Source: Candidatus Methylomirabilota bacterium (GTDB taxonomy: Bacteria; Methylomirabilota; Methylomirabilia; Rokubacteriales; CSP1-6). From it: a stretch of 64,000 bases of DNA. The translations under genes were made by a program, and so were the position numbers. Location: positions 85,160 through 149,159 of the forward strand of contig DASRHC010000004.1 of assembly GCA_035650715.1 (NCBI GenBank), read 5' to 3'. Below the pieces are notes generated by a model. That model did not search any database and was not told the origin of the DNA. It saw only the letters and a list, made by a program, of their open reading frames with translations. Positions 1 to 64,000 of this stretch are shown piece after piece (the stretch's first letter is position 1; each line of letters starts with the position of its first letter).

Positions 1-3000
1 AGCGTGCCCTCCACCAGCAGGAACGACTCGTTCACCAGCGAGAGCCGGTGCTGGTGGAAGAGCGCGGGCCGGACGATCACGTTGATCAGCCCGGTCTCGT
101 CCTCCAGGTTGAGGAAGACGAACCCCTTGGCGGTGCCCGGCCGCTGGCGCACCACCACCGCGCCCGCCACCTTCACCCACGCCCCGTGACGGAAGGCGGC
201 GAGATCCGCCGCCCGCGACACGCCCATGCGCAGGAGCCGGCCCCGCCGGAACGCCATCGGGTGCGGCCCGAGGGTGAGGCCGGTGCCGTCGTAGTCGGCG
301 AGCAGCCGCTCCTCCGCGCTCATGGGCCGGAGCGGTGAGGCCTCGCGGGGGGCGGGCAGATCCTCGTAGAGATCGCCCGCGGGCCGCCCCGCCCGCTCCG
401 CCGCCCAGAGGGCCGCCCGGCGCTCCGGCTCCAGGCTGCCCAGCGCCCCCACCCGCGCCAGCTGCGCCACCTCGTCGCGCCGGAGCCGGCCGCGCCGGAC
501 CACGTCCTCGACCGAGTCGAACGGCCGCCGCGCGCGCTCGGCCTCGAGCCGTCGGCCCGCGTCCTCGCGCAAGCCGCGCACGTAGCGCAGCCCCAGGCGC
601 ACCGCCCCCCCGGTCGATCCCGGTGAACCGCCCGCGTCTTCGCCCACATCTTCGATGGTGCACAGCCAGCCCGAGAAGTTGACGTCGGGGGGACGGATGA
701 CCTGCCCGTGTCGGCCCGCGTCGTTGACGATGGTGGCGGGATCGTAGAAGCCCATCGGCTGGTTGTTCAGCAGCGCGGCGTAGAAGGCGGCCGGGTGGTG
801 CGTCTTGAGATAGGCGCTCCCGTAGGCCAGCAGGGCGAAGCTGGCCGCGTGCGACTCCGGGAAGCCGTAGAGCGCGAACGCGGTGATGGAGGCGATGACG
901 GCCTCGGCGGCGGCGCCTGCGATGCCCTTCCGGGCCATGCCCGCGCGAAGCTTCACCTCCACCTCCTTCATGGCGCGCTCCGAACGCTTGAACCCGAAGG
1001 CGCGGCGCAGCTCCTCGGCCTCGCCGCCGGTGAAGCCGGCGGCGGCCATCGCCATGCGCAGCAGCTGCTCCTGGAAGAGCGGGACGCCGAGCGTGCGGCG
1101 CAGGATGGGCTCGAGGTCCGGATGCGGCACCGTGATGGCCTCGCGGCCCGCGCGGCGGCGCAGATAGGGATGCACCATGTCGCCCACGATGGGGCCGGGC
1201 CGGATGATCGCCACCTGCACCACCAGGTCGTAGAAGCGCTCCGGGCGCAGGCGCGGCAGCGTCGCCATCTGGGCGCGGCTCTCGACCTGGAACACCCCGA
1301 TGGTGTCGGCCTCCTGCAGCATGCGGTAGACCGCGGGGTCCTGGGGCAGATGGGCCAGGTCCACCGCCCCGCCCCGGCGGCGGATCATCTCGAGCGCGTC
1401 CTGCAGCAGCGACATCATGCCGAGCCCGAGCAGGTCGACCTTCACGATGCCGAGCGCGGCGCAGTCGTCCTTGTCCCACTGCACCACGCTGCGCCCGGGC
1501 ATGGTGGCGGGCTCGAGCGGCACCACCCCGTCGAGGCGCCCCTGGGCGATCACCATGCCGCCCGAGTGCTGGCCGAGATGCCGCGGCAGGTCCTGGATCG
1601 CGGTCCACAGGCGCGCGAAGTCCTGCATGCGGGGCTCGGCCGGATCGCATCCCGCCTCCCCGAGGTGCGCGAGCAGGCTGTCGCCGGGGTCGGTGTACTC
1701 CCACGTGCTCACCAGCTGCGAGAGCCGCTCGATCACGTCCGGGGGCAGGCCGAGGACCTTGCCGACCTCGCGGGCGGCGCTGCGCCCGCGATAGGTGATG
1801 ACGTTGGCGGTCATGGCCGCGCCCAGGCGGCCGTAGCGCTCATAGACGTACTGGATCACCTGCTCGCGGCGGTCGCCGCTCGGCAGGTCGAGATCGATGT
1901 CGGGCCACTCCCCGCGCTCCTCGGAGAGGAAGCGCTCGAAGAGCAGCTCCATCCCCACCGGGTCCACCGCGGTGAGGCCGAGCGCGTAGCAGACCGCGCT
2001 GTTGGCCGCGGAGCCGCGTCCCTGCACCAGCACCCCGTGCGCGCCGCAGTACTGCACGATGTCCCACACGATGAGGAAGTAGCCCGCGAGATCCAGGCGA
2101 CCGATCACGTTCAGCTCGTGCTCGATCTGCCGGCGCGCCCTCTCCGCGAGGGGCCCCGAGCCGTACCGCCTCCGCGCCCCCGCCTCGGCGAGCGTTCGCA
2201 GGAAGCCGATGGGCGTCTCCCCGCGCGGCAGCGGATAGTCCGGAAAGCGATAGCCCAGGTCCTTGAGGGTGAAGCCGAGGCGCATCGCGAGCTCGCCGGT
2301 GTTGGCCACCGCTTCCGGGCAATCCGCGAAGAGCCGCTCCATGGCCGGCCCGCTCTGCATGAAGTGCTCGCTGTTGCGCGCGAGCCGCCGGCCCGCCTGC
2401 TCGAGCGTCACGTGCTCGCGGATGCACGTGAGCACGTCCAGCAGCGGCCGGTCGCGCCGCGCGACGAGGCGCGGCTCGTTGGTGGCCAGCGGGGCGAGGC
2501 GAAGCCGGGCCGCCTCCCCCCGCAGCCAGTCGTTGCGCGCCTCCTCCGGGCGGCTCAGGTGCCGCTGCAGCTCCGCGAAGACGTTGGAGCGGCCGTAGAT
2601 CGAGACCAGCCGCTCGAGGAGCCGCCGGCCCCCGGGCGCGCCCTCGCGCGCGAGCGCGGCGGCGACCGGTCCGCGGCCGCCCCCGGTGAGGCACACGAGC
2701 CCGCCCGCGAACTCCGCGAGCTCGTCCAGCGTGGCCGCGCCCGCGCCCTTGGCCGCGCGCATCTTGATGCGGGTGAGCAGCCGGCAGAGGTTCTGGTAGC
2801 CCTCGCGATCCTCGACCAGCAGCGGCAGCCGGCTGCCGTCGGTGAGCGTGACCTCCGCGCCCACCCGCGCGGAGATGCCGAGCCGGGTGCACGCGCGATA
2901 GAGCCGCGGGGCGCCGTAGACGCCGTCGGCGTCCAGCAGCGCGATGGCGGGCTGCCCGAGCGCGGCGGCCCGCTCGGCCAGCGCCTCCGGCAGGACCGCC

Positions 3001-3047
3001 GCCTCCAGGAAGCTGAAGGCGCTCCGGGCGTGCAGCTCGACGAACAC
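1..3047 (-). CDS. dnaE2: Error-prone DNA polymerase III alpha subunit DnaE2 (ImuC), partial. The C-terminal part lies beyond the window start.
   Basis: The minus strand in the imuB frame reads AVFVELHARSAFSFLEAAVLPEALAERAAALGQPAIALLDADGVYGAPRLY, the DnaE2 PHP-domain N-terminus. Mid-gene translation gives the DnaE-like VIAQGRLDGVVPLEPATM. No in-window stop, so it is absent from the ORF track. The start is probably GTG near 3047, just after the imuB stop. The plus-strand ORF 708..3092 is its antisense artefact. Confidence 0.8.
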   Translation of the reverse strand, partial: MFVELHARSAFSFLEAAVLPEALAERAAALGQPAIALLDADGVYGAPRLYRACTRLGISARVGAEVTLTDGSRLPLLVEDREGYQNLCRLLTRIKMRAAKGAGAATLDELAEFAGGLVCLTGGGRGPVAAALAREGAPGGRRLLERLVSIYGRSNVFAELQRHLSRPEEARNDWLRGEAARLRLAPLATNEPRLVARRDRPLLDVLTCIREHVTLEQAGRRLARNSEHFMQSGPAMERLFADCPEAVANTGELAMRLGFTLKDLGYRFPDYPLPRGETPIGFLRTLAEAGARRRYGSGPLAERARRQIEHELNVIGRLDLAGYFLIVWDIVQYCGAHGVLVQGRGSAANSAVCYALGLTAVDPVGMELLFERFLSEERGEWPDIDLDLPSGDRREQVIQYVYERYGRLGAAMTANVITYRGRSAAREVGKVLGLPPDVIERLSQLVSTWEYTDPGDSLLAHLGEAGCDPAEPRMQDFARLWTAIQDLPRHLGQHSGGMVIAQGRLDGVVPLEPATMPGRSVVQWDKDDCAALGIVKVDLLGLGMMSLLQDALEMIRRRGGAVDLAHLPQDPAVYRMLQEADTIGVFQVESRAQMATLPRLRPERFYDLVVQVAIIRPGPIVGDMVHPYLRRRAGREAITVPHPDLEPILRRTLGVPLFQEQLLRMAMAAAGFTGGEAEELRRAFGFKRSERAMKEVEVKLRAGMARKGIAGAAAEAVIASITAFALYGFPESHAASFALLAYGSAYLKTHHPAAFYAALLNNQPMGFYDPATIVNDAGRHGQVIRPPDVNFSGWLCTIEDVGEDAGGSPGSTGGAVRLGLRYVRGLREDAGRRLEAERARRPFDSVEDVVRRGRLRRDEVAQLARVGALGSLEPERRAALWAAERAGRPAGDLYEDLPAPREASPLRPMSAEERLLADYDGTGLTLGPHPMAFRRGRLLRMGVSRAADLAAFRHGAWVKVAGAVVVRQRPGTAKGFVFLNLEDETGLINVIVRPALFHQHRLSLVNESFLLVEGT

Positions 3048-3119
3048 GGCGTCACCGCCCGGGCGGTGCCGACAGCCGGGACGACGGCGTGAAGCCGCGG
3101 AACGCGACGTGGGTGGACA

Positions 3120-4433
3120 TCAGTCATAGACGCCGGCCAGGAGCCAGGCGGAGCCGTCGTGGGCCAGGCGGCAGAGCGTGCCGTCGGCCAGCTCCACGTC
3201 CCACTCGTCCTGCAGCCACGGATGAGGGGTCCACCACTCGCCCGACACCCGCCACGGGCCGACCCCGGCCACGATGCGCCCCCCGAGGCGACTCGATCGC
3301 AGCGCGACCGGCCGCCCCGATGCGACGGTGACCGCGGCGGGCGCGGGCGGGCGGAAGCGGCGGAGGGCGAGGACCGGGCCCCTCACCCTGCCCTCTCCTC
3401 GGTGGGGAGAGGTCGAGCCCCGGCGGGGAGGAGCAGATGTCCCTCGGCGGAGAGAGAGCGGGGCATAGGCGCCCAGGCCCACCGCGTCGGGGCGATGGCT
3501 GTCGAGCAGCGTCGGGGCGCCGACGCGGTCCGGGCCCACCAGCGCCACCAGGCGGTTCATGGTGGCCTCGAGGAAGCGCGGGCTCGGACGCGAAGGATCC
3601 GTGAACGACTCCTGCGCGGCGGCCGCACGGGTGGGGCGCACGCGCAGGACGATCGCGCGCACGATGCCGCGCGGCGGCCGGCCCTCGAGGGCCAGGCGCA
3701 GCAAGGCGGTCACCGCGCCGGACTCGGTCAGCGGCACCGCGGGCGTGAGCGCGCCCTCGTGCGCGCGTCCGTCGGCGAGCCGGCACGTCCACTCGAAGCC
3801 GTCGGCGGCCAGGCCGCGCGCGGCCAGTCTGGCGCAGAGGCGCTCGGCCATCGCCCCGAGCCGCTCCATCAGCGGCCCGAGCGCCTCGAGGCCCCACTCG
3901 CACTCGACCGACTCCTCGAAGACCGGCCCCGGCCGCCAGGCGCTGAGAGGCCGTGGGTCGTCGCCGCGGGCCAGCCGCTGGGCCCGGACGCCCTCGGCGC
4001 CGGCCCGCTCGAAGAGCCCCGTGGTCGGCAGCGCCGCCAGCTCGCCCATGGTCCGCAGGCCCCACCGCTCCAAGCGGGTGGCGAGCTCCTCCGATATCGG
4101 CAGCAGCGAGAGCGGTGCCGGGGCCAGCGCGGCCGCGTCGCCATCGGGCTCGACGATGGCGACCCCGGCACCGAGACGGGCCGCCACCAGCGCGGCGAGA
4201 CGGCTGCCGGCAACGCCCACCCGGATCGAGAAGCCCTCCGCGAGGGCGGCGGCGCGGAGCCGCTCGGCGAGGGTGGGCTCGTCGCCGAAGAGGCCCTCGA
4301 GTCCCGCCGCATCGAGATAGACGCAAGTGCTCGCTTCTTCGACACGAGGAGAATGTGCGAGCGCGACCTGGAGCAGGGCCCCCGGCGGGGGGAGCGACGG
4401 AGCCTCGGGGAGCAGGCAGCCGATGCGGCTCAC
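3120..4433 (-). CDS. imuB: ImuB, the Y-family-polymerase-like protein of the imuA-imuB-dnaE2 mutagenesis cassette
   Basis: 437 aa. N-terminus MSRIGCLLPEAP resembles Y-family MRRIACLWLPDFPL. Y-family-like VYLDAAGLEGLFGDEPTLAERLRAAALAEGFSIRVGVAGSRLAALVAARLG. C-terminal ImuB-like SGEWW motif. Sits immediately upstream of dnaE2 in the same frame. Confidence 0.7.
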   Translation of the reverse strand: MSRIGCLLPEAPSLPPPGALLQVALAHSPRVEEASTCVYLDAAGLEGLFGDEPTLAERLRAAALAEGFSIRVGVAGSRLAALVAARLGAGVAIVEPDGDAAALAPAPLSLLPISEELATRLERWGLRTMGELAALPTTGLFERAGAEGVRAQRLARGDDPRPLSAWRPGPVFEESVECEWGLEALGPLMERLGAMAERLCARLAARGLAADGFEWTCRLADGRAHEGALTPAVPLTESGAVTALLRLALEGRPPRGIVRAIVLRVRPTRAAAAQESFTDPSRPSPRFLEATMNRLVALVGPDRVGAPTLLDSHRPDAVGLGAYAPLSLRRGTSAPPRRGSTSPHRGEGRVRGPVLALRRFRPPAPAAVTVASGRPVALRSSRLGGRIVAGVGPWRVSGEWWTPHPWLQDEWDVELADGTLCRLAHDGSAWLLAGVYD

Positions 4434-5110
4434 GCGCCCCTCCGGTCACCGGCGCACCCGGCGCCGGAAGGCACGTCCTGAAGACTCCACTCGACCGCCC
4501 AGTGCCCCTCCCCCTGCCCTCTCCCCGGAGAGGAGAGGGTGGAGATGCGGACGCGGGTGATGGCGATCTCCGAGCGAAGACCGGCCAGCCGGGTGAGCGG
4601 TCGCAGGCCCATCCACTGCGGGCCGAGCCGTCGCGTGGTCAGCACCAGGGAGGCGGGGCTCCCCTCGCGGTGCCGGGCCACGCGGAGGATCAGGATCGTG
4701 TCGGTGTCCTCCACCGCCCGCTGCAGGCGGATGCACGTGGAGGCGGGCACCGGCCCCAGATCATCGAGGTCCAGCACGACCAGGGCAAAGCCCGGGCAGC
4801 GGGCCAGCAGGTCGGCGGCGCCGAGGGCCACCCGGAGGCGGCCGCCGCAGCGCACCCAGAGCAGCGCCGAGAGATCGGCGCCGGCCGCCGCAGCGGAATC
4901 GGGATCGAGCGAGTCGGTGGCGTCCACGAAGGCCACCTGTCCACCGGCCGTCGTGATGCGGGCGATGAGGGCCAGGAGCAGGCTGCTGGCTCCGGAGGAG
5001 CGGGAACCGACGACCTCGCTGAGCCGGCCCGGCGGAAACAGCCCGAGCAGGCCGTCGATCCCCTCGCGCTCCCACCCTGGCGGGGGTGAGGACTCGATCG
5101 GGATGCCCAT
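4430..5110 (-). CDS. imuA: ImuA, a RecA-fold SulA/ImuA-family protein
   Basis: 226 aa with a RecA-like core GRLSEVVGSRSSGASSLLLALIARITTAGGQVAFVDATDSLDP. Its stop abuts the imuB start. The 3' end contains a REP-like GC-rich palindrome sequence. Confidence 0.6.
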   Translation of the reverse strand: MGIPIESSPPPGWEREGIDGLLGLFPPGRLSEVVGSRSSGASSLLLALIARITTAGGQVAFVDATDSLDPDSAAAAGADLSALLWVRCGGRLRVALGAADLLARCPGFALVVLDLDDLGPVPASTCIRLQRAVEDTDTILILRVARHREGSPASLVLTTRRLGPQWMGLRPLTRLAGLRSEIAITRVRISTLSSPGRGQGEGHWAVEWSLQDVPSGAGCAGDRRGA

Positions 5111-5198
5111 CGCCTCGATTACACGTCACCTGTTAAGTATATTTCAACAACAAGATACAGGGGCTCAGGGGGGACACCGGCCCCAGATAGAGGGCCGA
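5111..5198 (-). promoter_or_regulatory. Candidate promoter/operator (possible SOS box) upstream of imuA
   Basis: A ~45-nt AT-rich island in a 70% GC background. Read toward imuA it is TTGAAA-N18-TGTAAT-N7-ATG with GAGG. It carries the imperfect palindrome TGTTAAG-TATAT-TTCAACA. imuA-imuB-dnaE2 cassettes are typically LexA-regulated. Confidence 0.3.
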
Positions 5199-5615
5199 CT
5201 ACCGCTGCACGCGCCGGCCGACCCGCCAGCGCACAAGGGCGACGTAGGCCACCGCGTACACCAGCACGCCGGCCACATTGCTCCAGGCCATCGCCCACAT
5301 CGTCGAGCCGGCCGCGTACCGGGTGAACCCCTCGTACGCGAAGATGCTGAGGAAGATCCCGGACGGCGCCATCAGCAGCGCCGCGACGATGCGCGGCGCC
5401 GAGCCGCGCGTGACCGCCCAGGGGGCCAGCAGCAGGCCGGCCTGCGAGACCAGGCCCATCACCCCGAAGATGGCGAGGCTGATCAGGTCCGTGCGCTCCG
5501 GCTCCGAGGCGCGCCCGAACCCATAGGCCGCGCTGGCGAAGGCCGCCGCCAGCGACAGTCCGGTCAGCCACGTGAGCACGAAGAAGACGACGAAGACGCG
5601 CTGGCGATCAGCCAA
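5199..5615 (-). CDS. Small integral membrane protein, hypothetical
   Basis: 138 aa with about four hydrophobic helices rich in W/Y/F. Composition is clean, unlike the overlapping ORFs. Confidence 0.5.
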   Translation of the reverse strand: MADRQRVFVVFFVLTWLTGLSLAAAFASAAYGFGRASEPERTDLISLAIFGVMGLVSQAGLLLAPWAVTRGSAPRIVAALLMAPSGIFLSIFAYEGFTRYAAGSTMWAMAWSNVAGVLVYAVAYVALVRWRVGRRVQR

Positions 5616-6216
5616 GCCAGGGCATCTCCGCGCGGCGGCGGGCCTCGAAGGCCTCGATGGCCGGCATCTGCTCGAGGGTCAGCGCCAGCTCGTCCCGCCC
5701 GGTGAGCAGCCCGTGCTTGCGGAATCCGTCGACCTCGAAGTGGATGGCGGCCCCGTCCGGCCCGGTGATGGTCTGCGCCTCCAGGTCCACCGTGAGCGCG
5801 GTGCCGGGCCGGGCCGCGAGCGTCTGCCGGAGCGCGGCCGCGGTCGCGGCCGGCACCACGATGGGCAGCGCGCCGTTCTTGAAGCAGTTCTCGAAGAAGA
5901 TGTCGCCGAAGCTCGGGCCGATGAGCACCCGGATGCCGTGATCGAGCAGCGCCCACACCGCCATCTCGCGCGAGGAGCCGCAGCCGAAGTTCTCGGCGGT
6001 CACCAGGATGCGCGCCGGCCGGTAGGCGGGCCGGTTCAGCACGAACTCCGGCCGCTCCGTCCCGCTCGCGTCGAAGCGCACGTCGTGGAAGAGCAGCGGC
6101 CCGAAGCCGCTCTCGCGCGGCCGCCGCAGGAAGCGCGCCGGGATGATGCGGTCGGTATCGATGTTGGGCAGGTCCATCGGGGCCGCCACCGCGGTGAGCC
6201 GGACGAAGGGCTCCAT
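5608..6216 (-). CDS. leuD: 3-isopropylmalate dehydratase small subunit
   Basis: 202 aa closely resembling E. coli LeuD: NIDTDRIIPARFL, ENFGCGSSRE, DVDLEAQ, FEVDGFRKH. Confidence 0.9.
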   Translation of the reverse strand: MEPFVRLTAVAAPMDLPNIDTDRIIPARFLRRPRESGFGPLLFHDVRFDASGTERPEFVLNRPAYRPARILVTAENFGCGSSREMAVWALLDHGIRVLIGPSFGDIFFENCFKNGALPIVVPAATAAALRQTLAARPGTALTVDLEAQTITGPDGAAIHFEVDGFRKHGLLTGRDELALTLEQMPAIEAFEARRRAEMPWLG

Positions 6217-6223
6217 GCCTCCC

Positions 6224-7624
6224 TCAGGCGAGGGTGCGCACGTCGGTGAGCCGGCCGGTCACCGCGGCGGCCGCGGCCATCGCGGGGCTCATCAGGTGGG
6301 TGCGGGCCCCCGGCCCCTGGCGGCCCTCGAAGTTGCGGTTGGACGTGCTGGCCACCCGCTCCCCCGCCGCCGCGGTGTCACCGTTCATGCCGACGCACAT
6401 CGAGCAGCCCGGCTCGCGCCACTCGAAGCCCGCGTCCCGGAACACGCGGTCGAGGCCCTCGGCCTCCGCCGCGCGCTTGACCCCGCCGGAGCCCGGCACC
6501 ACCCAGGCCGGCACCGCGGCCCGCCGGCCACGCGCGACCGCCGCGGCGGCGCGCAGGTCCTCCAGCCGGCTGTTGGTGCAGGAGCCGATGAACACGCGGC
6601 TGACCGGGGTGCCGGCGAGCGGGGCCCCGGGCGTGAGCCCCATGTAGGCGAGCGCGCGCTCCATGCTGGCGCGCCGGGCGGCGTCGCCCACCGCGGCCGG
6701 ATCCGGGACGCGCGCGCTGATCGGCAGCGCGTCCTGCGGGCTCGTGCCCCAGGTCACGGTGGGCGCGATGTCGGCCGCGTCGAGGGTCACCTCCCGGTCG
6801 AAGACCGCGTCCGGATCGGAGGGCAGCGTGCGCCAGTAGGCCAGCGCCTGCGCCCAGCGATCCCCGCGGGGCGCCAGCGGCCGGTTCTGGAGATACGCGA
6901 ACGTGGTCTCGTCCGGCGCCACCATGCCGGCGCGGGCGCCCGCCTCGATCGACATGTTGCACACCGTCATGCGCTCGTCCATCGACATGGCCCGGATGAC
7001 CGGCCCCGCGTACTCGATGGCGTGCCCGACCCCGCCGCCCGCCCCGATGCGCGCGATGATCGCCAGGATCACGTCCTTCGCCGCGATCCCGGGCGCGCGC
7101 GTGCCGCTGACGGTGATGCGCATCACGCGGGGCTTGCGCTGCCAGAGGCACTGGCTGGCCAGCACGTGCTCCACCTCGGTGGAGCCGATGCCGAAGGCCA
7201 GCGCCCCGAACGCGCCGTGGGTCGCGGTGTGGGAGTCGCCGCACACCAGCAGGATGCCGGGCTGGGTGGCCCCCTGCTCCGGGCCGATCACGTGCACGAT
7301 GCCCTGGCGCGGCTCGCCGCGTCCGAAGAACGGGATGCCGAGCCGCCCGGTATGACGGCCCAGGTCGGCGACCATGCGCCGCACCTCGGGATCCGCGATC
7401 TCCGGGGTGCCGGGGGCGGTCGGCACGTAGTGATCCGCGGTGGCCAGGCACGCCTCGGGGCGGCGCACCGCGAGCCCCTTCCGCTCCATGCGGCCGAAGG
7501 CGTGCGTGGAGCCCTCGTGGAGCAGGTGGCGATCGACGTAGAGCAGGCTCCGGCCGCCCGGGCCCTCCGTCACCACGTGACGGCGCCAGATCTTCTCGAA
7601 GAGCGTGAGACCGGAGCCCGCCAT
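6224..7624 (-). CDS. leuC: 3-isopropylmalate dehydratase large subunit (aconitase family)
   Basis: Starts [13 protein letters not shown] inside ORF 6224..8539. Near-identical blocks to E. coli LeuC: [75 protein letters not shown]. Its ATG overlaps the upstream gene stop (ATGA). Confidence 0.9.
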
Positions 7625-8487
7625 CAGCGCTGCGCGAACTTCTCCTCGATGCCGTGCCACCAGTCGAAGCCGACCCGGCGGAAGATGTCCATCGGGCTCA
7701 GCACCGGCCCCGGCTGCCAGTCGGTGCCGTGCTCCTTCAGGTACTGCAGCGACCTCTCCATCGCGGGCACCGCGGCCGCCATGCACACCGCCGGGAAGAT
7801 CACCATCTTGAAGCCGAGGCGCTCGAGCTCGGACACCTTCACCGCGGGCGTCTTGCCCCCGATCACCATGTTGGCGAGCAGCGGGGCCTTGATCTCGCGC
7901 GCCACCCGCCGGATCTCCTCCTCGGTCTGCGGCGCCTCGAAGAAGATCACGTCGGCCCCCGCCTCCGCGTAGCGGTTGCCGCGGTCGATCGCGTCCTCGA
8001 GCGAGGTGACCGCGCGGGCGTCGGTGCGGGCGATGATCACGAAGTCGGGATCGGTCCGGTACTCGGAGGCGGCGCGGATCTTGTCGCAGAACTCCTCGGT
8101 GGGGATCACCTGCTTGCCCGCGATGTGCCCGCACTTCTTGGGCGCGACCTGGTCTTCTAGATGTAACGCCGCGACCCCCGACCGCTCGTACTCTCGAACC
8201 GTGCGCACCACGTTCAGCACGTTGCCGTAGCCGGTGTCGGCGTCCGCGATCACCGGCAGCGACACGCACGAGGCCAGGTGCGAGGCGTGGGTCGCCATCT
8301 CGGTGAGGGTGGCCAGGCCCAGGTCCGGCTGCCCCAGGTGCGAGGCGGCGGTGCCGGCCCCGGTCATGTAGACGGCCGGGAAGCCGGCCGCCTCGATGAG
8401 GCGCGCGGAGAAGCCGTCGTAGGCGCCGGGGGCGACGATGATGCCGGGAGCCTGGAGCATCTGGCGGAGTCGGGTCGTGGTGCGCAT
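7624..8487 (-). CDS. Isocitrate lyase / PEP mutase superfamily enzyme (2-methylisocitrate lyase or dimethylmalate lyase-like)
   Basis: Starts [30 protein letters not shown] inside ORF 7624..8694. Has the KKCGH motif and a PrpB/ICL-like fold signature. Confidence 0.8.
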
Positions 8488-8692
8488 GAGCGGGAGCCTT
8501 TCCCGGGCGCGGGGCCCGTCGAGGGAGCTGACGCGCCATCCGAGACGGCGGCGGCGTCGACGATTGTGGGCCCAGGCCGCGGGCGGCGTCAAGGTGTCGT
8601 CACCCGCCGGCGCGGCAACCCCGGTCGGTGCGTCCGGATGGCTTGTTGTACAATCCGCGAGGATCGCACCCCAGATCGGAGCCGAGCCAGCC

Positions 8693-9595
8693 ATGCCATT
8701 CGCCGACGTCGCCGGGATCAGGCTGTTCTACGAGGAGGTCGGCGAGGGCGTCCCGCTGATCTTCGTCCACGAGTTCGCGGGGGACCACCGGAGCTGGCAC
8801 CTGCAGGTGCGATGCTTCTCGCGCCGCTACCGCACCATCGCCTACAACGCCCGCGGCTATCCACCCTCGGACGTGCCGGAGGACCCGGGCGCCTACTCGC
8901 AGGACCGCGCCGCCGACGACATCCTGGGCATCCTCGATCACCTGAAGATCCCGCAGGCCCACGTGTGCGGGCTCTCGATGGGCGGCTACGCGACGCTCCA
9001 CTTCGGCCTGCGCCATCCCGAGCGCGCGCGGTCGCTCACGGTGGCGGGGGCCGGCTACGGCAGCGTGCCCGGCGAGCGCGAGCGCTTCCGCAAGGACGTG
9101 GAGGAGACCGCGCGCCTCTTCGAGACCGAGGGCATGGCCGGGGTGGCCGCCTTCTACACCAAGGGCCCCACCCGGGTCCAGTTCATGGACAAGGACCCCA
9201 AGGGCTGGCAGGAGTTCTACGACCAGTTCGTGGCCCAGTCCGCCCGCGGGCACGCGCTCACCATGCGCGGCGTCCAGATGTCGCGGCCGTCCATCTTCGA
9301 CCTCGGGCCGGCGATGGAGCGCCTGGAGGTGCCCACGCTGATCATGACCGGCGACGAGGACGAGCCCTGCCTCGAGCCCGCGCTCTACATGAAGCGCAAG
9401 ATCCGCTCCTCGGGGCTGGTGGTGATCCCCAAGGCCGGCCACACCATCAACCTGGAGGACCCGGACCTCTTCAATCGTGCGCTGCTCGACTTCCTCACCG
9501 CGGTGGACGCGGGACGCTGGCCGCTGCGCAACCCGGCCTCGCTGAGCGGCTCCGCGATCATGCCCGCCTCCATGAAGCCGGGAGCCGCACGATGA
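8693..9595 (+). CDS. Alpha/beta hydrolase fold protein
   Basis: Starts MPFADVAGIRLFYEEVGEG inside ORF 8438..9595. Has a GLSMGG nucleophile elbow. Divergent from the leuCD operon. Confidence 0.8.
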   Translation: MPFADVAGIRLFYEEVGEGVPLIFVHEFAGDHRSWHLQVRCFSRRYRTIAYNARGYPPSDVPEDPGAYSQDRAADDILGILDHLKIPQAHVCGLSMGGYATLHFGLRHPERARSLTVAGAGYGSVPGERERFRKDVEETARLFETEGMAGVAAFYTKGPTRVQFMDKDPKGWQEFYDQFVAQSARGHALTMRGVQMSRPSIFDLGPAMERLEVPTLIMTGDEDEPCLEPALYMKRKIRSSGLVVIPKAGHTINLEDPDLFNRALLDFLTAVDAGRWPLRNPASLSGSAIMPASMKPGAAR

Positions 9596-9629
9596 CGCGC
9601 CCGCCGGCGGCCGCCCCCGGAGGGTCCCG

Positions 9630-10796
9630 ATGACGCCGCCCCTCGCGCCCTACACCGTGATCGATCTCACCCGCGCCCGCTCGGGCCCCACCTGCGTGCG
9701 GCAGCTCGCGGACATGGGCGCGCGGGTGATCCAGATCTCGGCCCGCGAGGACGTGGAGGGCGACTTCCCGCGGCGGGGCTTCGACTCCCAGAACCTCCAC
9801 CGCAACAAGCGCTCGCTCACGCTCGACCTCAAGGCGCCGCGGGGCATCGAGATCGTGCGCAAGCTGGTCAGGACCGCGGACGTGGTGGTGGAGAACTTCC
9901 GGCCCGACGTGAAGACGCGCCTGGGCCTCGACTACGAGACGCTCTCCCGCATCAACCCGCGCCTGGTCTACGGCAGCATCTCCGGCTTCGGCCAGGACGG
10001 ACCGTACCGGGACCGCCCCGGCTACGATCAGATCGCGCAGGGCATGGGCGGGCTCATGTCGATCACCGGGCTGCCCGGCCAGGGCCCGGTGCGGGTCGGC
10101 ATCCCGGTGGCCGATCTCACCGCCGGTCTGTTCCTGGCCCAGGGCATCCTGGTGGCCCTGCTGGAGCGCGAGCGCTCCGGCAAGGGCCAGTGGGTGCACA
10201 CCTCGCTGCTGCAGGCGATGGTCACCATGCTCGATTTCCAGGCCGCGCGCTGGCTGATCGGCAAGGAGATCCCGCCCCAGGCGGGCAACGACCATCCCAC
10301 CGCGATCCCCACCGGGGTGTTCAAGACCGCGGACGGGCACCTCAACATCGCCGCCTCCGGCCAGCACATGTTCAAGCGGCTGTGCGAGGCGCTCGGCACC
10401 GAGGCGCTGCTCGACGATCCGCGCTTCCGCACCGCGCCCGATCGCTCCCGCAACCGGAAGGCGCTCGCGGTCGAGCTGGAGAAGGGCTTCGCCCGGCGCA
10501 CCACCCGGGAGTGGGTGGACCTGCTCAACGCCAAGGGCGTGCCGTCGGGGCCCATCCTCGACATCAAGCAGGTCTACGAGGACCCGCAGATCCGTCACCT
10601 GAAGATGGCGGTGCCGGTGCAGCACCCGGCCCTGGGGGAGCTGATGCTGCAGGCCCCGCCGGTCACGCTCTCACGCACGCCCGGCTCGGTGCGCACCCAT
10701 GCCCCCGACACCGGCGAGCACAACGTCGAGATCCTGACCGAGCTCGGCTACTCCCCCGCCGACATCGAAACCCTGCGCCGGGAGAAGGTCATCTAG
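9630..10796 (+). CDS. CoA-transferase family III (CaiB/BaiF, formyl-CoA transferase-like)
   Basis: 388 aa: LAPYTVIDLTRARSGPTCVRQLADMGARVIQIS, and FRPDV...GLDYE. Confidence 0.85.
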   Translation: MTPPLAPYTVIDLTRARSGPTCVRQLADMGARVIQISAREDVEGDFPRRGFDSQNLHRNKRSLTLDLKAPRGIEIVRKLVRTADVVVENFRPDVKTRLGLDYETLSRINPRLVYGSISGFGQDGPYRDRPGYDQIAQGMGGLMSITGLPGQGPVRVGIPVADLTAGLFLAQGILVALLERERSGKGQWVHTSLLQAMVTMLDFQAARWLIGKEIPPQAGNDHPTAIPTGVFKTADGHLNIAASGQHMFKRLCEALGTEALLDDPRFRTAPDRSRNRKALAVELEKGFARRTTREWVDLLNAKGVPSGPILDIKQVYEDPQIRHLKMAVPVQHPALGELMLQAPPVTLSRTPGSVRTHAPDTGEHNVEILTELGYSPADIETLRREKVI

Positions 10797-10798
10797 CC

Positions 10799-10861
10799 GG
10801 GGTCAGGTCTTACATTCCGACATTTGACGCGTCGCGATGTCGGAATGTAAGACCTGACCCC
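10799..10861. repeat. Inverted-repeat element copy 1. Perfect 25-bp arms GGGGTCAGGTCTTACATTCCGACAT / ATGTCGGAATGTAAGACCTGACCCC with a 13-nt loop.
   Basis: Seen directly. Starts 3 nt after the CaiB-family stop and ends 13 nt before the next gene start. Confidence 0.9.
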
Positions 10862-10874
10862 ATCGGAGAGTCAC

Positions 10875-11666
10875 GTGAGAGAGAACGCGCTGAAGAAGAT
10901 CTGGGCCAAGGGCGAGGCGGTGGTGAACGGCTGGCTGTCGATCCCGAGCGGCTTCTCGGCCGAGGTGATGGCGCACCAGGGCTTCGACTCGCTCACCATC
11001 GACATGCAGCACGGCGTGGTCGACTACCAGGTGGCGGTGAGCATGCTCCAGGGCATCTCCACCCTCGCGGTGGTGCCGCTGGCCCGCGTGCCGTGGAACG
11101 ATCCGGCGCGCCTCATGAAGATCCTCGACGCGGGCGCGTACGGGGTCATCTGCCCCATGATCAACACCGCCAAGGAGGCGGAGGCGATGGTGCGGGCCTG
11201 CAAGTACCCACCGCGCGGCTATCGCAGCTGGGGGCCGGTGCGCGCCTCGCTCTACGCGGGCTCCGACTACGGCGACCACGCCAACGTGGAGACCATCGTG
11301 ATGCCGATGATCGAGACCGCGGAGGCGCTCAAGAATCTGGACGAGATCCTGAGCGTGGACGGCGTGGACGCCATCTACGTGGGCCCGTCCGACCTGAGCC
11401 TGGCCCTGGGCCTCAAGCCGCGCCTGGACCAGACCGATCCCCCGGTGGTGGAGGCCCAGCGGAAGATCGCGGCGGCGTGCCAGCGGCACAACGTGGTGGC
11501 GGGCATCCACAACGCCACCGCGACCTACGCCCTCAAGATGATCGCGGAGGGCTACCAGTTCGTGACCCTCGCGAGCGACAGCCGGCACATGGCGGCCAAG
11601 GCCGCCGAGGAGGTCGGCATCGTGCGCAAGACCGGCACCAAGACGGGCAGGCTCCCGGCCTACTAG
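10875..11666 (+). CDS. HpcH/HpaI-family class II aldolase (2-keto-3-deoxy-sugar-acid aldolase-like)
   Basis: 263 aa starting GTG with a GGAGAG RBS. Has DSLTIDMQHG and MIETAEAL. Confidence 0.85.
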   Translation: MRENALKKIWAKGEAVVNGWLSIPSGFSAEVMAHQGFDSLTIDMQHGVVDYQVAVSMLQGISTLAVVPLARVPWNDPARLMKILDAGAYGVICPMINTAKEAEAMVRACKYPPRGYRSWGPVRASLYAGSDYGDHANVETIVMPMIETAEALKNLDEILSVDGVDAIYVGPSDLSLALGLKPRLDQTDPPVVEAQRKIAAACQRHNVVAGIHNATATYALKMIAEGYQFVTLASDSRHMAAKAAEEVGIVRKTGTKTGRLPAY

Positions 11667-12289
11667 TGCCGGCGCTCCTCGACGACGCGCTGCTGGAGCG
11701 GGCGCGCGCCCACCTGGGGGCCTTCGAGCGCGTGCCCCTGCCCGACGACGGGCGGCGGCGCGCCGCGGTGGCCCAGGTGCTGGTGGCCGACGACGACGGC
11801 CGCGCGTGCTTCCTCATCACCCGGCGCGCTGCCACCCTGCGCAACCACACCGGCCAGTGGGCCCTGCCCGGCGGCCGCATCGACACCGGCGAGACCGCGG
11901 AGGACGCGGCGCTGCGGGAGCTGCGCGAGGAGGTCGGCCTCACCCTGGAGGCGGGCGCGGTGCTGGGGCTGCTCGACGACTACGGCACGCGCTCCGGCTA
12001 CATCATCACGCCGGTGGTGGTGTGGGGCGGCGCGGTGGGCGCGCTGGTGCCGAACCCGGCCGAGGTGGCCAGGGTCTTCCGGGTGCCCCTCGACGATCTC
12101 GAGGGCCCGGACGTGCCCCGGCTCGTCTCGATCCCGGAGTCGGATCGCCCGGTCATCCAGCTCCCGCTGCTCGGCACGCTGATCCACGCGCCGACCGCGG
12201 CGGTCGTCTACCAGATGCGCGAGGTCGTCGTCCACGGACGGCCCACGCGCGTGAGTCACTTCGAGCAGCCGGTGTGGGCCTGGCGGTGA
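11666..12289 (+). CDS. NUDIX hydrolase, CoA pyrophosphatase-like
   Basis: GTG start overlaps the aldolase stop (TAGTG), in frame with ORF 10190..12289. Nudix box GGRIDTGETAEDAALRELREEVGL. Confidence 0.75.
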   Translation: MPALLDDALLERARAHLGAFERVPLPDDGRRRAAVAQVLVADDDGRACFLITRRAATLRNHTGQWALPGGRIDTGETAEDAALRELREEVGLTLEAGAVLGLLDDYGTRSGYIITPVVVWGGAVGALVPNPAEVARVFRVPLDDLEGPDVPRLVSIPESDRPVIQLPLLGTLIHAPTAAVVYQMREVVVHGRPTRVSHFEQPVWAWR

Positions 12290-12318
12290 GCGCCGGGCGT
12301 CCCGGGCGGAGGAGCGGC

Positions 12319-13107
12319 ATGGGCGTTCTCGACGGGCAGGTCGCGATCATGACGGGCGGCGGCAGCGGCATCGGCCGCGCGGCGGCGCTGATGCTGGCCG
12401 CCGAGGGCGCGCAGGTGGTGGTGGCGGGCCGGCGCAAGGCGCCGATCGAGGCGGTCGCGGCCGAGATCGCCCGCGCGGGCGGCCGCGGGATCGCGCGCGT
12501 GTGCGACGTGGAGAAGCCCGCGGAGGCGCGCGGCCTCGCGGAGTGGACCATCGGCCAGTGCGGCCGCGTCGACATCCTGGTCAACAACGCGGGGCACTCG
12601 AGCCGGGCCCGCAACATCCGCTGGGTCGGCCAGGAGGAGTGGGACAGCGTGCTCGCGGTGAACCTGACCGGGGTCTACGCGCTCACCCAGGCGGTGCTGC
12701 CCGGCATGATCGAGCGCGGGGGCGGCACCATCATCACGGTCAGCTCGCTGGCCGCGCTCAAGCCCGGGCTGATCGGCGGGGCGCCCTATGGCGCCGCCAA
12801 GGCCGGGGTGCGGAACCTGATGGGCCACGTCCACACCGTGCTGCGCGAGAAGGGCATCCGCGCGACCACCATCATGCCCGCCGAGGTCGACACCCCGATC
12901 CTCGACAACCGCCCCCTGCGGCCCGACGCGCAGGCCCGGGCGACGATGATGCAGGCCGAGGACGTGGCGCGCGCCATCCTGCTCTGCGCCACCCTGCCCC
13001 CGCGCACCGTGATCGAGGAGATCGTGATGAGCCCGACGATCCTGCGGGATCAGTCCGCGGACATCCGGATCGCGCGCGACGAGGGGGCGCCGCCGGGGGC
13101 GCGGTAG
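12319..13107 (+). CDS. SDR-family oxidoreductase
   Basis: Starts MGVLDGQVAIMTGGGSGIGRA inside ORF 11806..13107. Has NNAG, YGAAKAG and GIR motifs. A GGAG lies upstream. Confidence 0.85.
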   Translation: MGVLDGQVAIMTGGGSGIGRAAALMLAAEGAQVVVAGRRKAPIEAVAAEIARAGGRGIARVCDVEKPAEARGLAEWTIGQCGRVDILVNNAGHSSRARNIRWVGQEEWDSVLAVNLTGVYALTQAVLPGMIERGGGTIITVSSLAALKPGLIGGAPYGAAKAGVRNLMGHVHTVLREKGIRATTIMPAEVDTPILDNRPLRPDAQARATMMQAEDVARAILLCATLPPRTVIEEIVMSPTILRDQSADIRIARDEGAPPGAR

Positions 13108-13138
13108 GCCGAGACCGCGGAGGTGCCCGGGGCCGGAT

Positions 13139-13606
13139 TCACCGGCCCAGCGAGGCCTGCTGCACGCGGTTGCGGAAGCCGATGGGGTCGCGCACGCGGC
13201 GGAAGACCTCGCGGGCCCCGCCGGTGCCGGTCACGATCAAATCGCCGAAGCCCAGCATGCGGCCGATCAGCCCTTGCTGGATGCCGATGCTCTCCACCTT
13301 GGAGAGGAGCAGCTCGGTGGTGTAGCGCGAGATGAGCCCCACCTTGAGGATGAGGCGGCTGGTGGTCACCGCGAACTCGGAGGTCATCAGCTCCACGTAG
13401 TGCACCAGCGCCCAGGCGGCCCCGATCACCACGACGCCCGCGCCGATCAGCCAGATCCAGGGCGGATCCTGCACCGGCCGCAGCACGACGGCGAGCGCGA
13501 TCCCCGCGATGATCACCAGGGCCGGCCGCAGGAAGAGGATCCAGTGCAGCCGCGTCTTGTACACGACGCGCTCCCCCTCCAGCAGGTGCCGCTCCACGTA
13601 CCCCAC
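13139..13606 (-). CDS. Membrane protein with bacterial PH domain (DUF304 / YdbS-like)
   Basis: 155 aa with two TM helices followed by a PH-like region. Confidence 0.7.
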   Translation of the reverse strand: MGYVERHLLEGERVVYKTRLHWILFLRPALVIIAGIALAVVLRPVQDPPWIWLIGAGVVVIGAAWALVHYVELMTSEFAVTTSRLILKVGLISRYTTELLLSKVESIGIQQGLIGRMLGFGDLIVTGTGGAREVFRRVRDPIGFRNRVQQASLGR

Positions 13607-13622
13607 GCGCCCAGCCTAGCGC

Positions 13623-13706
13623 GGGGTCAGGTCTTACATTCCTACATTTTCGGCGGCGGGGCGGCGGGGGGCGGAAGAGAAATGTCGGAATGTAAGACCT
13701 GACCCC
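13623..13706. repeat. Inverted-repeat element copy 2. 25-bp arms (one mismatch in the left arm) with a 34-nt GC-rich loop.
   Basis: Seen directly. Overlaps the 3' end and stop codon of the gamma-CA-like gene and lies 17 nt upstream of the PH-domain gene start. Confidence 0.9.
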
Positions 13707-14208
13707 GGTAGTCGCGGTGCCAGAGGTCGAGGTACTCGGTGGCGTTGCGGGCGATGTCGTCGAGCTCCTCCTGGCTCATCTTGCGCACCGGCTTGGCCGG
13801 GACGCCCATGACCAGCCAGCCCGACGGCACCACCTTGCCCGGCGGGACCACCGCGCCCGCCCCCACCTGCGCCCACTCCTCGATCACCGCGCCGGTGAGC
13901 ACCACCGCCCCGATGCCGATGCGCACGTTGTCCATCACCCGGCAGGCGTGCACCACCGCCCGGTGGCCGATCGTCACGTTGGCCCCCACGATGCACGGGA
14001 ACTGGGGCGTCACGTGCAGCACCGAGTTGTCCTGGACGTTGGAGTTGCGACCGAGCACGACGTAGTTGTCCTGGTCGCCCCGCAGCACGGTGAAGGGCCA
14101 CACGCTCGCGCCCGCCTCGATCGTCACGTCGCCGATGACCTGCGCGGCCGGATCCACGTAGGCCTCCGGGTGCACCCGCGGCGTCCGCCCCGGCACCGAG
14201 CGGATCAC
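13642..14208 (-). CDS. Gamma-carbonic-anhydrase-like hexapeptide-repeat protein (PaaY/CaiE family)
   Basis: GTG start overlaps the crotonase stop (GTGA). Reads MIRSVPGRTPRVHPEAYVDPAAQVIGDVTIEAGASVWPFTVLRGD... The C-terminal tail [20 protein letters not shown] and the stop are encoded by the inverted-repeat element. Confidence 0.8.
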   Translation of the reverse strand: MIRSVPGRTPRVHPEAYVDPAAQVIGDVTIEAGASVWPFTVLRGDQDNYVVLGRNSNVQDNSVLHVTPQFPCIVGANVTIGHRAVVHACRVMDNVRIGIGAVVLTGAVIEEWAQVGAGAVVPPGKVVPSGWLVMGVPAKPVRKMSQEELDDIARNATEYLDLWHRDYRGQVLHSDISLPPPAAPPPKM

Positions 14209-14987
14209 CGGCCGCTCCAGCGCGCGGGGCGCTTGTCGAGAAAGGCCCGCACGCCCTCGTGGAAGTCGGCGCTGGTGTAGGTCCACGCGATCAGATCCTC
14301 GTCCTCGGGGAGCGCCCGGCTGCGCGCCAGGCGCCGGATGGCCTCCTTGGTGACCGCCAGCGTGATCGGCGCGTGCTCGGCGATCTGCCGGGCCAGCGCG
14401 GCCACCCGCGCCGCGATGTCCTCCGGCGGCACGATCTCGTGGACGTAGCCGGCCGCGCGCGCCTCCTCGGCCCCGAGCAGACGCGCGGTGAAGAGCAGCT
14501 CGGTGACCCGCGAGGGCCCGAACACGTCCACCAGGCGCGCGTAGGCCGCCATCGACAGGCAGTTGCCGAGCGTGCGGGCGATGGGCGCGCCGAACCGGGC
14601 GTCGGGCGTGGCCACGCGGATGTCGCACGCGGTCGCGATCCGGAAGCCGCCGCCCACCGCGACGCCCTCGATCTGGGCGATCACCGGCTTGTTCACCGAC
14701 TCGAGCCGCGCGATGCGGCGATCGCCGTCGCGCTCGTAGGCGATGCCGTCCTCGGCGCGCTCGAACACCTGGAACTGGCTGATGTCCGTGCCGGCCACGA
14801 ACGCCTTGCCGCCCGCCCCGCGGAGCACCAGCACCCGGACGGAGTCGTCGGCGTCGACCTCCTCGCACACCTGGTAGAGCCGGTCGTACATCGCCCACGT
14901 CATGGCGTTGCGCGCGGCGGGCCGGTTGAAGGTGAGCGTCATCACCGGCCCCTCGCGGGTGACCAGCGTCTCGTCTTGCGTCGGCAC
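14205..14987 (-). CDS. Enoyl-CoA hydratase/isomerase family protein (crotonase)
   Basis: GTG start with a GGGAGG RBS 8 nt upstream. Reads MPTQDETLVTREGPVMTLTFNRP, with AFVAGTDISQF and VAVGGG. Confidence 0.85.
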   Translation of the reverse strand: MPTQDETLVTREGPVMTLTFNRPAARNAMTWAMYDRLYQVCEEVDADDSVRVLVLRGAGGKAFVAGTDISQFQVFERAEDGIAYERDGDRRIARLESVNKPVIAQIEGVAVGGGFRIATACDIRVATPDARFGAPIARTLGNCLSMAAYARLVDVFGPSRVTELLFTARLLGAEEARAAGYVHEIVPPEDIAARVAALARQIAEHAPITLAVTKEAIRRLARSRALPEDEDLIAWTYTSADFHEGVRAFLDKRPARWSGR

Positions 14988-15087
14988 GGCGTGCGCCTCC
15001 CGTTGCTCGTGATGGTGCCGCGTGGGTCGCCGCATCGTATCACCTTCCCGCGCACGGCCGCCCCGACCCTCGCGTTAGCATGGACGG

Positions 15088-15789
15088 ATGACGCGCCCCG
15101 CCGGCCTCGTGCTCGACTACGGCAACGTGCTGACCCTCCCGCAGGACGAGACCTTCATGGCGGATGCGGCGCGCCGCCTCGGCGTCGAGCCCGACGCCTT
15201 CCGCGAGGCGTACTGGCGCCACCGTCACGCCTACGACGCCGGTCTGCCCGCGGCCGCGTACTGGCGCCGCGTGGTGGCGGACGTGCGGCCGGGCGGCCCG
15301 ACGCTCGACGATCCCGCGTGGCTGATCGCGGCCGACGTCGCCTCGTGGACGATCTACCACGAGGCGGTCTGGAGCGTCGCGGCCGCGTTCCGGGCCGCGG
15401 GCGGGCGCACCGCGCTGCTCTCCAACAGCGGGCCCGAGGTCATGGCGCGCGTGCGCGCGGAGCGCGACCTCGAGGCGCGCTTCGACGCGGTGATCGTCTC
15501 CTGCGAGGTGGGGCTGGCCAAGCCCGACCCCGCCATCTTCCATCTGTGCCTGGACCGGCTGCGGCTGCCCGCCCGCTCGGTGCTCTTCGTGGACGACCGC
15601 GCCGACAACATCGAGGGTGCCGCGCGCGTCGGGCTGCGGACCCTGCACTTCGACGCGCCGGGCGCGGTGGACCGACTGCGCGCGGCGCTCGGCCAGGCTG
15701 CCGGTCGGTCGCACGTTCCCCAGGCTGGGAAATCCCCTTCTGGCCATGGGCCCGGCACTTCAGGCGCAACCTTTGCGGGCGACCCCTAA
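15088..15789 (+). CDS. HAD-superfamily hydrolase
   Basis: 233 aa: LVLDYGNVL, LLSNSGPE, LFVDDRADNIEGA. Confidence 0.8.
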   Translation: MTRPAGLVLDYGNVLTLPQDETFMADAARRLGVEPDAFREAYWRHRHAYDAGLPAAAYWRRVVADVRPGGPTLDDPAWLIAADVASWTIYHEAVWSVAAAFRAAGGRTALLSNSGPEVMARVRAERDLEARFDAVIVSCEVGLAKPDPAIFHLCLDRLRLPARSVLFVDDRADNIEGAARVGLRTLHFDAPGAVDRLRAALGQAAGRSHVPQAGKSPSGHGPGTSGATFAGDP

Positions 15790-15897
15790 GTGGCCGTCGG
15801 GCAATCGATGATTGCCTGGTCCGGCTCTTGCGTTTCAGGCCCGCCATCGTGGCAGGCGCGGCCGCGAGCCACGCCACTTCCGACGGGGGGACGACGC

Positions 15898-16377
15898 ATG
15901 AGGCGATGGGGCATGGTGCTGGTGGTCGGCGGCGCGCTGGCGCTCCTGGCCGGGCCGGCGGCGGCGCAGTGGCGGTACACGGACGACGAGGGGAAGAGCC
16001 GCGTCACCCAGTACAAGATCGACATCCCGAAGCACCTGCGCGACGGCGCGGAGTGGATCGGCCCGGTCGGGCCGGGCAAGCCGGGGCTCAGCGCGGAGCA
16101 GAAGCAGAAGGCCCAGCGCGAGGAAGCCAACCGCCGTCTCATCGCCGCGGAGGCCGGACTGATCGGCTACCGCCACCTCCCGCCTCCGGCGCGGCCCGCT
16201 CCGGACCGCGGGGGCCCCGACCGGATCCTGGCCACCATGTGCATCGCCGGCCAGCAGCGGGTGATGACCTCGCCCGGTAGCTGGAAGGTGGTCGGATCCT
16301 GCTCCTCCGACTTCTCGACGGGCTACGTGGGGGGCTACCCGACCCTCGGGGGCTGGGGCGGCTACCCCACGCACTGA
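15898..16377 (+). CDS. Secreted hypothetical protein (DUF4124-like)
   Basis: Signal peptide MRRWGMVLVVGGALALLAGPAAAQ followed by WRYTDDEGKSRVTQY. Confidence 0.55.
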   Translation: MRRWGMVLVVGGALALLAGPAAAQWRYTDDEGKSRVTQYKIDIPKHLRDGAEWIGPVGPGKPGLSAEQKQKAQREEANRRLIAAEAGLIGYRHLPPPARPAPDRGGPDRILATMCIAGQQRVMTSPGSWKVVGSCSSDFSTGYVGGYPTLGGWGGYPTH

Positions 16378-16413
16378 TCGGCACCCGGACGCGGGGCGGT
16401 CCGACGCGATCGG

Positions 16414-16968
16414 CTAGATCTTGAAGCGCGCGCGGATCTCGTCGGGCCGCTCCGAGTAGGGCGGGATCGCCTCCCGGGGATCGAACGCGATTTCCACCAC
16501 GATCGCGGCGGGACTTCCCGCCCGGCGGGCGGCGGCGAGGGCCTCGCGCAGCGCGGCCGGATCGCCCACGGTGGCGACGTGGCGCAGGCCCGCAGCCCGC
16601 GCCAGCCCGGGCCAGTCCACCGCCACCGGCGGCAGCGCCTGCCCGCCGGAGGACTCGTAGCGCCCGTTCACCCAGAGCAGCACCGTGAGGTTCGGCGGGG
16701 CCGCCGCGGCCACGGTGGCGAGCACGTTGGGGCTCATCAACAGGGAGCCGTCGCCCTCCAGGGCCACCACGTGGCGGTCCGGCCGCTGGAGCGCCACGCC
16801 CAGCGCCAGGGGAATCGCCGCGCCCATCGAGTCGCAGAGCGCGAACACCGGGCACGGCACCGTCATGTGCGGCAGGTAGCGCGCGTTCGCGCCGAGGCAG
16901 GAGATCAGCACGTCGGTCGGCGTCAGCGTCGCGACCAGCGCGTCCAGCAGCGGCTTGCGTGGCGTCAC
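16414..16968 (-). CDS. Sulfopyruvate/phosphonopyruvate-decarboxylase-like TPP enzyme, beta subunit (PP-binding domain)
   Basis: GTG start overlaps the alpha-subunit stop (GTGA). Has the TPP-binding motif ALEGDGSLLMSPNVLATVA. Confidence 0.75.
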   Translation of the reverse strand: MTPRKPLLDALVATLTPTDVLISCLGANARYLPHMTVPCPVFALCDSMGAAIPLALGVALQRPDRHVVALEGDGSLLMSPNVLATVAAAAPPNLTVLLWVNGRYESSGGQALPPVAVDWPGLARAAGLRHVATVGDPAALREALAAARRAGSPAAIVVEIAFDPREAIPPYSERPDEIRARFKI

Positions 16969-17455
16969 GCGAGATCCTCCCCGCTGATCAGCAGCACGAA
17001 GGGCCCGCGCGATTCCACGCAGAACTCGACGCCCTGCTTCACCTGCCCCGCCAGATCGCCGCGCCGGTCGGCGTGGGCGTGGGGCAGCCGCCAGGCCCGC
17101 AGCGTCTCCTCGGTGACCCGCCCCTTGGGGGCGTGGTAGTAGACCGGGTCGCGATGGTCCCCGCGCAGCGACACGATGAAGAAGCACGGCAGCCGGTAGA
17201 GCTCGACCAGGCCCGCCAGCACCCCGCCGCAGTTGAGCAGGCCCGCGTTCTGGATCAGCACCGCGCCGCGCCCGCCGGCCAGGTTGGCGCCGCACGCGAC
17301 CGCGACCGCCTCCTCCTCCCGGGCCACGTCGACCGCCCGCAGCCGGGGCGAGCGCCGCACACCCTCCATCAGCCGGCCGATCCAGGTGTCCGGCACCGAG
17401 GCCACCAGCGTGACCCCGGCGGCCTCGAGCCCGGACACGATCTGCTCCACGCCCG

Positions 17456-17459
<4 letters not shown>
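16965..17459 (-). CDS. Sulfopyruvate/phosphonopyruvate-decarboxylase-like TPP enzyme, alpha subunit (Pyr domain)
   Basis: 164 aa, MTGVEQIVSGLEAAGVTLVASVPDTWIGRLMEG. Pairs with the beta subunit, ComD/ComE-like. Confidence 0.75.
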
Positions 17460-18535
<1,076 letters not shown>

Positions 18536-18562
18536 CAGCTCACCGCCCGCCGCTCGAGCCCA

Positions 18563-19339
18563 TCAGCCGCGATGGTGGAGGAACACGCCCCCCAGGTCGA
18601 GGAAGCGGTCGGCGAGCCAGACCACCACGAACGTCACCACGATGAACAGGGTGGAGAGCGCGGCGATGGTGGGATCGGTGTAGTTCACCACGTAGGTGAA
18701 CATGGCCACCGGCAGGATCTCGGTGAGCCGCGTCGAGATGAACAGCGAGACCACGAACTCGTTCAGCGACACGATCACCGCGAACAGCAGCGCCGCCACG
18801 AGCCCGGGGCGGAGCAGCGGCAGGGTCACGCGGCGGAAGGCGCGCCACGGGGTGGCGCCCAGGCTGGCCGCGGCGCGCTCGAGGGTGGGATCGAGGTTGC
18901 GCGCGCTCACCCACACCGAGCGCACCACGAAGGGCAGCACCAGCGCCACGTGGGCCGCGATCAGCACCACCCGGCTCCGGAGGAGGCCGAGCGCGGCGCC
19001 CAGGATGAGGAAGCCGAGGCCGGCGGCCACGCCGGGCACCACCAGCGGCGACAGCAGCACGGTGGACCAGAGCGACGTCCCGCGCCGGCCCCGGGCCAGC
19101 GCGAGCGCGGCCGCGGTGCCGACCGGCATCGCCACCGCCACCGCGCCGAGGGTGACCACCAGGCTGTTCCACATCGCGCGCTGGAACTGCGGGTACGTGA
19201 GCACGTTGACGTACCAGCGCCACGAGAACCCGCTCGGGGGAAACGACAGGATGGCGGTCGGGTTGAACGATACCGCGATCACCACCACCGTGGGCAGGGT
19301 CATGAACGCGACCAGCAGGAGCACCGCGAGGCGGAGCAT
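18563..19339 (-). CDS. ABC transporter permease (PotC-like)
   Basis: Starts MLRLAVLLLVAF inside ORF 18563..19963. Six TM helices. Its ATG overlaps the upstream permease stop. Confidence 0.85.
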   Translation of the reverse strand: MLRLAVLLLVAFMTLPTVVVIAVSFNPTAILSFPPSGFSWRWYVNVLTYPQFQRAMWNSLVVTLGAVAVAMPVGTAAALALARGRRGTSLWSTVLLSPLVVPGVAAGLGFLILGAALGLLRSRVVLIAAHVALVLPFVVRSVWVSARNLDPTLERAAASLGATPWRAFRRVTLPLLRPGLVAALLFAVIVSLNEFVVSLFISTRLTEILPVAMFTYVVNYTDPTIAALSTLFIVVTFVVVWLADRFLDLGGVFLHHRG

Positions 19340-20133
19340 CACGCGCTCCGCGCGGGGCCCGCGGTGAGCCGGCCCACCGCGGCCAGCAGCAGCAGCGTCA
19401 CCGCCAGGGCGAAGACCGCGAAGGCCGCCCCGCCCGGCCAGTTGAAGGAGTCGAGCGCCAGGTCCCGCACCACGTTGGCGATCATCTTCACGCGCCCGCC
19501 GCCCAGCAATTCGGGCGTGGCGAAGGCGCTCAGGGTCCAGGCGAAGACGATGACCGAGCCGGAGACGACGCCCGGCATCGACAGGGGCAGGGTCACCCGC
19601 CAGAACACCCGCGCCGGGCTCGCCCCCAGGCTGGCCGCGGCCCGCTCGTAGACCGGATCGATGTGGCTGATGGCGGCCGCCAGCAGCAGGATCATGGTCG
19701 GCATCGAGAAGTGCACCAGCCCCACCAGCACGCCGCGCGCGGTGAACAGCATGGGGATCGGCCAGGTGACCACCGTGTTGCCCAGCACCAGCACCCACGC
19801 GTAGGTGCGCACGATGGCGCCGGTGAAGAACGGCGCCAGCGTGAGCACGAGCAGGATCGAGCGCGCCCGCGCGCTCCGGGTGCGGGCGAGCAGGTAGGCC
19901 ACCGGATAGGAGGCCACGAGGGTGAGCGCGGTGGTGGCCAGGCTCAAAACCACCGTGTCCCACACCGCGCCCAGGTACTGGCGACTCATGATGCCGGTGA
20001 AGTTGGCGAGGGTGAGCCCGCCGGTCTGCAGCGACCCCGGCACGAACTCGAGCACGCTGTAGCGCAGCAGCGCGCCGAGCGCGGCCGCGAACACCGCCAC
20101 CACGAGCACGGCCGGGGTCAGGAGCAGCCGCAT
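19339..20133 (-). CDS. ABC transporter permease (PotB-like)
   Basis: 264 aa hydrophobic protein, MRLLLTPAVLVVAVF. Confidence 0.85.
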   Translation of the reverse strand: MRLLLTPAVLVVAVFAAALGALLRYSVLEFVPGSLQTGGLTLANFTGIMSRQYLGAVWDTVVLSLATTALTLVASYPVAYLLARTRSARARSILLVLTLAPFFTGAIVRTYAWVLVLGNTVVTWPIPMLFTARGVLVGLVHFSMPTMILLLAAAISHIDPVYERAAASLGASPARVFWRVTLPLSMPGVVSGSVIVFAWTLSAFATPELLGGGRVKMIANVVRDLALDSFNWPGGAAFAVFALAVTLLLLAAVGRLTAGPARSA

Positions 20134-20146
20134 CGGCCGGAGCGCG

Positions 20147-21172
20147 CTACTTGACGATGTTGGCGGTGAACCACTCGCGCCAGGCGGGCAGGTTCTTGGC
20201 GCGGACCTCGTCGTTCATGATGTAGGCGCCCGCCTTCCACTCGGCCGGGGTCAGGAAGATGCCCGGCTGGCCGTGATAGGCCGCGGGCACCGTGGCTCCG
20301 CCGTTGACCGGGCCCGCCTTGAGCGCCTTGGCCAGCTCGGTCTGGATCTCCCTGGAGAGCGCCAGGTTGATGAACTGGTGCGCGGCGTCCGCCTTCGCGC
20401 TGCCCGCCATGACCGACATGCAGTCGATGCCCACGATGCCGGGGAAGTCCTTGGTCGCCACCAGCTTCACCTGGATCCCCTGCTCCTGCAGGTGATAGGC
20501 GTTGACCGAGAGCATCACCTGCACCGGCGCCTGCCCGGTCTTCATCAGGTCCTGGCTCTGGGCGTCGGTGGAGTAGAACGCGGCGATGCTCGGCTTGAGC
20601 GCCTTGAGCTTGTCCTGCCCCTTCTGCCACGTCGCCTCGTTGCCTCCCTCCATCAGGGCCGCGATCGTGATGATGTGGGAGGGGTCGAAGTCGGGCATCG
20701 CGATCTTGCCCTTGAGCGAGGGCTTCCACAGATCGGACCAGCGGGTGATCTCCTCCTTCACGAGATCCGGCCGGTAGACGATCGTGTACACGTAGCTCCA
20801 GCCGCCGATCTGGTAGTCGCTGCGCAGCGCCTCCCTGGCGACCTCCTTGGCGTTGGGCAGCTTGGCCATGTCGAGCTTGGCGAAGAGGCCGTCCGACATG
20901 TAGAGGCGGCCGACGTGGCTGGTGGTGAACGTGAGGTCGACCAGCGGGCTGCCCTTGGCCACCCGGGCCTTGGCGAGCCGGTCGATGGTGCCGCCCACCT
21001 CGAACTCCACCGGCATGCCGGTCTTGGCGGTGAACGCCTTGCCGATCACCTTCTCCACCGTGTCCTTCCAGTTGCCGCCCCACACGCTGACCACCAGCGA
21101 GTTCTGGGCGTGGGCGGGCGTGACCCCGAGCCCGAGCGCGAGCAGTGATGCCACGACGAGGCGAGCGAGCAT
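20147..21172 (-). CDS. ABC transporter periplasmic substrate-binding protein (PotD/PotF family)
   Basis: 341 aa with a signal peptide and an SBP fold. Confidence 0.85.
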   Translation of the reverse strand: MLARLVVASLLALGLGVTPAHAQNSLVVSVWGGNWKDTVEKVIGKAFTAKTGMPVEFEVGGTIDRLAKARVAKGSPLVDLTFTTSHVGRLYMSDGLFAKLDMAKLPNAKEVAREALRSDYQIGGWSYVYTIVYRPDLVKEEITRWSDLWKPSLKGKIAMPDFDPSHIITIAALMEGGNEATWQKGQDKLKALKPSIAAFYSTDAQSQDLMKTGQAPVQVMLSVNAYHLQEQGIQVKLVATKDFPGIVGIDCMSVMAGSAKADAAHQFINLALSREIQTELAKALKAGPVNGGATVPAAYHGQPGIFLTPAEWKAGAYIMNDEVRAKNLPAWREWFTANIVK

Positions 21173-21182
21173 GGCGTGTCTC

Positions 21183-21674
21183 CTATGGCCTGCGGGGTGG
21201 GGGCGGCGCGAGGGCCCTGGCGGCCGCCTCGATGGCCTCGACGATGAAGTGGTAGCCGGTGCAGCGGCACAGGTGCCCGGCCAGCATCTCGCGGATCTCC
21301 TCGCGCGAGGGCTGCGGCCGCTCGCGGAGGAACGCGCAGGTGCTCATGACGATGCCCGGCGTGCAGTAGCCGCACTGCAGCCCGTGCCTGGCCCAGAACG
21401 CTTCCTGGATCGGGTGCAGCCCGCCGTCGGCGGGCGCCACCCCCTCGATGGTGGTGATCCGGTGCCCGTCGGCCTGCACCGCGAGCATCAGGCAGGCGCG
21501 GACCGGCTCGTCGTCCAGCAGGACGGTGCACGCGCCGCACACCCCGTGCTCGCAGCCCACGTGGGTGCCGGTCAGGTCCAGGTCCTCGCGCAGGAAGTCG
21601 GCCAGCGTCTGGCGCGGCTCCACCGCGCGCGCGTGCTCCTGCCCGTTGACGGTGACGCGGATCGAGTGGGTCAT
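21183..21674 (-). CDS. Molybdenum hydroxylase small subunit, 2Fe-2S binding (CoxS/CutS-like)
   Basis: Starts MTHSIRVTVNGQ inside ORF 21183..22292. Cysteine motifs CEHGVCGACTV and CGYCTPG. Confidence 0.85.
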   Translation of the reverse strand: MTHSIRVTVNGQEHARAVEPRQTLADFLREDLDLTGTHVGCEHGVCGACTVLLDDEPVRACLMLAVQADGHRITTIEGVAPADGGLHPIQEAFWARHGLQCGYCTPGIVMSTCAFLRERPQPSREEIREMLAGHLCRCTGYHFIVEAIEAAARALAPPPPRRP

Positions 21675-22540
21675 CGGGGGCCTCCGCAGCGGCCGAGCGC
21701 CGCGGTCAGCGTGCGCTCGGCCAGCGTGGCCGCCACCCGGCGGCGATAGGCCGCGGTCGCGTGGATGTCGCCGTCCGGCGAGAGCCCGGCGGCGGCCGCC
21801 CGCGCCGCCTCCCGGATCCGCTCCGGGGTCGGGGCTTGGCCGGTCAGCGCCTGCTCCGCGGCGGTGGCGCGCACCGGCGTGCCGCCCGCCCCGAAGAAGG
21901 CGAGCCGCGCCGGGCCGAGCGTGCCGTTTCCATCGCGCGCGAGCACCGCCACCGCGCCCACCAGGGCGAAGTCGCCGTGGCGGCGCGAGACCTCCGCGAA
22001 GCCCCAGCCGGCCCCGGCGGGCGGCAGCGTGAAGCGCACCGCGGTCGCCAGCTCGTCGGGCCCCAGCGCGGTGGTGAGCGGGGCGCGGTAGAACCGGTCG
22101 GCCGGGATCATGCGCTCGCCGCGCGGCCCGCGCGCGACCACCACGCCCTCCAGGCACAGGAGCACCGCGGGCAGCTCGGAGGCCGGATCGGCGTGGACCA
22201 CGTTGCCCACCACCGTGCCCCGGTTCCGGATGGGCGGATGCGCCACGTGCCGGAGCACCTCCGCGAAGAGCGGCGAGCGGGAAACGGCCCACCGCTCGAG
22301 CGCACGCTGCCGCACCAGCGCGCCGATCTCGAGCATGCCGGAGGCTTCGCGGATGCCGTCCAGGCCCGGCAGCCGGTTGATGTCCACCAGCAGCGTGGGT
22401 CGCGCCAGGCGCAGCGCCAGCATCGGGATCAGGCTCTGGCCGCCGGCCAGGACCTTGGCGTCCCCCCCGCCGCCCGCGAGGGCGCCCACCGCCTCGTCGA
22501 GACTCCGCGGGGCCGCGTACTCGAACGGGGCGGGCTTCAC
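21671..22540 (-). CDS. Molybdenum hydroxylase FAD-binding medium subunit (CoxM/CutM-like)
   Basis: 289 aa: AGGQSLIPML, and a CO-dehydrogenase flavoprotein-like fold. Confidence 0.85.
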   Translation of the reverse strand: MKPAPFEYAAPRSLDEAVGALAGGGGDAKVLAGGQSLIPMLALRLARPTLLVDINRLPGLDGIREASGMLEIGALVRQRALERWAVSRSPLFAEVLRHVAHPPIRNRGTVVGNVVHADPASELPAVLLCLEGVVVARGPRGERMIPADRFYRAPLTTALGPDELATAVRFTLPPAGAGWGFAEVSRRHGDFALVGAVAVLARDGNGTLGPARLAFFGAGGTPVRATAAEQALTGQAPTPERIREAARAAAAGLSPDGDIHATAAYRRRVAATLAERTLTAALGRCGGPR

Positions 22541-24873
22541 GACTCCCCCAGGAGGCCCAGCACCACCGACGGGCCGAGCGGCGTCCGCGTGACCTTGGCG
22601 CCGAACGAGGCGAGGGCGTCCTCCACCGCGTTGGCGATGGCGGCGGGCGGCGAGATGGCCCCGCCCTCCCCGATGCCCTTCATGCCGAGCGGATTGCGCG
22701 GCGACGGATATTCGAGGTGCACGGTCTCGATGTCGGGCAGCTCCATCGCGGTGGGGACCAGGTAGTCCATGAACGTGCCGGTCAGCAGCTGGGCCTGCTC
22801 GTCGTACACCATCTCCTCGAGCAGGCCGCCGCCGACGCCCTGCGCGACCCCGCCGTGGATCTGCCCCTCCACGATCACCGGGTTGATGATCTTGCCGCAG
22901 TCGTGCGCGACCAGGTAGCGCCGCAGCGTGACCGCCCCGGTGCCGGTGTCGACGTCCACCACCGCCACGTGGACCGCGCTGGTGTAGGTCACGGTGGGCT
23001 GGTGGTGGTACACCGTCGCCTCGAAGTCGAGCTCGGTCACTCCGGGCCTGGCGAAGGTCGGCGTCGCGGCGCGGATGACCGCGGCGAGCGGCGTGGCCGA
23101 CCCGGGCGCGCCGCGCACCGACACGGCGCCGTCGCTCACCTCGATGTCGGCGGGCGACGCCTCCAGGAGCGCGGCGGCCGCGGCCACGATCTTGTCCCTC
23201 ACGCGGCCGGAGGCCTCGTGGATCGAGCTGCCCGCGTTGACCGCGCTGCGCGAGGCGAACGTCCCGACCCCGAACGGGATCGCCGCGGTGTCACCGCCCA
23301 CCACCGTGACCCACTCGAGCGGGATCCCGAGGGCGTCGGCCGCGATCTGGGCAAACGAGGTCTCGTGCCCCTGCCCCTGGCAGCAGGCGCCGGTGGCCAC
23401 CACCGCGTGCCCCGAGGGATCCAGGCGCACGGTCGCGCCCTCGTAGGGGCCGATCGCCGTGCCCTCCACGTACCCCGAGATGCCGATCCCGCGATGGATG
23501 CCCTGCTCGCGCAGGCGCGCCTGCTCCGCGCGCAGGGCCGGATAGTCCACCGCGGCGAGCGCGGCCTCCAGCCCGGCGCGGAAGTCGCCGCTGTCGTAGA
23601 CGAGCGGGTTGCCGTCGCGGTACGGGATGTGGAGCTCGTACGGCATGTCGGCCTCGGTGAGGTAGTTGCGCCGGCGCAGGTCGGCGGGGTCCATGCCGAG
23701 CGCGCGCGCGAGACGGTCGACGATGCGGTCCATCGCGAACACGGTCTCCGGCCGGCCCGCCCCGCGGTAGGGCGCGTTCGGGGTCTTGGTGGTGACCACG
23801 CCGAGGCACTCCACGTCGAGGCTCGGCACCCGGTGCGGGCCCAGCAGGTGCGCCACCGTGTTGTACGGCAGCACGATGCCCCACGAGTTGTAGGCCCCGA
23901 GGTCCACCCAGATGCGGTCCCGTACCGCGAGCATGGTGCCGTCGCGCCGGGCCCCGATCTCGATGTCGTGCACCTGCGCGCGGGCGTGGGCGGATCCCAT
24001 CATGTGCTCGCGGCGGTCCTCGATCCACTTCACCGGGCGGCGCGAGGCGATGGCCGCGGCCGGGATCAGTAGATCTTCCGGGTACCCGTTGGCCTTGGTG
24101 CCGAACCCGCCGCCCACGTCCGGGGCGATCACCCGGATCTTGTGGGGCGGCAGGCCGAGCGCGGCGACCAGCCCCTGCTGGACGAAGTGCACCACCTGGG
24201 TGCCGTTCCAGGAGGTGAGCGTGCCGTCGCGCGGGTCCCACTGCGCGATCACCCCGCGCGTCTCGATCGGCATGCCGACGTAGCGCGGGATCGTGAACCG
24301 CTCACGCACCCGGACATGGGCCTCCCGCAATCCGGCCTCCGCGTCGCCGAACCCGGTCCGGAACGAGAGCGCGATGTTGTCGCCCCACTCCGGGTAGAGC
24401 ACCGGGGCGTCCGGCTGCGCCGCCGCGATCACGTCCGCCAGCACCGGCAGCGGCTCGTAGTCCACCTGCACCCGCTCCGCGGCGTCCTCGGCCAGCGCGC
24501 GGCTGCCGGCCAGCACCATGGCCACGATCTCGCCGACGTGCCGCACCTCGTCGCGGCACATCGCCAGCTGGCCGACCTGCCTCATCGTCACCGCCACCCG
24601 GGCGGAGAGGCCGGGCGGGATCGCCCCGAAGAGCGGCAGCGGCTTCATCCATCGCTCGAGGTCCGCGAAGGTGTAGACGTGGGCCACCCCGGGCAGGGCG
24701 CGAGCCGGCTCGGTGCGGATCGCGGTGATGCGCGCGTGCGCGTACGGGCTGCGCACGAAGGCGGCGTGCAGCATGCCGGGCAGCTTGATGTCGTCCACGA
24801 AGCGGCCCTCGCCACGGAGGTAGCGCGGGTCCTCGCGGCGCCGGACGGAGGCTCCGAAGTACTTGGCGCCCAT
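22537..24873 (-). CDS. Molybdopterin-dependent oxidoreductase large subunit (xanthine dehydrogenase / CoxL family)
   Basis: Starts MGAKYFGASVRRREDPRYLRG with GGGAG 9 nt upstream. Has GGGFG, and an aldehyde-oxidase/XDH-like C-terminus. Confidence 0.85.
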   Translation of the reverse strand: MGAKYFGASVRRREDPRYLRGEGRFVDDIKLPGMLHAAFVRSPYAHARITAIRTEPARALPGVAHVYTFADLERWMKPLPLFGAIPPGLSARVAVTMRQVGQLAMCRDEVRHVGEIVAMVLAGSRALAEDAAERVQVDYEPLPVLADVIAAAQPDAPVLYPEWGDNIALSFRTGFGDAEAGLREAHVRVRERFTIPRYVGMPIETRGVIAQWDPRDGTLTSWNGTQVVHFVQQGLVAALGLPPHKIRVIAPDVGGGFGTKANGYPEDLLIPAAAIASRRPVKWIEDRREHMMGSAHARAQVHDIEIGARRDGTMLAVRDRIWVDLGAYNSWGIVLPYNTVAHLLGPHRVPSLDVECLGVVTTKTPNAPYRGAGRPETVFAMDRIVDRLARALGMDPADLRRRNYLTEADMPYELHIPYRDGNPLVYDSGDFRAGLEAALAAVDYPALRAEQARLREQGIHRGIGISGYVEGTAIGPYEGATVRLDPSGHAVVATGACCQGQGHETSFAQIAADALGIPLEWVTVVGGDTAAIPFGVGTFASRSAVNAGSSIHEASGRVRDKIVAAAAALLEASPADIEVSDGAVSVRGAPGSATPLAAVIRAATPTFARPGVTELDFEATVYHHQPTVTYTSAVHVAVVDVDTGTGAVTLRRYLVAHDCGKIINPVIVEGQIHGGVAQGVGGGLLEEMVYDEQAQLLTGTFMDYLVPTAMELPDIETVHLEYPSPRNPLGMKGIGEGGAISPPAAIANAVEDALASFGAKVTRTPLGPSVVLGLLGES

Positions 24874-24926
24874 GTCAGTGGTCTCCCCGGTGGTGGTGCG
24901 GCGGTCCACCGTTTAGATCTTCAAGG

Positions 24927-25062
24927 CTCTTCAGCTGCGGGGGCCCAGAAATGGCCCCCGCACTCCCCCAGCCGGCGGACGACCGTCTACTTCTGAAACT
25001 CTTCAGCTGCGGGGGCCCAGAAATGGCCCGCGCACTCCCCCAGCCGGCGGACGACCGTCTGT
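24927..25062. repeat. Two tandem ~65-bp units, each with a perfect 9-bp-stem hairpin GCGGGGGCC-CAGAAAT-GGCCCCCGC
   Basis: Seen directly. Unit: CTCTTCAGCTGCGGGGGCCCAGAAATGGCCCCCGCACTCCCCCAGCCGGCGGACGACCGTCT. Lies in the 207-nt gap between the livF stop and the coxL start. A third inverted copy is at ~34963-35030. Confidence 0.85.
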
Positions 25063-25080
25063 GGCTCAGGTTCATGGTGG

Positions 25081-25771
<691 letters not shown>

Positions 25772-25785
<14 letters not shown>

Positions 25786-26542
25786 GCGCGCCCGATCCCA
25801 GGTAGGCCCGCACCACCTCGGGGTCCCGCTGCACCGTGGCGGGGTCGCCGTCGGCGATCAGGCGGCCGTAGTTGAGCACCAGCACCCGGTCGGAGATACC
25901 CATGACCAGGCGCATATCGTGCTCGACCAGGAACACGGTGACGCCGCCGTCCCGGATGCGCGCGATCAGCCCGGCCACCGTGGCCTTCTCCGAGGCGGTC
26001 ATCCCGGAGGCCGGCTCGTCGAGCAGCAGGAGCCGCGGCCGCGCCGCGAGCGCGACCGCCAGCTCCAGCAGGCGCTGCTCGCCGTAGGAGAGCCCGCCGG
26101 CGAGCTCGTCGCGGCGGCCGCCCAGCCCCACGAACTCGATCACCCGATCGGCCTCCTCCGCGAGGCGCCGCTCCTCCGCGCGCACCCGTGCGCGGGCCAG
26201 CAGCGCCGCGGCCACCCCGACGCGGCCCTGCAGGTGGAGGCCGGTGAGCACGTTCTCGCGCACGGTGAGCCCGGCAAACACGCTGGTCTTCTGGAACGTG
26301 CGCACCAGGCCGCGCGCCGCGATCCGATGCGGCCGCCAGCCGGTGATCACCTGGCCGTCGTGCCGGACGGTGCCCTGCGTCGGTCGCTGAAAGCCGGTGA
26401 TCACGTTGAACGCGGTGGTCTTCCCCGCGCCGTTGGGGCCGATCAGGCTCGTCACAGTGCCGGGCGCCACCTGGAAGCTCACGCCCGCCAGCGCCGCCAC
26501 GCCACCGAACCGCACGGTGAGGTCCCGGGCCTCGAGGATCAC
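25772..26542 (-). CDS. livG: Branched-chain amino acid ABC transporter ATP-binding protein (LivG type)
   Basis: GTG start overlaps the livM stop (GTGA). Has GPNGAGKTT and LSYGEQRLLELA. Confidence 0.9.
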
Positions 26543-27504
26543 GCGGGGGAAGCGCGCCGGTGGGGCTCGGGCCGGAGCCGGCGCAGGGCCGGCACGATCC
26601 CCTCCGGCAGGAAGAAGAGCACCGCGACCAGCAGGATGCCGTAGAGCAGCATCTGCCACTGCCACGAGGTGGCGGCCCGCAGCGCCTCGGGCAGCACCGT
26701 GAACAGCACCGCGCCCACCACCGGACCCGCGAGGGTGCCCTTGCCGCCGGCCACCACCATGATCACCATCGTGACCGTGTAGGTGAAGAGGAACACTTCC
26801 GGGCTGACGAAGCGCGTGTAGTGGGCGTAGAGGCCGCCCCCGAAGCCGGCCATGGCGGCGCTGATCACCGCGGCCAGCACCAGGTAGTGGGTGCCGTCGA
26901 TGCCCACCGAGGCGGCCAGCGTCTCGTTCTCCCGCAGCGCGACCAGGGCCCGCCCCACCCGCGAGCGGATCAGCGCGAGGCACAGGAGGTACGCGAGCAT
27001 CACCGCAAGGAGCACCACGTAGTAGAACGCGGTCTTGCTGCGCAGCGGCAGCGCGGGCAGCCCGGGCAGCGCGATCTCGAGCGCGGGGACGCCGGGCAGC
27101 CCCAGCGGCCCGTTGGTCAGATCCATCCAGTTCACGCTCACCAGCGACACGCAGCCCGCGAACGAGATCGTGAGCAGCACGAAGTACGCCCCGCGCAGCT
27201 TGAGCGCGAGCCGCCCGATGACCCAGCCCGCCACCCCGGGCAGCACGATGGCGGCCAGGAGCCCGATCCACGGCGAGCAGCCGCCCTTCACGGAGAGCAG
27301 CGCGGTGGCGTAGGCGCCGATGCCGAAGAACGCGGCGTGGCCGAGCGAGAGCTGGCCGGTGTAGCCGAGCAGGAGGTTCAGGCTGAGGGCCAGCACCGCG
27401 AAGATGCCGGCCATGATCAGCGTGTGCAAGTGGTACGGGTTCCACACCCAGAGCGGCGCGGTGACCGCCACCGCGAGGCCGATCACGAACGCGAGCCGCC
27501 TCAT
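26539..27504 (-). CDS. livM: Branched-chain amino acid ABC transporter permease (LivM type)
   Basis: Starts MRRLAFVIGLAVAV inside ORF 26539..28068. Strongly hydrophobic. Confidence 0.85.
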   Translation of the reverse strand: MRRLAFVIGLAVAVTAPLWVWNPYHLHTLIMAGIFAVLALSLNLLLGYTGQLSLGHAAFFGIGAYATALLSVKGGCSPWIGLLAAIVLPGVAGWVIGRLALKLRGAYFVLLTISFAGCVSLVSVNWMDLTNGPLGLPGVPALEIALPGLPALPLRSKTAFYYVVLLAVMLAYLLCLALIRSRVGRALVALRENETLAASVGIDGTHYLVLAAVISAAMAGFGGGLYAHYTRFVSPEVFLFTYTVTMVIMVVAGGKGTLAGPVVGAVLFTVLPEALRAATSWQWQMLLYGILLVAVLFFLPEGIVPALRRLRPEPHRRASPA

Positions 27505-28373
27505 CCCACCCGCTCCGCGCGCGCGAAAATGCCGGAGGGCCGCAGCAGCAGGACGGCCACGATCATGAGGAAACCGACCGCGTCGCGGTAGCCGGAGGAG
27601 ACGTAGCCCGCGCCCAGCTCCTCGGCCACGCCCAGCACCAGGCCGCCCAGCGCGGCGCCCGCGAAGTTGCCGAGGCCGCCCAGGATCACCACCGAGAAGG
27701 CCTTCAGCGAGGCGAGATCGCCCATCGACGGATAGAGCAGGAACACCGGACCGAGCAGCGCGCCCGCGGCGGCGGCGAGCCCGGCCCCGAACGCGAACGT
27801 GATGGTGTGGATGCGCTCGATGCTCACGCCCATCAGGGCCGCGGTCTCCCGGTCCTGGAAGGTGGCGCGCATGGCGCGCCCGAGCTTGGTGCGCGCCAGC
27901 AGCAGGTGGGCGCCCAGGATCAGGCCCGCGGACACCACGAAGACGAACACCCGTAGCGGCGCCACCGACACCGGGCCAAGCACGAGCGGCTGGGTGGGGA
28001 ACGGGGTGGGCACGCTCCTGGCCACCCCGCCCCAGCCGAGCAGCTCCGCGTTCTGCATGGCGATCCACACCCCGATCATCACCAGCATCACGGTGTCGAT
28101 GGACTGCCCGCGGAGCGGTCGCAGGAGCAGGCGCTCGCAGATCGCGCCCGCGCCGGCGCCGGCCACGATCGCGAGCGGGATCGCCAGGAAGAAGTGGACC
28201 GACGCGAGCGCGAGGGCGGCGAACGCGGCGTAGGCCCCGAGCGTGTAGAACTCGCCGTGGGCGAAGTTCACCACGTTCATGAGGCCGAAGACCAGCGTCA
28301 GGCCGATGCCGAGCAGGCTGTACGTGGCCCCCAGCAGCAGCCCGTTCAGCAGGTGCTGGAGTAGCTGGTCCAA
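27501..28373 (-). CDS. livH: Branched-chain amino acid ABC transporter permease (LivH type)
   Basis: 290 aa, MDQLLQHLLNGLLLGATYSLLGIGLTLVFG. Confidence 0.85.
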   Translation of the reverse strand: MDQLLQHLLNGLLLGATYSLLGIGLTLVFGLMNVVNFAHGEFYTLGAYAAFAALALASVHFFLAIPLAIVAGAGAGAICERLLLRPLRGQSIDTVMLVMIGVWIAMQNAELLGWGGVARSVPTPFPTQPLVLGPVSVAPLRVFVFVVSAGLILGAHLLLARTKLGRAMRATFQDRETAALMGVSIERIHTITFAFGAGLAAAAGALLGPVFLLYPSMGDLASLKAFSVVILGGLGNFAGAALGGLVLGVAEELGAGYVSSGYRDAVGFLMIVAVLLLRPSGIFARAERVG

Positions 28374-28395
28374 GCGCTCGCGATCGTGGCCCGCG

Positions 28396-29568
28396 CTACT
28401 TCTTCACGAACGCGGGAAGCGCGATCTTGCCGTCCTTGACCTGGACGATGAAGATGCTCGGCTTGGACTGGCCGCTCTCCTTGCCGGCCGGGCCGTCCTT
28501 CTCGAACTTGATCGGCCCGTTGAGCCCCATCAGGTTCACCTTCCAGAGCGCCTGCTGCACCGCCTTGGGGTCGGCCTTGCCGGCCACCCGAATGCCCTCG
28601 ACCGCGGTGAGGATGCCGTCGTGACCGCGGAAGCCCTCGGTCAGGCCCTCGAAGGGATGACCGCGCTTGGCCCACTCGTCCACGAACGCCTTCGCGAGCT
28701 TGCCGTCCGGCATCGCCTCGGGGAACCAGGGCAGGAAGAACAGGATGTGGTAGGTGCCCTCCGCGGCCGCGCCGGCCTGCTTGATCAGCTGGCTGGGCGA
28801 CGAGCTGCCGCCGGTGGTGATCACCTTGCGGGTGAGCCGCTGCTCCTGCGCCTGCTTCAGCACCAGGGTGATCTGCTCCACGCTGGTGGTGAGGAACAGG
28901 GTGTCGGCCGAGCCCGCCTTCACCTTGGTGATCTGCGCGTTCATGTCGGTGGCGGCCTGGTCCATGAACTCCACCGCGCCCACCGACGCGCCCGACTTCT
29001 TGAGAAGGTTGCCGAACGCGGTGACCGAGCCGCGGCCCCAGTCGGTGTTGACGGCGAGGAAGTCGGCCTGCTTGATGCCGAAGTCCTTCAGGTACTTCTC
29101 GAGGCCGAGGGCCTCCATCTCGCTCGGGGGGCTGATGCGGAAGATCCAGGGGTTGCCGCTCTTGGTGATGCTGGCCGCGCTCGAGGTCTCCACCACCATC
29201 GGCACGCCGTACTCCTCGAGCTTCGGCATGGCGGCGAGCGTCATCGAGCTGCCCCAGGCCCCCATGATCACCGGCACCTTGTCCCGCACGATCAGCTTCT
29301 CGGCGGCGGTGGCGGCCTCCTTCGGGTCCGACTTGTTGTCCTCGATGAGGAGCTCGATCTTGCGTCCGAGCACGCCGCCCTTGGCGTTGATCCAGTCGCG
29401 CGCGATCTCGGCGCCCATGCGCACGTAGTTGCCGGAGGCCGCCACCGGGCCCGACAGGGGCTCGATCACGCCGATCTTCACCGTCTCCTGCGCCCACGCG
29501 GTGGGAGCGCCGAGGGCGAACAGCACGGCCAGCGCCACGGACAGGGCTCGGATTGCTCGCGTCATCAC
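28396..29568 (-). CDS. Periplasmic substrate-binding protein of the Liv-type ABC transporter (LivK/LivJ family, ligand unknown)
   Basis: 390 aa with signal peptide MMTRAIRALSVALAVLFALGAPTAWA and a type I PBP fold. Confidence 0.85.
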   Translation of the reverse strand: MMTRAIRALSVALAVLFALGAPTAWAQETVKIGVIEPLSGPVAASGNYVRMGAEIARDWINAKGGVLGRKIELLIEDNKSDPKEAATAAEKLIVRDKVPVIMGAWGSSMTLAAMPKLEEYGVPMVVETSSAASITKSGNPWIFRISPPSEMEALGLEKYLKDFGIKQADFLAVNTDWGRGSVTAFGNLLKKSGASVGAVEFMDQAATDMNAQITKVKAGSADTLFLTTSVEQITLVLKQAQEQRLTRKVITTGGSSSPSQLIKQAGAAAEGTYHILFFLPWFPEAMPDGKLAKAFVDEWAKRGHPFEGLTEGFRGHDGILTAVEGIRVAGKADPKAVQQALWKVNLMGLNGPIKFEKDGPAGKESGQSKPSIFIVQVKDGKIALPAFVKK

Positions 29569-29686
29569 CGATCTCCTCTGGCCCGGTCACCCGCTCGGGG
29601 GCCGGGGCCCTTCTCCTGGTTTGGACTGCGCCGCCACGCTGCGGTGGTTTCTGGAATCGCGCACTTATCCTACATTTCATGGAACG

Positions 29687-29741
29687 TGTCAAATGAAAAC
29701 CCGATTGACAACGTCGATTCGCGCGCCAAGAATACGGCGCC
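29687..29741 (+). promoter_or_regulatory. Sigma-70-like promoter with an overlapping inverted repeat (candidate GntR autoregulatory operator)
   Basis: TTGACA, a 17-nt spacer, then AAGAAT, 8 nt before the gntR ATG (near-leaderless). The inverted repeat TGTCAA-N12-TTGACA overlaps the -35. Confidence 0.4.
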
Positions 29742-30437
29742 ATGTCCCCGTCTCGCTCCACCGCCCCGCGGGCGGCGATCGCTCCGCTTCTCCACGAGAG
29801 CCTGGGCGAGCGCGTCTACCGCACCGTGCGCGACCTCATCCTGAGCCAGGTCTTCCCGCCCGGCTCGAAGCTGAACGTGGAGCAGCTCTGCCGCGACCTC
29901 GGGGTGAGCCGGACCCCGGTGTGGGACACCATGCGCCGCCTGGAGAGCGAGGGACTGGTCAACACGGTCGCCCGGCACGGGGTGTTCGTGCTGAACTACG
30001 GCGACGCGCAAATCCGCGACCTCTTCGCGGTGCGCGGGGCCCTCGAGGCCCTCGCGGTGCGGCAGGCCGCCGCCAACCCCGACGCGCGCGCGCTCCTCGA
30101 GCCGGCGATGAAGGAGATGGAGGAGGCGGTGGCGGCGGGCGCGATCGAGCAGTACTCGCGCGCGGCCATCGACTTCCACGACCGCATGCTGATGGCGGCG
30201 CGGAACCAGGTGCTCGGCCGGCTGCTGGAGAACGTCTACGCGCAGATCCTGGTGCTGCGCCTGCGCTCGCTCTACCTGCCCGAGCGTCTCGCGTCGAGCG
30301 TGGCCGAGCACCGCGCACTGTTCGAGGCGGTGGGGGCCGGCGACGGCGAGGGCGGCGAGCGGCTGGCCCGCTCCCACGCCGATCACGTGCTGCAGGACGC
30401 GCTCGAGTTCACGCGCCGGGCCGAGCAGGAGCGGTGA
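29742..30437 (+). CDS. GntR-family transcriptional regulator (FadR/FCD subfamily)
   Basis: 231 aa with an N-terminal wHTH (RVYRTVRDLILSQVFPPGSKLNVEQLCRDLGVSRTPVWDTMRRLESEGLV) and an FCD C-terminal domain. Confidence 0.85.
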   Translation: MSPSRSTAPRAAIAPLLHESLGERVYRTVRDLILSQVFPPGSKLNVEQLCRDLGVSRTPVWDTMRRLESEGLVNTVARHGVFVLNYGDAQIRDLFAVRGALEALAVRQAAANPDARALLEPAMKEMEEAVAAGAIEQYSRAAIDFHDRMLMAARNQVLGRLLENVYAQILVLRLRSLYLPERLASSVAEHRALFEAVGAGDGEGGERLARSHADHVLQDALEFTRRAEQER

Positions 30438-31107
30438 GCGGCCGGCTCGATGGCAGCGCGATCGTGGTCACCGGAGGCGCGGCCGGGCTCGGGCTGGCCT
30501 ACGCCCGCCGCTTCGTGCGCGAGGGGGCGTGCGTGTTCCTGGCCGACATCGTGGATCCGGCCCCCGCGGTCGCGAGCCTCGACGCGGGGGATCGCGCGGC
30601 CGGCTGCCGGGTCGACGTGGCCTCGTCCGCCTCGGTGGACGCGATGGTGGCCGCCGCGCTGCGCCACCTCGGGCGTATCGACGTGCTGGTGAACAATGCG
30701 GCGGTCTTCGCGACCCTCACCCCGAAGCCGTTCGAGACCATTCCGGAGGAGGAGTGGGACCGGGTCATGGCGGTCAACGTGCGCGGCATGTGGAACTGCG
30801 TGAAGGCGGTCACTACGTGGCGTCCAAGGGTGCGGTGATCGCCATGACCCGCGCGCTCGCCCGCGAGCTGGGCGACGACGGCATCGCGGTCAACGCGGTG
30901 GCGCCTGGCCTGATCCTGAGCGACACCGTGCGAGCCAATCCGGCGGTCACCGGCTTCCAGGCCGCGAGCGTGCTCCAGTCCCGCGCCTTCAAGCGGGAGG
31001 CGCTGCCGGAGGACGTGGAGGGCGCGGTGGTGTTTCTCGCCTCGTCGGACAGCGCCTTCATGACCGGCCAGACGCTGGTCGTCGACGGCGGATCGGTGTT
31101 CGTCTAG
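30434..31107 (+). pseudogene. SDR-family oxidoreductase disrupted by an internal ~85-nt deletion or frameshift
   Basis: GTG start overlaps the gntR stop (GTGA). The N-terminal part (IVVTGGAAGLG...VLVNNAA...NVRGMWNCVKAV) is in the frame of ORF 29429..30838. The C-terminal part (HYVASKGAVIAMTRALARELG...GGSVFV) is in the frame of ORF 30529..31107. About 28 residues around the catalytic Ser are missing between them. Confidence 0.5.
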
Positions 31108-31114
31108 GCCCGCC

Positions 31115-32128
31115 GTGCTGACCACCGTCCCCGTCATCGACATCGCCCCGTTCGCCCCCGGTGCGCACGGCCCTGCCGCGGCGCGCGACGCGGTCGCGAG
31201 GGCGGTGGATGAGGCCTGCCGCGACATCGGCTTCTTCACGATCGCCGGACACGGGGTGCCGCCCGCGCTGGTCGATCGCATGCTGGAGACCTCGCGCGCC
31301 TTCTTCGACCGGCCGCTCGAGGAGAAGCAGCGGGTCGCGCGCCCGCGTCCGGAGCAGAGCCGCGGCTACATCGCGCTCGGCGCGGAGAACCTCTCCTACA
31401 GCCGGGGCGACGCCTCCACTACCGATCTGAAGGAGTTCTTCGCCATCGGCCCGGTGGACGTGCCCGACGACGAGTATCACCGGCGGCCGGAGGCCTACCC
31501 GTCGTTCGCGCCTAACCTCTGGCCCGAGCGGCCCGCGGACCTCCGGGCGGTGTGGACGGAGTACTACCGCACGATGGAGGCGCTGGCCGGGCGCCTCATG
31601 GCCATCTTCGCGCGGGCCCTCGATCTGCCCGAGGACTACTTCCGCCGCTTCATCGAGCGCCACATCAGCGGCATCCGGGCCAACCACTACCCCGAGCAGG
31701 TGGAACCGCCCGCCCCGGGGCAGATCCGCGCCGGCGCGCACACCGACTACGGCGCGGTCACCATCCTGCTGCCCGAGAACGTGCCGGGGCTGCAGGTGCT
31801 GAACCGCGCCGGGGTCTGGACCGACGTGGTGGCCCCACCCGGCACCTTCGTCTGCAACATCGGCGATCTCATGCAGCACTGGACCAACGACCGGTGGATC
31901 TCCACCATGCACCGGGTGGTGAACCCGCCGCGCGAGGCGGCGGCCGGCAACCGGCGTCTGTCGATCCCGTTCTTCTTCCAGCCCAACTACGACGCCGTCA
32001 TCGAGTGCCTGCCCACCTGCTGCGGACCCGACCATCCGCCGCGCTACGAGCCGGTCACCTCCGGCCGGCACCGGCTCACCAAGTTCCTGCGGGGCGTCGG
32101 CGCGACCGCGCCGGGCCTCCGAGGCTGA
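31115..32128 (+). CDS. 2-oxoglutarate/Fe(II)-dependent oxygenase (isopenicillin N synthase family)
   Basis: 337 aa: the DIOX_N-like VPVIDIAP, and the HxD...H facial triad (HTDYG...H). Confidence 0.85.
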   Translation: MLTTVPVIDIAPFAPGAHGPAAARDAVARAVDEACRDIGFFTIAGHGVPPALVDRMLETSRAFFDRPLEEKQRVARPRPEQSRGYIALGAENLSYSRGDASTTDLKEFFAIGPVDVPDDEYHRRPEAYPSFAPNLWPERPADLRAVWTEYYRTMEALAGRLMAIFARALDLPEDYFRRFIERHISGIRANHYPEQVEPPAPGQIRAGAHTDYGAVTILLPENVPGLQVLNRAGVWTDVVAPPGTFVCNIGDLMQHWTNDRWISTMHRVVNPPREAAAGNRRLSIPFFFQPNYDAVIECLPTCCGPDHPPRYEPVTSGRHRLTKFLRGVGATAPGLRG

Positions 32129-32132
32129 CGCC

Positions 32133-33191
32133 ATGACCACCGATCGCTCGCCCCAGTGGGACCGCTACGCCACCGCGCTGTCCTCCATCGCCGCCGCGGT
32201 GGGCCGCACCCCGCTGGTGCGCCTCAATCGCCTGACCCGCGACCTCCGGCCCGCGATCTACGTCAAGGTGGAGTGGTACGGGGCGACCGGGAGCCTCAAG
32301 GACCGCATCTACCTCCACATGTTCGAGCGGGCCGAGGCGCGCGGCGACCTCAAGCCGGGCATGCAGGTGCTCGAGTGCTCCACCGGGAATGCGGGCATCG
32401 CGTGCGCGTGGGTCTCGGCGGTGAAGGGCTATCCGTGCACGATCGTGATGCCGGAGGGGATGAGCGACGAGCGCAAGAAGATCATGCGCGCCTACGGCGC
32501 CGAGCTGGTGTTCACGCCCGGCGGGGAGAGCGACGTGGACCTCTCGCTCGAGCGCCTCCGCGCCATCCGCGACGCGGCGCCCGGCCGCTACTGGGTGCCG
32601 GGCCAGTTCGACAACCCGGACAACGTGGAGGCCCACGTCCTCAGCACCGGTCCCGAGCTCTGGGAGCAGTCGGGCGGGCGCATCGGGGCGTTCGTGGACT
32701 CGCAGGGCTCGGGCGGCCTGCTCACCGGGGTGGGCCGCTACCTGCGCAGCCGCGATCCCCAGGTGAAGCTCTACGCGGTGGAGCCGGCGGAGTGCGCGCT
32801 GCTGTCGCGGCGGGCGTGGGGGCACCACGGCATCGAGGGCATCGGCGACGGCTTCGTGCCCCGCAATCTCGACGTCTCCCTGCTCACCGGCGTGATCACC
32901 ACCACCACCGAGGAAAGCGTGGACATCGCGCGCCGCCTCGCCCGCGAGGAAGGCATCTTCTGCGGGATCTCGAGCGGCTGCAACGTGGCCGCCGCGCTCA
33001 AGCTGGCCCGCCGCCATCCCGAGCTGCCTTCGGTGGTGACGGTCATCAACGACACCGGCCAGCGCTACTTCACCACCCCGCTCTGCGGGGAAGCCAAGCA
33101 CGTGGAGATCCCCGAGCGCGAGCATCCGCTCGACCCCTACACCGTGGAGCAGCTGGACCGCTACCAGAAGGGCTGGGAGGTGCTCGCGTGA
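32133..33191 (+). CDS. PLP-dependent cysteine synthase / cystathionine beta-synthase family enzyme (CysK-like beta-replacement enzyme)
   Basis: 352 aa: the Lys motif GATGSLKDR, STGNAG, and the GISSG loop. Confidence 0.85.
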   Translation: MTTDRSPQWDRYATALSSIAAAVGRTPLVRLNRLTRDLRPAIYVKVEWYGATGSLKDRIYLHMFERAEARGDLKPGMQVLECSTGNAGIACAWVSAVKGYPCTIVMPEGMSDERKKIMRAYGAELVFTPGGESDVDLSLERLRAIRDAAPGRYWVPGQFDNPDNVEAHVLSTGPELWEQSGGRIGAFVDSQGSGGLLTGVGRYLRSRDPQVKLYAVEPAECALLSRRAWGHHGIEGIGDGFVPRNLDVSLLTGVITTTTEESVDIARRLAREEGIFCGISSGCNVAAALKLARRHPELPSVVTVINDTGQRYFTTPLCGEAKHVEIPEREHPLDPYTVEQLDRYQKGWEVLA

Positions 33192-34150
33192 CGATCGCGC
33201 CGCGCGAGTACGACTTCGAGGCGGCGCGCCGCCGGCTCGAGGCCAAGCCGAAGGCGGCGGGGCCGAAGCTCGTGTCGCTGGAGGCGGCGGCCGCGCTGAT
33301 CAAGGACGGCGACCACGTGGCCATCGGCGGCTGCCTCTACTCGCGCACGCCCCTGGCCCTCGTCTGGGCGCTCCTGCGCCGGCGGCCGCGCCACCTCACC
33401 TTCTCGCGGAACCTGATGTGCTACGAGGGCGAGTGGGGCATGGTGGCGGGCGCGGTGGACAAGGTCGTCACCTCGTGGATGGGCATCGGGCTGCCGTGGG
33501 GGCTCTCGCGCATCCAGCGGGAGTTCGTGGAGGCCGGCCGCGTGGAGTTCGAGGAGTGGAGCCACCTGGGTTTGGGCCTCCGCTACCGCGCGGCCGCGAT
33601 GGGCGTGCCCTTCCTGCCGTCGCTCACCATGCTGGGCTCGGGGCTGATGGGCGTGGGCGGCTCCCGGATGGTGGAGTGCCCGTACACCGGCGCGCGCCTC
33701 CACGCGGTCCCGGCGCTCTTCCCGGACGTGGCGATCATCCACGTGCAGCGGGCCGACCGTCTCGGCAACTGCCAGATCGACGGCTACCCCCACATGGACG
33801 GCGACATCGCCCGCGCCGCCTCCACCGTCCTGGTGACCGCGGAGGAGATCGTGGACGAGGACGAGATCCGGCGGCACGGCGATCGCACCGTGATCCCCGG
33901 ATTCACCGTGGACGCCGTCGCCCACGTGCCGTACGGCTCCTACCCGCACGAGTGCTACGGGGCCTACGACTCCGAGCCCGAGCACTTCACCACGTACGTC
34001 GAGGCGATCCAGCAGCGCGGGGCCGGCGGCGTCGCGGACTACCTCGAGCGCTACGTCTACGCGCCCGGCAGCCACGCCGAGTACCTGGCCCTGTTCGGGG
34101 AATCCCGTCTCGCCCGAGCGGCCGAGCGGGGCCGGATGCTGACGACGTGA
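33188..34150 (+). CDS. CoA-transferase subunit A (glutaconate/3-oxoacid CoA-transferase family)
   Basis: GTG start overlaps the upstream stop (GTGA). C-terminal 320 aa of ORF 32156..34150. Confidence 0.8.
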   Translation: MTIAPREYDFEAARRRLEAKPKAAGPKLVSLEAAAALIKDGDHVAIGGCLYSRTPLALVWALLRRRPRHLTFSRNLMCYEGEWGMVAGAVDKVVTSWMGIGLPWGLSRIQREFVEAGRVEFEEWSHLGLGLRYRAAAMGVPFLPSLTMLGSGLMGVGGSRMVECPYTGARLHAVPALFPDVAIIHVQRADRLGNCQIDGYPHMDGDIARAASTVLVTAEEIVDEDEIRRHGDRTVIPGFTVDAVAHVPYGSYPHECYGAYDSEPEHFTTYVEAIQQRGAGGVADYLERYVYAPGSHAEYLALFGESRLARAAERGRMLTT

Positions 34151-34908
34151 GCGTGACCGCGAGCGAGCTGCTGGCCGTGATGGGGGCCCGCGAGCTGCGG
34201 GACAACACGACCGTGTTCACGGGAGTGGGCGCACCGATGATGGCCTCGGTGCTCGCCCAGCGCTCGCACGCCCCCGGCCTCACCATGATGGTGGAGGGTG
34301 GGGTCATCGGCCCGATGTGGAAGCCGGGGGAGCTGCCGATCTCCACCAACGAGATGCGCGCGGCGTACCGGGCCCAGGCGCTGCCCGGCATCACCGACGC
34401 CTTCCTGCTCGCCCAGCGCGGCTTCTTCGACGTGGGCTTCATCGGGGGCGCCCAGATCGACCGCCACGGCAACCTCAACACCAGCGCCATCGGCGGCTAC
34501 GCCCGGCCCAAGGTCCGGCTGCCCGGCAGCGGGGGCGCCAACGACATCATCTCGCTCTGTCGCGAGGTGATGATCCTGACCGTGCACGAGAAGCGCCGGT
34601 TCACCGAGCGGGTGGACTTCGTGACCAGCCCCGGCTACCTGGAGGGCGGCGACGCCCGCCGGCGCCACGGCCTGCTCTTCGGCGGCGTCTCCCGCCTGAT
34701 CACCACCCTGGGCATCTTCGGCTTCGACAACGAGGACCACCGCATGGAGGTCCTGGCCCTGCATCCGGGCTGCACCCTCGAGCAGGTCCGCGAGCACACC
34801 GGCTTCGAGGTCCTGGTGAGCCCCAGGCTCACGACGACAAAGCCGCCCACGGACGAGGAGCTCGCCATCCTTCGCATGCTGGACCCAGCGCGCCAGTTCA
34901 TAGGATGA
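34147..34908 (+). CDS. CoA-transferase subunit B
   Basis: GTG start overlaps the subunit A stop (GTGA). Subunit-B-like blocks: GVGAPMMASVLAQ, and GGAQIDRHGNLN. Confidence 0.8.
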   Translation: MSVTASELLAVMGARELRDNTTVFTGVGAPMMASVLAQRSHAPGLTMMVEGGVIGPMWKPGELPISTNEMRAAYRAQALPGITDAFLLAQRGFFDVGFIGGAQIDRHGNLNTSAIGGYARPKVRLPGSGGANDIISLCREVMILTVHEKRRFTERVDFVTSPGYLEGGDARRRHGLLFGGVSRLITTLGIFGFDNEDHRMEVLALHPGCTLEQVREHTGFEVLVSPRLTTTKPPTDEELAILRMLDPARQFIG

Positions 34909-34962
34909 CCACATGCCCGATCGCCCAGCGAGTCCGCGTACGACCAATCACCGGCCGAATCC

Positions 34963-35030
34963 ACAGTCGGTTGTCCGCCGGCTGGGGGAGTGCGGGGGCC
35001 ATTTCGGGGCCCCCGCAGCTGAAGAGCTTG
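34963..35030. repeat. Third, inverted copy of the 65-bp hairpin repeat seen at 24927-25062
   Basis: The reverse complement matches the tandem units: CTCTTCAGCTGCGGGGGCCCCGAAATGGCCCCCGCACTCCCCCAGCCGGCGGA. Lies between the CoA-transferase B stop and the LLM start. Confidence 0.8.
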
Positions 35031-35067
35031 AGGAAGCAGACGGTAGCCCGCTTTCGGCGAACAGGAG

Positions 35068-36012
35068 GTGCCGCCCGTGACCGACTTCGGCCTCGCCATT
35101 CGCAACTTCGTGGGCCCCGGCGAGGTGCCGGACATCCCTGCGCTCTACGCCTACGCCGAGCGCGCGGAGGCCCTCGGCTTCGAGTCCCTGTGGGCGTGGG
35201 ACCACGTCCTGCTGGGCGTGGAGCCCTCGTTCCCCATCGTGGACTCCATCACCATGCTGGGCGCGGTGGCGGCGCGCACCCGCACCATCAAGCTGGGCAC
35301 CGGGGTCCTGGTGCTGCCGCTGCGCAATCCGGTGGTGGCGGCCAAATCGCTCGGCAGCCTCGACGTGATCTCGGGAGGCCGCCTCGTCCTGGGCGTGGCC
35401 GCGGGCTGGTATGCGCGCGAGTTCGACGCGGTGGGCGTGCCGTTCAAGCAGCGCGGCCGCCAGTTCGAGCGGAACCTCGACATCCTGATGCGTCTCTGGA
35501 CCGAGGAGCGCGTCACCCTCAAGGTGGACGAGTTCAACCTGCGGGAGGCGGTGATGGTTCCCCGCACCGTGCAGCGCCCGCGCCCGCCAGTCCTGATCGG
35601 CGGCTACGTGGACGCGGTGCTCAAGCGCGCGGGCACCCGGGGAGACGGCTGGCTCACCTACTTCTACACCCCGGAAAGCTTCACCCGGGGGTGGGAGAAG
35701 GTGAAGGCCTTCGCCCGGGAGGCGGGCCGCGATCCCCGCACTCTCACCGCCACCAACCAGCTCGCGATCTACGTGGGGCGCTCGCGGCAGGAGACCGCCG
35801 CCGACATGCGCCAGTGGCTGTCCACCGAGTGGGATACCGCGGCGTGGAGCGAGTCCACCATCGACCACGCCGTGCACGGGTCCGCCGCCGAGTGCGTCGA
35901 GCAGCTGCGCGCCCACGTGCGGACGGGCGTGCATCGGATTATCCTGATCCCGTACCGTTACCAGGCCGAGCAGGTCGAGCGCATCGCCAAGGAGGTCTTG
36001 CCCAAGCTATGA
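35068..36012 (+). CDS. LLM-class (luciferase-like monooxygenase), F420/flavin-dependent oxidoreductase
   Basis: 314 aa with a TIM-barrel LLM signature: LGFESLWAWDH, LGTGVLVLPLRNPVVAAK. Confidence 0.85.
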   Translation: MPPVTDFGLAIRNFVGPGEVPDIPALYAYAERAEALGFESLWAWDHVLLGVEPSFPIVDSITMLGAVAARTRTIKLGTGVLVLPLRNPVVAAKSLGSLDVISGGRLVLGVAAGWYAREFDAVGVPFKQRGRQFERNLDILMRLWTEERVTLKVDEFNLREAVMVPRTVQRPRPPVLIGGYVDAVLKRAGTRGDGWLTYFYTPESFTRGWEKVKAFAREAGRDPRTLTATNQLAIYVGRSRQETAADMRQWLSTEWDTAAWSESTIDHAVHGSAAECVEQLRAHVRTGVHRIILIPYRYQAEQVERIAKEVLPKL

Positions 36013-36797
36013 GCCAGCCCGTCTACATCGACATCAACTGCGACATGGGGGAGAGTTACGGCCGCTGGACCCTCGGGAACGACGAGGAGGTCATGCCGAA
36101 CATCACCTCGGCCAACATCGCGTGCGGCTTCCACGGGGGCGACCCGCACGTGATGCGGCGCACCGTGGAGCTGGCGCTCCAGCACGGCGTGGCGGTGGGC
36201 GCCCACCCGGGCCTGCCCGACCTGATGGGCTTCGGCCGCCGGCGCATGGAGGTCTCGCCGGCCGAGCTGAAGGACTACCACCGCTACCAGATCGGGGCGC
36301 TCTCCGCCTTCGCCAAGGCCGCGGGGACCAAGGTGCAGCACGTGAAGCCCCACGGCATCCAGTACCACATGTTCGAGGAGAACCTCGCGCTCGCGCGGGC
36401 CACCGCCGAGCAGGTGCTCGAGCTGGATCCCGAGCTGATCCTGATGACGATGGCCATGACCAAGTACGATGCCGAGGCCCGCAAGGTGAAGGGCCTCCGC
36501 GTCGCGGCGGAGGGCTTCGCGGACCGGGTGTACGCCGACGACGGCCAGCTCGTGTCCCGCAGGCTCGGCAAGGACGCGCTGATCACCGACCCGTCCAAGG
36601 CCGCCGACCAGGCGGTGCGCATGGCCATGGAGGGCAAGGTGCGCACGATCACCGGCAAGGTCATCGACGCGCACGTGCAGACCATCTGCATCCACGGCGA
36701 CAGCCCGGGCTCGGACAAGATCGTGGCCGCGGTGCGTGACGGCCTGGTGAAGGCCGGCGCCACCGTGAAGCCGCTGCGCGACTGGCTTCCCCGCTGA
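36009..36797 (+). CDS. pxpA: LamB/YcsF-family protein (5-oxoprolinase subunit A, PxpA-like)
   Basis: ATG overlaps the LLM stop (ATGA). Has MSQPVYIDINCDMGESYG and ACGFHGGDP. Confidence 0.85.
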   Translation: MSQPVYIDINCDMGESYGRWTLGNDEEVMPNITSANIACGFHGGDPHVMRRTVELALQHGVAVGAHPGLPDLMGFGRRRMEVSPAELKDYHRYQIGALSAFAKAAGTKVQHVKPHGIQYHMFEENLALARATAEQVLELDPELILMTMAMTKYDAEARKVKGLRVAAEGFADRVYADDGQLVSRRLGKDALITDPSKAADQAVRMAMEGKVRTITGKVIDAHVQTICIHGDSPGSDKIVAAVRDGLVKAGATVKPLRDWLPR

Positions 36798-37260
36798 GAA
36801 GACCTGACGCGTAGCGCAGGTCCTGCAGGGTCGGACCGGGGCGTCCGAAAACGGTACACTGTCTGGCGCTCCTCGTCACCCGGCCTCGGAGCCCCGGCCG
36901 ACCTGCAGGGTGTAACCCTCCGGCCCGCCGTCCGTTTCCCCCCTCCGAAAACTGGCACCGACTTTGCCGTGGAAGAGCCGCGGCACCAACCATGGCGGAC
37001 TACACGGACGGCAGGAGCGTGAAGAGCACGAGGAGCGGCGGCCGCCGGCCCGGCGAGATCAAGCCGAGCGCGGGCCACCGCGGACATCGTCTCGCGGGTC
37101 TTCATGCTCCTCGCGGGGACTTCCGGGAGCGTCACGCCCTGGAGTTCCGACCGCACGAGCACCCCGGTCAGCTCGCGCGGGCTCATCGCCTCCCCCATCA
37201 TCCGCGGGGTCAGGGCCGATGAGCGCGACGGCCGGAATCGCCACAGGGGAGGAACGGACC

Positions 37261-37599
37261 ATGATGCTCACCGAACGCACCAGCGGGAACGCGACGCTTC
37301 GCCTGCTCGCCGGATCGGGGTACCGGCGCGAGCCCAGCGCCATGCCGTCGGATTCGCAGATCGCCCACGCCCTCTACGACGCGCAGAGCGTTCCCGGCAT
37401 GCGGAAGAGCTTCGACGAGATCCTCTTCATGGGCCAGCACAGCACGGGCTGGACGCAGGTCTTCAAGCAGCTGAAGTCGGAAGGCCTCATCGAGGAGCAG
37501 ACCCTCGGTCACGTGGTGGCGCGGTGGACCAACCGCACCGTCCGGAGCCGCCGGCCCGCGATCGCTCCCGCCGACCTCGCGGTCGGCGCGTCCGCCTAG
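37261..37599 (+). CDS. Hypothetical small protein
   Basis: Starts MMLTERTSGN with a GGGGAGGAA RBS 7 nt upstream. Non-biased composition. No family recognised. Confidence 0.4.
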   Translation: MMLTERTSGNATLRLLAGSGYRREPSAMPSDSQIAHALYDAQSVPGMRKSFDEILFMGQHSTGWTQVFKQLKSEGLIEEQTLGHVVARWTNRTVRSRRPAIAPADLAVGASA

Positions 37600-37617
37600 C
37601 CTCCCGTCGTCCCGGCG

Positions 37618-38637
37618 CTACCGCGCGGCCAGCAGCCCCTCGAACCGCGCGGTAGCGCGCTCCCAGTCGAACTGAGTCCTCACGAAGTCCCGCCCGTCCC
37701 GGGCCAGCCGCTCCCGTAGGTCCCTTCCCTCCACCAGCCGCAGCAGCGCCCACGCCAGCGCGTCCACGTCCCGTCGGGGCGCCACCAGCGCGGTGCGGCC
37801 GTCGATGGCGTAGTCGCGGCACCCTCCGTTGTCGTAGGTGCAGAGCGCGGCGCCGCAGGCCATCGCCTCCATGGCGGGCATGCCGAGGCCCTCGTCCCAC
37901 GACGGGCAGAGGTAGATCGGGCAGCGGCTGTAGAGCCAGGCCAGCCGCTCCTGGGGCAGGTTCTCGTGATACTCCGCGAAGGGCAGGCGGCGGGGCGGCG
38001 CCTTGACCCCGAAGCCCACCAGGCTGAGCTCGGGGTGACGCGCCTTCGCGCGGTCGAAGGCCTCGAGCCCGTCGGCCACGCCCTTCCACGGGTACTCGTG
38101 GAAGAGCATGAGCACCCGCAGGGTGTCGTCGGCCTCCACCGGCACCGGATGGAAGAGGGCCGGGTCCACCGGGGTCACGACCACCGCGGCCGGCGAGTCG
38201 AAGCGCTCGGCCATCACGTCGGCGAGCCAGGTCGAGATCACGATCTTGCGCAGCGGCAGCCGGTAGGTCGCGTCCACCCGCGCGGGGTCGCCGTGGTAGA
38301 GGCTCTCGTAGTGCTGGATGAAGTAGAACTTCCGGCCACAGCGGGCCGGCGCCGCGGCGACCGCCTCCACCGACTGCCACGAGGTGGCGATCAGCGCATC
38401 GCCGTCGGGCAGGCGCGCGGCGCTCCACTCGCGGACCCAGTGGATGCGGGCCTCGAGCCCGGGCATCCACTGCGGGCCGGAGCGCGCGCGGTTGCGCCAC
38501 CACGCCGCGATCGCGCGCTTCACCGGCACGATCACCGTCACCTCGTGGCCCCGGCGGGCCAGCCGGTCGGCGTGGATCAGGATCGCGCGGACGCCTCCCG
38601 CGATGCGCAGGTGGGGGCAGAGGAACGTGATCCTCAT
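37618..38637 (-). CDS. Glycosyltransferase family 4
   Basis: 339 aa, the GT4 C-terminal catalytic motif. Begins MRITFLCPHLRIAGGV. Confidence 0.85.
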   Translation of the reverse strand: MRITFLCPHLRIAGGVRAILIHADRLARRGHEVTVIVPVKRAIAAWWRNRARSGPQWMPGLEARIHWVREWSAARLPDGDALIATSWQSVEAVAAAPARCGRKFYFIQHYESLYHGDPARVDATYRLPLRKIVISTWLADVMAERFDSPAAVVVTPVDPALFHPVPVEADDTLRVLMLFHEYPWKGVADGLEAFDRAKARHPELSLVGFGVKAPPRRLPFAEYHENLPQERLAWLYSRCPIYLCPSWDEGLGMPAMEAMACGAALCTYDNGGCRDYAIDGRTALVAPRRDVDALAWALLRLVEGRDLRERLARDGRDFVRTQFDWERATARFEGLLAAR

Positions 38638-38655
38638 AACCTCATCGCACCCCGC

Positions 38656-40308
38656 TCAGATCGCCATGGACACCTGGCCGGTGCGGCGATACGCGGTCGG
38701 ATCGAGCACCACGTTGATGCACCAGACCTCGCCGGAGCCGAGCGCCCGCTCGAGCGCGGGCCGGAGCTGGCCCGGCTCGGTCACGTGGCGGCCGCGGCCG
38801 CCCAGGGCCTCCACCATCTGCTCGTAGCGGGTGAAGGGCAGCGAGGTCGCCACCGCCCGCTCCGCCCCGAAGAAGGCCAGCTGGGGGTTGCGGATCTGCC
38901 CCCAGCCCCCGTCGTTGCCCACCACCACCGTCATCGGCAGCTTGAAGCGCACCGCGGTCTCGAGCTCCATGCCGTTCAGGCCGAAGGCGCCGTCGCCCGC
39001 GATCAGCAGCACCCGCTGCGCGGGCCGCAGGAGGCGGGCCGCGATCGCGAACGAGGGACCGACCCCGAGACAGCCGAAGGGCCCCGGGTCGAGCCACTGT
39101 CCCGGGCGCGAGAGCGGCACGATCTTCGACGCGCAGCCCACCACGTCGCCCCCGTCGCCCACCACCGTGGTCTCCGCGTCCACCACCGCTGCGATCTCGT
39201 GGGCGAGCCGGTAGTGGCTGATGGGCACGTCGTCGGACAGCCGTTCCGCCATGAGCCGCCCCTGCGCCTCGGTCTCCTTCTTCCGCACCGCCTCCCGCCA
39301 CGGCGCCACGCGCCCGGACAGCGTCCGCGGCACCGCGTCGGCCAGCGCCCGCAGGGTGAGCCCGATGTGGCTCGTGAGCCCGAGCGCGAGCGGGCGATTG
39401 CGTCCGAGCTCCACCGGGTCGCAGTCCACCATGGCGACCCGGGCGTTCTCCGCGAAGGACGGCGGCCGGCCGTAGCCCAGCCGGAAATCGAGCGGCGTGC
39501 CCAGCACCAGCACCACGTCCGCCTGGCCCAGGGCGAAGCCGCGCGCCTGGGCGAAGGCCTGCGGATGATGGTGCGGCAGGCAGCCGCGGCCCGCGCCGTT
39601 GGTGAAGACCGGCACGCCGCTGGCCTCGGCGAGCGCCCGCAGCTCGGCCGCCGCGTCGTCCCAGTAGACGCCGCTGCCCGCCATGATCATCGGCCGCTCG
39701 GCCCCCGCGAGCAGCGCGGCCAGCTCCTCGACCGCCGTGGGATCGGGCGCGGTCGGCCGCCGGTGCACGTAGGCGGTGGGGATCGGGGCCAGCCGGTCCT
39801 CGACCACGGTCATCAGCAGATCCACCGGGATCTCCACGAACACCGGCCCGGGCCGACCGGTCAGCGCGTGGCGGATCGCGGTGGTGAGCACCTCCGGAAT
39901 CTGGCGCGTCTCGGAGACGGTCCACGAGCCCTTGGTGATCGGCCGCAGCAGGTCCACCTGCTCCACCTCCTGCAGCGAGCCGAGCCCGCGCAGCCCGAGG
40001 GGCGCCGCGCCGCCGATCAGCAGCACCGGGCTGCGCGCGGAGTAGGCGTTCGCGATGCCGGTGACCGCGTCGGTGACGCCCGGGCCCGCGGTGACCAGGG
40101 CCACCCCGATGTTCCGGGTGAGGCGCGCGTAGGCGTCGGCGGCGTGTGCGCAGGCCTGCTCGTGGCGCATGTCCACCACCTGCACGCCCTCGGTGAGGCA
40201 GCCGTCATAGATGGGCAGGATGTGGCCCCCGCAGAGCGTGAAGACGTGGCCCACGCCGGCCTGCCGCAGGGTGCGGGCGACGAGGTGCCCGCCGTTCAGG
40301 TCGGCCAC
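38656..40308 (-). CDS. Thiamine-pyrophosphate enzyme of the acetolactate synthase / POX family
   Basis: 550 aa with an N-terminal Pyr domain (GHVFTLCGGHILPIYD), the TPP motif GDGAFGLNGMELETAV, and NDGGWG. Confidence 0.85.
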   Translation of the reverse strand: MADLNGGHLVARTLRQAGVGHVFTLCGGHILPIYDGCLTEGVQVVDMRHEQACAHAADAYARLTRNIGVALVTAGPGVTDAVTGIANAYSARSPVLLIGGAAPLGLRGLGSLQEVEQVDLLRPITKGSWTVSETRQIPEVLTTAIRHALTGRPGPVFVEIPVDLLMTVVEDRLAPIPTAYVHRRPTAPDPTAVEELAALLAGAERPMIMAGSGVYWDDAAAELRALAEASGVPVFTNGAGRGCLPHHHPQAFAQARGFALGQADVVLVLGTPLDFRLGYGRPPSFAENARVAMVDCDPVELGRNRPLALGLTSHIGLTLRALADAVPRTLSGRVAPWREAVRKKETEAQGRLMAERLSDDVPISHYRLAHEIAAVVDAETTVVGDGGDVVGCASKIVPLSRPGQWLDPGPFGCLGVGPSFAIAARLLRPAQRVLLIAGDGAFGLNGMELETAVRFKLPMTVVVGNDGGWGQIRNPQLAFFGAERAVATSLPFTRYEQMVEALGGRGRHVTEPGQLRPALERALGSGEVWCINVVLDPTAYRRTGQVSMAI

Positions 40309-40350
40309 GCTAGCCTCGGCCCGCGGGCAGGTGCACGACCGCCCGGCACC

Positions 40351-41052
40351 TCACCAGAACTTCTCCCACTTCACGCTCTTGCGATCCATGCCCTTCTTGA
40401 CCAGCACCTCCCGCACCCGATTGATCGTCTCCCCGCCCCCGCACACGTAGACGACCAGCTTGTCCACGCCGAACACCAGCCGGTCGACCGCCTCCGCGGG
40501 CTCACCCCGCTCTCCCCGCCAGGTCGGGGGCGGCTCGCGCAGCACCGGCAGGTACGAGAAGCCCGGGTAGCGGCGCGCGAGCGACCGGAAGTCCGCGTCG
40601 TAGACCAGCCAGCCGAGGTTGCGCGCCCAGTAGATGAGCGCGGCGGGCCGGCCGTAGCCGGTCTCGAAAAGATGGGTGAGGATCGAGCGCACCGGCACGA
40701 TGCCGATCTCCTCGGCCACGAACACGGCGCGGCGGGGATCGGCGCGGTTGAACACGAAGCCGCCGGTCGGCCCCTTGAAGCGAAACTCGTGGCCGGGCTC
40801 GAGCGCCCGCACCCACTGCGAGCCGATCCCGCCCGGCGCCACGTCGATGGCGAGCGTGAAGCCGCCCCGGCGGGTGGGCGAGGACACCATGGTCCACGCC
40901 CGCACCGTCTTGGGGCCGAACGGCACCGAGATCCACTGCCCGGCGTCGAACGTGAACTCGGCGGGCTCGAGCACCTCCACGTCGACCTCGATGATCGCGG
41001 GCGTGAGCGCCCGCACCGCGGTCACGCGGCCCCGGCACTCCCGCGGCTTCAT
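40351..41052 (-). CDS. Ferredoxin-NADP reductase-like FAD/NAD(P)-binding oxidoreductase
   Basis: Starts MKPRECRGRVTAV inside ORF 40351..41877. FNR-like RAWTMVSSP (RxYS) and a GGIG motif. Its ATG overlaps the LLM stop. Confidence 0.75.
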   Translation of the reverse strand: MKPRECRGRVTAVRALTPAIIEVDVEVLEPAEFTFDAGQWISVPFGPKTVRAWTMVSSPTRRGGFTLAIDVAPGGIGSQWVRALEPGHEFRFKGPTGGFVFNRADPRRAVFVAEEIGIVPVRSILTHLFETGYGRPAALIYWARNLGWLVYDADFRSLARRYPGFSYLPVLREPPPTWRGERGEPAEAVDRLVFGVDKLVVYVCGGGETINRVREVLVKKGMDRKSVKWEKFW

Positions 41053-41978
41053 CGCGACGAAAAGCGCGGGAGGATCTCGCCGGCGATGGTCTCGAGCTGC
41101 GCCGCCTCCTCCGCCGGATCGCCGATGGGATTCAGGACGAAGTAGCGGCAGCCGGCCTGAACGAAGCGATCGATCTGCTCGGCGCACTGCTCGGGGGTGC
41201 CGATGACCCCGTACTTGCGGGCGAGCGGAGCGAAGTCCTGGGCGTAGCGGTTGGAGAGCACCCGCACCCACGCGCGCTCGGCGCTCTCGTAGTCCCGTCC
41301 CACCGTGATGAAGGTCAGGTGCGCGGCCACGAAGCGTGTGAGATCGCGCCCGGCCTCCGCGGCGGCACGGCGGATCTTCTCCAGGCTCTGCGCGTACCGC
41401 TCGGGCTGCACCACGTAGGAGATCCACCCGTCGCCCTGGCGGCCCGCGCGGGCGAGGGCCGCGTCGGAGCGCCCGCCGATCCAGACGGGCGGGCCGGGCC
41501 GCTGCACCGGCTTGGGGTCGATGCTGACGCCGTCGAACCGGGTGAAGCGCCCCTTGAACGAGGCGGGCGTGTCGCGCCAGAGCGCGCGCACGACGTCGAT
41601 GCCCTCGGTGACCCGCGCCCCGCGCTCCCGGTGCGGCACCCCGCAGGCCTCGAACTCCTTGGGGTTCTCGCCGCCCACGCCCACCCCGAAGATCAGCCGG
41701 CCCCCGCAGAGCGCATCGAGCGTGGAGGTGATCTTGGCCACCACGGTGGGGTGCCGCAAAGCGAGCAGGTAGACACCGCTGCCGAGCCGGATGCGGCTCG
41801 TGATCGACGCGTAGGAGGCCAGCAGGGTCAGCGACTCGTAGAGCGGGTTGTGGAACGACACGTGGTCGCCCGTCCACAGCGAGTCGAGGCCGAGGGCCTC
41901 GCAGCGGCGCGCCAGCGCGAACTGCTCGGCGGGCGCGTGCATCGACAGGAACGCGCCGAACTGCAACTCGGCAGCCAT
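41049..41978 (-). CDS. LLM-class F420/flavin-dependent oxidoreductase
   Basis: Starts MAAELQFGAFLS inside ORF 41049..42038. Has LGLDSLWTGDH. Confidence 0.8.
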   Translation of the reverse strand: MAAELQFGAFLSMHAPAEQFALARRCEALGLDSLWTGDHVSFHNPLYESLTLLASYASITSRIRLGSGVYLLALRHPTVVAKITSTLDALCGGRLIFGVGVGGENPKEFEACGVPHRERGARVTEGIDVVRALWRDTPASFKGRFTRFDGVSIDPKPVQRPGPPVWIGGRSDAALARAGRQGDGWISYVVQPERYAQSLEKIRRAAAEAGRDLTRFVAAHLTFITVGRDYESAERAWVRVLSNRYAQDFAPLARKYGVIGTPEQCAEQIDRFVQAGCRYFVLNPIGDPAEEAAQLETIAGEILPRFSSR

Positions 41979-41989
41979 GGCCGCGGCGC

Positions 41990-44050
41990 TCAGCGCGGGA
42001 AGGCGTCCTTGACGCCCCCGTCCACCGTGATCGTGCACCCGGTGGTCTTCGCGGACCGGTCCGAGGCGAGGAACAGCACCGCCTCCGCCACGTCCTCCGG
42101 GAGGATGGGCCGGGCCAGGATGTTGCGCCTGCGGTAGAAGTCCTCGAGCTCGTCCACCGTGATGCCCTGGGCCTTCGCCCGCTCGCGGCGGACGTCCTCA
42201 GACCAGAGCCTGGAGTCGCGGAACACCGCGTCCGGGTTCACGATGTTCGAGCGGATGCCGTGCGGCCCGCCTTCGAGGGAGAGCACCTTGGCCAGCTGCG
42301 CCTCCGCCGCCTTGGACGCCGAGTAGGCCGAGAAGTCCTTGCCGGGCGACATCACGTTCTTGGTGGCCACGAACACGAAGGCCCCGCCCAGGCCCTGGGC
42401 CTTCATCACCCGCACGCCCTCGCGCGCGACCAGGAAGTGGCCGGTGGCGTTGACCGCGAACGAGCGCTCCCAGTCCGCGAGCTCCATGCGATCGACCGGC
42501 GCCGAGTGCGCCACCCCCGCGTTGGACACCACGATGTCCACGCCCCCGTAGGCCAGCACCGCCTCCTCGAAGGCGGCCCGCACGGAGGCCTCGCTGGTCA
42601 CGTCCATGCCGAGCCCGATGGCCCGCCCCGCGCCGTTGGCCCCCACGATCTCCTCGGCGGCCTTGCGCGCGCCCGCCGCGTCCAGGTCGCCGAGCACCAC
42701 GTGCGCACCCTCCGCGGCCAGGCGCTGCGCGGCCGCGCGGCCGATGCCGCTGGCCGCGCCGGTGACCAGCGCGATCCGCCGCGCCAGCTCCTTCTCGGGC
42801 GGCGCGAGCGAGAGCTTGTAGAGCTCGAGCGGCCAGTACTCCACGTCGAAGGCGTCGCGGGCCGAGAGCGACACGTAGTTGCCGAAGCTGGTGGCGGCGC
42901 CCAGGACCGAGATCGTGTGATGGTAGATGTCGTCCACGATCCCGGCGGTGCGCCGGTCCTTGCCCGCCGCGAAGAGCCCGAGCCCACCCACCACGATCAC
43001 CCGCGGGTACGGGTCGGTGAGCGTGGCCCCGCCGGTGTTGTGCGCCTCGAAGTAGGCGGTGTAGTCGGCGACGAAGCGCTCCACCGCCGCGGTGACCCCG
43101 GTCCGCACCGCCTCCGGGTCCCCCGGGTCCGAGACCGGCGCGAAGCACGGCAGGCGCTTGGTGAAGATGGTGTGGTCGGGGGTGGCGGGGCCGATGCGGC
43201 AGAGCGCGTCCGCCTCGCGCGAGCTCGCGAACTCCAGCACGTCGGGCGCGTCGTCGAAGGTCACCACCTGTCGCCGGCTCCGCCCGAGCAGGCCCCGCAG
43301 GTGCGGGGCGACCCGGATCGCGACGCGACGACGCACCTCGGCGGGCGGACTCGCGAGGGCGACGCCTCCGAAGCGCGTGCGTCCCCGGGCCCGATGCGCG
43401 ATGGCCTCCTCCGCCCGGCTGATCAGCTCGATGGTGGCCTGGTAGGCTTCCTTCACGGAGTCGCCCCAGCAGATCGTCCCGTGCTTCTGGAGCAGGATCG
43501 CCCGGGCCTTCGGATGCGCCGCGAACACGTCCGCGACCTCGCGCGAGATCAGGAAGCCGGGCCGCCGGTAGTCGAGCGCGACGACCTCGTCGCCGTAGAC
43601 CTCGCGCAGCACCTCCCGGCTCTGGTCGTTGTTGGTCAGCGAGACCACCGCGTCGGCGTGGGTGTGGATCACCGCGGCGGCGGGCAGGAAGCCGTGCAGC
43701 AGGGTCTCGATGGACGGCCGGGGGCTCGCCGGCTCCTGCAGCGCGTGGGCGAGATAGTCCACCATCTCCTGGTCGCCCATGTCCTGCCGCTCCAGCAGGG
43801 CCAGGACGTCGTCCATGCGCACGCCCGGGAAGTCCTTCCGCTGGATCGACTTGAGGTCGGAGCCGCTGCCCTTCACGCGGAGGACGCGGGTGGGACGCCC
43901 GCGGTGGTCACGCTCCTCCCGCTTGATGGAGGTGTTGCCCCCGCCCCAGACCACGAGCGTGGTCTCCGCGCCGATCAGCCGCGAGGCGTAGACCAGGAGA
44001 TCGAGATCGCTCTTGCCCTGCGCCTCGGCGTCGCTCCAGCGGGAGTGCAT
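41990..44050 (-). CDS. Bifunctional class II aldolase/adducin-domain and SDR protein (rhamnulose-1-phosphate aldolase / alcohol dehydrogenase-like)
   Basis: Starts MHSRWSDAEAQGKSDLDLLVYASRL inside ORF 41990..44155. The N-terminal ~430 aa are aldolase II-like. The C-terminal SDR has VTGAASGIGRA, NAG and YSASKAA. Confidence 0.85.
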   Translation of the reverse strand: MHSRWSDAEAQGKSDLDLLVYASRLIGAETTLVVWGGGNTSIKREERDHRGRPTRVLRVKGSGSDLKSIQRKDFPGVRMDDVLALLERQDMGDQEMVDYLAHALQEPASPRPSIETLLHGFLPAAAVIHTHADAVVSLTNNDQSREVLREVYGDEVVALDYRRPGFLISREVADVFAAHPKARAILLQKHGTICWGDSVKEAYQATIELISRAEEAIAHRARGRTRFGGVALASPPAEVRRRVAIRVAPHLRGLLGRSRRQVVTFDDAPDVLEFASSREADALCRIGPATPDHTIFTKRLPCFAPVSDPGDPEAVRTGVTAAVERFVADYTAYFEAHNTGGATLTDPYPRVIVVGGLGLFAAGKDRRTAGIVDDIYHHTISVLGAATSFGNYVSLSARDAFDVEYWPLELYKLSLAPPEKELARRIALVTGAASGIGRAAAQRLAAEGAHVVLGDLDAAGARKAAEEIVGANGAGRAIGLGMDVTSEASVRAAFEEAVLAYGGVDIVVSNAGVAHSAPVDRMELADWERSFAVNATGHFLVAREGVRVMKAQGLGGAFVFVATKNVMSPGKDFSAYSASKAAEAQLAKVLSLEGGPHGIRSNIVNPDAVFRDSRLWSEDVRRERAKAQGITVDELEDFYRRRNILARPILPEDVAEAVLFLASDRSAKTTGCTITVDGGVKDAFPR

Positions 44051-44076
44051 CGCGTCACACCATACCCGAATCCGCC

Positions 44077-44970
44077 ATGGCGGTAAAGGTTGCGGGACGC
44101 TATGGTGGACGCGTGATCGCGACGGCAAGACGGCGGCTCGCGCGGGGCGGCGCACTCGCGCTCGCCGGCCTGGCGGTCCTCGTCGGCGGCACGGCGACGG
44201 GGCCGCGCGCGGCGCGCGCCGACGGGATCATGCTGATCGAGGCCGGCGCGTTCTGGATGGGCAGCGACACCGACTCGCCCGACGAGGCGCCGCTCCACCG
44301 CGTGTACGTGCGCGACTTCTGGCTCGACCGCCACAAGGTCACCAACCGCGAGTACGCGCGGTTCCTGGAGGCGCGCGGGCTCCGGAGCGCCGAGGGCCTG
44401 CCCTACCATGACCTCGACGACCCGGACGCGCGGATCGTCCGCTCCGGTCCCGGCTTCGCGGCCCGGCCGGGCTTCGAGGACCACCCCGCGGTCGAGGTCA
44501 CCTGGGTCGGCGCCCGGGACTACTGCCTCTGGCGCGGCCGGCGCCTGCCCACCGAGGCCGAGTGGGAGAAGGCGGCCCGCGGCGCGGACCGCCGCCGCTA
44601 CCCGTGGGGGGACGAGCCGCCGACCGACGATCGTGCGGTGGTGGGCCGCCCGTACGGCGCGACCGATCGCGGCGACCGGCGGCCGGCCGGGGCGGGCCCG
44701 GGCGGCGTCCAGGACCTGCTCGGCAACCTCCGCGAGTGGACGTCCTCCGCCTACCGGCCCTACCCGTACCGCGCCGACGACGGCCGCGAGAGCGCGCCGC
44801 TCGAGGCCGGCCGGGTCGTCCGGGGCGCGAGCCACGACGATCCGCTCGACGCGCTGCGCGTGACGATCCGCCGGCTGTCCTCGTATGATGAGGGCCGTGG
44901 CGGGCTGGCTCACGGCCACCACCACACCGGCTTTCGCTGTGCCACCTCGGAGGACCTCGGAGGACGATGA
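44077..44970 (+). CDS. Formylglycine-generating enzyme (SUMF1/FGE-sulfatase) family protein. The start is uncertain and is possibly the GTG at ~44113.
   Basis: Tat-like signal RRRLARGGALALAGLAVLVGG, an FGE-like WMGSD motif, and RGGSWxx-like C-terminal motifs. Confidence 0.75.
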   Translation: MAVKVAGRYGGRVIATARRRLARGGALALAGLAVLVGGTATGPRAARADGIMLIEAGAFWMGSDTDSPDEAPLHRVYVRDFWLDRHKVTNREYARFLEARGLRSAEGLPYHDLDDPDARIVRSGPGFAARPGFEDHPAVEVTWVGARDYCLWRGRRLPTEAEWEKAARGADRRRYPWGDEPPTDDRAVVGRPYGATDRGDRRPAGAGPGGVQDLLGNLREWTSSAYRPYPYRADDGRESAPLEAGRVVRGASHDDPLDALRVTIRRLSSYDEGRGGLAHGHHHTGFRCATSEDLGGR

Positions 44971-44974
44971 CGCC

Positions 44975-46600
44975 ATGAAGGGCCTGATGATGGACTACCC
45001 CCTCACCCTCACCCAGTTCTTCGAGCGCACGCGCCGGCTCTTCCATCGGAAGACCCTGGCCACCCGCGTGCCCGGGATGGGGCTGCAGCGCTACACCTAC
45101 GCGGACTACGCCGACCGGGTGTGCCGCCTGGCCGGCGCGCTGCGCGGACTGGGCCTGCAGAAGAGCGCGCGGGTGGGCACCTTCGCCTGGAACTCGCACC
45201 GCCACATGGAGGTGTACATGGCGGCGCCGCTCATGGGCCTGGTGCTCCACACCGTGAACATCCGCCTCTCCGCCCAGGACATCACCTACATCGTCAACCA
45301 CGCGGGCGACGAGGTGCTGATCGTCGACGCGAGCCTCTGGCACCTCCTGCAGCCGATCCGGAAGGACCTCACCACCGTCAAGCACGTGATCGTGATGAGG
45401 GACACCCCCGATGCGGCGGTGCCGCCGGGGGCGCTCGACTACGAGCAGCTCGTGATGGGCACCGAGCCGGTGACCGAGTGGCCGCGCCTCGAGGAGACCG
45501 ACGCGGCCGGCATCTGCTACACCTCCGGCACCACCGGGCATCCGAAGGGCGTGGTCTACAGCCACCGCGCCATCTACCTCCACTGCTTCGCCTCGTCCAC
45601 CGTCGACGTGATGGGCATCTGCGAGCGCGACGTGATCCTGCACGTCGTGCCCATGTTCCACGCCAACGCGTGGTGCGTGCCCTTCGCGGGGGTGATGAAC
45701 GGCTCCACCCAGATCTTCGGCGGGCCCAATCCCCAGCCGCGGGACATCGTGGAGATCGTCCACAACGAGAAGGTGACGGTGGTGGGCGCGGTGCCGACGG
45801 TGTGGATCGCCATCCAGGCCATCCTCGAGAAGGAGCCGCACTGGGACATCTCCTCGATCCGCTGCATTCCCATCGGCGGATCGGCGGCCCCGCGCACCCT
45901 CATCGAGCAGTTCGACAAGAAGTACGGGGCCTACATGCTCCACGCGTGGGGCATGACCGAGATGACCCCGCTCGGCACCGTCTGCCGCCCGCGCTCCTAC
46001 ATGGACGCCCTCTCGGAGGACGAGCGCTACGCGGTGCGGGCCAAGCAGGGCGCGCCGGTCGCCGGCGTGGACATGCGGATCGTCGACGACGCGGGCCACG
46101 TGCTGCCGTGGGACGGCAAGAGCGCGGGCGAGATCCAGGTGCGCGGGCCGTGGATCACCAGCGGCTACTACAACAACCCCCAGGGCGCCGACCAGTTCAC
46201 GCCCGACGGCTGGTTCCGCACCGGCGACGTGGCGACCATGGATCCCGACGGCTACATCCAGATCACCGACCGCACCAAGGACCTCATCAAGTCGGGCGGC
46301 GAGTGGATCTCGAGCGTGGACATGGAGACCACCATCATGGGCCACCCCAAGGTGCTGGAGGCGGCGGTGATCGCGGTGCCGCACGAGCGCTGGGTGGAGC
46401 GGCCGCTCGCCTGCGTCGTGCCCAAGCCGGAGTTCAAGGCGACGCTGACCGCGGAGGAGATCTACGAGTACCTGAAGCCCCGCGTGGCCAAGTGGTGGCT
46501 CCCCGACGGCGTGGTCTTCATCGACGCGGTGCCCAAGACCAGCGTCGGCAAGTTCGACAAGAAGGTCCTCCGCGACCGCTTCAAGACCTGGAAGCCGTAG
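44975..46600 (+). CDS. Long-chain/medium-chain fatty acid-CoA ligase (AMP-dependent synthetase)
   Basis: Starts [19 protein letters not shown] inside ORF 44885..46600. Has [12 protein letters not shown] and GWFRTGD. Confidence 0.9.
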
Positions 46601-46601
46601 G

Positions 46602-46688
46602 GGGGTCAGGTCTTACATTCCGACATTTTTCCCGCTGGAGGCGTCACCACGCCACCCACGAAAATGTCGGAATGTAAGACCTGACCCC
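46602..46688. repeat. Inverted-repeat element copy 3. Perfect 25-bp arms with a 37-nt loop.
   Basis: Seen directly. Lies between convergent genes, 2 nt after the CoA-ligase stop and 4 nt before the M48 peptidase stop. Confidence 0.9.
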
Positions 46689-46692
46689 ATCT

Positions 46693-47787
46693 TCAGCAGC
46701 GCCGGGTGAGGGCGGGCCAGTCGGCGCCGGGGAGGAGGGGCTCGGGGGTGCCCTTCCAGGCCTGGGCCATCGCGCGGAGCCGCGCGATGCGCTCGGCGGG
46801 CTCGGGGTGGGTCGAGAGGTACGTCAGGGGCCGGGGCGTGGGGCCTTCCTCCTGCCGGATCCGGTCGAAGAACGCGATCATCCCGGCCGGATCCACCCGG
46901 GCCGCCAGCAGCATCTTCATCCCCTCCACGTCCGCCTCGTCCTCCGCCCGGCGCGAGTAGCGCAGCTCCCCCAGCGTGCGCGCCGTCTGCAGCCCGTAGG
47001 CGAGCGGCCCGGTGACGTCGCCGGTCAGCGCCATCAGCAGGAGCCCGGTGGAGGCGTCCTGGATCACCGCGCGCGTGGCGTGGCGCCGCACGATGTGCTG
47101 CAGCTCGTGCGCCATGACGCCGGCCAGCTCCTCCGGGGTGCGCGTCTCCCGGAGCAGCGCGGTGAAGATCACCATGCGGCCCCCCGGCAGCGCGTACGCG
47201 TTCACCACCGGGTGGCTCACCACGTACACCCGGAACGTGTACGGTGAAGGCGGCGCGGCCCCGGCGAGACGCCGCACGATGGCGTCCGTCGCGGCCGCGA
47301 GCTCGGGATCGCCGCAGCGGCGCTCCGGCGGCGCGAGGTAGCCCACGGCGGAGCGGCCGACGCTCTCCTCCCACGCCACCGGCACGCGCGGGGCGAGCAG
47401 CGCGGCGAGGGCCGGGATCCCCCAGAGATAGATCCCGGCGGTGATCGCCAGCACCGCGACCGCCGCCCCGATGGTGAGGCGCAGGCGCGCGGCCCGCCGC
47501 CGCGGATCGTGGAAGCGCAGCCCCAGCTGCGGCGCCACCTCGTGCAGGCTCTCCAGGAATCCGCGCTCGGCCACCACGAGCGTCTCGGGCAGCGGGGCGC
47601 CGCGCTCGATGCGCACCTCCTCGCCCTCGTAGAAGCCCTGGGTCTGCCGCACCTCGCGGTAGGGCCAGAGCCGGGTCGCGGCGCCCACCGGGCTGATCTC
47701 GAGCCCCTCGCGCATGAGCCGGACGGTGGCGGGGCGCCGTGTCGCGGTCTGCCCGTCGAGATGGAAGCCCGGCCAGTCGGTGCGCAT
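46693..47787 (-). CDS. M48-family zinc metallopeptidase
   Basis: 364 aa with a HELQH (HExxH) motif and TM helices. Confidence 0.8.
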   Translation of the reverse strand: MRTDWPGFHLDGQTATRRPATVRLMREGLEISPVGAATRLWPYREVRQTQGFYEGEEVRIERGAPLPETLVVAERGFLESLHEVAPQLGLRFHDPRRRAARLRLTIGAAVAVLAITAGIYLWGIPALAALLAPRVPVAWEESVGRSAVGYLAPPERRCGDPELAAATDAIVRRLAGAAPPSPYTFRVYVVSHPVVNAYALPGGRMVIFTALLRETRTPEELAGVMAHELQHIVRRHATRAVIQDASTGLLLMALTGDVTGPLAYGLQTARTLGELRYSRRAEDEADVEGMKMLLAARVDPAGMIAFFDRIRQEEGPTPRPLTYLSTHPEPAERIARLRAMAQAWKGTPEPLLPGADWPALTRRC

Positions 47788-47802
47788 GGAGCGGGCGGCG
47801 GC

Positions 47803-48915
47803 TCAGGCCAGGTCGAAGCCGGAGTCGAAGAAGCCGGAGAGCCCCTCGCCGATGCTGCCCGCCTGCTGGGCCTCCTGGCGGATGCGCTCGAAGTCGAGCG
47901 GCCCCACGAGGGCCAGGTTGCGGAAGGCGAAATCGATGTTGCGCACGCGGACCCACGGCCACGCGAGGCCGATCGTCGCGATCAGCAGCAGCGCGTTCAC
48001 CAGCCACAGCTTGAGCAGGGCGAAACCGTTCACCGTGCACGCGAAGCGCGCGGTGGAGAACGACGTGTGCCGCCAGAAGTACCGCCGCTTGAAGGCGACG
48101 TACCAGATCCAGCACAGGCCCAGGGTGGGCAGCGTGAGCAGGATCGCCACCACGAAGGCACTGAAGAGATCGCGCCCGCGGCCGGTGAAGTCGAAGCGCT
48201 CGTTCCCGAAGTAGGAGTACGACACCAGGAACGCCTGCCGCGACACCAGGAAGAACGGATAGTAGAGGCCGAAGGTGACCGCGGTGAGCAGGCTGCCGAC
48301 GAGAAAGATCTTCAGCAGCTCGGCCACCCGGCCCCGGAAGGAGAACCGGATCCCGCGCCACGACGTCCGGCTCAGACGGTAGCGCCGCGCCCCCACCATG
48401 GCGATCGGGAAGAAGGCGTAGGCGAGCACCGCCACCAGCAACGCGGCCAGCCCGCGCACCGCGGGCGGCACGTCCAGCACGTCACGCACCGCCTGCAGGA
48501 TGAGGATCGGCACGCCGAAGACCAGCACGGCCTTGATGGTCCCCAGCAGCAGCTCGCCCGCGGTGCCGTGATAGGCGAAGCGGTCGCCCTCGAACTCGCT
48601 CTGGCTCGCGAGGTAGGCGCGCACCCGCGTCTTGGCCCAGAAGTAGTAAATGCCGACGGTGACGATCGTCAGCAGGACGTTCACGACGTGGATGCCGAAC
48701 AGGGTGCCGCCCCGCCCGTGGAAGACCGGACGCCGCACGGCGGAGGCCCGGGAGGGCTCGGGGCCGGGCGTCGAGCCGCCCGCGGCGGTCGGGAGCGGCG
48801 GCTGCGCGGGAGGCGGCGGCGGGGGCGGCAGGGACGGTCGCAGGTGCGACGGCGTGGAGGGCGGGGTCGGCTTGCGGAAGAACGACGGGCCGCCTTCAGC
48901 TCCCTCCCCGACCAT
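47803..48915 (-). CDS. DUF898-family (YjgN-like) inner-membrane protein. The real start is possibly downstream, near 48738.
   Basis: Multi-TM protein with FHGRGGTLFGIHVVNVLLTIVTVGIYYFW. The N-terminal Pro-rich extension may be an artefact. It is the usual partner of M48 peptidases. Confidence 0.7.
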   Translation of the reverse strand: MVGEGAEGGPSFFRKPTPPSTPSHLRPSLPPPPPPPAQPPLPTAAGGSTPGPEPSRASAVRRPVFHGRGGTLFGIHVVNVLLTIVTVGIYYFWAKTRVRAYLASQSEFEGDRFAYHGTAGELLLGTIKAVLVFGVPILILQAVRDVLDVPPAVRGLAALLVAVLAYAFFPIAMVGARRYRLSRTSWRGIRFSFRGRVAELLKIFLVGSLLTAVTFGLYYPFFLVSRQAFLVSYSYFGNERFDFTGRGRDLFSAFVVAILLTLPTLGLCWIWYVAFKRRYFWRHTSFSTARFACTVNGFALLKLWLVNALLLIATIGLAWPWVRVRNIDFAFRNLALVGPLDFERIRQEAQQAGSIGEGLSGFFDSGFDLA

Positions 48916-48977
48916 ACCGATCGATCATGGGCGGAACGCCCGGATCAGTCAAACTTTCGGTCGGCCGCTCGTGGAAG

Positions 48978-50117
48978 TCAGCCGCTCGCCTGGCGCGCGA
49001 ACCGCTCCAGGTGGTGCTCCGCGTCGCCGAAGGTCTGGGCGATCATGGTGAGCCGGCGGAACGTGTGGCTCACCTTGAGCTCCTCGGTCATGCCCATGCC
49101 TCCGTGCAGCTGGACGGATTCCTGGCTCACGTGGCGGCAGGCGTCGGCCACCTTGATCTTGGCCGCGGAGACCGCGCGGCGGCGCTCGTCGGGCGGCGCG
49201 GTGTCCACCTTCACGCAGGCCAGGCAGGCCATGGAGCGCGCCTGCTCGTAGCTGATCACCATGTCGACCATGCGGTGCTGCAGGGCCTGGAAGCTGCCGA
49301 TCGGCACCCCGAACTGCCGCCGGGTCTTGAGGTACTCGAGCGTCGCCTCGTTGGCGAAGCGGATGCCGCCCACCGCCTCCGCGCAGAGCAGCGCGGTGGC
49401 GTAGTCCGCCGCGTCCTCGATCAGCGGCAGCGCGCGCCCCTCCTCGCCGAGGCGCGCCTCCTCCGGGACGGTGACGCCCGAGAGCCACACGTCGGCGGCC
49501 CGGAGCTCGTCGATGGTGCGGTACTCCTTGAGGGTCACGCCGGGCGCCCCGCGCTCCACCAGGAACAGGCTGATGCCGGCCGGGTCGGTGTCGGCGCCGC
49601 CGGTGCGGGCGGACACGATCAGGGTGTCGGCGGACCGTCCGTGCAGCACCGCGCGCTTCTCGCCCTCCAGCGTGTAGCCCCCGCCGGTGCGCTTGGCCCG
49701 CAGGCCCACGTGGGCCAGGTCGTAGCGGGCGGTGCGCTCGGTGTGCGCGAACGCGACGCGATGCTTGCCCTGGATCAGGGCGGGGAGGATCCGCTTCTGC
49801 TGCGCCTGGGAGCCGGCGCGCGCCACCAGCCGACCCGCAAGCCCCACGTTCACCCAGTAGGGCTCGACCACCAGGCTCTCGCCGAGCGCCTCCATGACCA
49901 GCATCACGTCCACCGCGTTGCCGCCGAAGCCGCCGTGCTCCTCCGCGAACGGCACGCCGAGCAGCCCCATCTCGGCGAACGCGGCCCAGACCTTCTCGCT
50001 CCAGCCCGTGTCGGAGTCGACGATCCTCGCCCGCGCATCCAGCGAGTACTCGTTCGCCAGATATCGCTTGAGGCTGTCCGCCAGCAGCTGCTGCTCTTCA
50101 GTCAGATCAAAGTTCAT
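48978..50117 (-). CDS. Acyl-CoA dehydrogenase
   Basis: 379 aa, an ACAD N-/middle-/C-domain signature. Begins MNFDLTEEQQLLADSL. Confidence 0.9.
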   Translation of the reverse strand: MNFDLTEEQQLLADSLKRYLANEYSLDARARIVDSDTGWSEKVWAAFAEMGLLGVPFAEEHGGFGGNAVDVMLVMEALGESLVVEPYWVNVGLAGRLVARAGSQAQQKRILPALIQGKHRVAFAHTERTARYDLAHVGLRAKRTGGGYTLEGEKRAVLHGRSADTLIVSARTGGADTDPAGISLFLVERGAPGVTLKEYRTIDELRAADVWLSGVTVPEEARLGEEGRALPLIEDAADYATALLCAEAVGGIRFANEATLEYLKTRRQFGVPIGSFQALQHRMVDMVISYEQARSMACLACVKVDTAPPDERRRAVSAAKIKVADACRHVSQESVQLHGGMGMTEELKVSHTFRRLTMIAQTFGDAEHHLERFARQASG

Positions 50118-50149
50118 CCGATGCTCCTAGCGGGAATGTGCACTCGGCA

Positions 50150-50345
50150 CCGCGACGTGGGCGGGGTGGAGGGCGAGCGGGGCGGGGCGTGGGGGGGCCG
50201 GGTGACCCGTTCCCGCCCGGGGCGGACCGCCCGACATCCGCCCAGGTTGGGAACTCCTCCGAAGGTGGCCGCGGAGGACACGGTCGTGGTCAGAGGCCCC
50301 CCACGCCCCGCACCGCCCGCCCCCCACCCCGCCGGACCTCGCCAC
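50150..50345. repeat. Large imperfect inverted repeat: a ~42-bp G-tract-rich arm and its C-rich complement, separated by a ~95-nt loop
   Basis: Arm 1 is GTGGGCGGGGTGGAGGGCGAGCGGGGCGGGGCGTGGGGGGGCC. The reverse complement of arm 2 is CCGGCGGGGTGGGGGGCGGGCGGTGCGGGGCGTGGGGGGCC. Intergenic, between the two ACAD genes. Confidence 0.7.
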
Positions 50346-50349
50346 TGCG

Positions 50350-51531
50350 CTACAGCCCGAGCGTCGCCTTGGCGATGATGTTTCTCTGGATCTCGTTGGA
50401 GCCGGCGTAGATCGTCGCCTTGCGGAGGTTGCAGTATCTCGGCGCGAGGCGCGCGGTGAAGTGGTCGAAGTCCATGGCGTCCACGGGGCGGAAGGCCTGG
50501 GCGAGCGGGCCGGCGGCCTGCATCATCAGCTCGGTGATCGCCTGCTGGATCTCGGTGCCCTTGATCTTCAGCATCGACACGTCGGCGCCGGGTGGCCGGC
50601 CGCTGCGGCGCATCTGATCGAGGAAGCGCAGGTTGGTGATCTCGAGCGCCATCAGCTCGACCTCGACCCGGGTGAGACGGTCGCGGAAGCGCGGATCCTC
50701 GATGAGCGGGCGGCCGTCCTTCATCTGCTCCGCGGCCAGCTCCTTCAGCTTCTGCAGCTCGCGCTTGGAGGCGCCGATGCGGCCGGTGCCCATGCGCTCG
50801 TAGCCCAGCAGGTACTTGGCCACCGTCCAGCCCTTGCCCTCCTCGTGCACGAGGTTCTCGACCGGCACCTTCACGTCGTCGAAGAACACCTCGTTGACCT
50901 CCCTGCTGCCGTCCATCAGGACGATCGGCCTCACCGTGATGCCGGGCGTCTTCATGTCGATGAGCAGGAACGAGATGCCGTCCTGCCGCTTGCTCGTGTT
51001 GGGATCGGTGCGGACGAGGCAGAAGATCCAGTCCGCGTAGTGCGCGAGGGTGGTCCAGATCTTCTGGCCGGTGACCACGTAGTGGCCGTTCTCGCGCACC
51101 GCCCGCGTCTTGAGCGAGGCCAGGTCCGAGCCCGAGCCCGGCTCCGAGTAGCCCTGGCACCAGAAGTCGTCGCCGTTGTAGATGCGCGGCAGGAACCGCT
51201 TCTTCTGCTCCTCGGTGCCGAAGCGCAGCAGCACCGGCGCGCACATGCGCACCCCGAAGGGCACGATCATGGGGGTGGCCGCGTAGCCGCACTCCTCCTC
51301 GAAGATGTAGCGCTGCACCACGTTCCAGTCCGTCCCGCCCCACTCCTTCGGCCAGTCGGGGGCGACCCATCCCTTCCGGGCCAGGATCTTGTGCCAGCGC
51401 AGGAGCTCTTCCTTGCTCAGCTCCTGGTAGCTCTCCATCTTCTGGCGCAGATCCGCGGGCAGGTTCGTGCGGAGCCACCCGCGCACCTCGTCGCGGAACG
51501 CCAGCTCCTCGGGGGAGTAGTTCAGATCCAT
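50350..51531 (-). CDS. Acyl-CoA dehydrogenase
   Basis: 393 aa: MDLNYSPEELAFRDEVRGWL, and the C-terminal YAGSNEIQRNIIA. Confidence 0.9.
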   Translation of the reverse strand: MDLNYSPEELAFRDEVRGWLRTNLPADLRQKMESYQELSKEELLRWHKILARKGWVAPDWPKEWGGTDWNVVQRYIFEEECGYAATPMIVPFGVRMCAPVLLRFGTEEQKKRFLPRIYNGDDFWCQGYSEPGSGSDLASLKTRAVRENGHYVVTGQKIWTTLAHYADWIFCLVRTDPNTSKRQDGISFLLIDMKTPGITVRPIVLMDGSREVNEVFFDDVKVPVENLVHEEGKGWTVAKYLLGYERMGTGRIGASKRELQKLKELAAEQMKDGRPLIEDPRFRDRLTRVEVELMALEITNLRFLDQMRRSGRPPGADVSMLKIKGTEIQQAITELMMQAAGPLAQAFRPVDAMDFDHFTARLAPRYCNLRKATIYAGSNEIQRNIIAKATLGL

Positions 51532-51576
51532 CGTCGGGCTCCTTTGAGCAGGATGGCCTCGGGGCCGGGGGCCATG

Positions 51577-52611
51577 CTATCCCAGCGCGCGGATGAGGTC
51601 CAGCAAGCGGCCCAGGGTGGCCAGGCGCGCGGCGAGCCCCTCCCCCGCCGGCTCGACCCGGAGGGTCGTGATGCCGGCGCGGCGATAGGTCTCGAGGCGG
51701 GCGCGGACCATGGCCTCGGTGCCCAGGAGGTTGGTCTTGAGCACGAGCTCGTCCGGGACCCGGGCCGCGGCCTCCTCGCGCTTGCCGGCCAGCCAGAGCC
51801 GCTGCACCTCGATGGCGGCGTCCTCGTAGCCGGCCCGCCGGAAGGCGTCGTTGTAGAAGTTGTGCTGGCGGGAGCCCATGGCCCCGAGGGTGAAGGCGAG
51901 GCCGGGCTTGCGGGCGGGCAGGAGGCGCTCCACGTCGTCGGAGAAGGCCACGAAGCCGCCGGCCTGCAGGTCCAGGTCGGAGAGCGACCGGCCCGCCCGC
52001 GCGGCGCCGGCGGCCAGAGGGGCGGTGAAGATGCTGGCGTGGTCGGGCATGAAGGAGGTGCCGAGCCACCCGTCGGCGATCTCGCCCGTCATCTCAAGGC
52101 TACGCGGCGAAAGTGTCGCCAGATATATCGGAATACCTTGCTCTGGCCTGGCCGCAGACCGAAGGGCCTTGCCCTCGCCGCCGGGCAGCGGCAGCTGGTA
52201 GATCCGCCCCTTGTAGATGAGGTGCTGGCCGGTCACCGCCCGGCGGACGATCTCCACGATCTCTCGCATGCGCTGCACCGGCCGGTCGAACCGGATGCCG
52301 TGCCAGCCCTCGATCACCTGCGGCCCGCTCACGCCCAGCCCCAGCACGAACCGGCCGTTGGACATGGAGGCCAGGCTCATGGCGGTCATGGCGACCAGCG
52401 CGGGAGTCCGCGTGCCCGCCTGGATGATGCCCGTCCCCAGGCGAATGCGGGACGTGCGCGCGGCCATGAAGGCGAGCGGGGTGACCGCGTCGTGGCCCCA
52501 GGCTTCGGCGGACCAGACATCGTGGACCCCGAGGCGCTCCGCCTCGGTCACGTAGGCGCTCGCCTCCGCCCAGTCGGTCTGGGCCAGGCGCAGCGAGATC
52601 GAGACCCGCAT
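51577..52611 (-). CDS. LLM-class F420/flavin-dependent oxidoreductase
   Basis: Starts MRVSISLRLAQTDW inside ORF 51577..52989. Has VHDVWSAEAWGHD. Confidence 0.8.
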   Translation of the reverse strand: MRVSISLRLAQTDWAEASAYVTEAERLGVHDVWSAEAWGHDAVTPLAFMAARTSRIRLGTGIIQAGTRTPALVAMTAMSLASMSNGRFVLGLGVSGPQVIEGWHGIRFDRPVQRMREIVEIVRRAVTGQHLIYKGRIYQLPLPGGEGKALRSAARPEQGIPIYLATLSPRSLEMTGEIADGWLGTSFMPDHASIFTAPLAAGAARAGRSLSDLDLQAGGFVAFSDDVERLLPARKPGLAFTLGAMGSRQHNFYNDAFRRAGYEDAAIEVQRLWLAGKREEAAARVPDELVLKTNLLGTEAMVRARLETYRRAGITTLRVEPAGEGLAARLATLGRLLDLIRALG

Positions 52612-53153
52612 CAGGCGGGGCGGTCGGGGGGCGCCGAGGCGGGCGCGGCGAGGGCGGCGGCGATCTTCTGCAGCTGGCCGGCGTGATCCAGGTCGTGCAG
52701 GCGGGTGAAGAGCAGCGTCTCCCGCCAGGAGAGGGGCCCGAACATCGGGTGCTCGATCCGCCGGTCGGCGGCCGCCGCGGGGTCGGCGGCCAGGACGTCG
52801 GCGAAGAGCGTTTCGCGCTGGGCGTCCAGGGCGGCACACCACGCCTGGGCGGTCTGGAGCGGCGCGTCCTCGACGCGCTCCCGCGGCAGCCGGGGCTCCG
52901 CGGGGCGGCCGGCGAGGGCGGCGCGGATGCCACCGCCGAAGTAGCGGTCCGCCGCCAGCACGTGGGCCATCACCTCGTTGCCGCTCCACTCCCCGGGCTC
53001 GGGGCGCTCGCCGAAGCGCGCGGCCGGCACCGCCAGCGCCGCCTCGCGCAGGTCGGCCATGGCCGCCCGCACCTTGTCCACGATGGCCGTCGGCGTCAGC
53101 TTCGCGCCCTGCGCCACCAGGTAGCTCCGGATCCGCGCCAGCTCCTCGTTCAT
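52611..53153 (-). CDS. DinB_2 / DinB-superfamily (mycothiol-dependent isomerase-like) metal-binding protein
   Basis: Starts MNEELARIRSYLV inside ORF 52611..53192. His-rich C-terminus, HDLDHAGQ. Confidence 0.65.
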   Translation of the reverse strand: MNEELARIRSYLVAQGAKLTPTAIVDKVRAAMADLREAALAVPAARFGERPEPGEWSGNEVMAHVLAADRYFGGGIRAALAGRPAEPRLPRERVEDAPLQTAQAWCAALDAQRETLFADVLAADPAAAADRRIEHPMFGPLSWRETLLFTRLHDLDHAGQLQKIAAALAAPASAPPDRPA

Positions 53154-53193
53154 CGCGCCTCGGACTCTATCCCGCCCACCCGCCCCCCGCAAC

Positions 53194-53279
53194 GGGGTCA
53201 GGTCTTACATTCCGACATTGCCCAAACGCGAGACCCGACGCCATCCGCAATCAATGTCGGAATGTAAGACCTGACCCCA
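53194..53279. repeat. Inverted-repeat element copy 4. Perfect 25-bp arms with a 35-nt loop.
   Basis: Seen directly. Immediately 3' of the alpha/beta hydrolase gene stop. Confidence 0.9.
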
Positions 53280-53280
53280 T

Positions 53281-54045
53281 CTAGAGGACGCCGGTGGCGG
53301 TGAGGAATCGGGCGATCACCTGCTGGACCTCGGCGCGGTGGCTGCGGTTCGGGAAGTGGGGGCCGCCCTGCACCACGTGCAGGCGGGCGCCGGGGATGGT
53401 CTCGGCCACCCGACGCGACATGGCGACGGTGGGGTAGCGGTCGTCGGAGCCCGCGATGATCTGTACCGGGCAGCGGATGCGGCGGCAGTCGGCGAGCCAC
53501 TCGTGGCGGCTGTAGGTCTCGTCCAGCAGCGCCAGCAGCGAGGCGACCGAGTGGCGATGGAGCATCGCCACCATCTCCGCGTGACGCTCGGGCCGCGCCT
53601 TGAGCCGGGCCAGCGCCTCCTCCCCCATGCGCAGGCGCACGTTGGCGTCGAAGTAGTCGGCGAAGCGCCCCGTCTCCACCAAAGGTCGGTGGCGGGCCCA
53701 CCACGCCTTGTCCTCGGCGCTGGGCTCGTAGGGCGGGCCGCTGATCGAGATCACCGCCCGCGCCCGCTCGGGGGCGTGGACCGCGATCCACAGCGACAGC
53801 GCCGCGCCCATGGAAGCGCCGCCCCAGACCGCCTCCCGCACCCCGAGCACGTCGAGCCACGCCAGCAGGTCCTCGGCCTTCCGCGCATAGGTGTAGTCGG
53901 CCGCCCGCTCGAACCGCGTGGAGAGCCCGTGGCCGCGCGTGTCCGGGAACAGCGCGCGCACGCGGCCGACGAAGGGCTCGAGGTCGGCCACCATCATCGA
54001 CGAGTCCTCCACCGAGCCGCCGTGGATCCACACCATGACCGGCAC
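53281..54045 (-). CDS. Alpha/beta hydrolase fold protein
   Basis: 254 aa: VWIHGG, and GASMGAA. Confidence 0.8.
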   Translation of the reverse strand: MPVMVWIHGGSVEDSSMMVADLEPFVGRVRALFPDTRGHGLSTRFERAADYTYARKAEDLLAWLDVLGVREAVWGGASMGAALSLWIAVHAPERARAVISISGPPYEPSAEDKAWWARHRPLVETGRFADYFDANVRLRMGEEALARLKARPERHAEMVAMLHRHSVASLLALLDETYSRHEWLADCRRIRCPVQIIAGSDDRYPTVAMSRRVAETIPGARLHVVQGGPHFPNRSHRAEVQQVIARFLTATGVL

Positions 54046-54136
54046 CGGCCCCGCAGCCGAACCTGACGATGCGGACGACGATGGTGGCGACCCGGCCTCC
54101 CGCCAGTGGAGGCGGACGCCGGTGGGCAGGTCGACT

Positions 54137-54814
54137 TCAGGCAGGGCCCATCCTCTTCTCCAGGTAACGCGCGTAGCGGGACATGGAGTACGTGCACACC
54201 CAGTACACCACCGCGATGAAGAGGTAGATCGGGAACGGGCGGATCTCGCGGTTGTTCACCACCTGGGCGGCCTTGGTCAGGTCCATGAAGCCGATGATCG
54301 AAGCCAGCGAGGTGTCCTTGAACAGCACGATGAACTGGGTCACCAGCGACGGGATCATGTTCTTGAGCGCCTGCGGCAGGATCACGAAGCGCATGCCCTG
54401 CGCGCCCGAGAGGCCGAGCGCGGTGGCGGCCTCCACCTGCCCGCGCGGCACCGACTGGATGCCCGCCCGCACGATCTCGCCCAGGTACGCCGCCTCGAAG
54501 ATCACGAACGCGGCCAGGGCCACCCCGAACTCGGGGATCGTGGTGTTGAGCACGATCGGCATGATGAACCACATCCAGAAGATCACCATGACGAGCGGGA
54601 CGCCGCGGAAGAACTCCACGTACAGGACCGCGGGAGTGCGGATCCACCACTGCGGCGCGAGGCGGGCGATGCCGATGAAGATGCCGAGGATGAACCCGAG
54701 CACGATGGACGGGATCGCCAGCCGCACCGTCCCGCCCACGAAGTTGCCGATCCCCAGGAAGCCCTGCAGGAGCAGGAAGGGCAGGTTGCGCCAGATGACG
54801 TCGAGGTCGAGCAT
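54137..54814 (-). CDS. Polar amino acid ABC transporter permease (His/Glu/Gln/Arg/opine family)
   Basis: 225 aa, an EAA-loop-containing permease. Confidence 0.85.
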   Translation of the reverse strand: MLDLDVIWRNLPFLLLQGFLGIGNFVGGTVRLAIPSIVLGFILGIFIGIARLAPQWWIRTPAVLYVEFFRGVPLVMVIFWMWFIMPIVLNTTIPEFGVALAAFVIFEAAYLGEIVRAGIQSVPRGQVEAATALGLSGAQGMRFVILPQALKNMIPSLVTQFIVLFKDTSLASIIGFMDLTKAAQVVNNREIRPFPIYLFIAVVYWVCTYSMSRYARYLEKRMGPA

Positions 54815-54817
54815 GGC

Positions 54818-55540
54818 TCAGCGCCGCCGGCGGCCGCCGGTGATCAGCCCCGGGATGGCGGTGCGGCGCTCCACCCACGCCATGATGGTCGCGATGGAGA
54901 TGCACAGCACCAGGTAGATGAGCGTGCCGGCGGTCAGCGCCTCGATGGCCTTGGCGGTGTACGTCTCGATCTGACGCGTCTGGAAGGTCAGCTCGGCCAC
55001 GCTGATGGTGAGCGCCACCGAGGAGTTCTTCAGCAGGTTCAGCGACTCGTTGGTGCCGGGCGGGATGATCAGCCGCAGGGCCACCGGCAGGACCACGTAG
55101 CGGTAGGACTGGAAGGTGGTGAGCCCGGAGGCCACCGAGGCCTCGAGCTGGGTGCGGGGGATGGCCTGGATGCCGGAGCGCAGCACCTCGGAGAAGCGCG
55201 CCCCGCTGTAGACGCCGAGGGCGCACACCGCCGCCCAGAACTCGAGGCCGTGGGCGAAGAGCCAGCCCTGCACCTCCACGGGAAGGAGCGGCGGCACCGC
55301 GAAGTACCAGAAGAACATCCACACCAGCAGGGGGACGTTCCGGAAGAACTCCACGTAGACCGTGGCCGCGACGCGCAGGGGCGCGAAGCGCACCGTGCGG
55401 AGCGCGCCCGACACCACCCCGAGGACCGCCGCCAGCAGCCACGCCGCCGCGGACAGCTCGAGCGTGGTGATCAGGCCGCTCAGGAGCCAGGCGCCGGACT
55501 CGCCGGTCCAGAGCACCGACCAGTTGAACTGGTATCTCAT
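54818..55540 (-). CDS. Polar amino acid ABC transporter permease
   Basis: Starts MRYQFNWSVLW inside ORF 54818..55579. Hydrophobic. Confidence 0.8.
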   Translation of the reverse strand: MRYQFNWSVLWTGESGAWLLSGLITTLELSAAAWLLAAVLGVVSGALRTVRFAPLRVAATVYVEFFRNVPLLVWMFFWYFAVPPLLPVEVQGWLFAHGLEFWAAVCALGVYSGARFSEVLRSGIQAIPRTQLEASVASGLTTFQSYRYVVLPVALRLIIPPGTNESLNLLKNSSVALTISVAELTFQTRQIETYTAKAIEALTAGTLIYLVLCISIATIMAWVERRTAIPGLITGGRRRR

Positions 55541-55579
55541 CGACGGGGCCGCGACCCTCTCGACTCCGAACCCCCTCAC

Positions 55580-55650
55580 CCTGCCCTCCCCCCCGAGGGG
55601 GAAAGGGTGAGCGAGAGCCCTCCGGGGAGAGGATTGGGGTGAGGGGTTGA
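55580..55650. repeat. GC-rich REP-like palindromic element (family CCCTCACCCTGCCCTC...GGGGAGAGG...GGTGAGGG)
   Basis: Intergenic, between two minus-strand ABC genes. A related copy is at ~59330-59437, and partial matches fall inside imuB (~3380-3425) and imuA (~4500-4545). Confidence 0.6.
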
Positions 55651-55658
55651 GGGCGCTG

Positions 55659-56522
55659 CTACTTCGGCACCACCTGCAGGAGCATGAAGCTGCGGACCTG
55701 CGGGCTCATCGGATACGGCAGCTCGCCCTTGGGGCCGAACCACTTGTCGTAGATCTCGAAGAACTTCCCGGACTCGATGCCCTCCATCAGGCCCGCGTTC
55801 ACCACGTTGCGGAAATCGGCGTCGCCCTTCCGCATCGCCATGCCGTAGGGCTCGTAGGAGTAGAAGTCGCCCACGATCTCCCACTGGGCCGGGTTCTGGG
55901 CCTTCGACTTGAGCCCGGCCAGCTGGATGCCGTCGTTGGTGTAGGCATCGACCTGCCCCTGGACGAGGGCCTGGAAGGCGGCGGGCTGGTCCGGAAACTC
56001 GCGCAGCACCGCCTTGGGCGCCCTCTCGCGGAGGATCCGCGCGTTGGTCGAGCCCTGCTGGGCCGCGATGCGCTTTCCGTCGATGCTCTTGATGCCCTTG
56101 ATGGGGCTGCCCTTCTTGACCAGGAACTGGGCCCCGGTCACGAAGAACGTCAGCGAGAAGTCCACGCTCTCCCGCCGGGTCCGGGTGTCGGTCATGGTCT
56201 CGGCGATCAGGTCCACCGCGCCCGAGGACAGCAGCGGGATGCGGGTCGGCGGCGTGGATTCCTTCTTCTCGATCTTGATGGTCTTGCCGAGCTTCTTCTC
56301 GATCGCGGGCTTGATCAGCTCGTCGACCAGGTCGATGGAAAAGCCGACCCACTCGTTCTTGGCGTTGACGTAGGCGAAGGGCGGCGAACCGGTCCGGGTG
56401 CCGATCGTCAACGTGCCGGTCTCCCCGATCTTGTCGAGCGTGCTCTTCTGCTGGGCCGCCCCGGGGCCGACGCCCGCCACGAGCACCGTCAAGGCCACCA
56501 ACAATCCCATCAATCTCCGCAT
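55659..56522 (-). CDS. Polar amino acid ABC transporter substrate-binding protein (SBP family 3)
   Basis: 287 aa with a signal peptide. Begins MRRLMGLLVALTVLVAGVGPGAAQQ. Confidence 0.85.
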   Translation of the reverse strand: MRRLMGLLVALTVLVAGVGPGAAQQKSTLDKIGETGTLTIGTRTGSPPFAYVNAKNEWVGFSIDLVDELIKPAIEKKLGKTIKIEKKESTPPTRIPLLSSGAVDLIAETMTDTRTRRESVDFSLTFFVTGAQFLVKKGSPIKGIKSIDGKRIAAQQGSTNARILRERAPKAVLREFPDQPAAFQALVQGQVDAYTNDGIQLAGLKSKAQNPAQWEIVGDFYSYEPYGMAMRKGDADFRNVVNAGLMEGIESGKFFEIYDKWFGPKGELPYPMSPQVRSFMLLQVVPK

Positions 56523-56544
56523 GCACGTCCTCCTGGGTGAAAGG

Positions 56545-57282
56545 TCAGTGGGTCAGGATCTTCGACAGGAAATCCTTCGCGCGGTCGGACTGCGGGTTGG
56601 CGAAGAAGGCCTCCGGCTTCTGCACCTCCACGATCTTTCCGTAGTCCATGAATACGATTTGGCTCGCCACCCGTCGGGCAAAGCCCATCTCGTGAGTCAC
56701 CACCATCATCGTCATGCCCTCGCGGGCCAGATCCGTCATGACGTCCAGCACCTCGTTGATCATCTCGGGATCCAGCGCCGAGGTCGGCTCGTCGAACAGC
56801 ATGATGCGCGGCTGCATGGCCAGCGCCCGCGCGATGGCCACGCGCTGCTGCTGGCCTCCCGACAGGTTGGCCGGGTAGTAGTCGGCGCGGTCCGGGATGC
56901 GCACCCGCTCCAGCAGGGCCCGGGCGATCCGCTCGGCCTCCGCCGCGTCCAGCCCCTTCACCTTCCTCGGCGCCAGCGTGATGTTCTGCAGCACCGTCAT
57001 GTGGGGGAAGAGGTTGAAGGACTGGAAGACCATCCCCACCTCGGTGCGCAGCTTCACCAGGTTCACGCGCGGGCCGGTGATGGGCTCGCCGTGGACCCGG
57101 ATCTCGCCCCCCTGCACCGGCTCCAGCCGGTTCACGCAGCGGATGAGCGTGCTCTTGCCCGAGCCGGAGGGCCCACACACCACGATGACCTCGCCCGCGT
57201 CCACCGTGAGGTCCACGTCGGTGAGCACGTGGTGCGACCCGAACCACTTGTTGACACCCTTGAACTCGATGGCGGGCGGCAT
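56545..57282 (-). CDS. Polar amino acid ABC transporter ATP-binding protein (GlnQ/HisP-like)
   Basis: GPSGSGKST, LSGGQQQRVAIARAL. Confidence 0.9.
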   Translation of the reverse strand: MPPAIEFKGVNKWFGSHHVLTDVDLTVDAGEVIVVCGPSGSGKSTLIRCVNRLEPVQGGEIRVHGEPITGPRVNLVKLRTEVGMVFQSFNLFPHMTVLQNITLAPRKVKGLDAAEAERIARALLERVRIPDRADYYPANLSGGQQQRVAIARALAMQPRIMLFDEPTSALDPEMINEVLDVMTDLAREGMTMMVVTHEMGFARRVASQIVFMDYGKIVEVQKPEAFFANPQSDRAKDFLSKILTH

Positions 57283-57283
57283 G

Positions 57284-57781
57284 CTACTCGATCACCACCA
57301 GCACGTCGCCCGGATTGACCGCCTGGCCCGCCTCGACCCGGATCTCCTTCACGGTGCCGGCCACCGCCGCCTTGAACTCGTTCTCCATCTTCATGGCCTC
57401 GAGCACGATGAGGCCGTCGCCCGGCGCCACCGTCTGACCGATCGTGACCTCGACCACCGTGACCTTGCCCGGCATCGGCGCCTTGAGCACCTGGCCCCGG
57501 GCGCTCGCGGTCGCGCCGCGGGTGCGGATGAGGTAGCGCGTTTGCTCCTCGACCCGGATCGTGTAGCGCTCGCCCGCGACGTCGACCGCGTAGCCCGCCT
57601 CCTGCTCGGCGACGGCGGCCACGTGGGAGGCGCCGTCCAGCAGGATCGACCAGATGCCCTCCGCGGTCTGTCGCGCGTCCACGGTGACGGCGGCGCCGTC
57701 GATCACGAGCGTGTACCGCCCCGCCTCCCCGGTGACCTCGACCGGCACCGTGCGGCCGTCGTGCTCGGCCTGGAACTTCAC
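57284..57781 (-). CDS. Biotin carboxyl carrier protein / biotinyl-domain protein (BCCP)
   Basis: C-terminal biotinyl domain with EAMKMEN. A GTG start would overlap the biotin carboxylase stop (GTGA). It may instead be the frameshifted C-terminus of a fused BC-BCCP alpha subunit. Confidence 0.6.
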   Translation of the reverse strand: MKFQAEHDGRTVPVEVTGEAGRYTLVIDGAAVTVDARQTAEGIWSILLDGASHVAAVAEQEAGYAVDVAGERYTIRVEEQTRYLIRTRGATASARGQVLKAPMPGKVTVVEVTIGQTVAPGDGLIVLEAMKMENEFKAAVAGTVKEIRVEAGQAVNPGDVLVVIE

Positions 57782-59283
57782 CGGTGTCGCCACCCGGGCC
57801 GGAGCGCGCGCCGCCACTCGCTGCCGGACGGTGCCTTCGACAGCGGCGCCTGCCGGCCGGCCCGGTCGTAGGCGGCGAGTGCCGCCGCGATCAGCGCGAC
57901 CTGCCGGTGCCGGCCGGCGCCCTCGGGGCGGTCGGCGGCCAGCAGCCGCTCCATGAACGCGGTGGAGAGCCGGCCGGCCACGAAGTCCGGGTGCGCGACG
58001 ATCCGCCGCAGCACCGGGATCGTGGTGCGCACGCCCGCCACCTGGTACTCGCCGAGCGCGCGCTGCATGCGGGCGATGGCCGCGTCGCGGTCCGGCCCCC
58101 ACACGATCAGCTTGGCCATCAGGGTGTCGTAGAAGCGGGGGATCGTGTAGCCCGCGTACACCCCGGTGTCGTCGCGCACCCACGGGCCGCCCGGCGCGCG
58201 CAGGCTCGAGATCCGCCCCGGCGAGGGGATGAACGACGCGGAGGGATCCTCGGCGTTGATCCGGCACTCGATCGCCCAGCCGTGCGCGACCACGTCGTCC
58301 TGGGTGAAGCCCAGCTTGTCGCCCGCCGCGATGCGGATCTGGTCCTTCACGAGATCGCGCCCGGTGGTCAGCTCGGTGACCGGGTGCTCCACCTGCAGCC
58401 GCGTGTTCATCTCGAGGAAGTAGAAGTTCCGGTCGCGGTCCACCAGGAACTCGACGGTGCCCGCGTTGACGTAGCCGACCGCCGCGGACACCCGGCACGC
58501 GGCCTCTCCCATGCGCCGGCGCAGCTCCGGGGTGACGAAGGGCGACGGGCTCTCCTCGACCAGCTTCTGGTGCCGCCGCTGGATCGAGCACTCGCGCTCG
58601 CCCAGGTGCACCACCCCGCCGTGGCCGTCGGCCAGCACCTGGATCTCGATGTGCCGCGGCTCCTCCACGTAGCGCTCGATGTAGACGGCGGCGTCGCCGA
58701 AGGCCGCCCCCGCCTCCCCGCGCGCCGCCCGCAGCGAGCCCGGCAGCTCCGCCGGCGTCCGCACCAGGCGCATGCCCTTGCCGCCGCCGCCCATCGCCGC
58801 CTTGAGCATCACCGGATAGCCCACCGCCGTCGCCACCCGCGCCGCCTCGGCGTCGTCGGCCACGGGCTGCTCGGTTCCCGGGACCACCGGCACCCCCAGC
58901 CCGATCGCGACACGCCGGGCCGCCATCTTGTCGCCCATGGCCCGGATCGCGGCCGGCGGCGGGCCGATGAAGGTGAGCCCGGCCGCCTCGCACGCCTCCG
59001 CGAACGCCGCGTTCTCGGCCAGGAACCCGTAGCCCGGGTGCACCGCCTCCGCGCCGGTGGCGCGCGCGGCCGCAACCAGGCGATCGATGACCAGGTAGCT
59101 CTCGGCGGCAGGCGCGGCGCCGATGGGCACCGCCTCGTCGGCGGCGAGGACGTGGAGGGACTCACGGTCGACATCGGAGAACACCGCGACGGTCGCGATG
59201 CCCAGCTCGCGGCACGCCCGGATGACCCTCACGGCGATCTCGCCGCGATTGGCGATGAGGATTTTTCCGAACGGGGCGCTCAC
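57778..59283 (-). CDS. Biotin carboxylase (acyl-CoA / acetyl-CoA carboxylase alpha, BC domain)
   Basis: Probable GTG start giving MSAPFGKILIANRGEIAVRVIRA. ATP-grasp GGGGKGMR, and EMNTRLQVEHPVTE. Confidence 0.85.
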   Translation of the reverse strand: MSAPFGKILIANRGEIAVRVIRACRELGIATVAVFSDVDRESLHVLAADEAVPIGAAPAAESYLVIDRLVAAARATGAEAVHPGYGFLAENAAFAEACEAAGLTFIGPPPAAIRAMGDKMAARRVAIGLGVPVVPGTEQPVADDAEAARVATAVGYPVMLKAAMGGGGKGMRLVRTPAELPGSLRAARGEAGAAFGDAAVYIERYVEEPRHIEIQVLADGHGGVVHLGERECSIQRRHQKLVEESPSPFVTPELRRRMGEAACRVSAAVGYVNAGTVEFLVDRDRNFYFLEMNTRLQVEHPVTELTTGRDLVKDQIRIAAGDKLGFTQDDVVAHGWAIECRINAEDPSASFIPSPGRISSLRAPGGPWVRDDTGVYAGYTIPRFYDTLMAKLIVWGPDRDAAIARMQRALGEYQVAGVRTTIPVLRRIVAHPDFVAGRLSTAFMERLLAADRPEGAGRHRQVALIAAALAAYDRAGRQAPLSKAPSGSEWRRALRPGWRHR

Positions 59284-59329
59284 GACAGCATGATCATAGC
59301 AGCAGTGGCCCCTCCGGGCCAACGCTCAA

Positions 59330-59437
59330 ACCCGCGCCCCGTCTAGCCAAATCCCCGCTCTCCTCTCTCCCTCCACCCCTGGAGAGGCCCCCTGTCCCTC
59401 TCCCCTCAGGGGAGAGGGCAGGGTGAGGGGCTGTGAC
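59330..59437. repeat. GC-rich REP-like palindromic element with a hairpin CCCTGTCCCTCTCCCC-TCA-GGGGAGAGGGCAGGG
   Basis: Intergenic, between the biotin carboxylase start and the SBP stop. Same family as 55580-55650. Confidence 0.6.
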
Positions 59438-60478
59438 CTACTTCTCCAACCCCTTCACCGCCTCCTCCACGAAGGAGGTGTCCACGACCGCCCGCACCGG
59501 CAGCGGCTTCTTCATGAACCCGTTCGCCACCCACCACGTGATCTGCCGCTCGATGTCGGGCACCAGCAGCCGCCCGTTCCGGTCCTGGAAGGGGAACCCG
59601 AGCTTGATGATCTCGGGGCGCGCTCCCGTGTACTTCGCGGTGATGGCCACCACCTCGTCGTAGGCGGGGCCGTGCGCCCGCTGCCCGTCCTTCTGCACCA
59701 GCGCCGCGTCGTAGTAGTAGCGCGAGGCCTTCACGTAGCCCTTCATGAACGCCACCGCTCGGGCCCGGTCGCGGGCGAGCGCGTCCGAGTAGAACACGGC
59801 CGCGATCTGCCACGGGTAGAGATCGCCCGCCCAGGCCAGGATGTGGCCGAAGCCCTGGGCCTCCGCGGCGCCGGGAAACGGCTGCGGCACCAGGATCGCG
59901 TCCACCTGCTTGCCCTTGAGGGCTTCCATGGTGGCCGGCATGGCCTGGAGCGGCACCATCCGCACGTCGGCGAGCGTGAGCCCTTCCTTCTCCAGGATGT
60001 GGCCGATGTGGTAGTGGAAGGTCGAGCCGAGCTGGGTCACCCCGATCCGCTTGCCCTTGAGATCCTTGATCGACCGGAGCCCACCCTCCCACAGGTCCTT
60101 CTGCACCACGATGGCCACCAGCGGATAGCCCGGCCACTCACGGCCCTTGTCGGCCACGATCCACAGCTTCTCGCCGCCCAGCACGATGTTGTAGAGCGCC
60201 GCGGTGAGGCCGGTGGCGCCCACGTCGAGCTGGCCGGCGGCCAGCGCGGTGGCGATCGGCGCGGCGGCCTGGAAGTAGACCAGCTCCGGCTCCACGCCGA
60301 ACTCCTTGAAGAAGCCCTTCTCCACCCCGACGAAGATCGGCGCGGAGGAGGTGAGCTTCAGCACTCCCACCTTCACGGGCCGGGACTGGGCCTGCGCGCT
60401 CCCGGTCAGCATCACCGCGGCGGTGCAGGCCACGGCCAGCAGGGCGACGACACGACGACGCGTCACGGACATGCGCAC
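59438..60478 (-). CDS. ABC transporter substrate-binding protein (NitT/TauT family, NMT1-like)
   Basis: 346 aa with signal peptide MRMSVTRRRVVALLAVACTAAVMLTGSAQA. Confidence 0.8.
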   Translation of the reverse strand: MRMSVTRRRVVALLAVACTAAVMLTGSAQAQSRPVKVGVLKLTSSAPIFVGVEKGFFKEFGVEPELVYFQAAAPIATALAAGQLDVGATGLTAALYNIVLGGEKLWIVADKGREWPGYPLVAIVVQKDLWEGGLRSIKDLKGKRIGVTQLGSTFHYHIGHILEKEGLTLADVRMVPLQAMPATMEALKGKQVDAILVPQPFPGAAEAQGFGHILAWAGDLYPWQIAAVFYSDALARDRARAVAFMKGYVKASRYYYDAALVQKDGQRAHGPAYDEVVAITAKYTGARPEIIKLGFPFQDRNGRLLVPDIERQITWWVANGFMKKPLPVRAVVDTSFVEEAVKGLEK

Positions 60479-60515
60479 GAGCCTCCTATCGGGTTTCTCG
60501 GTTCCTCAAGTTGCA

Positions 60516-61313
60516 TCAGATATGGCGCCAGCGGACCACCAGCCGCTCCAGCGCGCCGAGCGCCCAGTAGGAGGCGACGCCCAGCAGCGAGAGCACCACG
60601 ATGCCCACCATGAGCCGGGTGGTCTCCATCAGGTTGCCGGACTGCAGGATCAGGAAGCCGATGCCCGCGTCCGCCGCGATCTGCTCCGCGGCCACCAGCA
60701 GGAGCAGTGCGGTCCCCGCCCCCAGCCGGAGGCCGGCGAACACCATGGGCAGGGCCGACGGCACCACCACCTTGCGGATCACGCTCCAGCGTCCCGCGCC
60801 GAAGGAGACCGCGGCGCGGATCAGCAGCGGGTCCGCCTGGCGCACGCCCGCGTAGGTGTTGATCGCCATCGGGAAGAACACCCCGAGGGCCACCACCGCG
60901 ACCTTCGAGGCCTCCCCGATGCCGAGCCAGAGGATCAGCAGCGGCAGCAGCGCGATCTTGGGGATCGGGAACGTGGCCGCGATGATCGGCTGCACCACCG
61001 CCTCCGCCATCGCGAAGAATCCCACCGCCACGCCCACCCCCACCCCGGCCAGCGCCCCGACGCCGAAGCCCCACGCCAGGCGCTGGAGGCTCTTGCCCAG
61101 GTGCACCAGGAGCTGGCCCGAGCGCGCCATGTCGAGTCCCTCCGCCAGCACGCCGGAGGGCGACGGCAGGAACAGCGACGAGACCCACCCGGTGCGCGTC
61201 ACCGCCTCCCACAGCAGCACGAGGGCGACCAGGGCGAGCGCGCGCACCACCCGGTAGTCCGGACGCCGCAGGAACGCGGTGCGATCGACGACGACCAGCC
61301 GCTCGACCGCCAT
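60516..61313 (-). CDS. ABC transporter permease (NitT/TauT family)
   Basis: Starts MAVERLVVVDRTAFL inside ORF 60516..61844. Hydrophobic, with an EAA loop. Confidence 0.8.
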   Translation of the reverse strand: MAVERLVVVDRTAFLRRPDYRVVRALALVALVLLWEAVTRTGWVSSLFLPSPSGVLAEGLDMARSGQLLVHLGKSLQRLAWGFGVGALAGVGVGVAVGFFAMAEAVVQPIIAATFPIPKIALLPLLILWLGIGEASKVAVVALGVFFPMAINTYAGVRQADPLLIRAAVSFGAGRWSVIRKVVVPSALPMVFAGLRLGAGTALLLLVAAEQIAADAGIGFLILQSGNLMETTRLMVGIVVLSLLGVASYWALGALERLVVRWRHI

Positions 61314-62109
61314 CAGCGCTCGGCCTCGCCGTCGCCGTCCAGCAGCGCGGCCTGCGCCTGCGACTTGATCAGCCCCCAGATCCGGTCGGCGGTCTGCACG
61401 AACACCGGCTCGCCCTGCTGCCCCTCGTGCCGCGGGCGCGGCAGCTTGATCGGCACCACGTCCAGCACCTCGCCCGGCCGCCGCGACAGGACGATCACCC
61501 GGTCGGCCATGAACACCGCCTCCTGGATGTTGTGGGTCACGTAGAGGATGGTCTGCCGCGTGCGCGCCCAGATGCCGAGCAGCTCGTCCATCATCAGCGT
61601 CCGGGTCTGCGCGTCCAGGGCCGAGAACGGCTCGTCCAGCAGCAGCACCGCCGGCTCCACCGCCAGCGCCCGCGCGATGCCCACCCGCTGGCGCATGCCG
61701 CCCGAGAGCTGGTGCGGGTACTTCCCCTCGAAGCCGGTGAGGCCCGTCATCTCCAGATACCGGCGGCTGCGCTCCGCCCGCTCCGCCGCGGGCAGGCCCA
61801 GCTCCTCGAGCCCCAGCTCCACGTTGGCCCGCACCGTGCGCCACGGGAACAGCGCGAACTCCTGGAACACGGTGGCGGTGACCGGCGCGCCGCCCGGACG
61901 CGGCTCGCCCTCGAAGTACACGCGACCCGCGCTGGGCGGCAGAAGCCCCGCGATGATGTTGAGCAGCGTCGACTTGCCGCAGCCGGAGGGCCCGAGCAGC
62001 GCCACGAACTCCCGCGGCTCCACCGCGAAGTCGACCTGGCCCAGAGCCACCACGTCGCGGCCGCGGCGATCGTGGAAGGTCTTGGTGACCCGGTCGACGA
62101 CGATGCGCA
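61313..62109 (-). CDS. ABC transporter ATP-binding protein (NitT/TauT family)
   Basis: Starts MRIVVDRVTKTF inside ORF 61313..63283. Has GPSGCGKSTLL and LSGGMRQRVGIARAL. Confidence 0.85.
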
Positions 62110-62118
62110 TGGCGGCGG

Positions 62119-63669
62119 CTACGGCCGACGGAGCGCGTACCGCTGGACCTTGCCGGTCGGCGTCCGCGGCAGCTCCGTGACGAACTCCACCCAGCGAGGG
62201 GACTTGTAGCCGCCCAGGCGCTTGCGCACGCCCTCGCGCAGCTCCGCGGCCAGCGCCTCGGAGCCGGTCACCCCGTCGCGCAGCACGCAGTAGGCGTGCG
62301 GCTTGGTGAGGCCGTCGGCGTCGCCGCGCCCGACGACCACCGCCTCCAGGACCGCGGGATGGTCCCCGAGGACCGCCTCCACCTCGGCGGGCCCCACCCA
62401 CATGCCGCCGACCTTCAGCATGTCGTCGGTGCGGCCGCAGAAGTAGAAGTAGCCGTCGGTGTCCTGGTAGAACATGTCGCCGGTGCGCAGCCACTCGCCC
62501 AGCATGGTGGCCCGGGTGCGCTCGTGCCGGTTCCAGTAGCCGGGCGAGGTGGAGTCGCCCTTGACGAGGAGCTGGCCGATCATCCCCGGCGCCACCGGCC
62601 GACCCTCGTCGTCCACCAGCCGCGCCTCGAAGCCGGGGATCACCTGCCCGCTGGATCCGGCCCGCGAGTGGCCCGGCCGGTTGGCGATGAAGTCGTGGAG
62701 CGCCTCGGTGGAGCCCACCACGTCGAGCAGCTCGTGGCCGAAGCGCTCGTGCCAGGCGTGGTAGATCGCCGACGGCAGCGGCTCCCCCGACGAGACGCAG
62801 CAGCGCAGCGAGGAGAGGTCGAAGCGCTCGGCCGCGTCCTCCACCTGCAGCAGGCGGCGGTAGACGGTGGCCACCGCGAACAGCAGGGTGGGCCGCTCGA
62901 TCTGGATCAGCTCGAAAATCGCCTCCGGGTCCGGCCGCTCCGGCACCAGGATGGACGCCGCGCCCACGAGCGCCGGGAAGTAGAGCGTGTTGCCGAGGCC
63001 GTACGCGAAGTGGAGCTTGGACGCCGAGAGGATCACGTCGTCGGGCCCGATGCCGAACACGCCCCGCCCCACCAGCTCCGCGGCGTATACCAGGTCGTGG
63101 TGCAGGTGCAGCGCCGCCTTCGGGCGCCCGGTGGAGCCCGAGGTGTAGAGCCAGAGCGCCACGTCGTCGCGGCTCGTGTCCGCCGCGGTCAGCTCGGGCG
63201 AGGCGCGCTCCAGCAGCCGCTCGTAGTCGAGCGCCCCGCGGCGCCCGCCGCCCACCGCGATGACCGCCTGCAGCGCGGGACACCGGCCGCGCACCTTCAG
63301 GATCTCGGCCGCCGCCGCGTGCGAGGCGACGACCGCCCGCGCGCGGCTGTCCTGCAGCACGAACGCCAGGTCCTCAGCGGGGAGCGCGTCGCTCACCGGC
63401 ACCGGCACCGCGCCGATCTTCATGGTGCCCCAGAAGGCCTCCGCGAACTCGGGCCGGTCGGGCAGCACCAGCACCACGCGCTGCTCCATCTGCACGTCGC
63501 GCGCGAGCAGCGCGTTGCCGAGCCGGTTGGCCCGCACCGCGACCTCCGCGTAGGTGATCGGCCGGCCCCGGAAGCGGAAGGCGGTCCGGCCGCCGCGGCC
63601 CTCGGCGAGGTGCCGGTCGACGAAGTGGGTGGCGGCGTTGAAGCGCTCCGGCACCTCGATCGCCGCCAT
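62119..63669 (-). CDS. AMP-binding acyl/aryl-CoA ligase (benzoate-CoA ligase-like family)
   Basis: 516 aa: YTSGSTGRPKA, and GKVQRYALR. Confidence 0.85.
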   Translation of the reverse strand: MAAIEVPERFNAATHFVDRHLAEGRGGRTAFRFRGRPITYAEVAVRANRLGNALLARDVQMEQRVVLVLPDRPEFAEAFWGTMKIGAVPVPVSDALPAEDLAFVLQDSRARAVVASHAAAAEILKVRGRCPALQAVIAVGGGRRGALDYERLLERASPELTAADTSRDDVALWLYTSGSTGRPKAALHLHHDLVYAAELVGRGVFGIGPDDVILSASKLHFAYGLGNTLYFPALVGAASILVPERPDPEAIFELIQIERPTLLFAVATVYRRLLQVEDAAERFDLSSLRCCVSSGEPLPSAIYHAWHERFGHELLDVVGSTEALHDFIANRPGHSRAGSSGQVIPGFEARLVDDEGRPVAPGMIGQLLVKGDSTSPGYWNRHERTRATMLGEWLRTGDMFYQDTDGYFYFCGRTDDMLKVGGMWVGPAEVEAVLGDHPAVLEAVVVGRGDADGLTKPHAYCVLRDGVTGSEALAAELREGVRKRLGGYKSPRWVEFVTELPRTPTGKVQRYALRRP

Positions 63670-63762
63670 GCGGCCGATTCTAGCAGGACCGCGCCCGCGC
63701 CCCGCGCTCCCGCTCCCTCCGCATGCGCGGCCCGGCCGGAAGGTCTACCATGAATCGCGACC

Positions 63763-64000
63763 ATGTCCGACCTCATCGCCGCGCGCTCGCAGATGGCCAT
63801 GTCGCTCGGCTTCCACATCATCTTCGCGGTGGTGGGCATCGGCATGCCGCTGCTGATGGTGCTGGCCGAGCGGCGGTGGCAGCGCACCGGCGACCGCATC
63901 TACCTCGAGCTGGCCCACCGCTGGGCCAAGGGCACCGCGATCCTCTTCGCGGTGGGCGCGGTCTCGGGCACCGTGCTCTCCTTCGAGCTGGGCCTGCTCT
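63763..64000 (+). CDS. cydA: Cytochrome bd ubiquinol oxidase subunit I, N-terminal fragment running off the window
   Basis: MSDLIAARSQMAMSLGFHIIFAVVGIGMPLLMVLAERRWQRTGDRIYLELAHRWAKGTAILFAVGAVSGTVLSFELGLL is the canonical CydA N-terminus. Not in the ORF track because there is no stop in the window. Confidence 0.8.
   Translation, partial: MSDLIAARSQMAMSLGFHIIFAVVGIGMPLLMVLAERRWQRTGDRIYLELAHRWAKGTAILFAVGAVSGTVLSFELGLL

What the first reader, a model, noticed from the sequence alone, without database searches (positions are those of the whole stretch)
1..5198. imuA-imuB-dnaE2 mutagenesis cassette with an atypically short ImuB and an AT-rich candidate operator
The window opens inside dnaE2 (minus strand, truncated by the window edge). 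It is preceded by imuB and imuA with abutting stop/start codons, which is the classic LexA-controlled translesion cassette. Compared with typical ImuB, roughly 70 N-terminal residues appear to be missing: MSRIGCLLPEAP joins almost directly to the FSPRVE/VYLD region. Immediately upstream of imuA is a ~45-nt AT-rich island in 70% GC DNA carrying the palindrome TGTTAAG-TATAT-TTCAACA plus sigma-70-like hexamers. This is a candidate SOS operator of unknown class. No lexA gene lies in the window.
Basis: partly seen in the sequence, partly recalled or inferred. Interest (0 to 1): 0.5.

Follow-up and report, generated by a model that had tools for sequence, protein, structure and literature searches.

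The report
Rokubacterial mutasome operon and its operator
This is an ordinary DNA-damage mutagenesis operon (imuA-imuB-dnaE2) from an uncultured soil bacterium; its short ImuB is a trait of a whole clade rather than a local deletion, and its promoter holds a conserved 20-bp repressor site that looks like an undescribed variant of the LexA (SOS) box.

Summary
The cassette is real. dnaE2 runs from 3047 to the window edge, imuB is 3120-4433 and imuA is 4430-5110, all on the minus strand, in a Methylomirabilota (Rokubacteria) MAG.

ImuB does lack about 65-70 N-terminal residues, the Y-family fingers region. More than 120 homologues and 35 of 60 classified genome loci share this. Sister Rokubacteria keep the long form, and Acidobacteriota have separate short forms. 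It is a recurrent lineage trait, and deletions in ImuB are already noted in the literature.

One arm is the -35 region and is not conserved. The element conserved across 50 Rokubacterial imuA promoters is a 20-bp dyad at 5120-5139, YACT-MRWC-ANNT-GWYK-WGYN. It fills the spacer between TTGAAA and TGTAAT. Its core (CT-MAAC-N4-GTTK-AG) has the geometry of the GAAC-N4-GTTC and Myxococcus LexA boxes.

The same -35/dyad/-10 layout precedes an unrelated conserved 160-aa gene in three Rokubacteria-like contigs, so a trans-acting regulator with at least two targets is likely.

I could not retrieve a Rokubacterial lexA or recA, so the LexA assignment is inferred, at about 0.6. Interest is modest.

The parts
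1..3047 (-). dnaE2 (error-prone DNA polymerase III alpha homologue). The 5' 3045 nt are in the window. It starts at GTG 3047 and is truncated by the window edge (full length 1046 aa).
   Evidence: Frame and start. NCBIfam NF004225 at 1220 bits (cut-off 939), plus Pfam PHP, DNA_pol3_alpha, finger, HHH_6 and OB domains. Full gene called in L001 at 11387-14527.
3048..3119 (-). 72-nt imuB-dnaE2 spacer with no recognised element.
   Evidence: Spacer length varies from -1 to more than 400 nt among 58 related loci. No Rfam match.
3120..4433 (-). imuB, short ('fingerless') form, 437 aa, GTG start overlapping the imuA stop. It is an inactive Y-family polymerase homologue that retains the C-terminal half of the palm, the thumb, the little finger and the conserved C-terminal WW/ImuB-C-like region.
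   Evidence: DinB residues 93-274 align to ImuB 26-192, and the DinB D103/E104 positions are not acidic; homologues are 420-460 aa with the same N-terminus; a block of about 65-70 aa is absent relative to long-form sisters.
4430..5110 (-). imuA, a RecA-fold accessory protein of 226 aa with ATG start. The P-loop reads GSRSSGAS, so the Walker A lysine is missing.
   Evidence: Pfam RecA 1.1e-12. NCBIfam ImuA 9e-9 and ImuA' (Rv3395c) 5e-5, both below their cut-offs. MT3502_N weak hit. The N-terminus aligns from residue 1 with relatives.
5118..5123 (-). Probable -10 hexamer TGTAAT. It ends 7 nt before the imuA ATG, which suggests a leaderless or near-leaderless mRNA.
   Evidence: Read. Conserved as TGTAAT (group 1) or TAGCAT (group 2) in 50 promoters. 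Not called by the strict scan.
5120..5139 (-). Conserved 20-bp dyad operator, TACTTAACAGGTGACGTGTA on the minus strand. Family consensus is YACT-MRWC-ANNT-GWYK-WGYN. It is a candidate LexA box.
   Evidence: A2, C3, T4, C8, T12, G13 and G18 are invariant in the 32 representative sites and at least 0.96 in the 46 non-redundant promoters; the two arms mirror each other; no other site of at least 13 bits in 948 kb of Rokubacterial DNA.
5142..5147 (-). Probable -35 hexamer TTGAAA, with an 18-nt spacer to TGTAAT.
   Evidence: Read. A TTG lies 0-2 nt upstream of the dyad in 45 of 50 promoters.
5131..5149 (.). It is a composite of the left arm of the true dyad and the -35 region.
   Evidence: One search shows it is present and unique in the window. 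Searches show the TGTT arm is not conserved outside the nearest relatives.
5199..5615 (-). Upstream neighbour: a 138-aa hydrophobic ORF with no family match. It is not part of the cassette. Its stop lies 88 nt upstream of imuA.
   Evidence: Conserved upstream of imuA in 15 related loci. GC3 is 0.95.

Best explanation
The region is the 5' end of a functional imuA-imuB-dnaE2 translesion 'mutasome' operon of a Methylomirabilota (Rokubacteria) bacterium.

DnaE2 is the polymerase. ImuA is an ATPase-dead RecA-like adaptor. ImuB is a catalytically dead Y-family scaffold that, in this clade, has lost the fingers subdomain. It keeps the parts needed for its scaffold role: thumb, little finger and C-terminal domain.

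The operon is read from a sigma-70-type promoter, TTGAAA-N18-TGTAAT, whose -10 lies 7 nt from the ATG, so the mRNA is probably leaderless. The whole -35/-10 spacer and part of the -10 are occupied by a 20-bp dyad (5120-5139). A dimeric repressor bound there would exclude RNA polymerase. The repressor is most likely LexA, so the operon would be induced when RecA-stimulated LexA self-cleavage follows DNA damage.

Shown: gene identities, the deletion and its phylogenetic spread, conservation and symmetry of the dyad, and its reuse at a second gene. Inferred: promoter function, repression, the identity of the repressor, and leaderless translation.
For: Gene identities.

Organism: a 100%-identical protein is named 'Methylomirabilota bacterium'. 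Related loci are Rokubacteria/Methylomirabilota MAGs.

Short ImuB as a clade trait:
- 120 listed homologues of at least 67% identity are all 414-460 aa.
- The distance from the start to SPRVE is 18-34 aa in 35 loci and 92-126 aa in 25 loci.
- Long forms are basal or nested in the Rokubacterial clade, and Acidobacterial short forms are separate.
- GC3 of 0.90 and invariant C-terminal motifs argue for a working gene.

Operator:
- In 46 non-redundant promoters, information is confined to positions -17 to +22 around the dyad.
- Arm frequencies mirror each other: position 5 is C/A and position 16 is G/T; position 6 is A/G and position 15 is T/C; C3 pairs with G18, C8 with G13 and A9 with T12.
- The dyad sits 0-2 nt after the -35 hexamer and overlaps the -10.
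- The same layout, TTGACA-N-YACTCWWCAWTTGTTTAGTN, precedes an unrelated conserved 160-aa gene in L159, L237 and L238. Their tetranucleotide profiles correlate at 0.976-0.987 with Rokubacteria.

LexA likeness:
- The core CT-MAAC-N4-GTTK-AG has the geometry of Firmicutes CGAACRNRYGTTYC and M. xanthus CTRHAMRYBYGTTCAGS (PMC2248561 table 5; PMC9705874).
- A Myxococcus-type lexA promoter fetched here reads TACTGAACA on its reverse strand, identical to the Rokubacterial left arm except at position 5.
- imuA-imuB-dnaE2 belongs to the minimal LexA regulon core across phyla (PMC4951493, citing Erill 2006).
- Acidobacterial imuA genes in the same data set carry a different LexA-box-like repeat at the same place.
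Against: - No Rokubacterial lexA or recA could be retrieved, so co-occurrence of the dyad at core SOS genes is untested.
- No further site occurs in 948 kb of Rokubacterial DNA. That fits a very small regulon or a dedicated regulator equally well.
- The second target gene has no known link to DNA damage.
- A near-identical palindrome, TACTAAACACATGTTTAGTA, lies between divergent TetR-family and TauD-like genes in non-Rokubacterial contigs. Regulators other than LexA can therefore use this kind of sequence.
- The window's own right arm (GACG..TGTA) is a poor mirror of the left arm.
- The strict sigma-70 scan finds no promoter.
- The AlphaFold model of ImuB is too poor (pLDDT 52) to confirm which subdomains remain.
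Confidence: 0.6

Rival explanations
1. The dyad is the operator of a regulator other than LexA, for example a TetR-, XRE- or MarR-family repressor. That regulator would control a small Rokubacteria-specific regulon that includes imuA-imuB-dnaE2 and the 160-aa gene. Induction would then follow a ligand or another stress signal rather than RecA-mediated self-cleavage.
For: - Near-identical palindromes lie between divergent TetR-family and TauD-like genes in L172 and L215.
- There are no extra sites in 948 kb.
- The second target has unknown function and sits among metabolic genes.
- No lexA was found.
Against: - No regulator gene is conserved next to the cassette in 56 loci. A dedicated local regulator is usually adjacent to its target.
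- imuA-imuB-dnaE2 is LexA-controlled wherever it has been examined (PMC4951493, PMC9705874).
- The spacing and flanks of the dyad match the LexA-box lineage.
Confidence: 0.3
2. There is no repressor. The conserved block is only an unusually constrained promoter, for instance one with extended spacer contacts or one read by an alternative sigma factor.
For: The block coincides exactly with the -35 to -10 interval. T-rich sequence upstream resembles an UP element.
Against: - Spacer sequence is not normally conserved, yet seven spacer positions are invariant and arranged as a dyad whose arm frequencies mirror each other.
- The dyad's AAC (positions 6-8) lies only 8 nt upstream of the conserved -10 hexamer (positions 17-22), and positions 16-17 nt downstream of the AAC, where an ECF-type -10 would lie, are unconserved; an ECF-type -35 reading therefore fails.
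- The same dyad occurs with different -35 and -10 hexamers (TTGACA, TAGTAT) at another gene.
Confidence: 0.07
3. The short imuB is a decaying gene and the cassette is non-functional in this genome.
For: Loss of about 65-70 N-terminal residues. The Pfam IMS hit is below its gathering threshold.
Against: - The short form is conserved at 67-85% identity across more than 120 clusters with many invariant columns.
- It has a coding-type GC3 of 0.90.
- It keeps translational coupling to imuA.
- It recurs independently in Acidobacteriota.
- ImuB is catalytically dead in all systems, and reduced forms that retain thumb, little finger and ImuB-C are documented (PMC12926913).
Confidence: 0.03

Closest known systems
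LexA-regulated imuA-imuB-dnaE2 mutagenesis cassette (Erill et al. 2006; M. tuberculosis ImuA'-ImuB-DnaE2 mutasome; Caulobacter, Pseudomonas and Myxococcus systems)
   Same: The same three genes are in the same order and strand. imuA and imuB are translationally coupled. DnaE2 scores above the NCBIfam cut-off. ImuB is a Y-family homologue without catalytic acidic residues. ImuA is RecA-like without the P-loop lysine. A dyad lies in the promoter, where LexA boxes lie in other phyla.
   Different: ImuB lacks the fingers block. ImuA scores below the curated ImuA and ImuA' cut-offs. No lexA is adjacent. The promoter dyad differs from every published LexA motif I could check. The mRNA is probably leaderless.
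LexA boxes of the GAAC-N4-GTTC lineage: Firmicutes/Actinobacteria CGAACRNRYGTTYC and Myxococcus xanthus CTRHAMRYBYGTTCAGS (that is, CT-GAAC-N4-GTTC-AG)
   Same: Two tetramers are separated by 4 nt, flanked by CT and AG. The overall dyad is 16-20 bp and overlaps core promoter elements. The outer TACT...AGTA also matches the ends of the E. coli consensus TACTGTATATATATACAGTA (my own knowledge).
   Different: The first base of each tetramer is A/C (mirror G/T) instead of G (mirror C). The inner bases A9 and T12 are almost invariant. The second and third tetramer positions vary (MRWC). Binding by LexA is untested.
[quoted passage not shown]
   Same: [quoted passage not shown] The protein here fits that description.
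   Different: The paper surveyed complete genomes of cultured species. The Rokubacterial clade, the exact fingers-sized deletion and its recurrence in Rokubacteria and Acidobacteriota are worked out here. I did not check them against the paper's supplementary figure.

Membership tests
ImuA-ImuB-DnaE2 mutasome cassette | DnaE2-type error-prone C-family polymerase | tested here: met
   NCBIfam NF004225 at 1220 bits against a cut-off of 939, with the full set of Pfam Pol III alpha domains.
ImuA-ImuB-DnaE2 mutasome cassette | ImuB: Y-family polymerase homologue lacking the catalytic acidic residues | tested here: met
   Matches to Pol IV models and PDB chains over residues 26-263. DinB D103 is an insertion relative to ImuB and E104 aligns to Cys. 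The N-terminal Asp-bearing motif reads MSRIGCLL. JGI names homologues 'protein ImuB'. The Pfam IMS hit is below its gathering score (18.6 against 23.2).
ImuA-ImuB-DnaE2 mutasome cassette | ImuB C-terminal extension (RecA-NT motif plus ImuB-C beta-barrel) | tested here: inconclusive
   The C-terminal 80 residues are the most conserved part of the family (GPWRxSGEWW...DEWDVELADGTLCRLAxDGSAW). No model for ImuB-C was available, and the AlphaFold model is unreliable there (pLDDT 25-47).
ImuA-ImuB-DnaE2 mutasome cassette | ImuA: RecA-fold protein encoded immediately upstream of imuB | tested here: met
   Pfam RecA 1.1e-12. NCBIfam ImuA and ImuA' hits are below cut-off (35 bits against 150; 23 against 65). 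The imuA stop overlaps the imuB start by 4 nt.
ImuA-ImuB-DnaE2 mutasome cassette | DNA-damage-inducible mutagenesis | not testable with these tools
   The organism is uncultured and no expression data were available.
LexA (SOS) box | Dyad (or repeat) of two short half-sites with fixed spacing, conserved across orthologous promoters | tested here: met
   20-bp dyad in 50 imuA promoters. Seven positions are invariant and the arm frequencies mirror each other.
LexA (SOS) box | Overlaps core promoter elements so that binding blocks RNA polymerase | tested here: met
   The dyad begins 0-2 nt after the TTG hexamer and overlaps the -10. Promoter activity itself is inferred.
LexA (SOS) box | Present upstream of lexA itself and of other core SOS genes (recA, uvrA) in the same lineage | not testable with these tools
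   No Rokubacterial lexA or recA is in the window, the 239 loci or the protein hits. The only second target found is a gene of unknown function.
LexA (SOS) box | Bound by the lineage's LexA protein | not testable with these tools
   This needs an EMSA or footprint with Rokubacterial LexA.

The most novel reading that the evidence does not exclude
The 20-bp dyad TACT-MAAC-ANNT-GTTK-AGTA is the so far undescribed LexA-binding motif of Rokubacteria (Methylomirabilota). It would be a form intermediate between the Gram-positive GAAC-N4-GTTC, Myxococcus CTGAAC-N4-GTTCAG and gamma-proteobacterial TACTG-N10-CAGTA boxes. It would govern a very small SOS regulon that includes the mutasome operon and a conserved 160-aa protein of unknown function. 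In parallel, the repeated natural loss of the ImuB fingers subdomain would show that this part of the dead polymerase is dispensable for mutasome assembly.
Probability: 0.5. Interest if true: 0.45.

Novelty: new variant of a known kind. Interest (0 to 1): 0.3.

Why it matters
The cassette itself is textbook. Two points have some value.

First, LexA-binding motifs are a classic case of transcription-factor and operator co-evolution, and none is described for Rokubacteria/Methylomirabilota, an abundant uncultured soil phylum. A motif that shares its outer bases with the E. coli box and its inner AAC-N4-GTT core with the Gram-positive box would add a data point to the proposed evolutionary series of LexA boxes. 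It would also allow SOS regulons to be predicted in thousands of soil MAGs.

Second, the repeated and clean loss of the ImuB fingers block in two phyla is a natural deletion experiment. It agrees with current mutasome models, in which ImuB acts only as a scaffold through its thumb, little finger and C-terminal domain.

Neither point overturns current understanding.

Tried and rejected
1. Rejected: its TGTT arm is the -35 region and is not conserved.

2. Search for lexA and recA in the window and all fetched loci with E. coli LexA and RecA and with 20 diverse LexA proteins. No hits.

3. A consensus-LexA search of the 5.8-billion-protein set. No Methylomirabilota-labelled hit appeared. The candidates I followed were a Myxococcus-type lexA (L230-L233, M. 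xanthus-type box) and a GC-60% lexA-radA-recA operon (L236). Neither is Rokubacterial.

4. A metagenome scan with the idealised palindrome TACTMAWCANNTGWTKAGTA. Only L159 was useful.

5. A PWM scan of 948 kb of Rokubacterial DNA for further sites. Nothing exceeded the level seen in shuffled sequence.

6. A search for a regulator gene conserved next to the cassette. None was found.

7. Annotation of the rest of the window through contig look-ups. Only metabolic genes appeared. One look-up failed because the ORF start I chose did not match the called gene.

8. An AlphaFold model of the short ImuB. Mean pLDDT was 52, too low to use, so I did not run a fold search on it.

9. Function of the 160-aa co-regulated protein. 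There were no Pfam, NCBIfam or PHROG hits. The model has a beta-hairpin plus three helices, and no PDB fold match had E below 0.9.

10. Rfam on 3000-5700. Nothing had E below 0.6.

11. An ECF-sigma reading of the AAC motif. Rejected: the AAC lies only 8 nt upstream of the conserved -10 hexamer, and positions 16-17 nt downstream of it are unconserved.

12. The Erill et al. 2006 paper is not held in the library.

Full report
**What is in the sequence.**
On the minus strand the window opens inside a long ORF whose frame runs from a GTG at 3047 to the window edge. Its product scores 1220 bits on NCBIfam NF004225, 'error-prone DNA polymerase' (cut-off 939), and carries the PHP, Pol III alpha, finger, HHH and OB domains. 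The full gene is 1046 aa on the parent contig (L001).

Upstream lie a 437-aa ORF (3120-4433, GTG start) and a 226-aa ORF (4430-5110, ATG start). They overlap by 4 nt, GTGA.
- The 226-aa protein has a RecA fold: Pfam RecA 1.1e-12, with weak ImuA, ImuA' and MT3502_N hits. Its P-loop reads GSRSSGAS, so the Walker A lysine of RecA's GPESSGKT is absent. This is read from the sequence; the RecA motif is from my own knowledge.
- The 437-aa protein matches Pol IV models and PDB chains only from about DinB residue 87-128 onward. At the DinB D103/E104 catalytic pair it has no acidic residue.

This is therefore an imuA-imuB-dnaE2 cassette. That spacer varies from -1 to more than 400 nt in relatives and holds nothing recognisable.

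**Source organism.**
A 100%-identical ImuB is deposited as 'MAG TPA: Methylomirabilota bacterium'. The same contig, 165-170 kb long, recurs in several assemblies. The 80 related loci from GTDB species representatives are mostly Rokubacteria/Methylomirabilota, followed by Acidobacteriota. The rest of the window encodes metabolic genes and no SOS genes. tblastn with LexA and RecA queries finds nothing in the window or in any fetched locus.

**The short ImuB.**
Aligned with long-form proteins from sister Rokubacteria (L036, L042, L045 and others), the window protein lacks one clean block of about 65-70 residues. The block lies between strand beta1 (MSRIGCLL) and the helix ALLQVALAHSPRVE. In Y-family polymerases this interval is the fingers subdomain; the domain boundaries are from my own knowledge of Dpo4 and DinB.

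It is not peculiar to this genome.
- All 120 listed homologues of at least 67% identity are 414-460 aa long, and the 15 aligned all begin the same way.
- Among 60 classifiable genome loci, 35 are short (start to SPRVE is 18-34 aa) and 25 are long (92-126 aa).
- In a neighbour-joining tree of the shared region, the Rokubacterial short forms make up one clade. Long-form L036 is basal to it and long-form L042 is nested within it. Short forms in Solibacteraceae, Paludibaculum, Pyrinomonadaceae and Vicinamibacteria branch separately among long Acidobacterial forms.

The fingers block has thus been lost at least twice, and probably more often. The tree is a simple distance tree, so the exact number of losses is uncertain.

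The short gene looks functional. It has many invariant columns, a GC3 of 0.90 and coupling to imuA. [quoted passage not shown] LF and thumb' (PMC12926913). The trait is therefore a new instance of a described phenomenon. My AlphaFold model was too poor to add anything (pLDDT 52).

**The upstream region.**
The 88-nt interval between the upstream ORF's stop (5199) and the imuA ATG (5110) contains the AT-rich island. GC is 0.40 over 5111-5160, against about 0.72 for the surroundings. Only 5 of its 7 arm positions pair.

Comparison of 50 Rokubacterial imuA promoters (46 non-redundant) changes the picture.
- Conservation is confined to a block from about -17 to +22 around a 20-bp element. On the coding strand of the window this element reads TACTTAACAGGTGACGTGTA (5139 down to 5120).
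- Positions A2, C3, T4, C8, T12, G13 and G18 are invariant in the 32 representative sites and at least 0.96 in the 46 non-redundant promoters.
- The two arms mirror each other in their variability as well as in the fixed pairs (C3/G18, C8/G13, A9/T12). Position 5 is C or A and position 16 is G or T. Position 6 is A or G and position 15 is T or C.
- A TTG-led hexamer ends 0-2 nt before the dyad in 45 of 50 promoters. In the window it is TTGAAA, 5142-5147.
- A TAnnnT-like hexamer overlaps the right arm. It is TGTAAT in the window group (5118-5123) and TAGCAT in a second Rokubacterial group.

Its CTTAACA arm is the left arm of the real dyad. Its TGTTGAA arm is the -35 region, which changes to GGTTGCA, GCTTGAC and other forms in relatives.

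The strict sigma-70 scanner reports no promoter here, because TGTAAT lacks the A at position 2. The promoter assignment rests on conservation and spacing (16-18 nt).

In the window, and in the second group, the -10 ends 6-8 nt before the ATG and there is no usable Shine-Dalgarno sequence. This suggests a leaderless mRNA. Other group-1 relatives have 35-45-nt leaders.

**What the dyad is.**
A dyad that fills the -35/-10 spacer is the classic arrangement for a repressor that excludes RNA polymerase. Written as TACT-MAAC-ANNT-GTTK-AGTA, it has two tetramers 4 nt apart, flanked by CT and AG. This is the geometry of the Firmicutes/Actinobacteria LexA box CGAACRNRYGTTYC and of the M. xanthus box CTRHAMRYBYGTTCAGS, which amounts to CT-GAAC-N4-GTTC-AG (PMC2248561 table 5 and PMC9705874). 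The first tetramer base is A/C rather than G.

A Myxococcus-type lexA promoter that I fetched while looking for LexA reads TACTGAACA on its reverse strand. That is identical to the Rokubacterial left arm except at position 5. The imuA-imuB-dnaE2 operon belongs to the minimal LexA regulon core across phyla (PMC4951493, citing Erill 2006). In 19 of 23 Acidobacterial loci of the same data set, imuA is preceded by a different LexA-box-like element, the direct repeat GAAY-N7-GAAN.

**Is it used elsewhere?**
A PWM scan of 948 kb of Rokubacterial DNA found no further site above the level seen in shuffled sequence. No regulator gene is conserved beside the cassette.

One GC-69% contig (L159) carries TTGACA-g-TACTCATCAATTGTTTAGTA-TATAG upstream of a 160-aa ORF with a coding-type GC3 of 0.88. 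That protein defines a family of 71 soil-metagenome clusters.

Two further members with retrievable DNA keep the same layout:
- L237: TTGACAcTACTCTACAATTGTTTAGTCTAAG
- L238: TTGACAcCACTCTACATTTGTTTAGTGTAGG

A fourth member, in a prophage-like GC-64% context, does not.

The tetranucleotide profiles of L159, L237 and L238 correlate at 0.976-0.987 with the group-2 Rokubacteria reference. Held-out Rokubacterial contigs give 0.974-0.998, while the three contigs correlate at 0.90 with the Acidobacteria reference and 0.94-0.95 with the Myxococcus-type lexA contigs. L238's CydA is 63% identical to the window organism's.

The dyad therefore serves at least two unrelated transcription units. This points to a trans-acting regulator with a small regulon. 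The 160-aa protein has no family or fold match, so it says nothing about the signal.

**What remains open.**
I could not obtain a single Rokubacterial lexA or recA promoter. A consensus-LexA search returned no Methylomirabilota-labelled protein, and the candidates I followed belonged to other lineages.

A near-identical palindrome (TACTAAACACATGTTTAGTA) between divergent TetR-family and TauD-like genes in non-Rokubacterial contigs shows that such sequences are not exclusive to LexA.

My estimates are:
- 0.6 that the dyad is a LexA box
- 0.3 that it belongs to another repressor
- under 0.1 that it is only a promoter feature

**Verdict.**
The finding is a correctly recognised, ordinary mutasome cassette.
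- The 'atypically short ImuB' is real, but it is a recurrent clade-level trait of a kind already reported.
- The 'candidate operator' is real but was mis-delimited. The conserved element is the 20-bp dyad at 5120-5139, and it is best read as an undescribed variant of the GAAC-N4-GTTC/Myxococcus LexA-box lineage.

This is a new variant of a known kind, of modest interest. The regulator could be identified directly by scanning complete Rokubacterial genomes and by a LexA band-shift assay.

Noticed in passing
L052, L063-L090 (Acidobacteriota loci), 50-180 nt upstream of the imuA tblastn match: 19 of 23 Acidobacterial imuA genes are preceded by a direct repeat GAAY-N7-GAAN, for example GCGAACAAAAGGCGAATATG. 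This has the shape of the alpha-proteobacterial LexA box. It often runs straight into the ATG, so those transcripts may be leaderless too.
   Followed up: partly
window 5108-5123; also L046-L066 around locus positions 9120-9160: The putative -10 hexamer ends 6-8 nt before the imuA start codon and there is no usable Shine-Dalgarno sequence. This suggests leaderless imuA mRNA in the window organism and in group-2 Rokubacteria. Other group-1 relatives have 35-45-nt leaders.
   Followed up: partly
L159 9120-9730 (minus strand); L237 9880-10492; L238 1540-2112: A conserved 160-aa protein family (P0241-P0308; a beta-hairpin plus a three-helix bundle; no Pfam, NCBIfam, PHROG or PDB match) carries the same -35/dyad/-10 promoter as imuA in three Rokubacteria-like contigs. 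It is a candidate co-regulated gene of unknown function.
   Followed up: yes
L172 4583-4602; L215 602-621: A near-perfect palindrome, TACTAAACACATGTTTAGTA or TACTCAACATGTGTTTAGTA, lies between divergent TetR-family and TauD-like dioxygenase genes in GC-63% non-Rokubacterial contigs. It is presumably a TetR-type operator that resembles the dyad studied here.
   Followed up: partly
L015, L017, L021, L022, L024, L025, L036, L038, L047: GTDB representative MAGs labelled Verrucomicrobiia, Dormiibacterota, Nitrosotalea (an archaeon), Acidoferrum, Limnocylindria, Deferrimicrobiaceae and Binatia carry Rokubacteria-type cassettes. For the five of these loci profiled (L015, L017, L021, L022, L036), tetranucleotide profiles correlate at 0.98-0.997 with Rokubacteria. 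These are probably mis-binned contigs or wrong labels.
   Followed up: partly
L230 about 5900-5950; L232 about 5900-5950: lexA genes of a GC-70% lineage (one record is labelled Deltaproteobacteria) have a Myxococcus-type LexA box, cgATACgagtGTTCAGTA, downstream of a TTGACC -35.
   Followed up: partly
L236 5668-9065: A GC-60% contig has an apparent lexA-radA-recA operon next to minCDE and dnaA. The palindrome ACTCATATGAGC lies just after a TTGACA -35. It is possibly another undescribed LexA box.
   Followed up: no
window 5199-5615 (minus strand): A 138-aa hydrophobic ORF with no family match lies between leuD and imuA. It is conserved at that position in 15 related loci and has a GC3 of 0.95, so it is a real gene of unknown function.
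   Followed up: partly
L238 2126-4649 (minus strand): An XPB-like helicase (with an XPB_DRD domain) and a DUF790 (Bax1-like nuclease) gene pair lies convergent with the 160-aa gene. No dyad is present upstream of this pair.
   Followed up: no

Follow-up and report, generated by a model that had tools for sequence, protein, structure and literature searches.

Gene-end hairpins of Rokubacteria are probable terminal-inverted-repeat dimers of a RAYT-type transposase gene

The hairpins that recur at gene ends in a 64-kb stretch of Rokubacteriales DNA (64,000 nucleotides, referred to here as the window) are likely non-autonomous members of a TIRtron family. By this reading they are REPIN-like, each being a head-to-head dimer of the terminal inverted repeat (TIR) that bounds a single-copy transposase gene, whose product (TIRYT) is a RAYT-type Y1 HUH enzyme with an HTH domain. 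Two observations lead to this interpretation: arms of the same kind flank the transposase gene in related genomes, and they fit the GGGGWSAS signature, which makes the hairpins non-autonomous TIR dimers analogous to REPINs. The Rokubacteria hairpins are a new example of a known element of the REP/REPIN-type TIRtron kind and not a new class of system.

A search of the window with the 25-nt arm, allowing up to three mismatches, gave eight matches that form four inverted pairs (Table 1). Chance matches to the 25-mer were absent from 100 dinucleotide shuffles of the window, and no degenerate additional copies were found in it with up to seven errors allowed. The four copies with shared 25-bp arms described in the original prediction are present, with one mismatch among the eight arms (T for G at 13643). 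Its coordinates hold for the first three copies; copy 4 ends at 53278 and not at 53279. We also recovered the loop sizes it gave between the 25-nt arms (13, 34, 37, and 35 nt, the loops being unrelated) and the low G+C content of the arms, which is 48% as compared to 72% in the window. The claim that every copy lies 0-4 nt from a stop codon applies to three of the four copies (1-4 nt from the stops at 10796, 46600/46693, and 53281) and fails for copy 2, where the minus-strand gene 13642-14208 now has no stop of its own and runs through the hairpin, and the CTAG on the left side is not the stop of any current gene.

Table 1. Hairpin copies in the window and the genes next to them.
Copy	Position	Arms	Arm length and pairing	Between the arms	25-mer pair	Neighboring genes
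1	10799-10861	10799-10823, 10837-10861	25 nt, perfect	13-nt loop TTGACGCGTCGCG		CoA-transferase gene 9630-10796 (+), hairpin 2 nt past its TAG stop; 13 nt ahead of the GTG start of the HpcH/HpaI aldolase gene 10875-11666 (+) and 3 nt ahead of its GGAGAG ribosome-binding site
2	13622-13707	13622-13649, 13680-13707 (extended)	28 nt, one mismatch (G13643T)	30 nt	13623-13647/13682-13706	bPH_2 gene 13139-13606 (-), by its start, on one side; hexapeptide-transferase gene 13642-14208 (-) on the other
3	46602-46688	46602-46629, 46661-46688 (extended)	28 nt, perfect	31 nt	46602-46626/46664-46688	fills a convergent spacer: acyl-CoA synthetase gene 44885-46600 (+), hairpin 1 nt past its TAG; M48 peptidase gene 46693-47787 (-), hairpin 4 nt short of its stop (TCA on the + strand)
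4	53194-53278	53194-53220, 53252-53278 (extended)	27 nt, perfect	31 nt	53194-53218/53254-53278	alpha/beta-hydrolase gene 53281-54045 (-), hairpin 2 nt past its stop (CTA on the + strand); DinB_2 gene 52611-53153 (-), hairpin 40 nt upstream of its start

Complementarity of the arms continues inward past the 25 nt, giving stems of 25, 28, 28, and 27 bp in copies 1 to 4. RNA folding energies of the window copies ranged from -50 to -73 kcal/mol (z-scores between -5 and -11), and DNA folding of two of them yielded -32 and -41 kcal/mol (z = -13). A single arm alone folds at just -1.3 kcal/mol, a value equaled by 13 of 200 shuffles. The stem is symmetric, being identical on both transcripts of a convergent gene pair. 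Its unusual length and perfection, remarked on from the start, are accounted for by the origin of the arms as terminal inverted repeats of a transposase unit. The view that the hairpins are not canonical intrinsic terminators also stands, as none of the copies has a T-run behind it or a terminator-like site called at it; the tails after the four copies (CCCCATCGG, CCCCGGTAG, CCCCATCTT, and CCCCATCTA) fall short of the U-tract of an intrinsic terminator. Canonical terminators were not found at these hairpin-bearing gene ends, and a scan of the whole window with the Rfam covariance models at gathering thresholds gave no match.

Searching for the 25-mer beyond the window revealed the same arms dispersed in related metagenome-assembled genomes (MAGs). 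We found the arm core in at least 95 stretches from about 13 Rokubacteria/Methylomirabilota MAGs, all with approximately 70% G+C; it is absent from viral contigs. These stretches contain 78 dimers, which together with the four copies of the window make 82, and the tally includes 31 single arms. Across the family the arm is a 27-29-bp terminal inverted repeat, GGGGTCAGGTCTTACATTCCGACATTTTC. The expectation of hundreds of copies genome-wide was of the right order, at about 100-400 per genome as estimated from density. Full-text literature searches for the arm sequence, and for Rokubacteria together with REP, returned nothing.

The evidence for a cognate enzyme comes from relatives of the window's genome. 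In the loci L091, L085, and L073 the arms bound a unit of about 940 bp that encodes a 288-aa REP-associated tyrosine transposase. This protein matches NCBIfam NF047646 (REP_Tyr_transpos) with 95.8 bits (cut-off 80) and Pfam Y1_Tnp with an E-value of 2.7e-12. A C-terminal helix-turn-helix (HTH) domain is indicated by HTH_23 at residues 244-284, at 24.5 bits just below the 24.6-bit cut-off, and many homologs carry precomputed PF13384 or PF13936 assignments. Twenty-three homologs share an unchanged HUH motif (NHYHLL) and tyrosine motif (RYIVLNP), and the sole relative in the PDB is E. coli TnpA-REP (4er8), with weak similarity (E = 7e-4). These domain and motif tests were made on the proteins of relatives (L091 and others); the 64-kb window itself contains no transposase homolog. 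Relatives at 80-86% nucleotide identity to the window carry the gene, from which we infer its presence in the window's own genome as well. The gene order DEAD helicase, hypothetical gene, glyoxalase, TIRYT, bipA/typA was found in all Rokubacteria loci examined, and the transposase gene appears to be single-copy and vertically inherited, as judged from this constant neighborhood at the loci examined. In the MFD02242 MAG, an example of a genome in which TIRYT is lost or frameshifted, the arms seen were all decayed or single. The suggested search for a cognate transposase or tyrosine recombinase was thus right about the existence of a transposase; the enzyme is of the Y1 HUH kind (RAYT/TIRYT), and neither a tyrosine recombinase nor a DDE transposase.

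The arms at the transposase gene connect the enzyme to the hairpins. We scanned 54 homologous metagenome loci, and nearly all of them, down to 43% identity, were flanked by inverted repeats starting GGGGTCAGGTCTT. Gene-flanking arms that start GGGGTCAG were seen in L091, L085, L073, and L176-L183 and at nearly all of the 54 loci. This outer end fits GGGGWSAS, the published outer-end signature of TIRtrons and TIRYTs (Di Nocera 2013, PMC3733652; subclass 2.1 in Quentin 2018, PMC6006769). The outer 13 bp of the arm are invariant throughout the protein family, and the inner part varies with the protein clade. In one protein clade the genes have arms of the inner variant GAATTACGACAT on either side, and the putative HTH recognition helix reads HYATVSRVL, as compared to HY[IV]TVSRAL otherwise; the link between helix and arm type comes from a single clade, so shared ancestry could explain it.

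The preferred loop length is 32-40 nt (40 of 62 independent loci), and most of these loops are unrelated from one locus to the next. Loops of two classes (13 nt and about 200 nt) do recur at non-orthologous loci, the 13-nt class at four or more loci including copy 1 and with both arm types. When loops were compared to the transposase unit of the same genome, the scores were at the null level, and the idea that loops are remnants of the unit was rejected. Since most loops are neither related to each other nor derived from the interior of the unit, copying of whole units is directly visible only in the 13-nt and the ~200-nt classes. A hidden conserved loop family was largely rejected (best local score 25, a small excess over shuffles), and loops do not extend the stem beyond conserved TTTC/GAAA ends (inner-loop shuffle z = -0.21, P = 0.13). 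A CRISPR-like reading, prompted by the variable centers of about 35 nt, was dropped, the repeats being inverted, dispersed, located at gene ends, and found around a transposase gene.

Comparison of orthologous loci revealed the predicted presence/absence polymorphism, with empty sites for copies 1 and 2 of the window and for several others. The site of copy 1 is filled in L061 and empty in L082 (TGAcaGGAGAA). At the site of copy 2, L020 has a hairpin with a 23-nt loop, L082 has one with a 188-nt loop, and L061 is empty. The site of copy 4 is filled in L084 (36-nt loop). L082 belongs to the same MAG as the transposase locus L091, and L061 to the same MAG as L073. With correction for the way in which loci were retrieved, which had made a first estimate of about 80% co-occupancy too high, 5 of 15 comparisons found the orthologous site filled and 10 found it empty; the first estimate was set aside. 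At sites shared by two species, identity is 98.8% in the arms, 89% in the flanking genes, and 63% in the loops, for which the null is 51%. Conservation of arms so far above that of loops and flanks is not predicted by purely selfish copying and decay, and points to constraint or to homogenization in place.

These observations bear on the reading of the hairpins as immobile structures (terminators or protein-binding palindromes, for instance) that evolved locally and independently and became alike through selection. The extreme conservation of the arms, the freedom of the loops, and inner loops with no more structure than shuffled sequence would all suit it. However, convergence could not have made 25-29 nt identical at hundreds of unrelated loci, orthologous sites are either filled or empty, and the same repeats bound a transposase gene. 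We consider this explanation extremely unlikely.

At the gene ends themselves, convergent-gene spacers hold 47 of the 82 hairpins. The distance from stop codon to hairpin has its mode at 1-3 nt, also where 40-100 nt of spacer are free on the other side, and about 20 ORFs run into an element. Surviving copies lie just past stops, in genomes that offer almost no other free space (the median convergent spacer is 13.5 nt). Stops beside an element are TAG in 65% of cases as compared to 36% elsewhere, and CTAG is common in the flanks. Insertion probably shows a preference for sites near TAG-type stops.

The frequent CTAG, the excess of TAG, and the small size, 25-29-bp terminal inverted repeats, and gene-end location of the elements would fit a classical MITE derived by deletion from a DDE-transposase insertion sequence, such as Correia/NEMIS or an IS630-type element targeting CTAG. 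No target-site duplication accompanies the hairpins: the longest word shared by left and right flanks averaged 3.21, against 3.14 in re-paired controls (P = 0.24). GCTAG occurs on both sides at a few sites (e.g., L020 and L063), and a CTAG target duplication was rejected as a general feature. The TAG-to-element distance is not constant but varies from -1 to +7 nt, with no fixed GTAG tag. In addition, the sole coding element bounded by arms of the GGGGTCAGGTCTT type encodes a Y1 HUH transposase, and the loops are not leftovers of that unit. A MITE origin is therefore highly unlikely. The comparison to MITE or Correia/REP-like elements in the original prediction holds for its REP-like part (dispersed hairpins with a variable center at gene ends) and fails for MITEs and Correia elements, given the lack of target duplication and the Y1 HUH unit.

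A possible, though less likely, reading is that the hairpins are host-domesticated, with arms kept at each locus for a use by the host and the transposase acting as a maintenance enzyme rather than a spreader. The hairpins might then serve as bidirectional terminators without a U-tract, in protection of mRNA 3' ends, as RNase III sites, or in tuning of translation termination; in E. coli, REPs that lie no more than 15 nt from a stop codon reportedly have this last effect, a finding attributed to Liang, Rudd and Deutscher in 2015. The excess of arm identity over flanking coding DNA and loops favors a host use, as do the abutting of stops despite free space opposite, a stem that is alike on both convergent transcripts, the single-copy, syntenic, housekeeping-like character of the transposase gene, and the lack of canonical terminators at these gene ends. 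On the other hand, sister species lack the element at many orthologous sites and the neighboring genes appear unaffected, the ORFs that run into an element show that placement is not always clean, and a perfect RNA stem of 27-29 bp is as likely to be cut as to be protective. Host domestication overlaps with the TIRtron explanation and differs from it just in the beneficiary.

A further possibility, which we regard as rather unlikely, is that the domesticated transposase actively keeps the arms or re-writes them in place, e.g., through ectopic gene conversion that starts from nicks and is confined to the homologous arms. Hints in this direction are the contrast of arm to loop and flank identity, the switch of arm type at the same orthologous site (from the main type to the variant type between species), the association of 13-nt loops with both arm types, and the covariation of arm and HTH. 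If true, the host would maintain identical 27-29-bp stems after stops while the centers drift freely.

For the TIRtron explanation that we favor, the following mechanism can be proposed. The two arms would pair on single-stranded DNA, and TIRYT would act in trans from its fixed locus, recognizing the foot of the hairpin formed by the conserved outer 13 bp, while the HTH domain would read the lineage-specific inner stem. The tyrosine of TIRYT would then cut, and the hairpin would be moved or copied into single-stranded targets. Such a mechanism resembles that proposed for REP/REPIN-RAYT systems and shown for IS200/IS605. In transcripts, a 27-29-bp stem right after the stop, the same in both directions, could conceivably affect 3'-end stability, termination, or processing by RNase III.

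Among known systems, TIRtrons with their TIRYTs are alike in having a RAYT-like Y1 HUH protein that is longer than the E. coli RAYT and carries a C-terminal HTH_23, encoded between long TIRs with the outer end GGGGWSAS, and in having dispersed TIRs, mostly as inverted dimers with some clusters. Published cases are few, described as 'moderately abundant', and come from other phyla, e.g., Stenotrophomonas and Acidobacteria (PMC3733652; PMC6006769), and Quentin et al. (2018) found no REP-like repeats near subclass 2.1 TnpA-REP genes (PMC6006769). Unlike published TIRtrons, the Rokubacteria family extends through an entire candidate phylum, with copy numbers estimated at 100-400 per genome. Its transposase gene sits at one fixed, syntenic locus, its arm variants follow the protein clades, and its centers show a sharp preference for lengths of 32-40 nt.

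The REPINs and RAYTs described by Bertels and Rainey (2011; PMC3116915) share the long hairpin made of extragenic inverted conserved repeats with a less conserved spacer, and the repeat-flanked, single-copy, vertically inherited tyrosine transposase, each transposase having its own repeat type. Their REP unit is a short imperfect palindrome with a GTAG tag, whereas the Rokubacteria arm alone is unfolded and has no fixed GTAG, the spacers are unrelated between copies and not merely less conserved, and the transposase has an extra HTH domain. The REPs and BIMEs of E. coli with TnpA-REP (4er8; PMC3479197) are likewise extragenic palindromes concentrated after genes, but their stems are bulged and about 12-14 bp long, and the E. 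coli enzyme has 165 aa and no HTH. Y1 HUH chemistry, the absence of target duplication, and the expected substrate, hairpins of single-stranded DNA, are common to IS200/IS605, whose own ends carry different subterminal hairpins and not terminal inverted repeats, and which are multi-copy and autonomous, unlike the coding unit at a single fixed site in Rokubacteria. MITEs such as Correia/NEMIS are also small, have terminal inverted repeats, lie near genes, and would fold in transcripts, but they are mobilized by DDE transposases and make target duplications (TA for Correia), neither of which applies to the Rokubacteria hairpins.

The family offers a clear phylum-wide case that ties a TIRYT-type (subclass 2.1) transposase to abundant hairpin repeats, whereas earlier surveys found such families to be rare or to have no associated repeats. 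The matched pairs of protein clade and arm variant are usable for testing how TIRYT enzymes read DNA. For the annotation of Rokubacteria MAGs, the family explains the recurrent low-G+C palindromes at gene ends; such hairpins can break assemblies, lengthen ORFs (as in 13642-14208), and pass for terminators.

Eight arms matching the 25-mer GGGGTCAGGTCTTACATTCCGACAT make up four inverted pairs in the window; the sole mismatch among them is T for G at 13643 in copy 2 (G13643T), and 100 shuffles of the window gave no match. The four inverted-repeat copies with one arm mismatch of the original prediction are thus borne out, as is its reading of them as hairpins: predicted folding is strong for RNA (-50 to -73 kcal/mol, z = -5 to -11) and also for DNA (z = -13), with arm pairing continuing inward in three of four (28, 28, and 27 bp). 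The G+C content of the arms is 48%, compared to 72% for the window. No additional or degenerate arm copies were found within the 64-kb window, and an Rfam search of the window gave no match. The window also contains an unrelated G+C-rich inverted repeat with 37-nt arms, 92% complementary and 100 nt apart, of which no copy was found among the collected loci.

Coordinates of repeat elements and associated features in the window and in collected genome and metagenome stretches (L-numbers)
Feature	Stretch	Coordinates	Remarks
Hairpin copy 1	window	10799-10861	2 nt past the TAG of a CoA-transferase gene; 13 nt ahead of the next gene's start
Hairpin copy 2	window	13623-13706	gene tail 13642-13706
Hairpin copy 3	window	46602-46688	whole gap of a convergent gene pair; 1 nt and 4 nt from the two stops
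Hairpin copy 4	window	53194-53278	2 nt past a stop; 40 nt ahead of the next start
Hexapeptide-transferase gene	window	13642-14208 (-)
Unrelated inverted repeat	window	50160-50196 / 50297-50333	in 232-nt spacer between genes 48978-50117 (-) and 50350-51531 (-)
Lone perfect arm	L075	1417-1441	60% G+C contig; MAG labelled Gammaproteobacteria
Split transposase gene	L085	4304-5166	MFD06298 MAG
Site with both arm types 1	L042 / L045	2828-2915 / 5169-5252	empty in L039
Site with both arm types 2	L058 / L046	6639-6701 / 1181-1243	13-nt loops mutually reverse complementary
Elements with common long interior	L081 / L082	1322-1586 / 6220-6457
Nested cluster	L083	5372-5590	variant-type outer arms
Hairpin dimers of GGGGTCAAGTCTTGCCTTTTGCC	L141	2851-2921 and 5905-5963	adjoining the gene

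The 25-mer had been expected to recur elsewhere, and at least 95 stretches of the genome collection carry its 21-nt core; among the matches listed, nearly all arm-bearing stretches are Rokubacteria/Methylomirabilota MAGs. Other MAGs are labelled 'Nitrosotalea' (SMAG_U15217; L010, L022, L036), 'Limnocylindria' (SMAG_U14396; L001, L020), 'Deferrimicrobiaceae' (SMAG_U16061; L004, L091), 'Verrucomicrobiia' (L095), and 'Eisenbacteria' (L059). Because all their arm-bearing loci, like the others, have about 70% G+C, these labels look wrong, or the bins mixed. The 70% G+C contigs of these MAGs show synteny to contigs of Rokubacteria, as well as to the window (80-90% nucleotide identity). The only match outside the ~70% G+C group, among those listed, is the lone arm in L075. 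With those of the window included, the listed loci contain 82 arm-loop-arm hairpins and 31 single arms. From the density in the window (4 copies per 64 kb) and in fixed 8-kb blocks (~1.1 elements each, giving roughly one per 40 kb), the copy number is estimated, rather than counted, at ~100-400 per genome.

A cognate transposase, which the original prediction proposed to seek elsewhere, was found in L091, L085, and L073, where arms ~940 bp apart enclose one gene; none was found in the whole 64-kb window. The 288-aa product passes the NCBIfam model for REP-associated tyrosine transposases (95.8 bits; cut-off 80), and matches Pfam Y1_Tnp with HTH_23 at the C-terminus. Its sole solved relative is E. 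coli TnpA-REP, and close homologues in public sources are already called RayT or REP-associated tyrosine transposase. The gene order in all Rokubacteria loci is DEAD helicase, hypothetical gene, glyoxalase, transposase, and convergent bipA/typA. In L085 the transposase gene is spread over two reading frames, which could reflect either a pseudogene or a frameshift introduced by long-read sequencing error.

RAYT-like genes with long terminal inverted repeats in place of REPs have been named TIRtrons and their products TIRYTs; many of the repeats have GGGGWSAS in common, and some belong to dispersed families made up of dimers and clusters (Di Nocera et al., PMC3733652). TIRYTs correspond to subclass 2.1 of Quentin et al. 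(PMC6006769), which comprises the longest TnpA-REP proteins, with an HTH_23, HTH_28, or Bac_DnaA_C tail and with GGGG[AT][CG]A[CG] as the consensus of the repeats on either side. The Rokubacteria element shows every feature that defines this subclass. Its outline also fits the REPIN concept of two inverted conserved units around a less conserved spacer, the length of which is important (PMC3116915). In contrast to REPs, the individual arm is non-palindromic, and the fixed 5' GTAG tag is absent. The element thus belongs to the known TIRtron/TIRYT (REPIN-like) kind, as a new and well-populated member; the predicted REP-like character was right in kind.

Orthologous comparisons yielded clean filled/empty pairs, as the original prediction proposed to check: the copy 1 site is empty in L082, the copy 2 site is empty in L061, and there are several further pairs. 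Corrected for the mode of locus retrieval, 10 of 15 comparisons were empty. No target duplication was detectable at the element flanks, as expected for HUH Y1 enzymes. With this, and with arms that enclose a Y1_Tnp-type gene, the suggested MITE or Correia identity is not supported. The proposed action as a terminator likewise gained no support.

At 29 shared sites, between-species identity was 98.8% for arms, 89% for flanking coding DNA, and 63% for loops (null, 51%), indicating that the arms are constrained or homogenised in place, and not merely young. At two orthologous sites the arms are of the main type in one species and of the variant type, which differs in the inner part, in another; either separate insertions at a hot site or conversion in place may account for this.

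A data-trained codon model was used to call the window genes, and the Pfam domains of the eight products flanking the copies extend to the C-termini. The claim that every copy lies at a stop codon held for copies 1, 3, and 4 (1-4 nt), but not for copy 2, where the hexapeptide-transferase gene lacks its own stop and reads on through the whole hairpin, adding 21 residues up to a TAG arising from G13643T. This gene has ~7 nt absent compared with L020, and relatives at the site retain a TAG immediately outside the element. The 82 hairpins lie between convergent (47), tandem (28), or divergent (3) genes, or have one side without a called gene (4); the nearest stop most often lies 1-3 nt away (mode), and an ORF enters the element in ~20 cases. 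Where no element is present, the median convergent spacer is 13.5 nt, and shortage of space accounts for part of the stop-adjacent pattern. However, elements stay tight to the stop even with 40-100 nt free on the opposite side, and TAG makes up 65% of the adjacent stops versus 36% elsewhere (P = 2e-9). This may point to a preference during insertion or to a functional need.

Loop length is 32-40 nt in 40 of 62 independent loci, with minor groups at -1/0, 10-14, and 23-24 nt. Loops start with TT(T/C)C and end with (G)(G/A)AA, and the true repeat is therefore 27-29 bp. Apart from these ends, loops are essentially unrelated from locus to locus, and show no excess of structure over shuffled sequence. 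The unrelatedness is no paradox in itself, since sampling a handful out of 100-400 copies per genome would rarely catch parent-offspring pairs. Derivation of the loops from the transposase unit was rejected on comparison with that unit. Two exceptions to the unrelatedness are a 13-nt class, TTGNCGCGNYGCG, at four or more non-orthologous loci including window copy 1, and a ~190-215-nt interior, 88% identical between non-orthologous loci of different MAGs (L081 and L082), which represents a longer non-autonomous member, itself partly palindromic.

We retrieved 80 loci with homologues from metagenomes; of these, 54 had sufficient flanking sequence and were scanned for repeats. Nearly all 54 genes (85% down to 43% identity) have inverted repeats at their bounds beginning GGGGTCAGGTCTT, with a clade-dependent inner part. 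The variant arms, GAATTACGACAT, surround genes of one protein clade and also form compensated hairpins in L017, L045, L046, and L083; a third type, GCATTAC, surrounds another gene set. The putative HTH recognition helix reads HYATVSRVL in the variant-arm clade versus HY[IV]TVSRAL in others; the HUH and tyrosine motifs do not vary. The nested cluster in L083 has inside it a main-type palindrome lacking a loop, along with one complete variant-type hairpin, which suggests insertion into the middle of an existing element. A distant homologue (45% identity) in the sediment metagenome stretch L141 has its own repeat, GGGGTCAAGTCTTGCCTTTTGCC, whose hairpin dimers indicate that the dimer habit is not confined to Rokubacteria.

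What the first reader, a model, noticed from the sequence alone, without database searches (positions are those of the whole stretch)
13623..13706. An inverted-repeat element provides the last ~19 codons and the stop codon of the gamma-carbonic-anhydrase-like gene
The gamma-CA/PaaY-like ORF on the minus strand reads through the right arm of element copy 2. The arm translates as GQVLHSDI, then SLPPPAAPPPKM, and the ORF ends at a TAG inside the element. The same GQVLHSDI or MSECKT peptides appear at the ends of other artefactual ORFs that run into copies of this repeat. This suggests an insertion into the 3' end of the gene that created a chimeric C-terminus. The element also sits 17 nt upstream of the next gene in the same operon.
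Basis: seen in the sequence. Interest (0 to 1): 0.55.

Follow-up and report, generated by a model that had tools for sequence, protein, structure and literature searches.

The report
Mobile hairpin repeat extends a gene's end
A small mobile hairpin repeat (a REPIN-type element, common in Rokubacteria/Methylomirabilota genomes) has fused to the end of a gamma-carbonic-anhydrase-like gene and now supplies its last 20 codons and its stop codon; this is a real but fairly ordinary by-product of repeats that sit right after stop codons.

Summary
An 84-nt element (13623-13706) with 25-28 bp arms and a 34-nt loop lies inside the 3' end of the minus-strand gamma-CA-like gene (14208..13642). It encodes the tail [20 protein letters not shown] and the TAG stop. 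That TAG is the only arm mismatch among the 8 arms in the window.

Homology to other gamma-CA proteins and to structure 1V3W ends at about residue 168-170. Equally close orthologues end at ...HRDYR* with no element. Others carry the element 1-11 nt after an intact stop.

The fused allele occurs in at least 12 independent metagenome contigs, so it is not an assembly error. Its core is under purifying selection (dN/dS about 0.06). The tail changes frame and length between strains, so it looks like a tolerated appendage.

The element is REPIN-like. It has many dispersed copies in Methylomirabilota MAGs, no target duplications and unrelated loops. In three MAGs the same arms flank a REP-associated tyrosine transposase gene.

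Across 120 gene-adjacent arm ends, 89 lie within 10 nt after a stop codon and 22 have the ORF running into the element. This case is therefore one of a recurrent class: a new member of a known kind, of modest interest.

The parts
13623..13706 (.). REPIN-like inverted-repeat element, copy 2 of 4 in the window (the inverted repeat extends one more base pair, to 13622-13707)
   Evidence: The RNA hairpin folds at -63.7 kcal/mol, z -4.9 against shuffles.
13682..13706 (-). Gene-proximal arm, identical to the family consensus. It is read as (R)GQVLHSDI. The R168 codon CGG (13707..13705) takes its last two bases from the element.
13648..13681 (-). Variable loop, GC-rich, read as SLPPPAAPPPK.
   Evidence: Loops of different copies are unrelated. 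Loops of the fused clade are homologous but full of indels.
13623..13647 (-). Gene-distal arm. It carries the only arm mismatch in the window (T at 13643), which creates the stop TAG at 13644..13642. The consensus arm would give KMSECKT-TGA.
   Evidence: P0002 and P0003.
13642..14208 (-). Gamma-carbonic-anhydrase-like (hexapeptide, LbH) gene of 188 aa. Residues 1-168 are the conserved core; residues 169-188 are element-encoded.
   Evidence: Pfam Hexapep 6e-17. PDB 1V3W 2e-44, aligned over residues 3-170. dN/dS 0.06-0.19 against orthologues.
13607..13622 (-). What remains of the intercistronic spacer (GCGCTAGGCTGGGCGC), including the TAGGCT motif that is conserved in orthologues with and without the element.
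13139..13606 (-). Downstream gene of the same operon: membrane protein with a bacterial PH domain (bPH_2), GTG start.
   Evidence: Pfam bPH_2 9.5e-13. The start MGYVERHLL is conserved in orthologous loci.
14205..15035 (-). Upstream enoyl-CoA hydratase gene. Its TGA stop overlaps the GTG start of the gamma-CA gene.
   Evidence: ECH_1 is assigned to the orthologous gene in L002.
10799..10861 (.). Copy 1 (13-nt loop). It begins 2 nt after the TAG of a + strand gene and ends 13 nt before the GTG of the HpcH/HpaI aldolase gene.
   Evidence: The aldolase is identified from the orthologous gene in L002.
46602..46688 (.). Copy 3, between convergent genes. The acyl-CoA synthetase-like gene's TAG is 1-2 nt from one end; the TGA of the peptidase-like gene is 4 nt from the other end. 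The gene names come from reading the translations; these two were not run against Pfam.
53194..53278 (.). Copy 4. It begins 2 nt after the TAG of the minus-strand gene 53281..54045 (hydrolase-like, not run against Pfam). The + strand ORF that runs into its other end is antisense to a real gene and is an artefact.

Best explanation
The element is one copy of a REPIN-type repeat family of Methylomirabilota (Rokubacteria). Each copy has two identical 25-28 nt arms in inverted orientation around a short, freely varying loop. The family is most likely mobilised in single-stranded form by a REP-associated tyrosine (HUH/Y1) transposase.

These elements lie, with great regularity, a few nucleotides downstream of stop codons. 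At this locus a copy occupies the roughly 17-nt spacer between the gamma-CA-like gene and the next gene of the operon, and in the window's lineage the gene's own stop codon is gone. Translation, if it proceeds as the sequence reads, therefore continues through the proximal arm (GQVLHSDI) and the loop (SLPPPAAPPPK). It ends at a TAG created by a point mutation in the distal arm.

The 20-residue tail is a tolerated appendage rather than a functional domain. The enzyme core remains under strong purifying selection.

Shown:
- the anatomy of the element and the ORF;
- the element origin of the tail;
- empty, filled-unfused and filled-fused orthologous sites;
- the family distribution;
- RAYT genes flanked by the same arms in related genomes.

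Inferred:
- mobilisation by the RAYT;
- that the fusion arose by a small deletion after an insertion downstream of the stop (about 60:40 over direct insertion into the last codon);
- that the tail is translated and is neutral or slightly deleterious.
For: Element origin of the tail
- The same arms occur 8 times in the window against 0.01 expected. All three reading frames of the arms reappear as ORF ends at other copies.
- Homologues split into tail-less forms and forms with GQVLHSDIS... tails.
- The 1V3W alignment ends at residue 170.

Orthologous sites
- Empty: L001, L017-L019, L021, L023, L024, L026, L027, L040.
- Element 1-11 nt after an intact stop: L025, L028, L059, L060, L061, L080.
- Fused exactly as in the window: L008-L016, L020.
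- Fused but decayed or shortened: L002, L032, L036.
- Fused in another frame after a 3-nt deletion of the stop: L038, L046, L065, which are sister to the unfused L031 and L054.

Selection
- The core has dN/dS of 0.06 at dS of 0.32-0.36 between fused alleles, with no internal stops.
- The tail changes frame and length between strains: KM*, KMSECKT*, GENVGM*.
- The natural C-terminus of this protein family is already variable: YR, YRG, YRGR, YRDLYGRRQT, YRGNPSGW....

Family
- More than 94 genomic stretches match the arm, nearly all in Methylomirabilota/Rokubacteria MAGs.
- There are no target-site duplications. The modal loop is 34-36 nt, with unrelated sequence between copies.
- A Y1_Tnp protein passes the NCBIfam equivalog REP_Tyr_transpos (91.3 bits against a cut-off of 80). 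It sits between two inverted arms in L167 and L173 and next to one arm in L156, where the contig ends. It aligns weakly to E. coli TnpA-REP, 4ER8, over the HUH and Y motifs.

Position rule
- Of 120 arm ends with a convincing incoming ORF, 89 have the stop codon starting 2-10 nt before the element (mode: stop + 3 nt). In 22 the ORF runs into the element.
Against: - No RAYT gene lies in the 64-kb window, so its presence in this genome is unproven.
- A single arm is not itself a palindrome and has no fixed GTAG or CGTC tag, so the element departs from textbook REPs.
- The arms at the orthologous locus are far better conserved than neutral sites next door. They show 0-2 differences in 50 positions where dS of 0.36 predicts about 14. 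A purely neutral-junk view does not explain this.
- ORFs that read into elements favour one frame, 14 of 22. That hints at some selection on what the tail looks like.
- There is no expression or proteomic evidence that the tail is made.
- The order of events at the junction cannot be reconstructed unambiguously.
Confidence: 0.85

Rival explanations
1. Direct hit. The element transposed straight into the last sense codon or the stop codon of the gene, with no later deletion. This is the insertion into the 3' end that the first reader proposed.
For: - Removing 86 nt (13622-13707) from the window gives ...GAC TAC CGC TAG GCT GGG CGC GTG. This closely resembles the real empty site of L026...TAC CGC TGA GCTGAGGCC GTG.
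- Removing 84 nt from L009 gives TAC CGG CGT TAG in frame.
- The CTAG next to the window's element is palindromic. Seen from the + strand, the element has the usual TAG + 3 nt + GGGG configuration.
Against: - The same arithmetic fails for L020, whose fused junction is identical.
- 98 of 120 gene-adjacent arm ends lie after the stop, not in the ORF.
- L080 and L107 have the window's right junction (CCCC-GCGC-TAGGCT) with an intact CGC TAG AC before the element. A 7-nt deletion is therefore enough to give the window's state.
- L038, L046 and L065 document stop loss by microdeletion after insertion.
Confidence: 0.35
2. Functional coupling. The hairpin is kept immediately at or over stop codons because it regulates the end of translation or the fate of the mRNA. 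Possible routes are slowing of termination, protection of the upstream message, or setting the ratio of the two cistrons. On this view the fused tail is a selected variant rather than an accident.
For: - Placement is tight: 89 of 120 arm ends lie within 10 nt of a stop, with a mode at stop + 3 nt.
- TAG makes up 71% of stops next to elements against 43% elsewhere, Fisher p = 1e-6.
- The arms are conserved at orthologous loci far beyond the neutral expectation.
- The fused allele has persisted over dS of about 0.36.
- Read-in ORFs show a frame bias.
- From my own recollection, not checked here: E. coli REPs within about 15 nt of a stop codon have been reported to lower translation of the upstream gene through ribosome stalling and tmRNA.
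Against: - Tail sequence, length and frame are not conserved among fused alleles.
- Closely related strains do without the element altogether.
- The stop-creating TAG mutation is also inherited by alleles in which it is out of frame (L008, L014). It therefore looks inherited rather than selected.
- Tight placement could equally reflect a transposase target preference, or the very short intergenic spaces of these genomes. Elements also abut start codons and SD sequences on their other side.
Confidence: 0.15
3. Artefact. The extension results from an assembly or sequencing error, and the true stop lies upstream of the element.
For: None was found. Repeats with long perfect hairpins are in general prone to assembly and polishing errors.
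Against: - The identical junction TAC CGG GGT CAG occurs in at least 12 independent contigs from different metagenomes (L008-L016, L020, L032, L036).
- Protein clusters P0001-P0005 and P0007, called in other projects, carry the same kind of tail.
- There is no stop in frame between residue 1 and the element.
Confidence: 0.02
4. Native element. The hairpin is an operon-specific regulatory structure, such as an intrinsic terminator or attenuator, and is not mobile DNA.
For: It is a very stable RNA hairpin (-63.7 kcal/mol) lying between two cistrons.
Against: - The same arms occur at unrelated loci in the window and in more than 94 stretches of other genomes.
- They flank a transposase gene.
- No U-tract follows the hairpin on either strand.
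- Rfam finds nothing at gathering threshold.
- Close orthologues lack the hairpin.
Confidence: 0.03

Closest known systems
REPINs (REP doublets forming hairpins) and their RAYT transposases, as described in Pseudomonas fluorescens and E. coli (Bertels & Rainey 2011, PMC3116915; PMC3337134)
   Same: - Two inverted repeat units separated by a short, less conserved spacer, forming a long hairpin.
- Tens to hundreds of dispersed, mostly extragenic copies.
- No target duplication.
- A Y1/HUH transposase gene of the RAYT family flanked by the same repeat in inverted orientation, at the same chromosomal position in several related genomes.
- Subfamilies whose two arms have changed together, for example TTGAAATAC with GTATTTCAA in L038.
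   Different: - The single arm is not an imperfect palindrome of its own.
- There is no fixed GTAG tag.
- The loops share no sequence at all between copies, whereas the arms are identical.
- The host phylum is Methylomirabilota; I found no paper describing REPINs or RAYTs there.
TIR families associated with tyrosine transposases ('TIRYT'/'TIRtron'), and REPs near or inside genes, in Di Nocera et al. 2013 (PMC3733652)
   Same: According to that paper:
- some Y1 transposase genes are flanked by inverted repeats that are not GTAG or CGTC REPs, and these repeats can form self-complementary, closely spaced pairs;
- REPs lie mostly less than 20 bp from the 3' ends of ORFs, between unidirectional or convergent genes;
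[quoted passage not shown]

All of this matches what is seen here.
   Different: That survey did not cover this phylum or this repeat. The transposase here passes the RAYT equivalog model. I did not place it on a phylogeny relative to the TIRYT group.
Rickettsia palindromic elements (RPEs) inserted in frame in protein-coding genes (cited in PMC3733652)
   Same: A palindromic mobile repeat becomes part of an ORF that stays functional, adding a peptide segment of 20-30 residues.
   Different: RPEs are typically internal, in-frame insertions that are read through. Here the element is at the very end and supplies the stop codon. No RAYT link is claimed for RPE-1.
E. coli REP sequences close to stop codons that lower translation of the upstream gene (recalled from the literature; I could not retrieve the paper)
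   Same: A stable REP hairpin a few nucleotides after a stop codon. This is the dominant arrangement of the family studied here.
   Different: Not tested here. In the window's copy the stop codon lies inside the hairpin rather than before it.

Membership tests
REPIN / REP-RAYT system | Two repeat units in inverted orientation, separated by a short spacer and able to form one long hairpin | tested here: met
   - Arms of 25-28 nt, 96-100% complementary, in all 4 window copies.
- 69 further pairs in other genomes, modal loop 34-36 nt.
- Hairpin of -63.7 kcal/mol, z -4.9.
REPIN / REP-RAYT system | Many dispersed copies per genome, predominantly extragenic | tested here: met
   - 4 copies in 64 kb.
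- 98 of 120 gene-adjacent ends lie outside the ORF.
REPIN / REP-RAYT system | A RAYT (Y1/HUH transposase) gene flanked by the same repeat units in inverted orientation | tested here: met
   - Met in related genomes only: L167 (arms at 4275+ and 5258-), L173 (1430+ and 2419-), and L156 (one arm, then the contig ends).
- Pfam Y1_Tnp 1e-11; NCBIfam REP_Tyr_transpos 91.3 bits against a cut-off of 80.
- No RAYT in the window itself. The rest of this genome is not available.
REPIN / REP-RAYT system | Each single REP unit is itself a short imperfect palindrome | tested here: not met
   By inspection of the arm GGGGTCAGGTCTTACATTCCGACAT, the best internal pairing is 3 bp (GTC with GAC). The hairpin exists only between the two arms.
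REPIN / REP-RAYT system | A conserved GTAG (or CGTC) tetranucleotide at one end of the unit (super-families of PMC3733652) | tested here: not met
   - There is no fixed tag.
- TAG occurs at variable spacing before the arm in 62 of 98 ends where a gene stops there, but in only 13 of 63 ends without an incoming ORF.
- It is therefore mostly the neighbouring gene's stop codon.
REPIN / REP-RAYT system | RAYT present as a single copy and inherited vertically | tested here: inconclusive
   The three RAYT loci have the same flanking genes and junctions (flanks ...CTTCTAGC(T/C)C and ...GAAGCA(G/A)TAG), which fits vertical inheritance. Copy number per genome could not be counted from 8-kb pieces.
REPIN / REP-RAYT system | The transposase binds and cleaves the single-stranded hairpin | not testable with these tools
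   This needs biochemistry.
MITE derived from a DDE-transposase insertion sequence | Terminal inverted repeats plus a target-site duplication and a conserved internal sequence | tested here: not met
   - No 2-4 nt duplications in 69 elements, and one 5-nt match (shuffled mean 0.4).
- Internal sequences are unrelated between copies.
- The only transposase found between arms is a Y1 enzyme.
Intrinsic (rho-independent) terminator | A GC-rich hairpin directly followed by a run of U | tested here: not met
   After the hairpin the mRNA strand reads GCGCUAGGCUGGGCGC and the other strand reads GGUAGUCGCGG. Neither has a U run.
Gamma-class carbonic anhydrase-like / hexapeptide (LbH) proteins | Left-handed beta-helix hexapeptide repeats followed by a C-terminal helix, about 170 residues in all | tested here: met
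   - Pfam Hexapep 6e-17.
- 1V3W 2e-44 over residues 3-170.
- Metal-ligand histidines and enzymatic activity were not examined.

The most novel reading that the evidence does not exclude
This REPIN family is not merely tolerated next to genes. It is targeted to, or selected at, the first few nucleotides after stop codons, with a preference for TAG, and it acts there as a hairpin coupled to translation termination. On this reading the arms are held constant at each locus by selection, and recurrent fusions in one preferred frame (...GQVLHSDIS...) give a family of proteins sharing a repeat-encoded C-terminal tag with a function such as controlling turnover.
Probability: 0.1. Interest if true: 0.6.

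Novelty: new member of a known kind. Interest (0 to 1): 0.3.

Why it matters
For annotation. ORFs in Methylomirabilota genomes that end in GQVLHSDI..., GVRSYIPT..., ...MSECKT or ...NVGM carry repeat-derived tails, or are artefacts. They should be recognised as such. About one in six gene-adjacent copies has an ORF running into it.

For biology. The locus offers a clean natural series: empty site, element after the stop, and element fused in two different frames. It shows how a REPIN-type repeat can rewrite a gene's C-terminus without harming the gene. It also documents a REPIN/RAYT-like system in a poorly studied soil phylum.

The strict placement just after stop codons, and the arm conservation at orthologous sites, are worth a dedicated whole-genome analysis. 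They bear on the open question of what REPINs do for their hosts.

Tried and rejected
1. Displaced native stop. I first thought the TAG at 13618..13616 was the gene's displaced native stop, because deleting 86 nt puts it in frame. Orthologues show that TAGGCT is a conserved spacer motif, present downstream of the real stop in empty sites. The in-frame result may therefore be coincidence. I keep it only as part of the direct-hit rival.

2. TAG as part of the element. I considered whether TAG belongs to the element, like the GTAG tag of E. coli REPs. I rejected this because its spacing varies and it is largely absent where no gene ends.

3. Known RNA families and tRNAs. Rfam at gathering threshold and ARAGORN found nothing in the window.

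4. A RAYT in the window. tblastn found none.

5. Adaptive reading of the stop-creating TCG>TAG arm mutation. This is weakened because alleles with the loop in another frame (L008, L014) carry the same change out of frame.

6. First ORF filter. My first filter (GC3 over the whole open stretch) missed the window's own case. I redid it with GC3 over the last 100 codons.

7. Flawed comparisons in my scripts. The L107 leaf of the tree was extracted in the wrong register. The downstream-identity column compares ungapped sequences that are out of register. Neither is used.

8. Literature. A search for the E. coli paper on REPs near termination codons did not retrieve it. That comparison rests on my memory.

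9. Tail-based protein search. I did not search the large protein database with the tail peptide, because a motif of about 10 residues cannot reach significance there.

Full report
**1. The observation**

The stretch 13623-13706 reads GGGGTCAGGTCTTACATTCCtACAT, then a 34-nt GC-rich loop, then ATGTCGGAATGTAAGACCTGACCCC. The repeat finder reports 28-nt arms, 96% complementary, at 13622-13649 and 13680-13707. It also reports three more such pairs at 10799-10861, 46602-46688 and 53194-53278. The 18-nt arm core occurs 8 times in the window where shuffles give 0.01. Seven of the eight 25-nt arms are identical. The only deviation is a T at 13643.

On the minus strand a hexapeptide/gamma-carbonic-anhydrase-like ORF starts at GTG 14208. 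This start overlaps the TGA of the upstream enoyl-CoA hydratase gene as GTGA. The ORF runs without any stop into the element...[30 protein letters not shown], with the stop at 13644..13642. The stop is exactly the deviant arm position. With the consensus TCG the frame would continue to KMSECKT-TGA.

The next gene (bPH_2 domain) starts at GTG 13606, 16 nt beyond the element.

**2. Is the tail foreign to the protein?**

Yes. The best solved relative (1V3W, 173 aa, E = 2e-44) aligns to residues 3-170 and ends there.

Among the 120 best database relatives (82-94% identical), almost all end at ...DYR, DYRG, DYRGR, DYRGRG or other short variable ends. Six carry a tail read from the element in the GQVL... 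frame, with different loops and stops:
- P0001: ...[19 protein letters not shown]
- P0002 and P0003: ...PGKMSECKT
- P0004: ...SGSDPGS
- P0005: a diverged arm, GQVLNYDI...KKYESNT
- P0007: ...GENVGM

P0008 and P0014 carry a short tail read from the element in another frame, SGVRS and SGVSS.

I then fetched 80 orthologous loci from metagenomes, plus the loci encoding P0006 and P0004, and read the DNA after the DYR codons. Loci as close to the window as the other fused alleles are (about 92% nt, 95% aa) are empty. L001, L018, L019 and L021 read TAC CGG TAG AGAGGTAGGCTCACCGC GTG, that is stop, 17-nt spacer, then the start of the bPH gene. L017, L023, L024, L026, L027 and L040 are also empty.

Other orthologues have the element but keep their stop before it:
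- L025: TGA TCT|GGGG
- L028: TAA C|GGGG
- L080: TAG AC|GGGG
- L059, L060 and L061 as well.

L008-L016 and L020 have the window's junction TAC CGG GGT CAG. L032, L036 and L002 have it too (TAT in L032 and L002), with a partly deleted or shortened element. Because the same junction is seen in at least 12 independent contigs, it is not an assembly or sequencing error.

**3. Is the fused gene alive, and is the tail conserved?**

Between the window and other fused alleles the 168-codon core has dN of 0.022-0.028 and dS of 0.28-0.36. This gives dN/dS of 0.06-0.10, with no internal stops. The gene has stayed under strong purifying selection for a long time after the fusion.

The tail has not. One-base indels in the GC-rich loop switch the frame between strains, so the distal arm is read as KM*, KMSECKT* or GENVGM*. 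The TAG-creating change is also present in alleles where it is out of frame (L008, L014). It therefore looks inherited rather than selected.

The natural C-terminus of this protein family is itself variable in length. That probably explains why an extra 15-25 residues are tolerated.

**4. What the element is**

They came from about 16 MAGs, nearly all labelled Methylomirabilota or Rokubacteria. A few SMAG bins carry unrelated names, but their contigs hold orthologues of the same genes.

In 69 non-redundant elements there is no target-site duplication. The loop beyond the 25-nt arm is mostly 34-36 nt, with a minority at 10-14 nt. It starts with TT(T)C and ends with GAA(A). Otherwise loops share no sequence between copies.

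In L167 the two arms lie 938 nt apart and enclose a gene. Its product matches Pfam Y1_Tnp (1e-11) and passes the NCBIfam equivalog for REP-associated tyrosine transposases (91.3 bits, cut-off 80). It aligns weakly to E. coli TnpA-REP (4ER8) across the HUH and tyrosine motifs. The same gene, at the same chromosomal junctions, is found between arms in L173 and next to an arm in L156, where the contig ends. The window has no such gene.

Many dispersed hairpin doublets together with a RAYT gene flanked by the same units is the REPIN/RAYT arrangement (PMC3116915, PMC3337134).

Two textbook REP features are not met. A single arm is not a palindrome of its own, and there is no fixed GTAG or CGTC tag. 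In this respect the family resembles the inverted repeats associated with tyrosine transposases described by Di Nocera et al. (PMC3733652). I found no paper linking REPINs or RAYTs to this phylum.

**5.

I took every arm end in the window and the genome loci (185). I asked whether a convincing ORF (at least 100 codons, GC3 of at least 0.88 over its last 100 codons) runs towards it. This held for 120 ends.
- In 98 the stop lies before the element.
- In 89 of those the stop starts 2-10 nt before the first G. The mode is stop + 3 nt (30 cases), and in 11 cases the G of TAG is the element's first G.
- In 22 (18%) the ORF reads into the element and ends in the loop or the distal arm.

The proximal arm is open in all three frames. 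The distal arm has a stop in two of the three.

The other three copies in the window follow the rule, at 1-4 nt after a stop. On sides where no gene ends, the element often abuts a start codon or SD sequence. These elements therefore fill very short intergenic spaces.

Stops next to elements are TAG in 63 of 89 cases, against 214 of 502 elsewhere in the same loci (Fisher p = 1e-6).

Proximity of REPs to 3' ends, and occasional overlap with coding ends, is already described for other bacteria (PMC3733652).

**6. How the fusion arose**

The spacer between the two genes has been hit repeatedly. Loops of the fused clade are homologous to each other (56-85% identity). Loops of L025, L028, L059, L060 and L080 are as unlike the window's as random GC-rich sequence (about 50%), and their junctions differ. 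In a neighbour-joining tree of the gene, empty, filled and fused states are interleaved. This points to repeated gain, loss or recombination.

Several loci show later changes at or near the element:
- L022 looks like a deletion footprint.
- L074 and L078 keep only one arm.
- L016 has different DNA downstream of the element.

One fusion is transparent. L038, L046 and L065 read TAC CGA TCT GGG GTC AGG TCT TGA (tail SGVRS*). Their sister loci L031 and L054 read TAC CGC TGA TCT GGGG. A 3-nt deletion therefore removed the stop after the element was already there.

For the window's junction, a 7-9 nt deletion from an L080-like or L025-like state would do the same. L080 and L107 share the window's right junction CCCC-GCGC-TAGGCT. 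A direct insertion just before a stop in a 9-nt-spacer ancestor (as in L026) cannot be excluded. I favour the deletion route at about 60:40.

**7. Mechanism and what remains odd**

Most likely, a RAYT-mobilised hairpin element sits in the intercistronic spacer, the stop was lost, and ribosomes read into the hairpin. The RNA hairpin is strong (-63.7 kcal/mol) and has no U-tract, so it is not a classical terminator. It may still stabilise or process the message, but nothing here tests that.

Three observations are not explained by pure neutrality:
- **Arm conservation.** At the orthologous locus the arms differ at 0-2 of 50 positions, where dS of 0.36 predicts about 14 (my calculation).
- **TAG bias.** TAG is over-represented among stops next to elements.
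- **Frame bias.** Among ORFs that read in, the frame GG-GGT-CAG accounts for 14 of 22.

These keep alive, at low probability, a reading in which the family is functionally coupled to translation termination.

**8. Verdict**

The thing itself is a member of a known kind of element in a phylum where it has not been described. The chimeric C-terminus is one instance of a recurrent side effect of its placement. Interest is modest.

Noticed in passing
window 10799-10861, 46602-46688, 53194-53278; loci L088-L181: Elements lie with great regularity just after stop codons. 89 of 120 gene-adjacent arm ends have the stop starting 2-10 nt before the element, with a mode of stop + 3 nt. TAG is enriched among these stops (71% against 43% background, p = 1e-6). 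Whether this is a target preference or selective retention is not resolved.
   Followed up: partly
window 13623-13706 compared with L008-L015 and L020 (orthologous copies): The arms of the orthologous copies are 96-100% identical although the adjacent gene has dS of 0.28-0.36. The loops diverge quickly through indels. The arms are therefore maintained by something other than recent copying.
   Followed up: partly
L038, L046, L065 (about 2990-3100 in each): This is a second, independent fusion of the same gene to an element of a variant subfamily. The arms are TTGAAATAC and GTATTTCAA, changed on both sides. The fusion is in another frame (tail SGVRS*, as in P0008) and was produced by a 3-nt deletion that removed TGA.
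   Followed up: yes
L167 4301-5166 (minus strand): The RAYT gene enclosed by the arms appears split. The Y1 domain ORF (4384..5166) runs on in a compositionally odd frame, and a separate overlapping ORF (4301..4642) has weak helix-turn-helix matches. This could be a frameshift (pseudogene or assembly error) or a two-domain protein that was read wrongly.
   Followed up: no
L016 about 880-1000; L022, L074, L078 just after the gamma-CA gene: Several loci show rearrangement and decay at the element. L016 has unrelated DNA downstream of the element, suggesting recombination between copies. L022 looks like a deletion footprint (TGCCCCCCGTCTTAGGCT). L074 and L078 retain only one arm.
   Followed up: partly
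window 50125-50350: An intergenic region holds a 37-nt G-rich arm and a C-rich arm (92% complementary, 100 nt apart). The 226-nt minus-strand RNA folds at -161 kcal/mol (z -5.2). There is no Rfam match, and the arm is absent from all fetched loci.
   Followed up: partly
L088-L181 record titles: Several SMAG bins that carry many copies of the element, along with orthologues of Rokubacteria genes, are titled Nitrosotalea sp., Limnocylindria, Deferrimicrobiaceae or Acidoferrum. The names probably do not reflect these contigs, through mislabelling or contaminated bins.
   Followed up: no
L002-L007, L032 (downstream of the gamma-CA gene): In the P0004 lineage the bPH_2 gene is missing altogether. 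The decayed element is followed directly by the convergent short-chain dehydrogenase gene, so the operon has been shortened at the site of the element.
   Followed up: no
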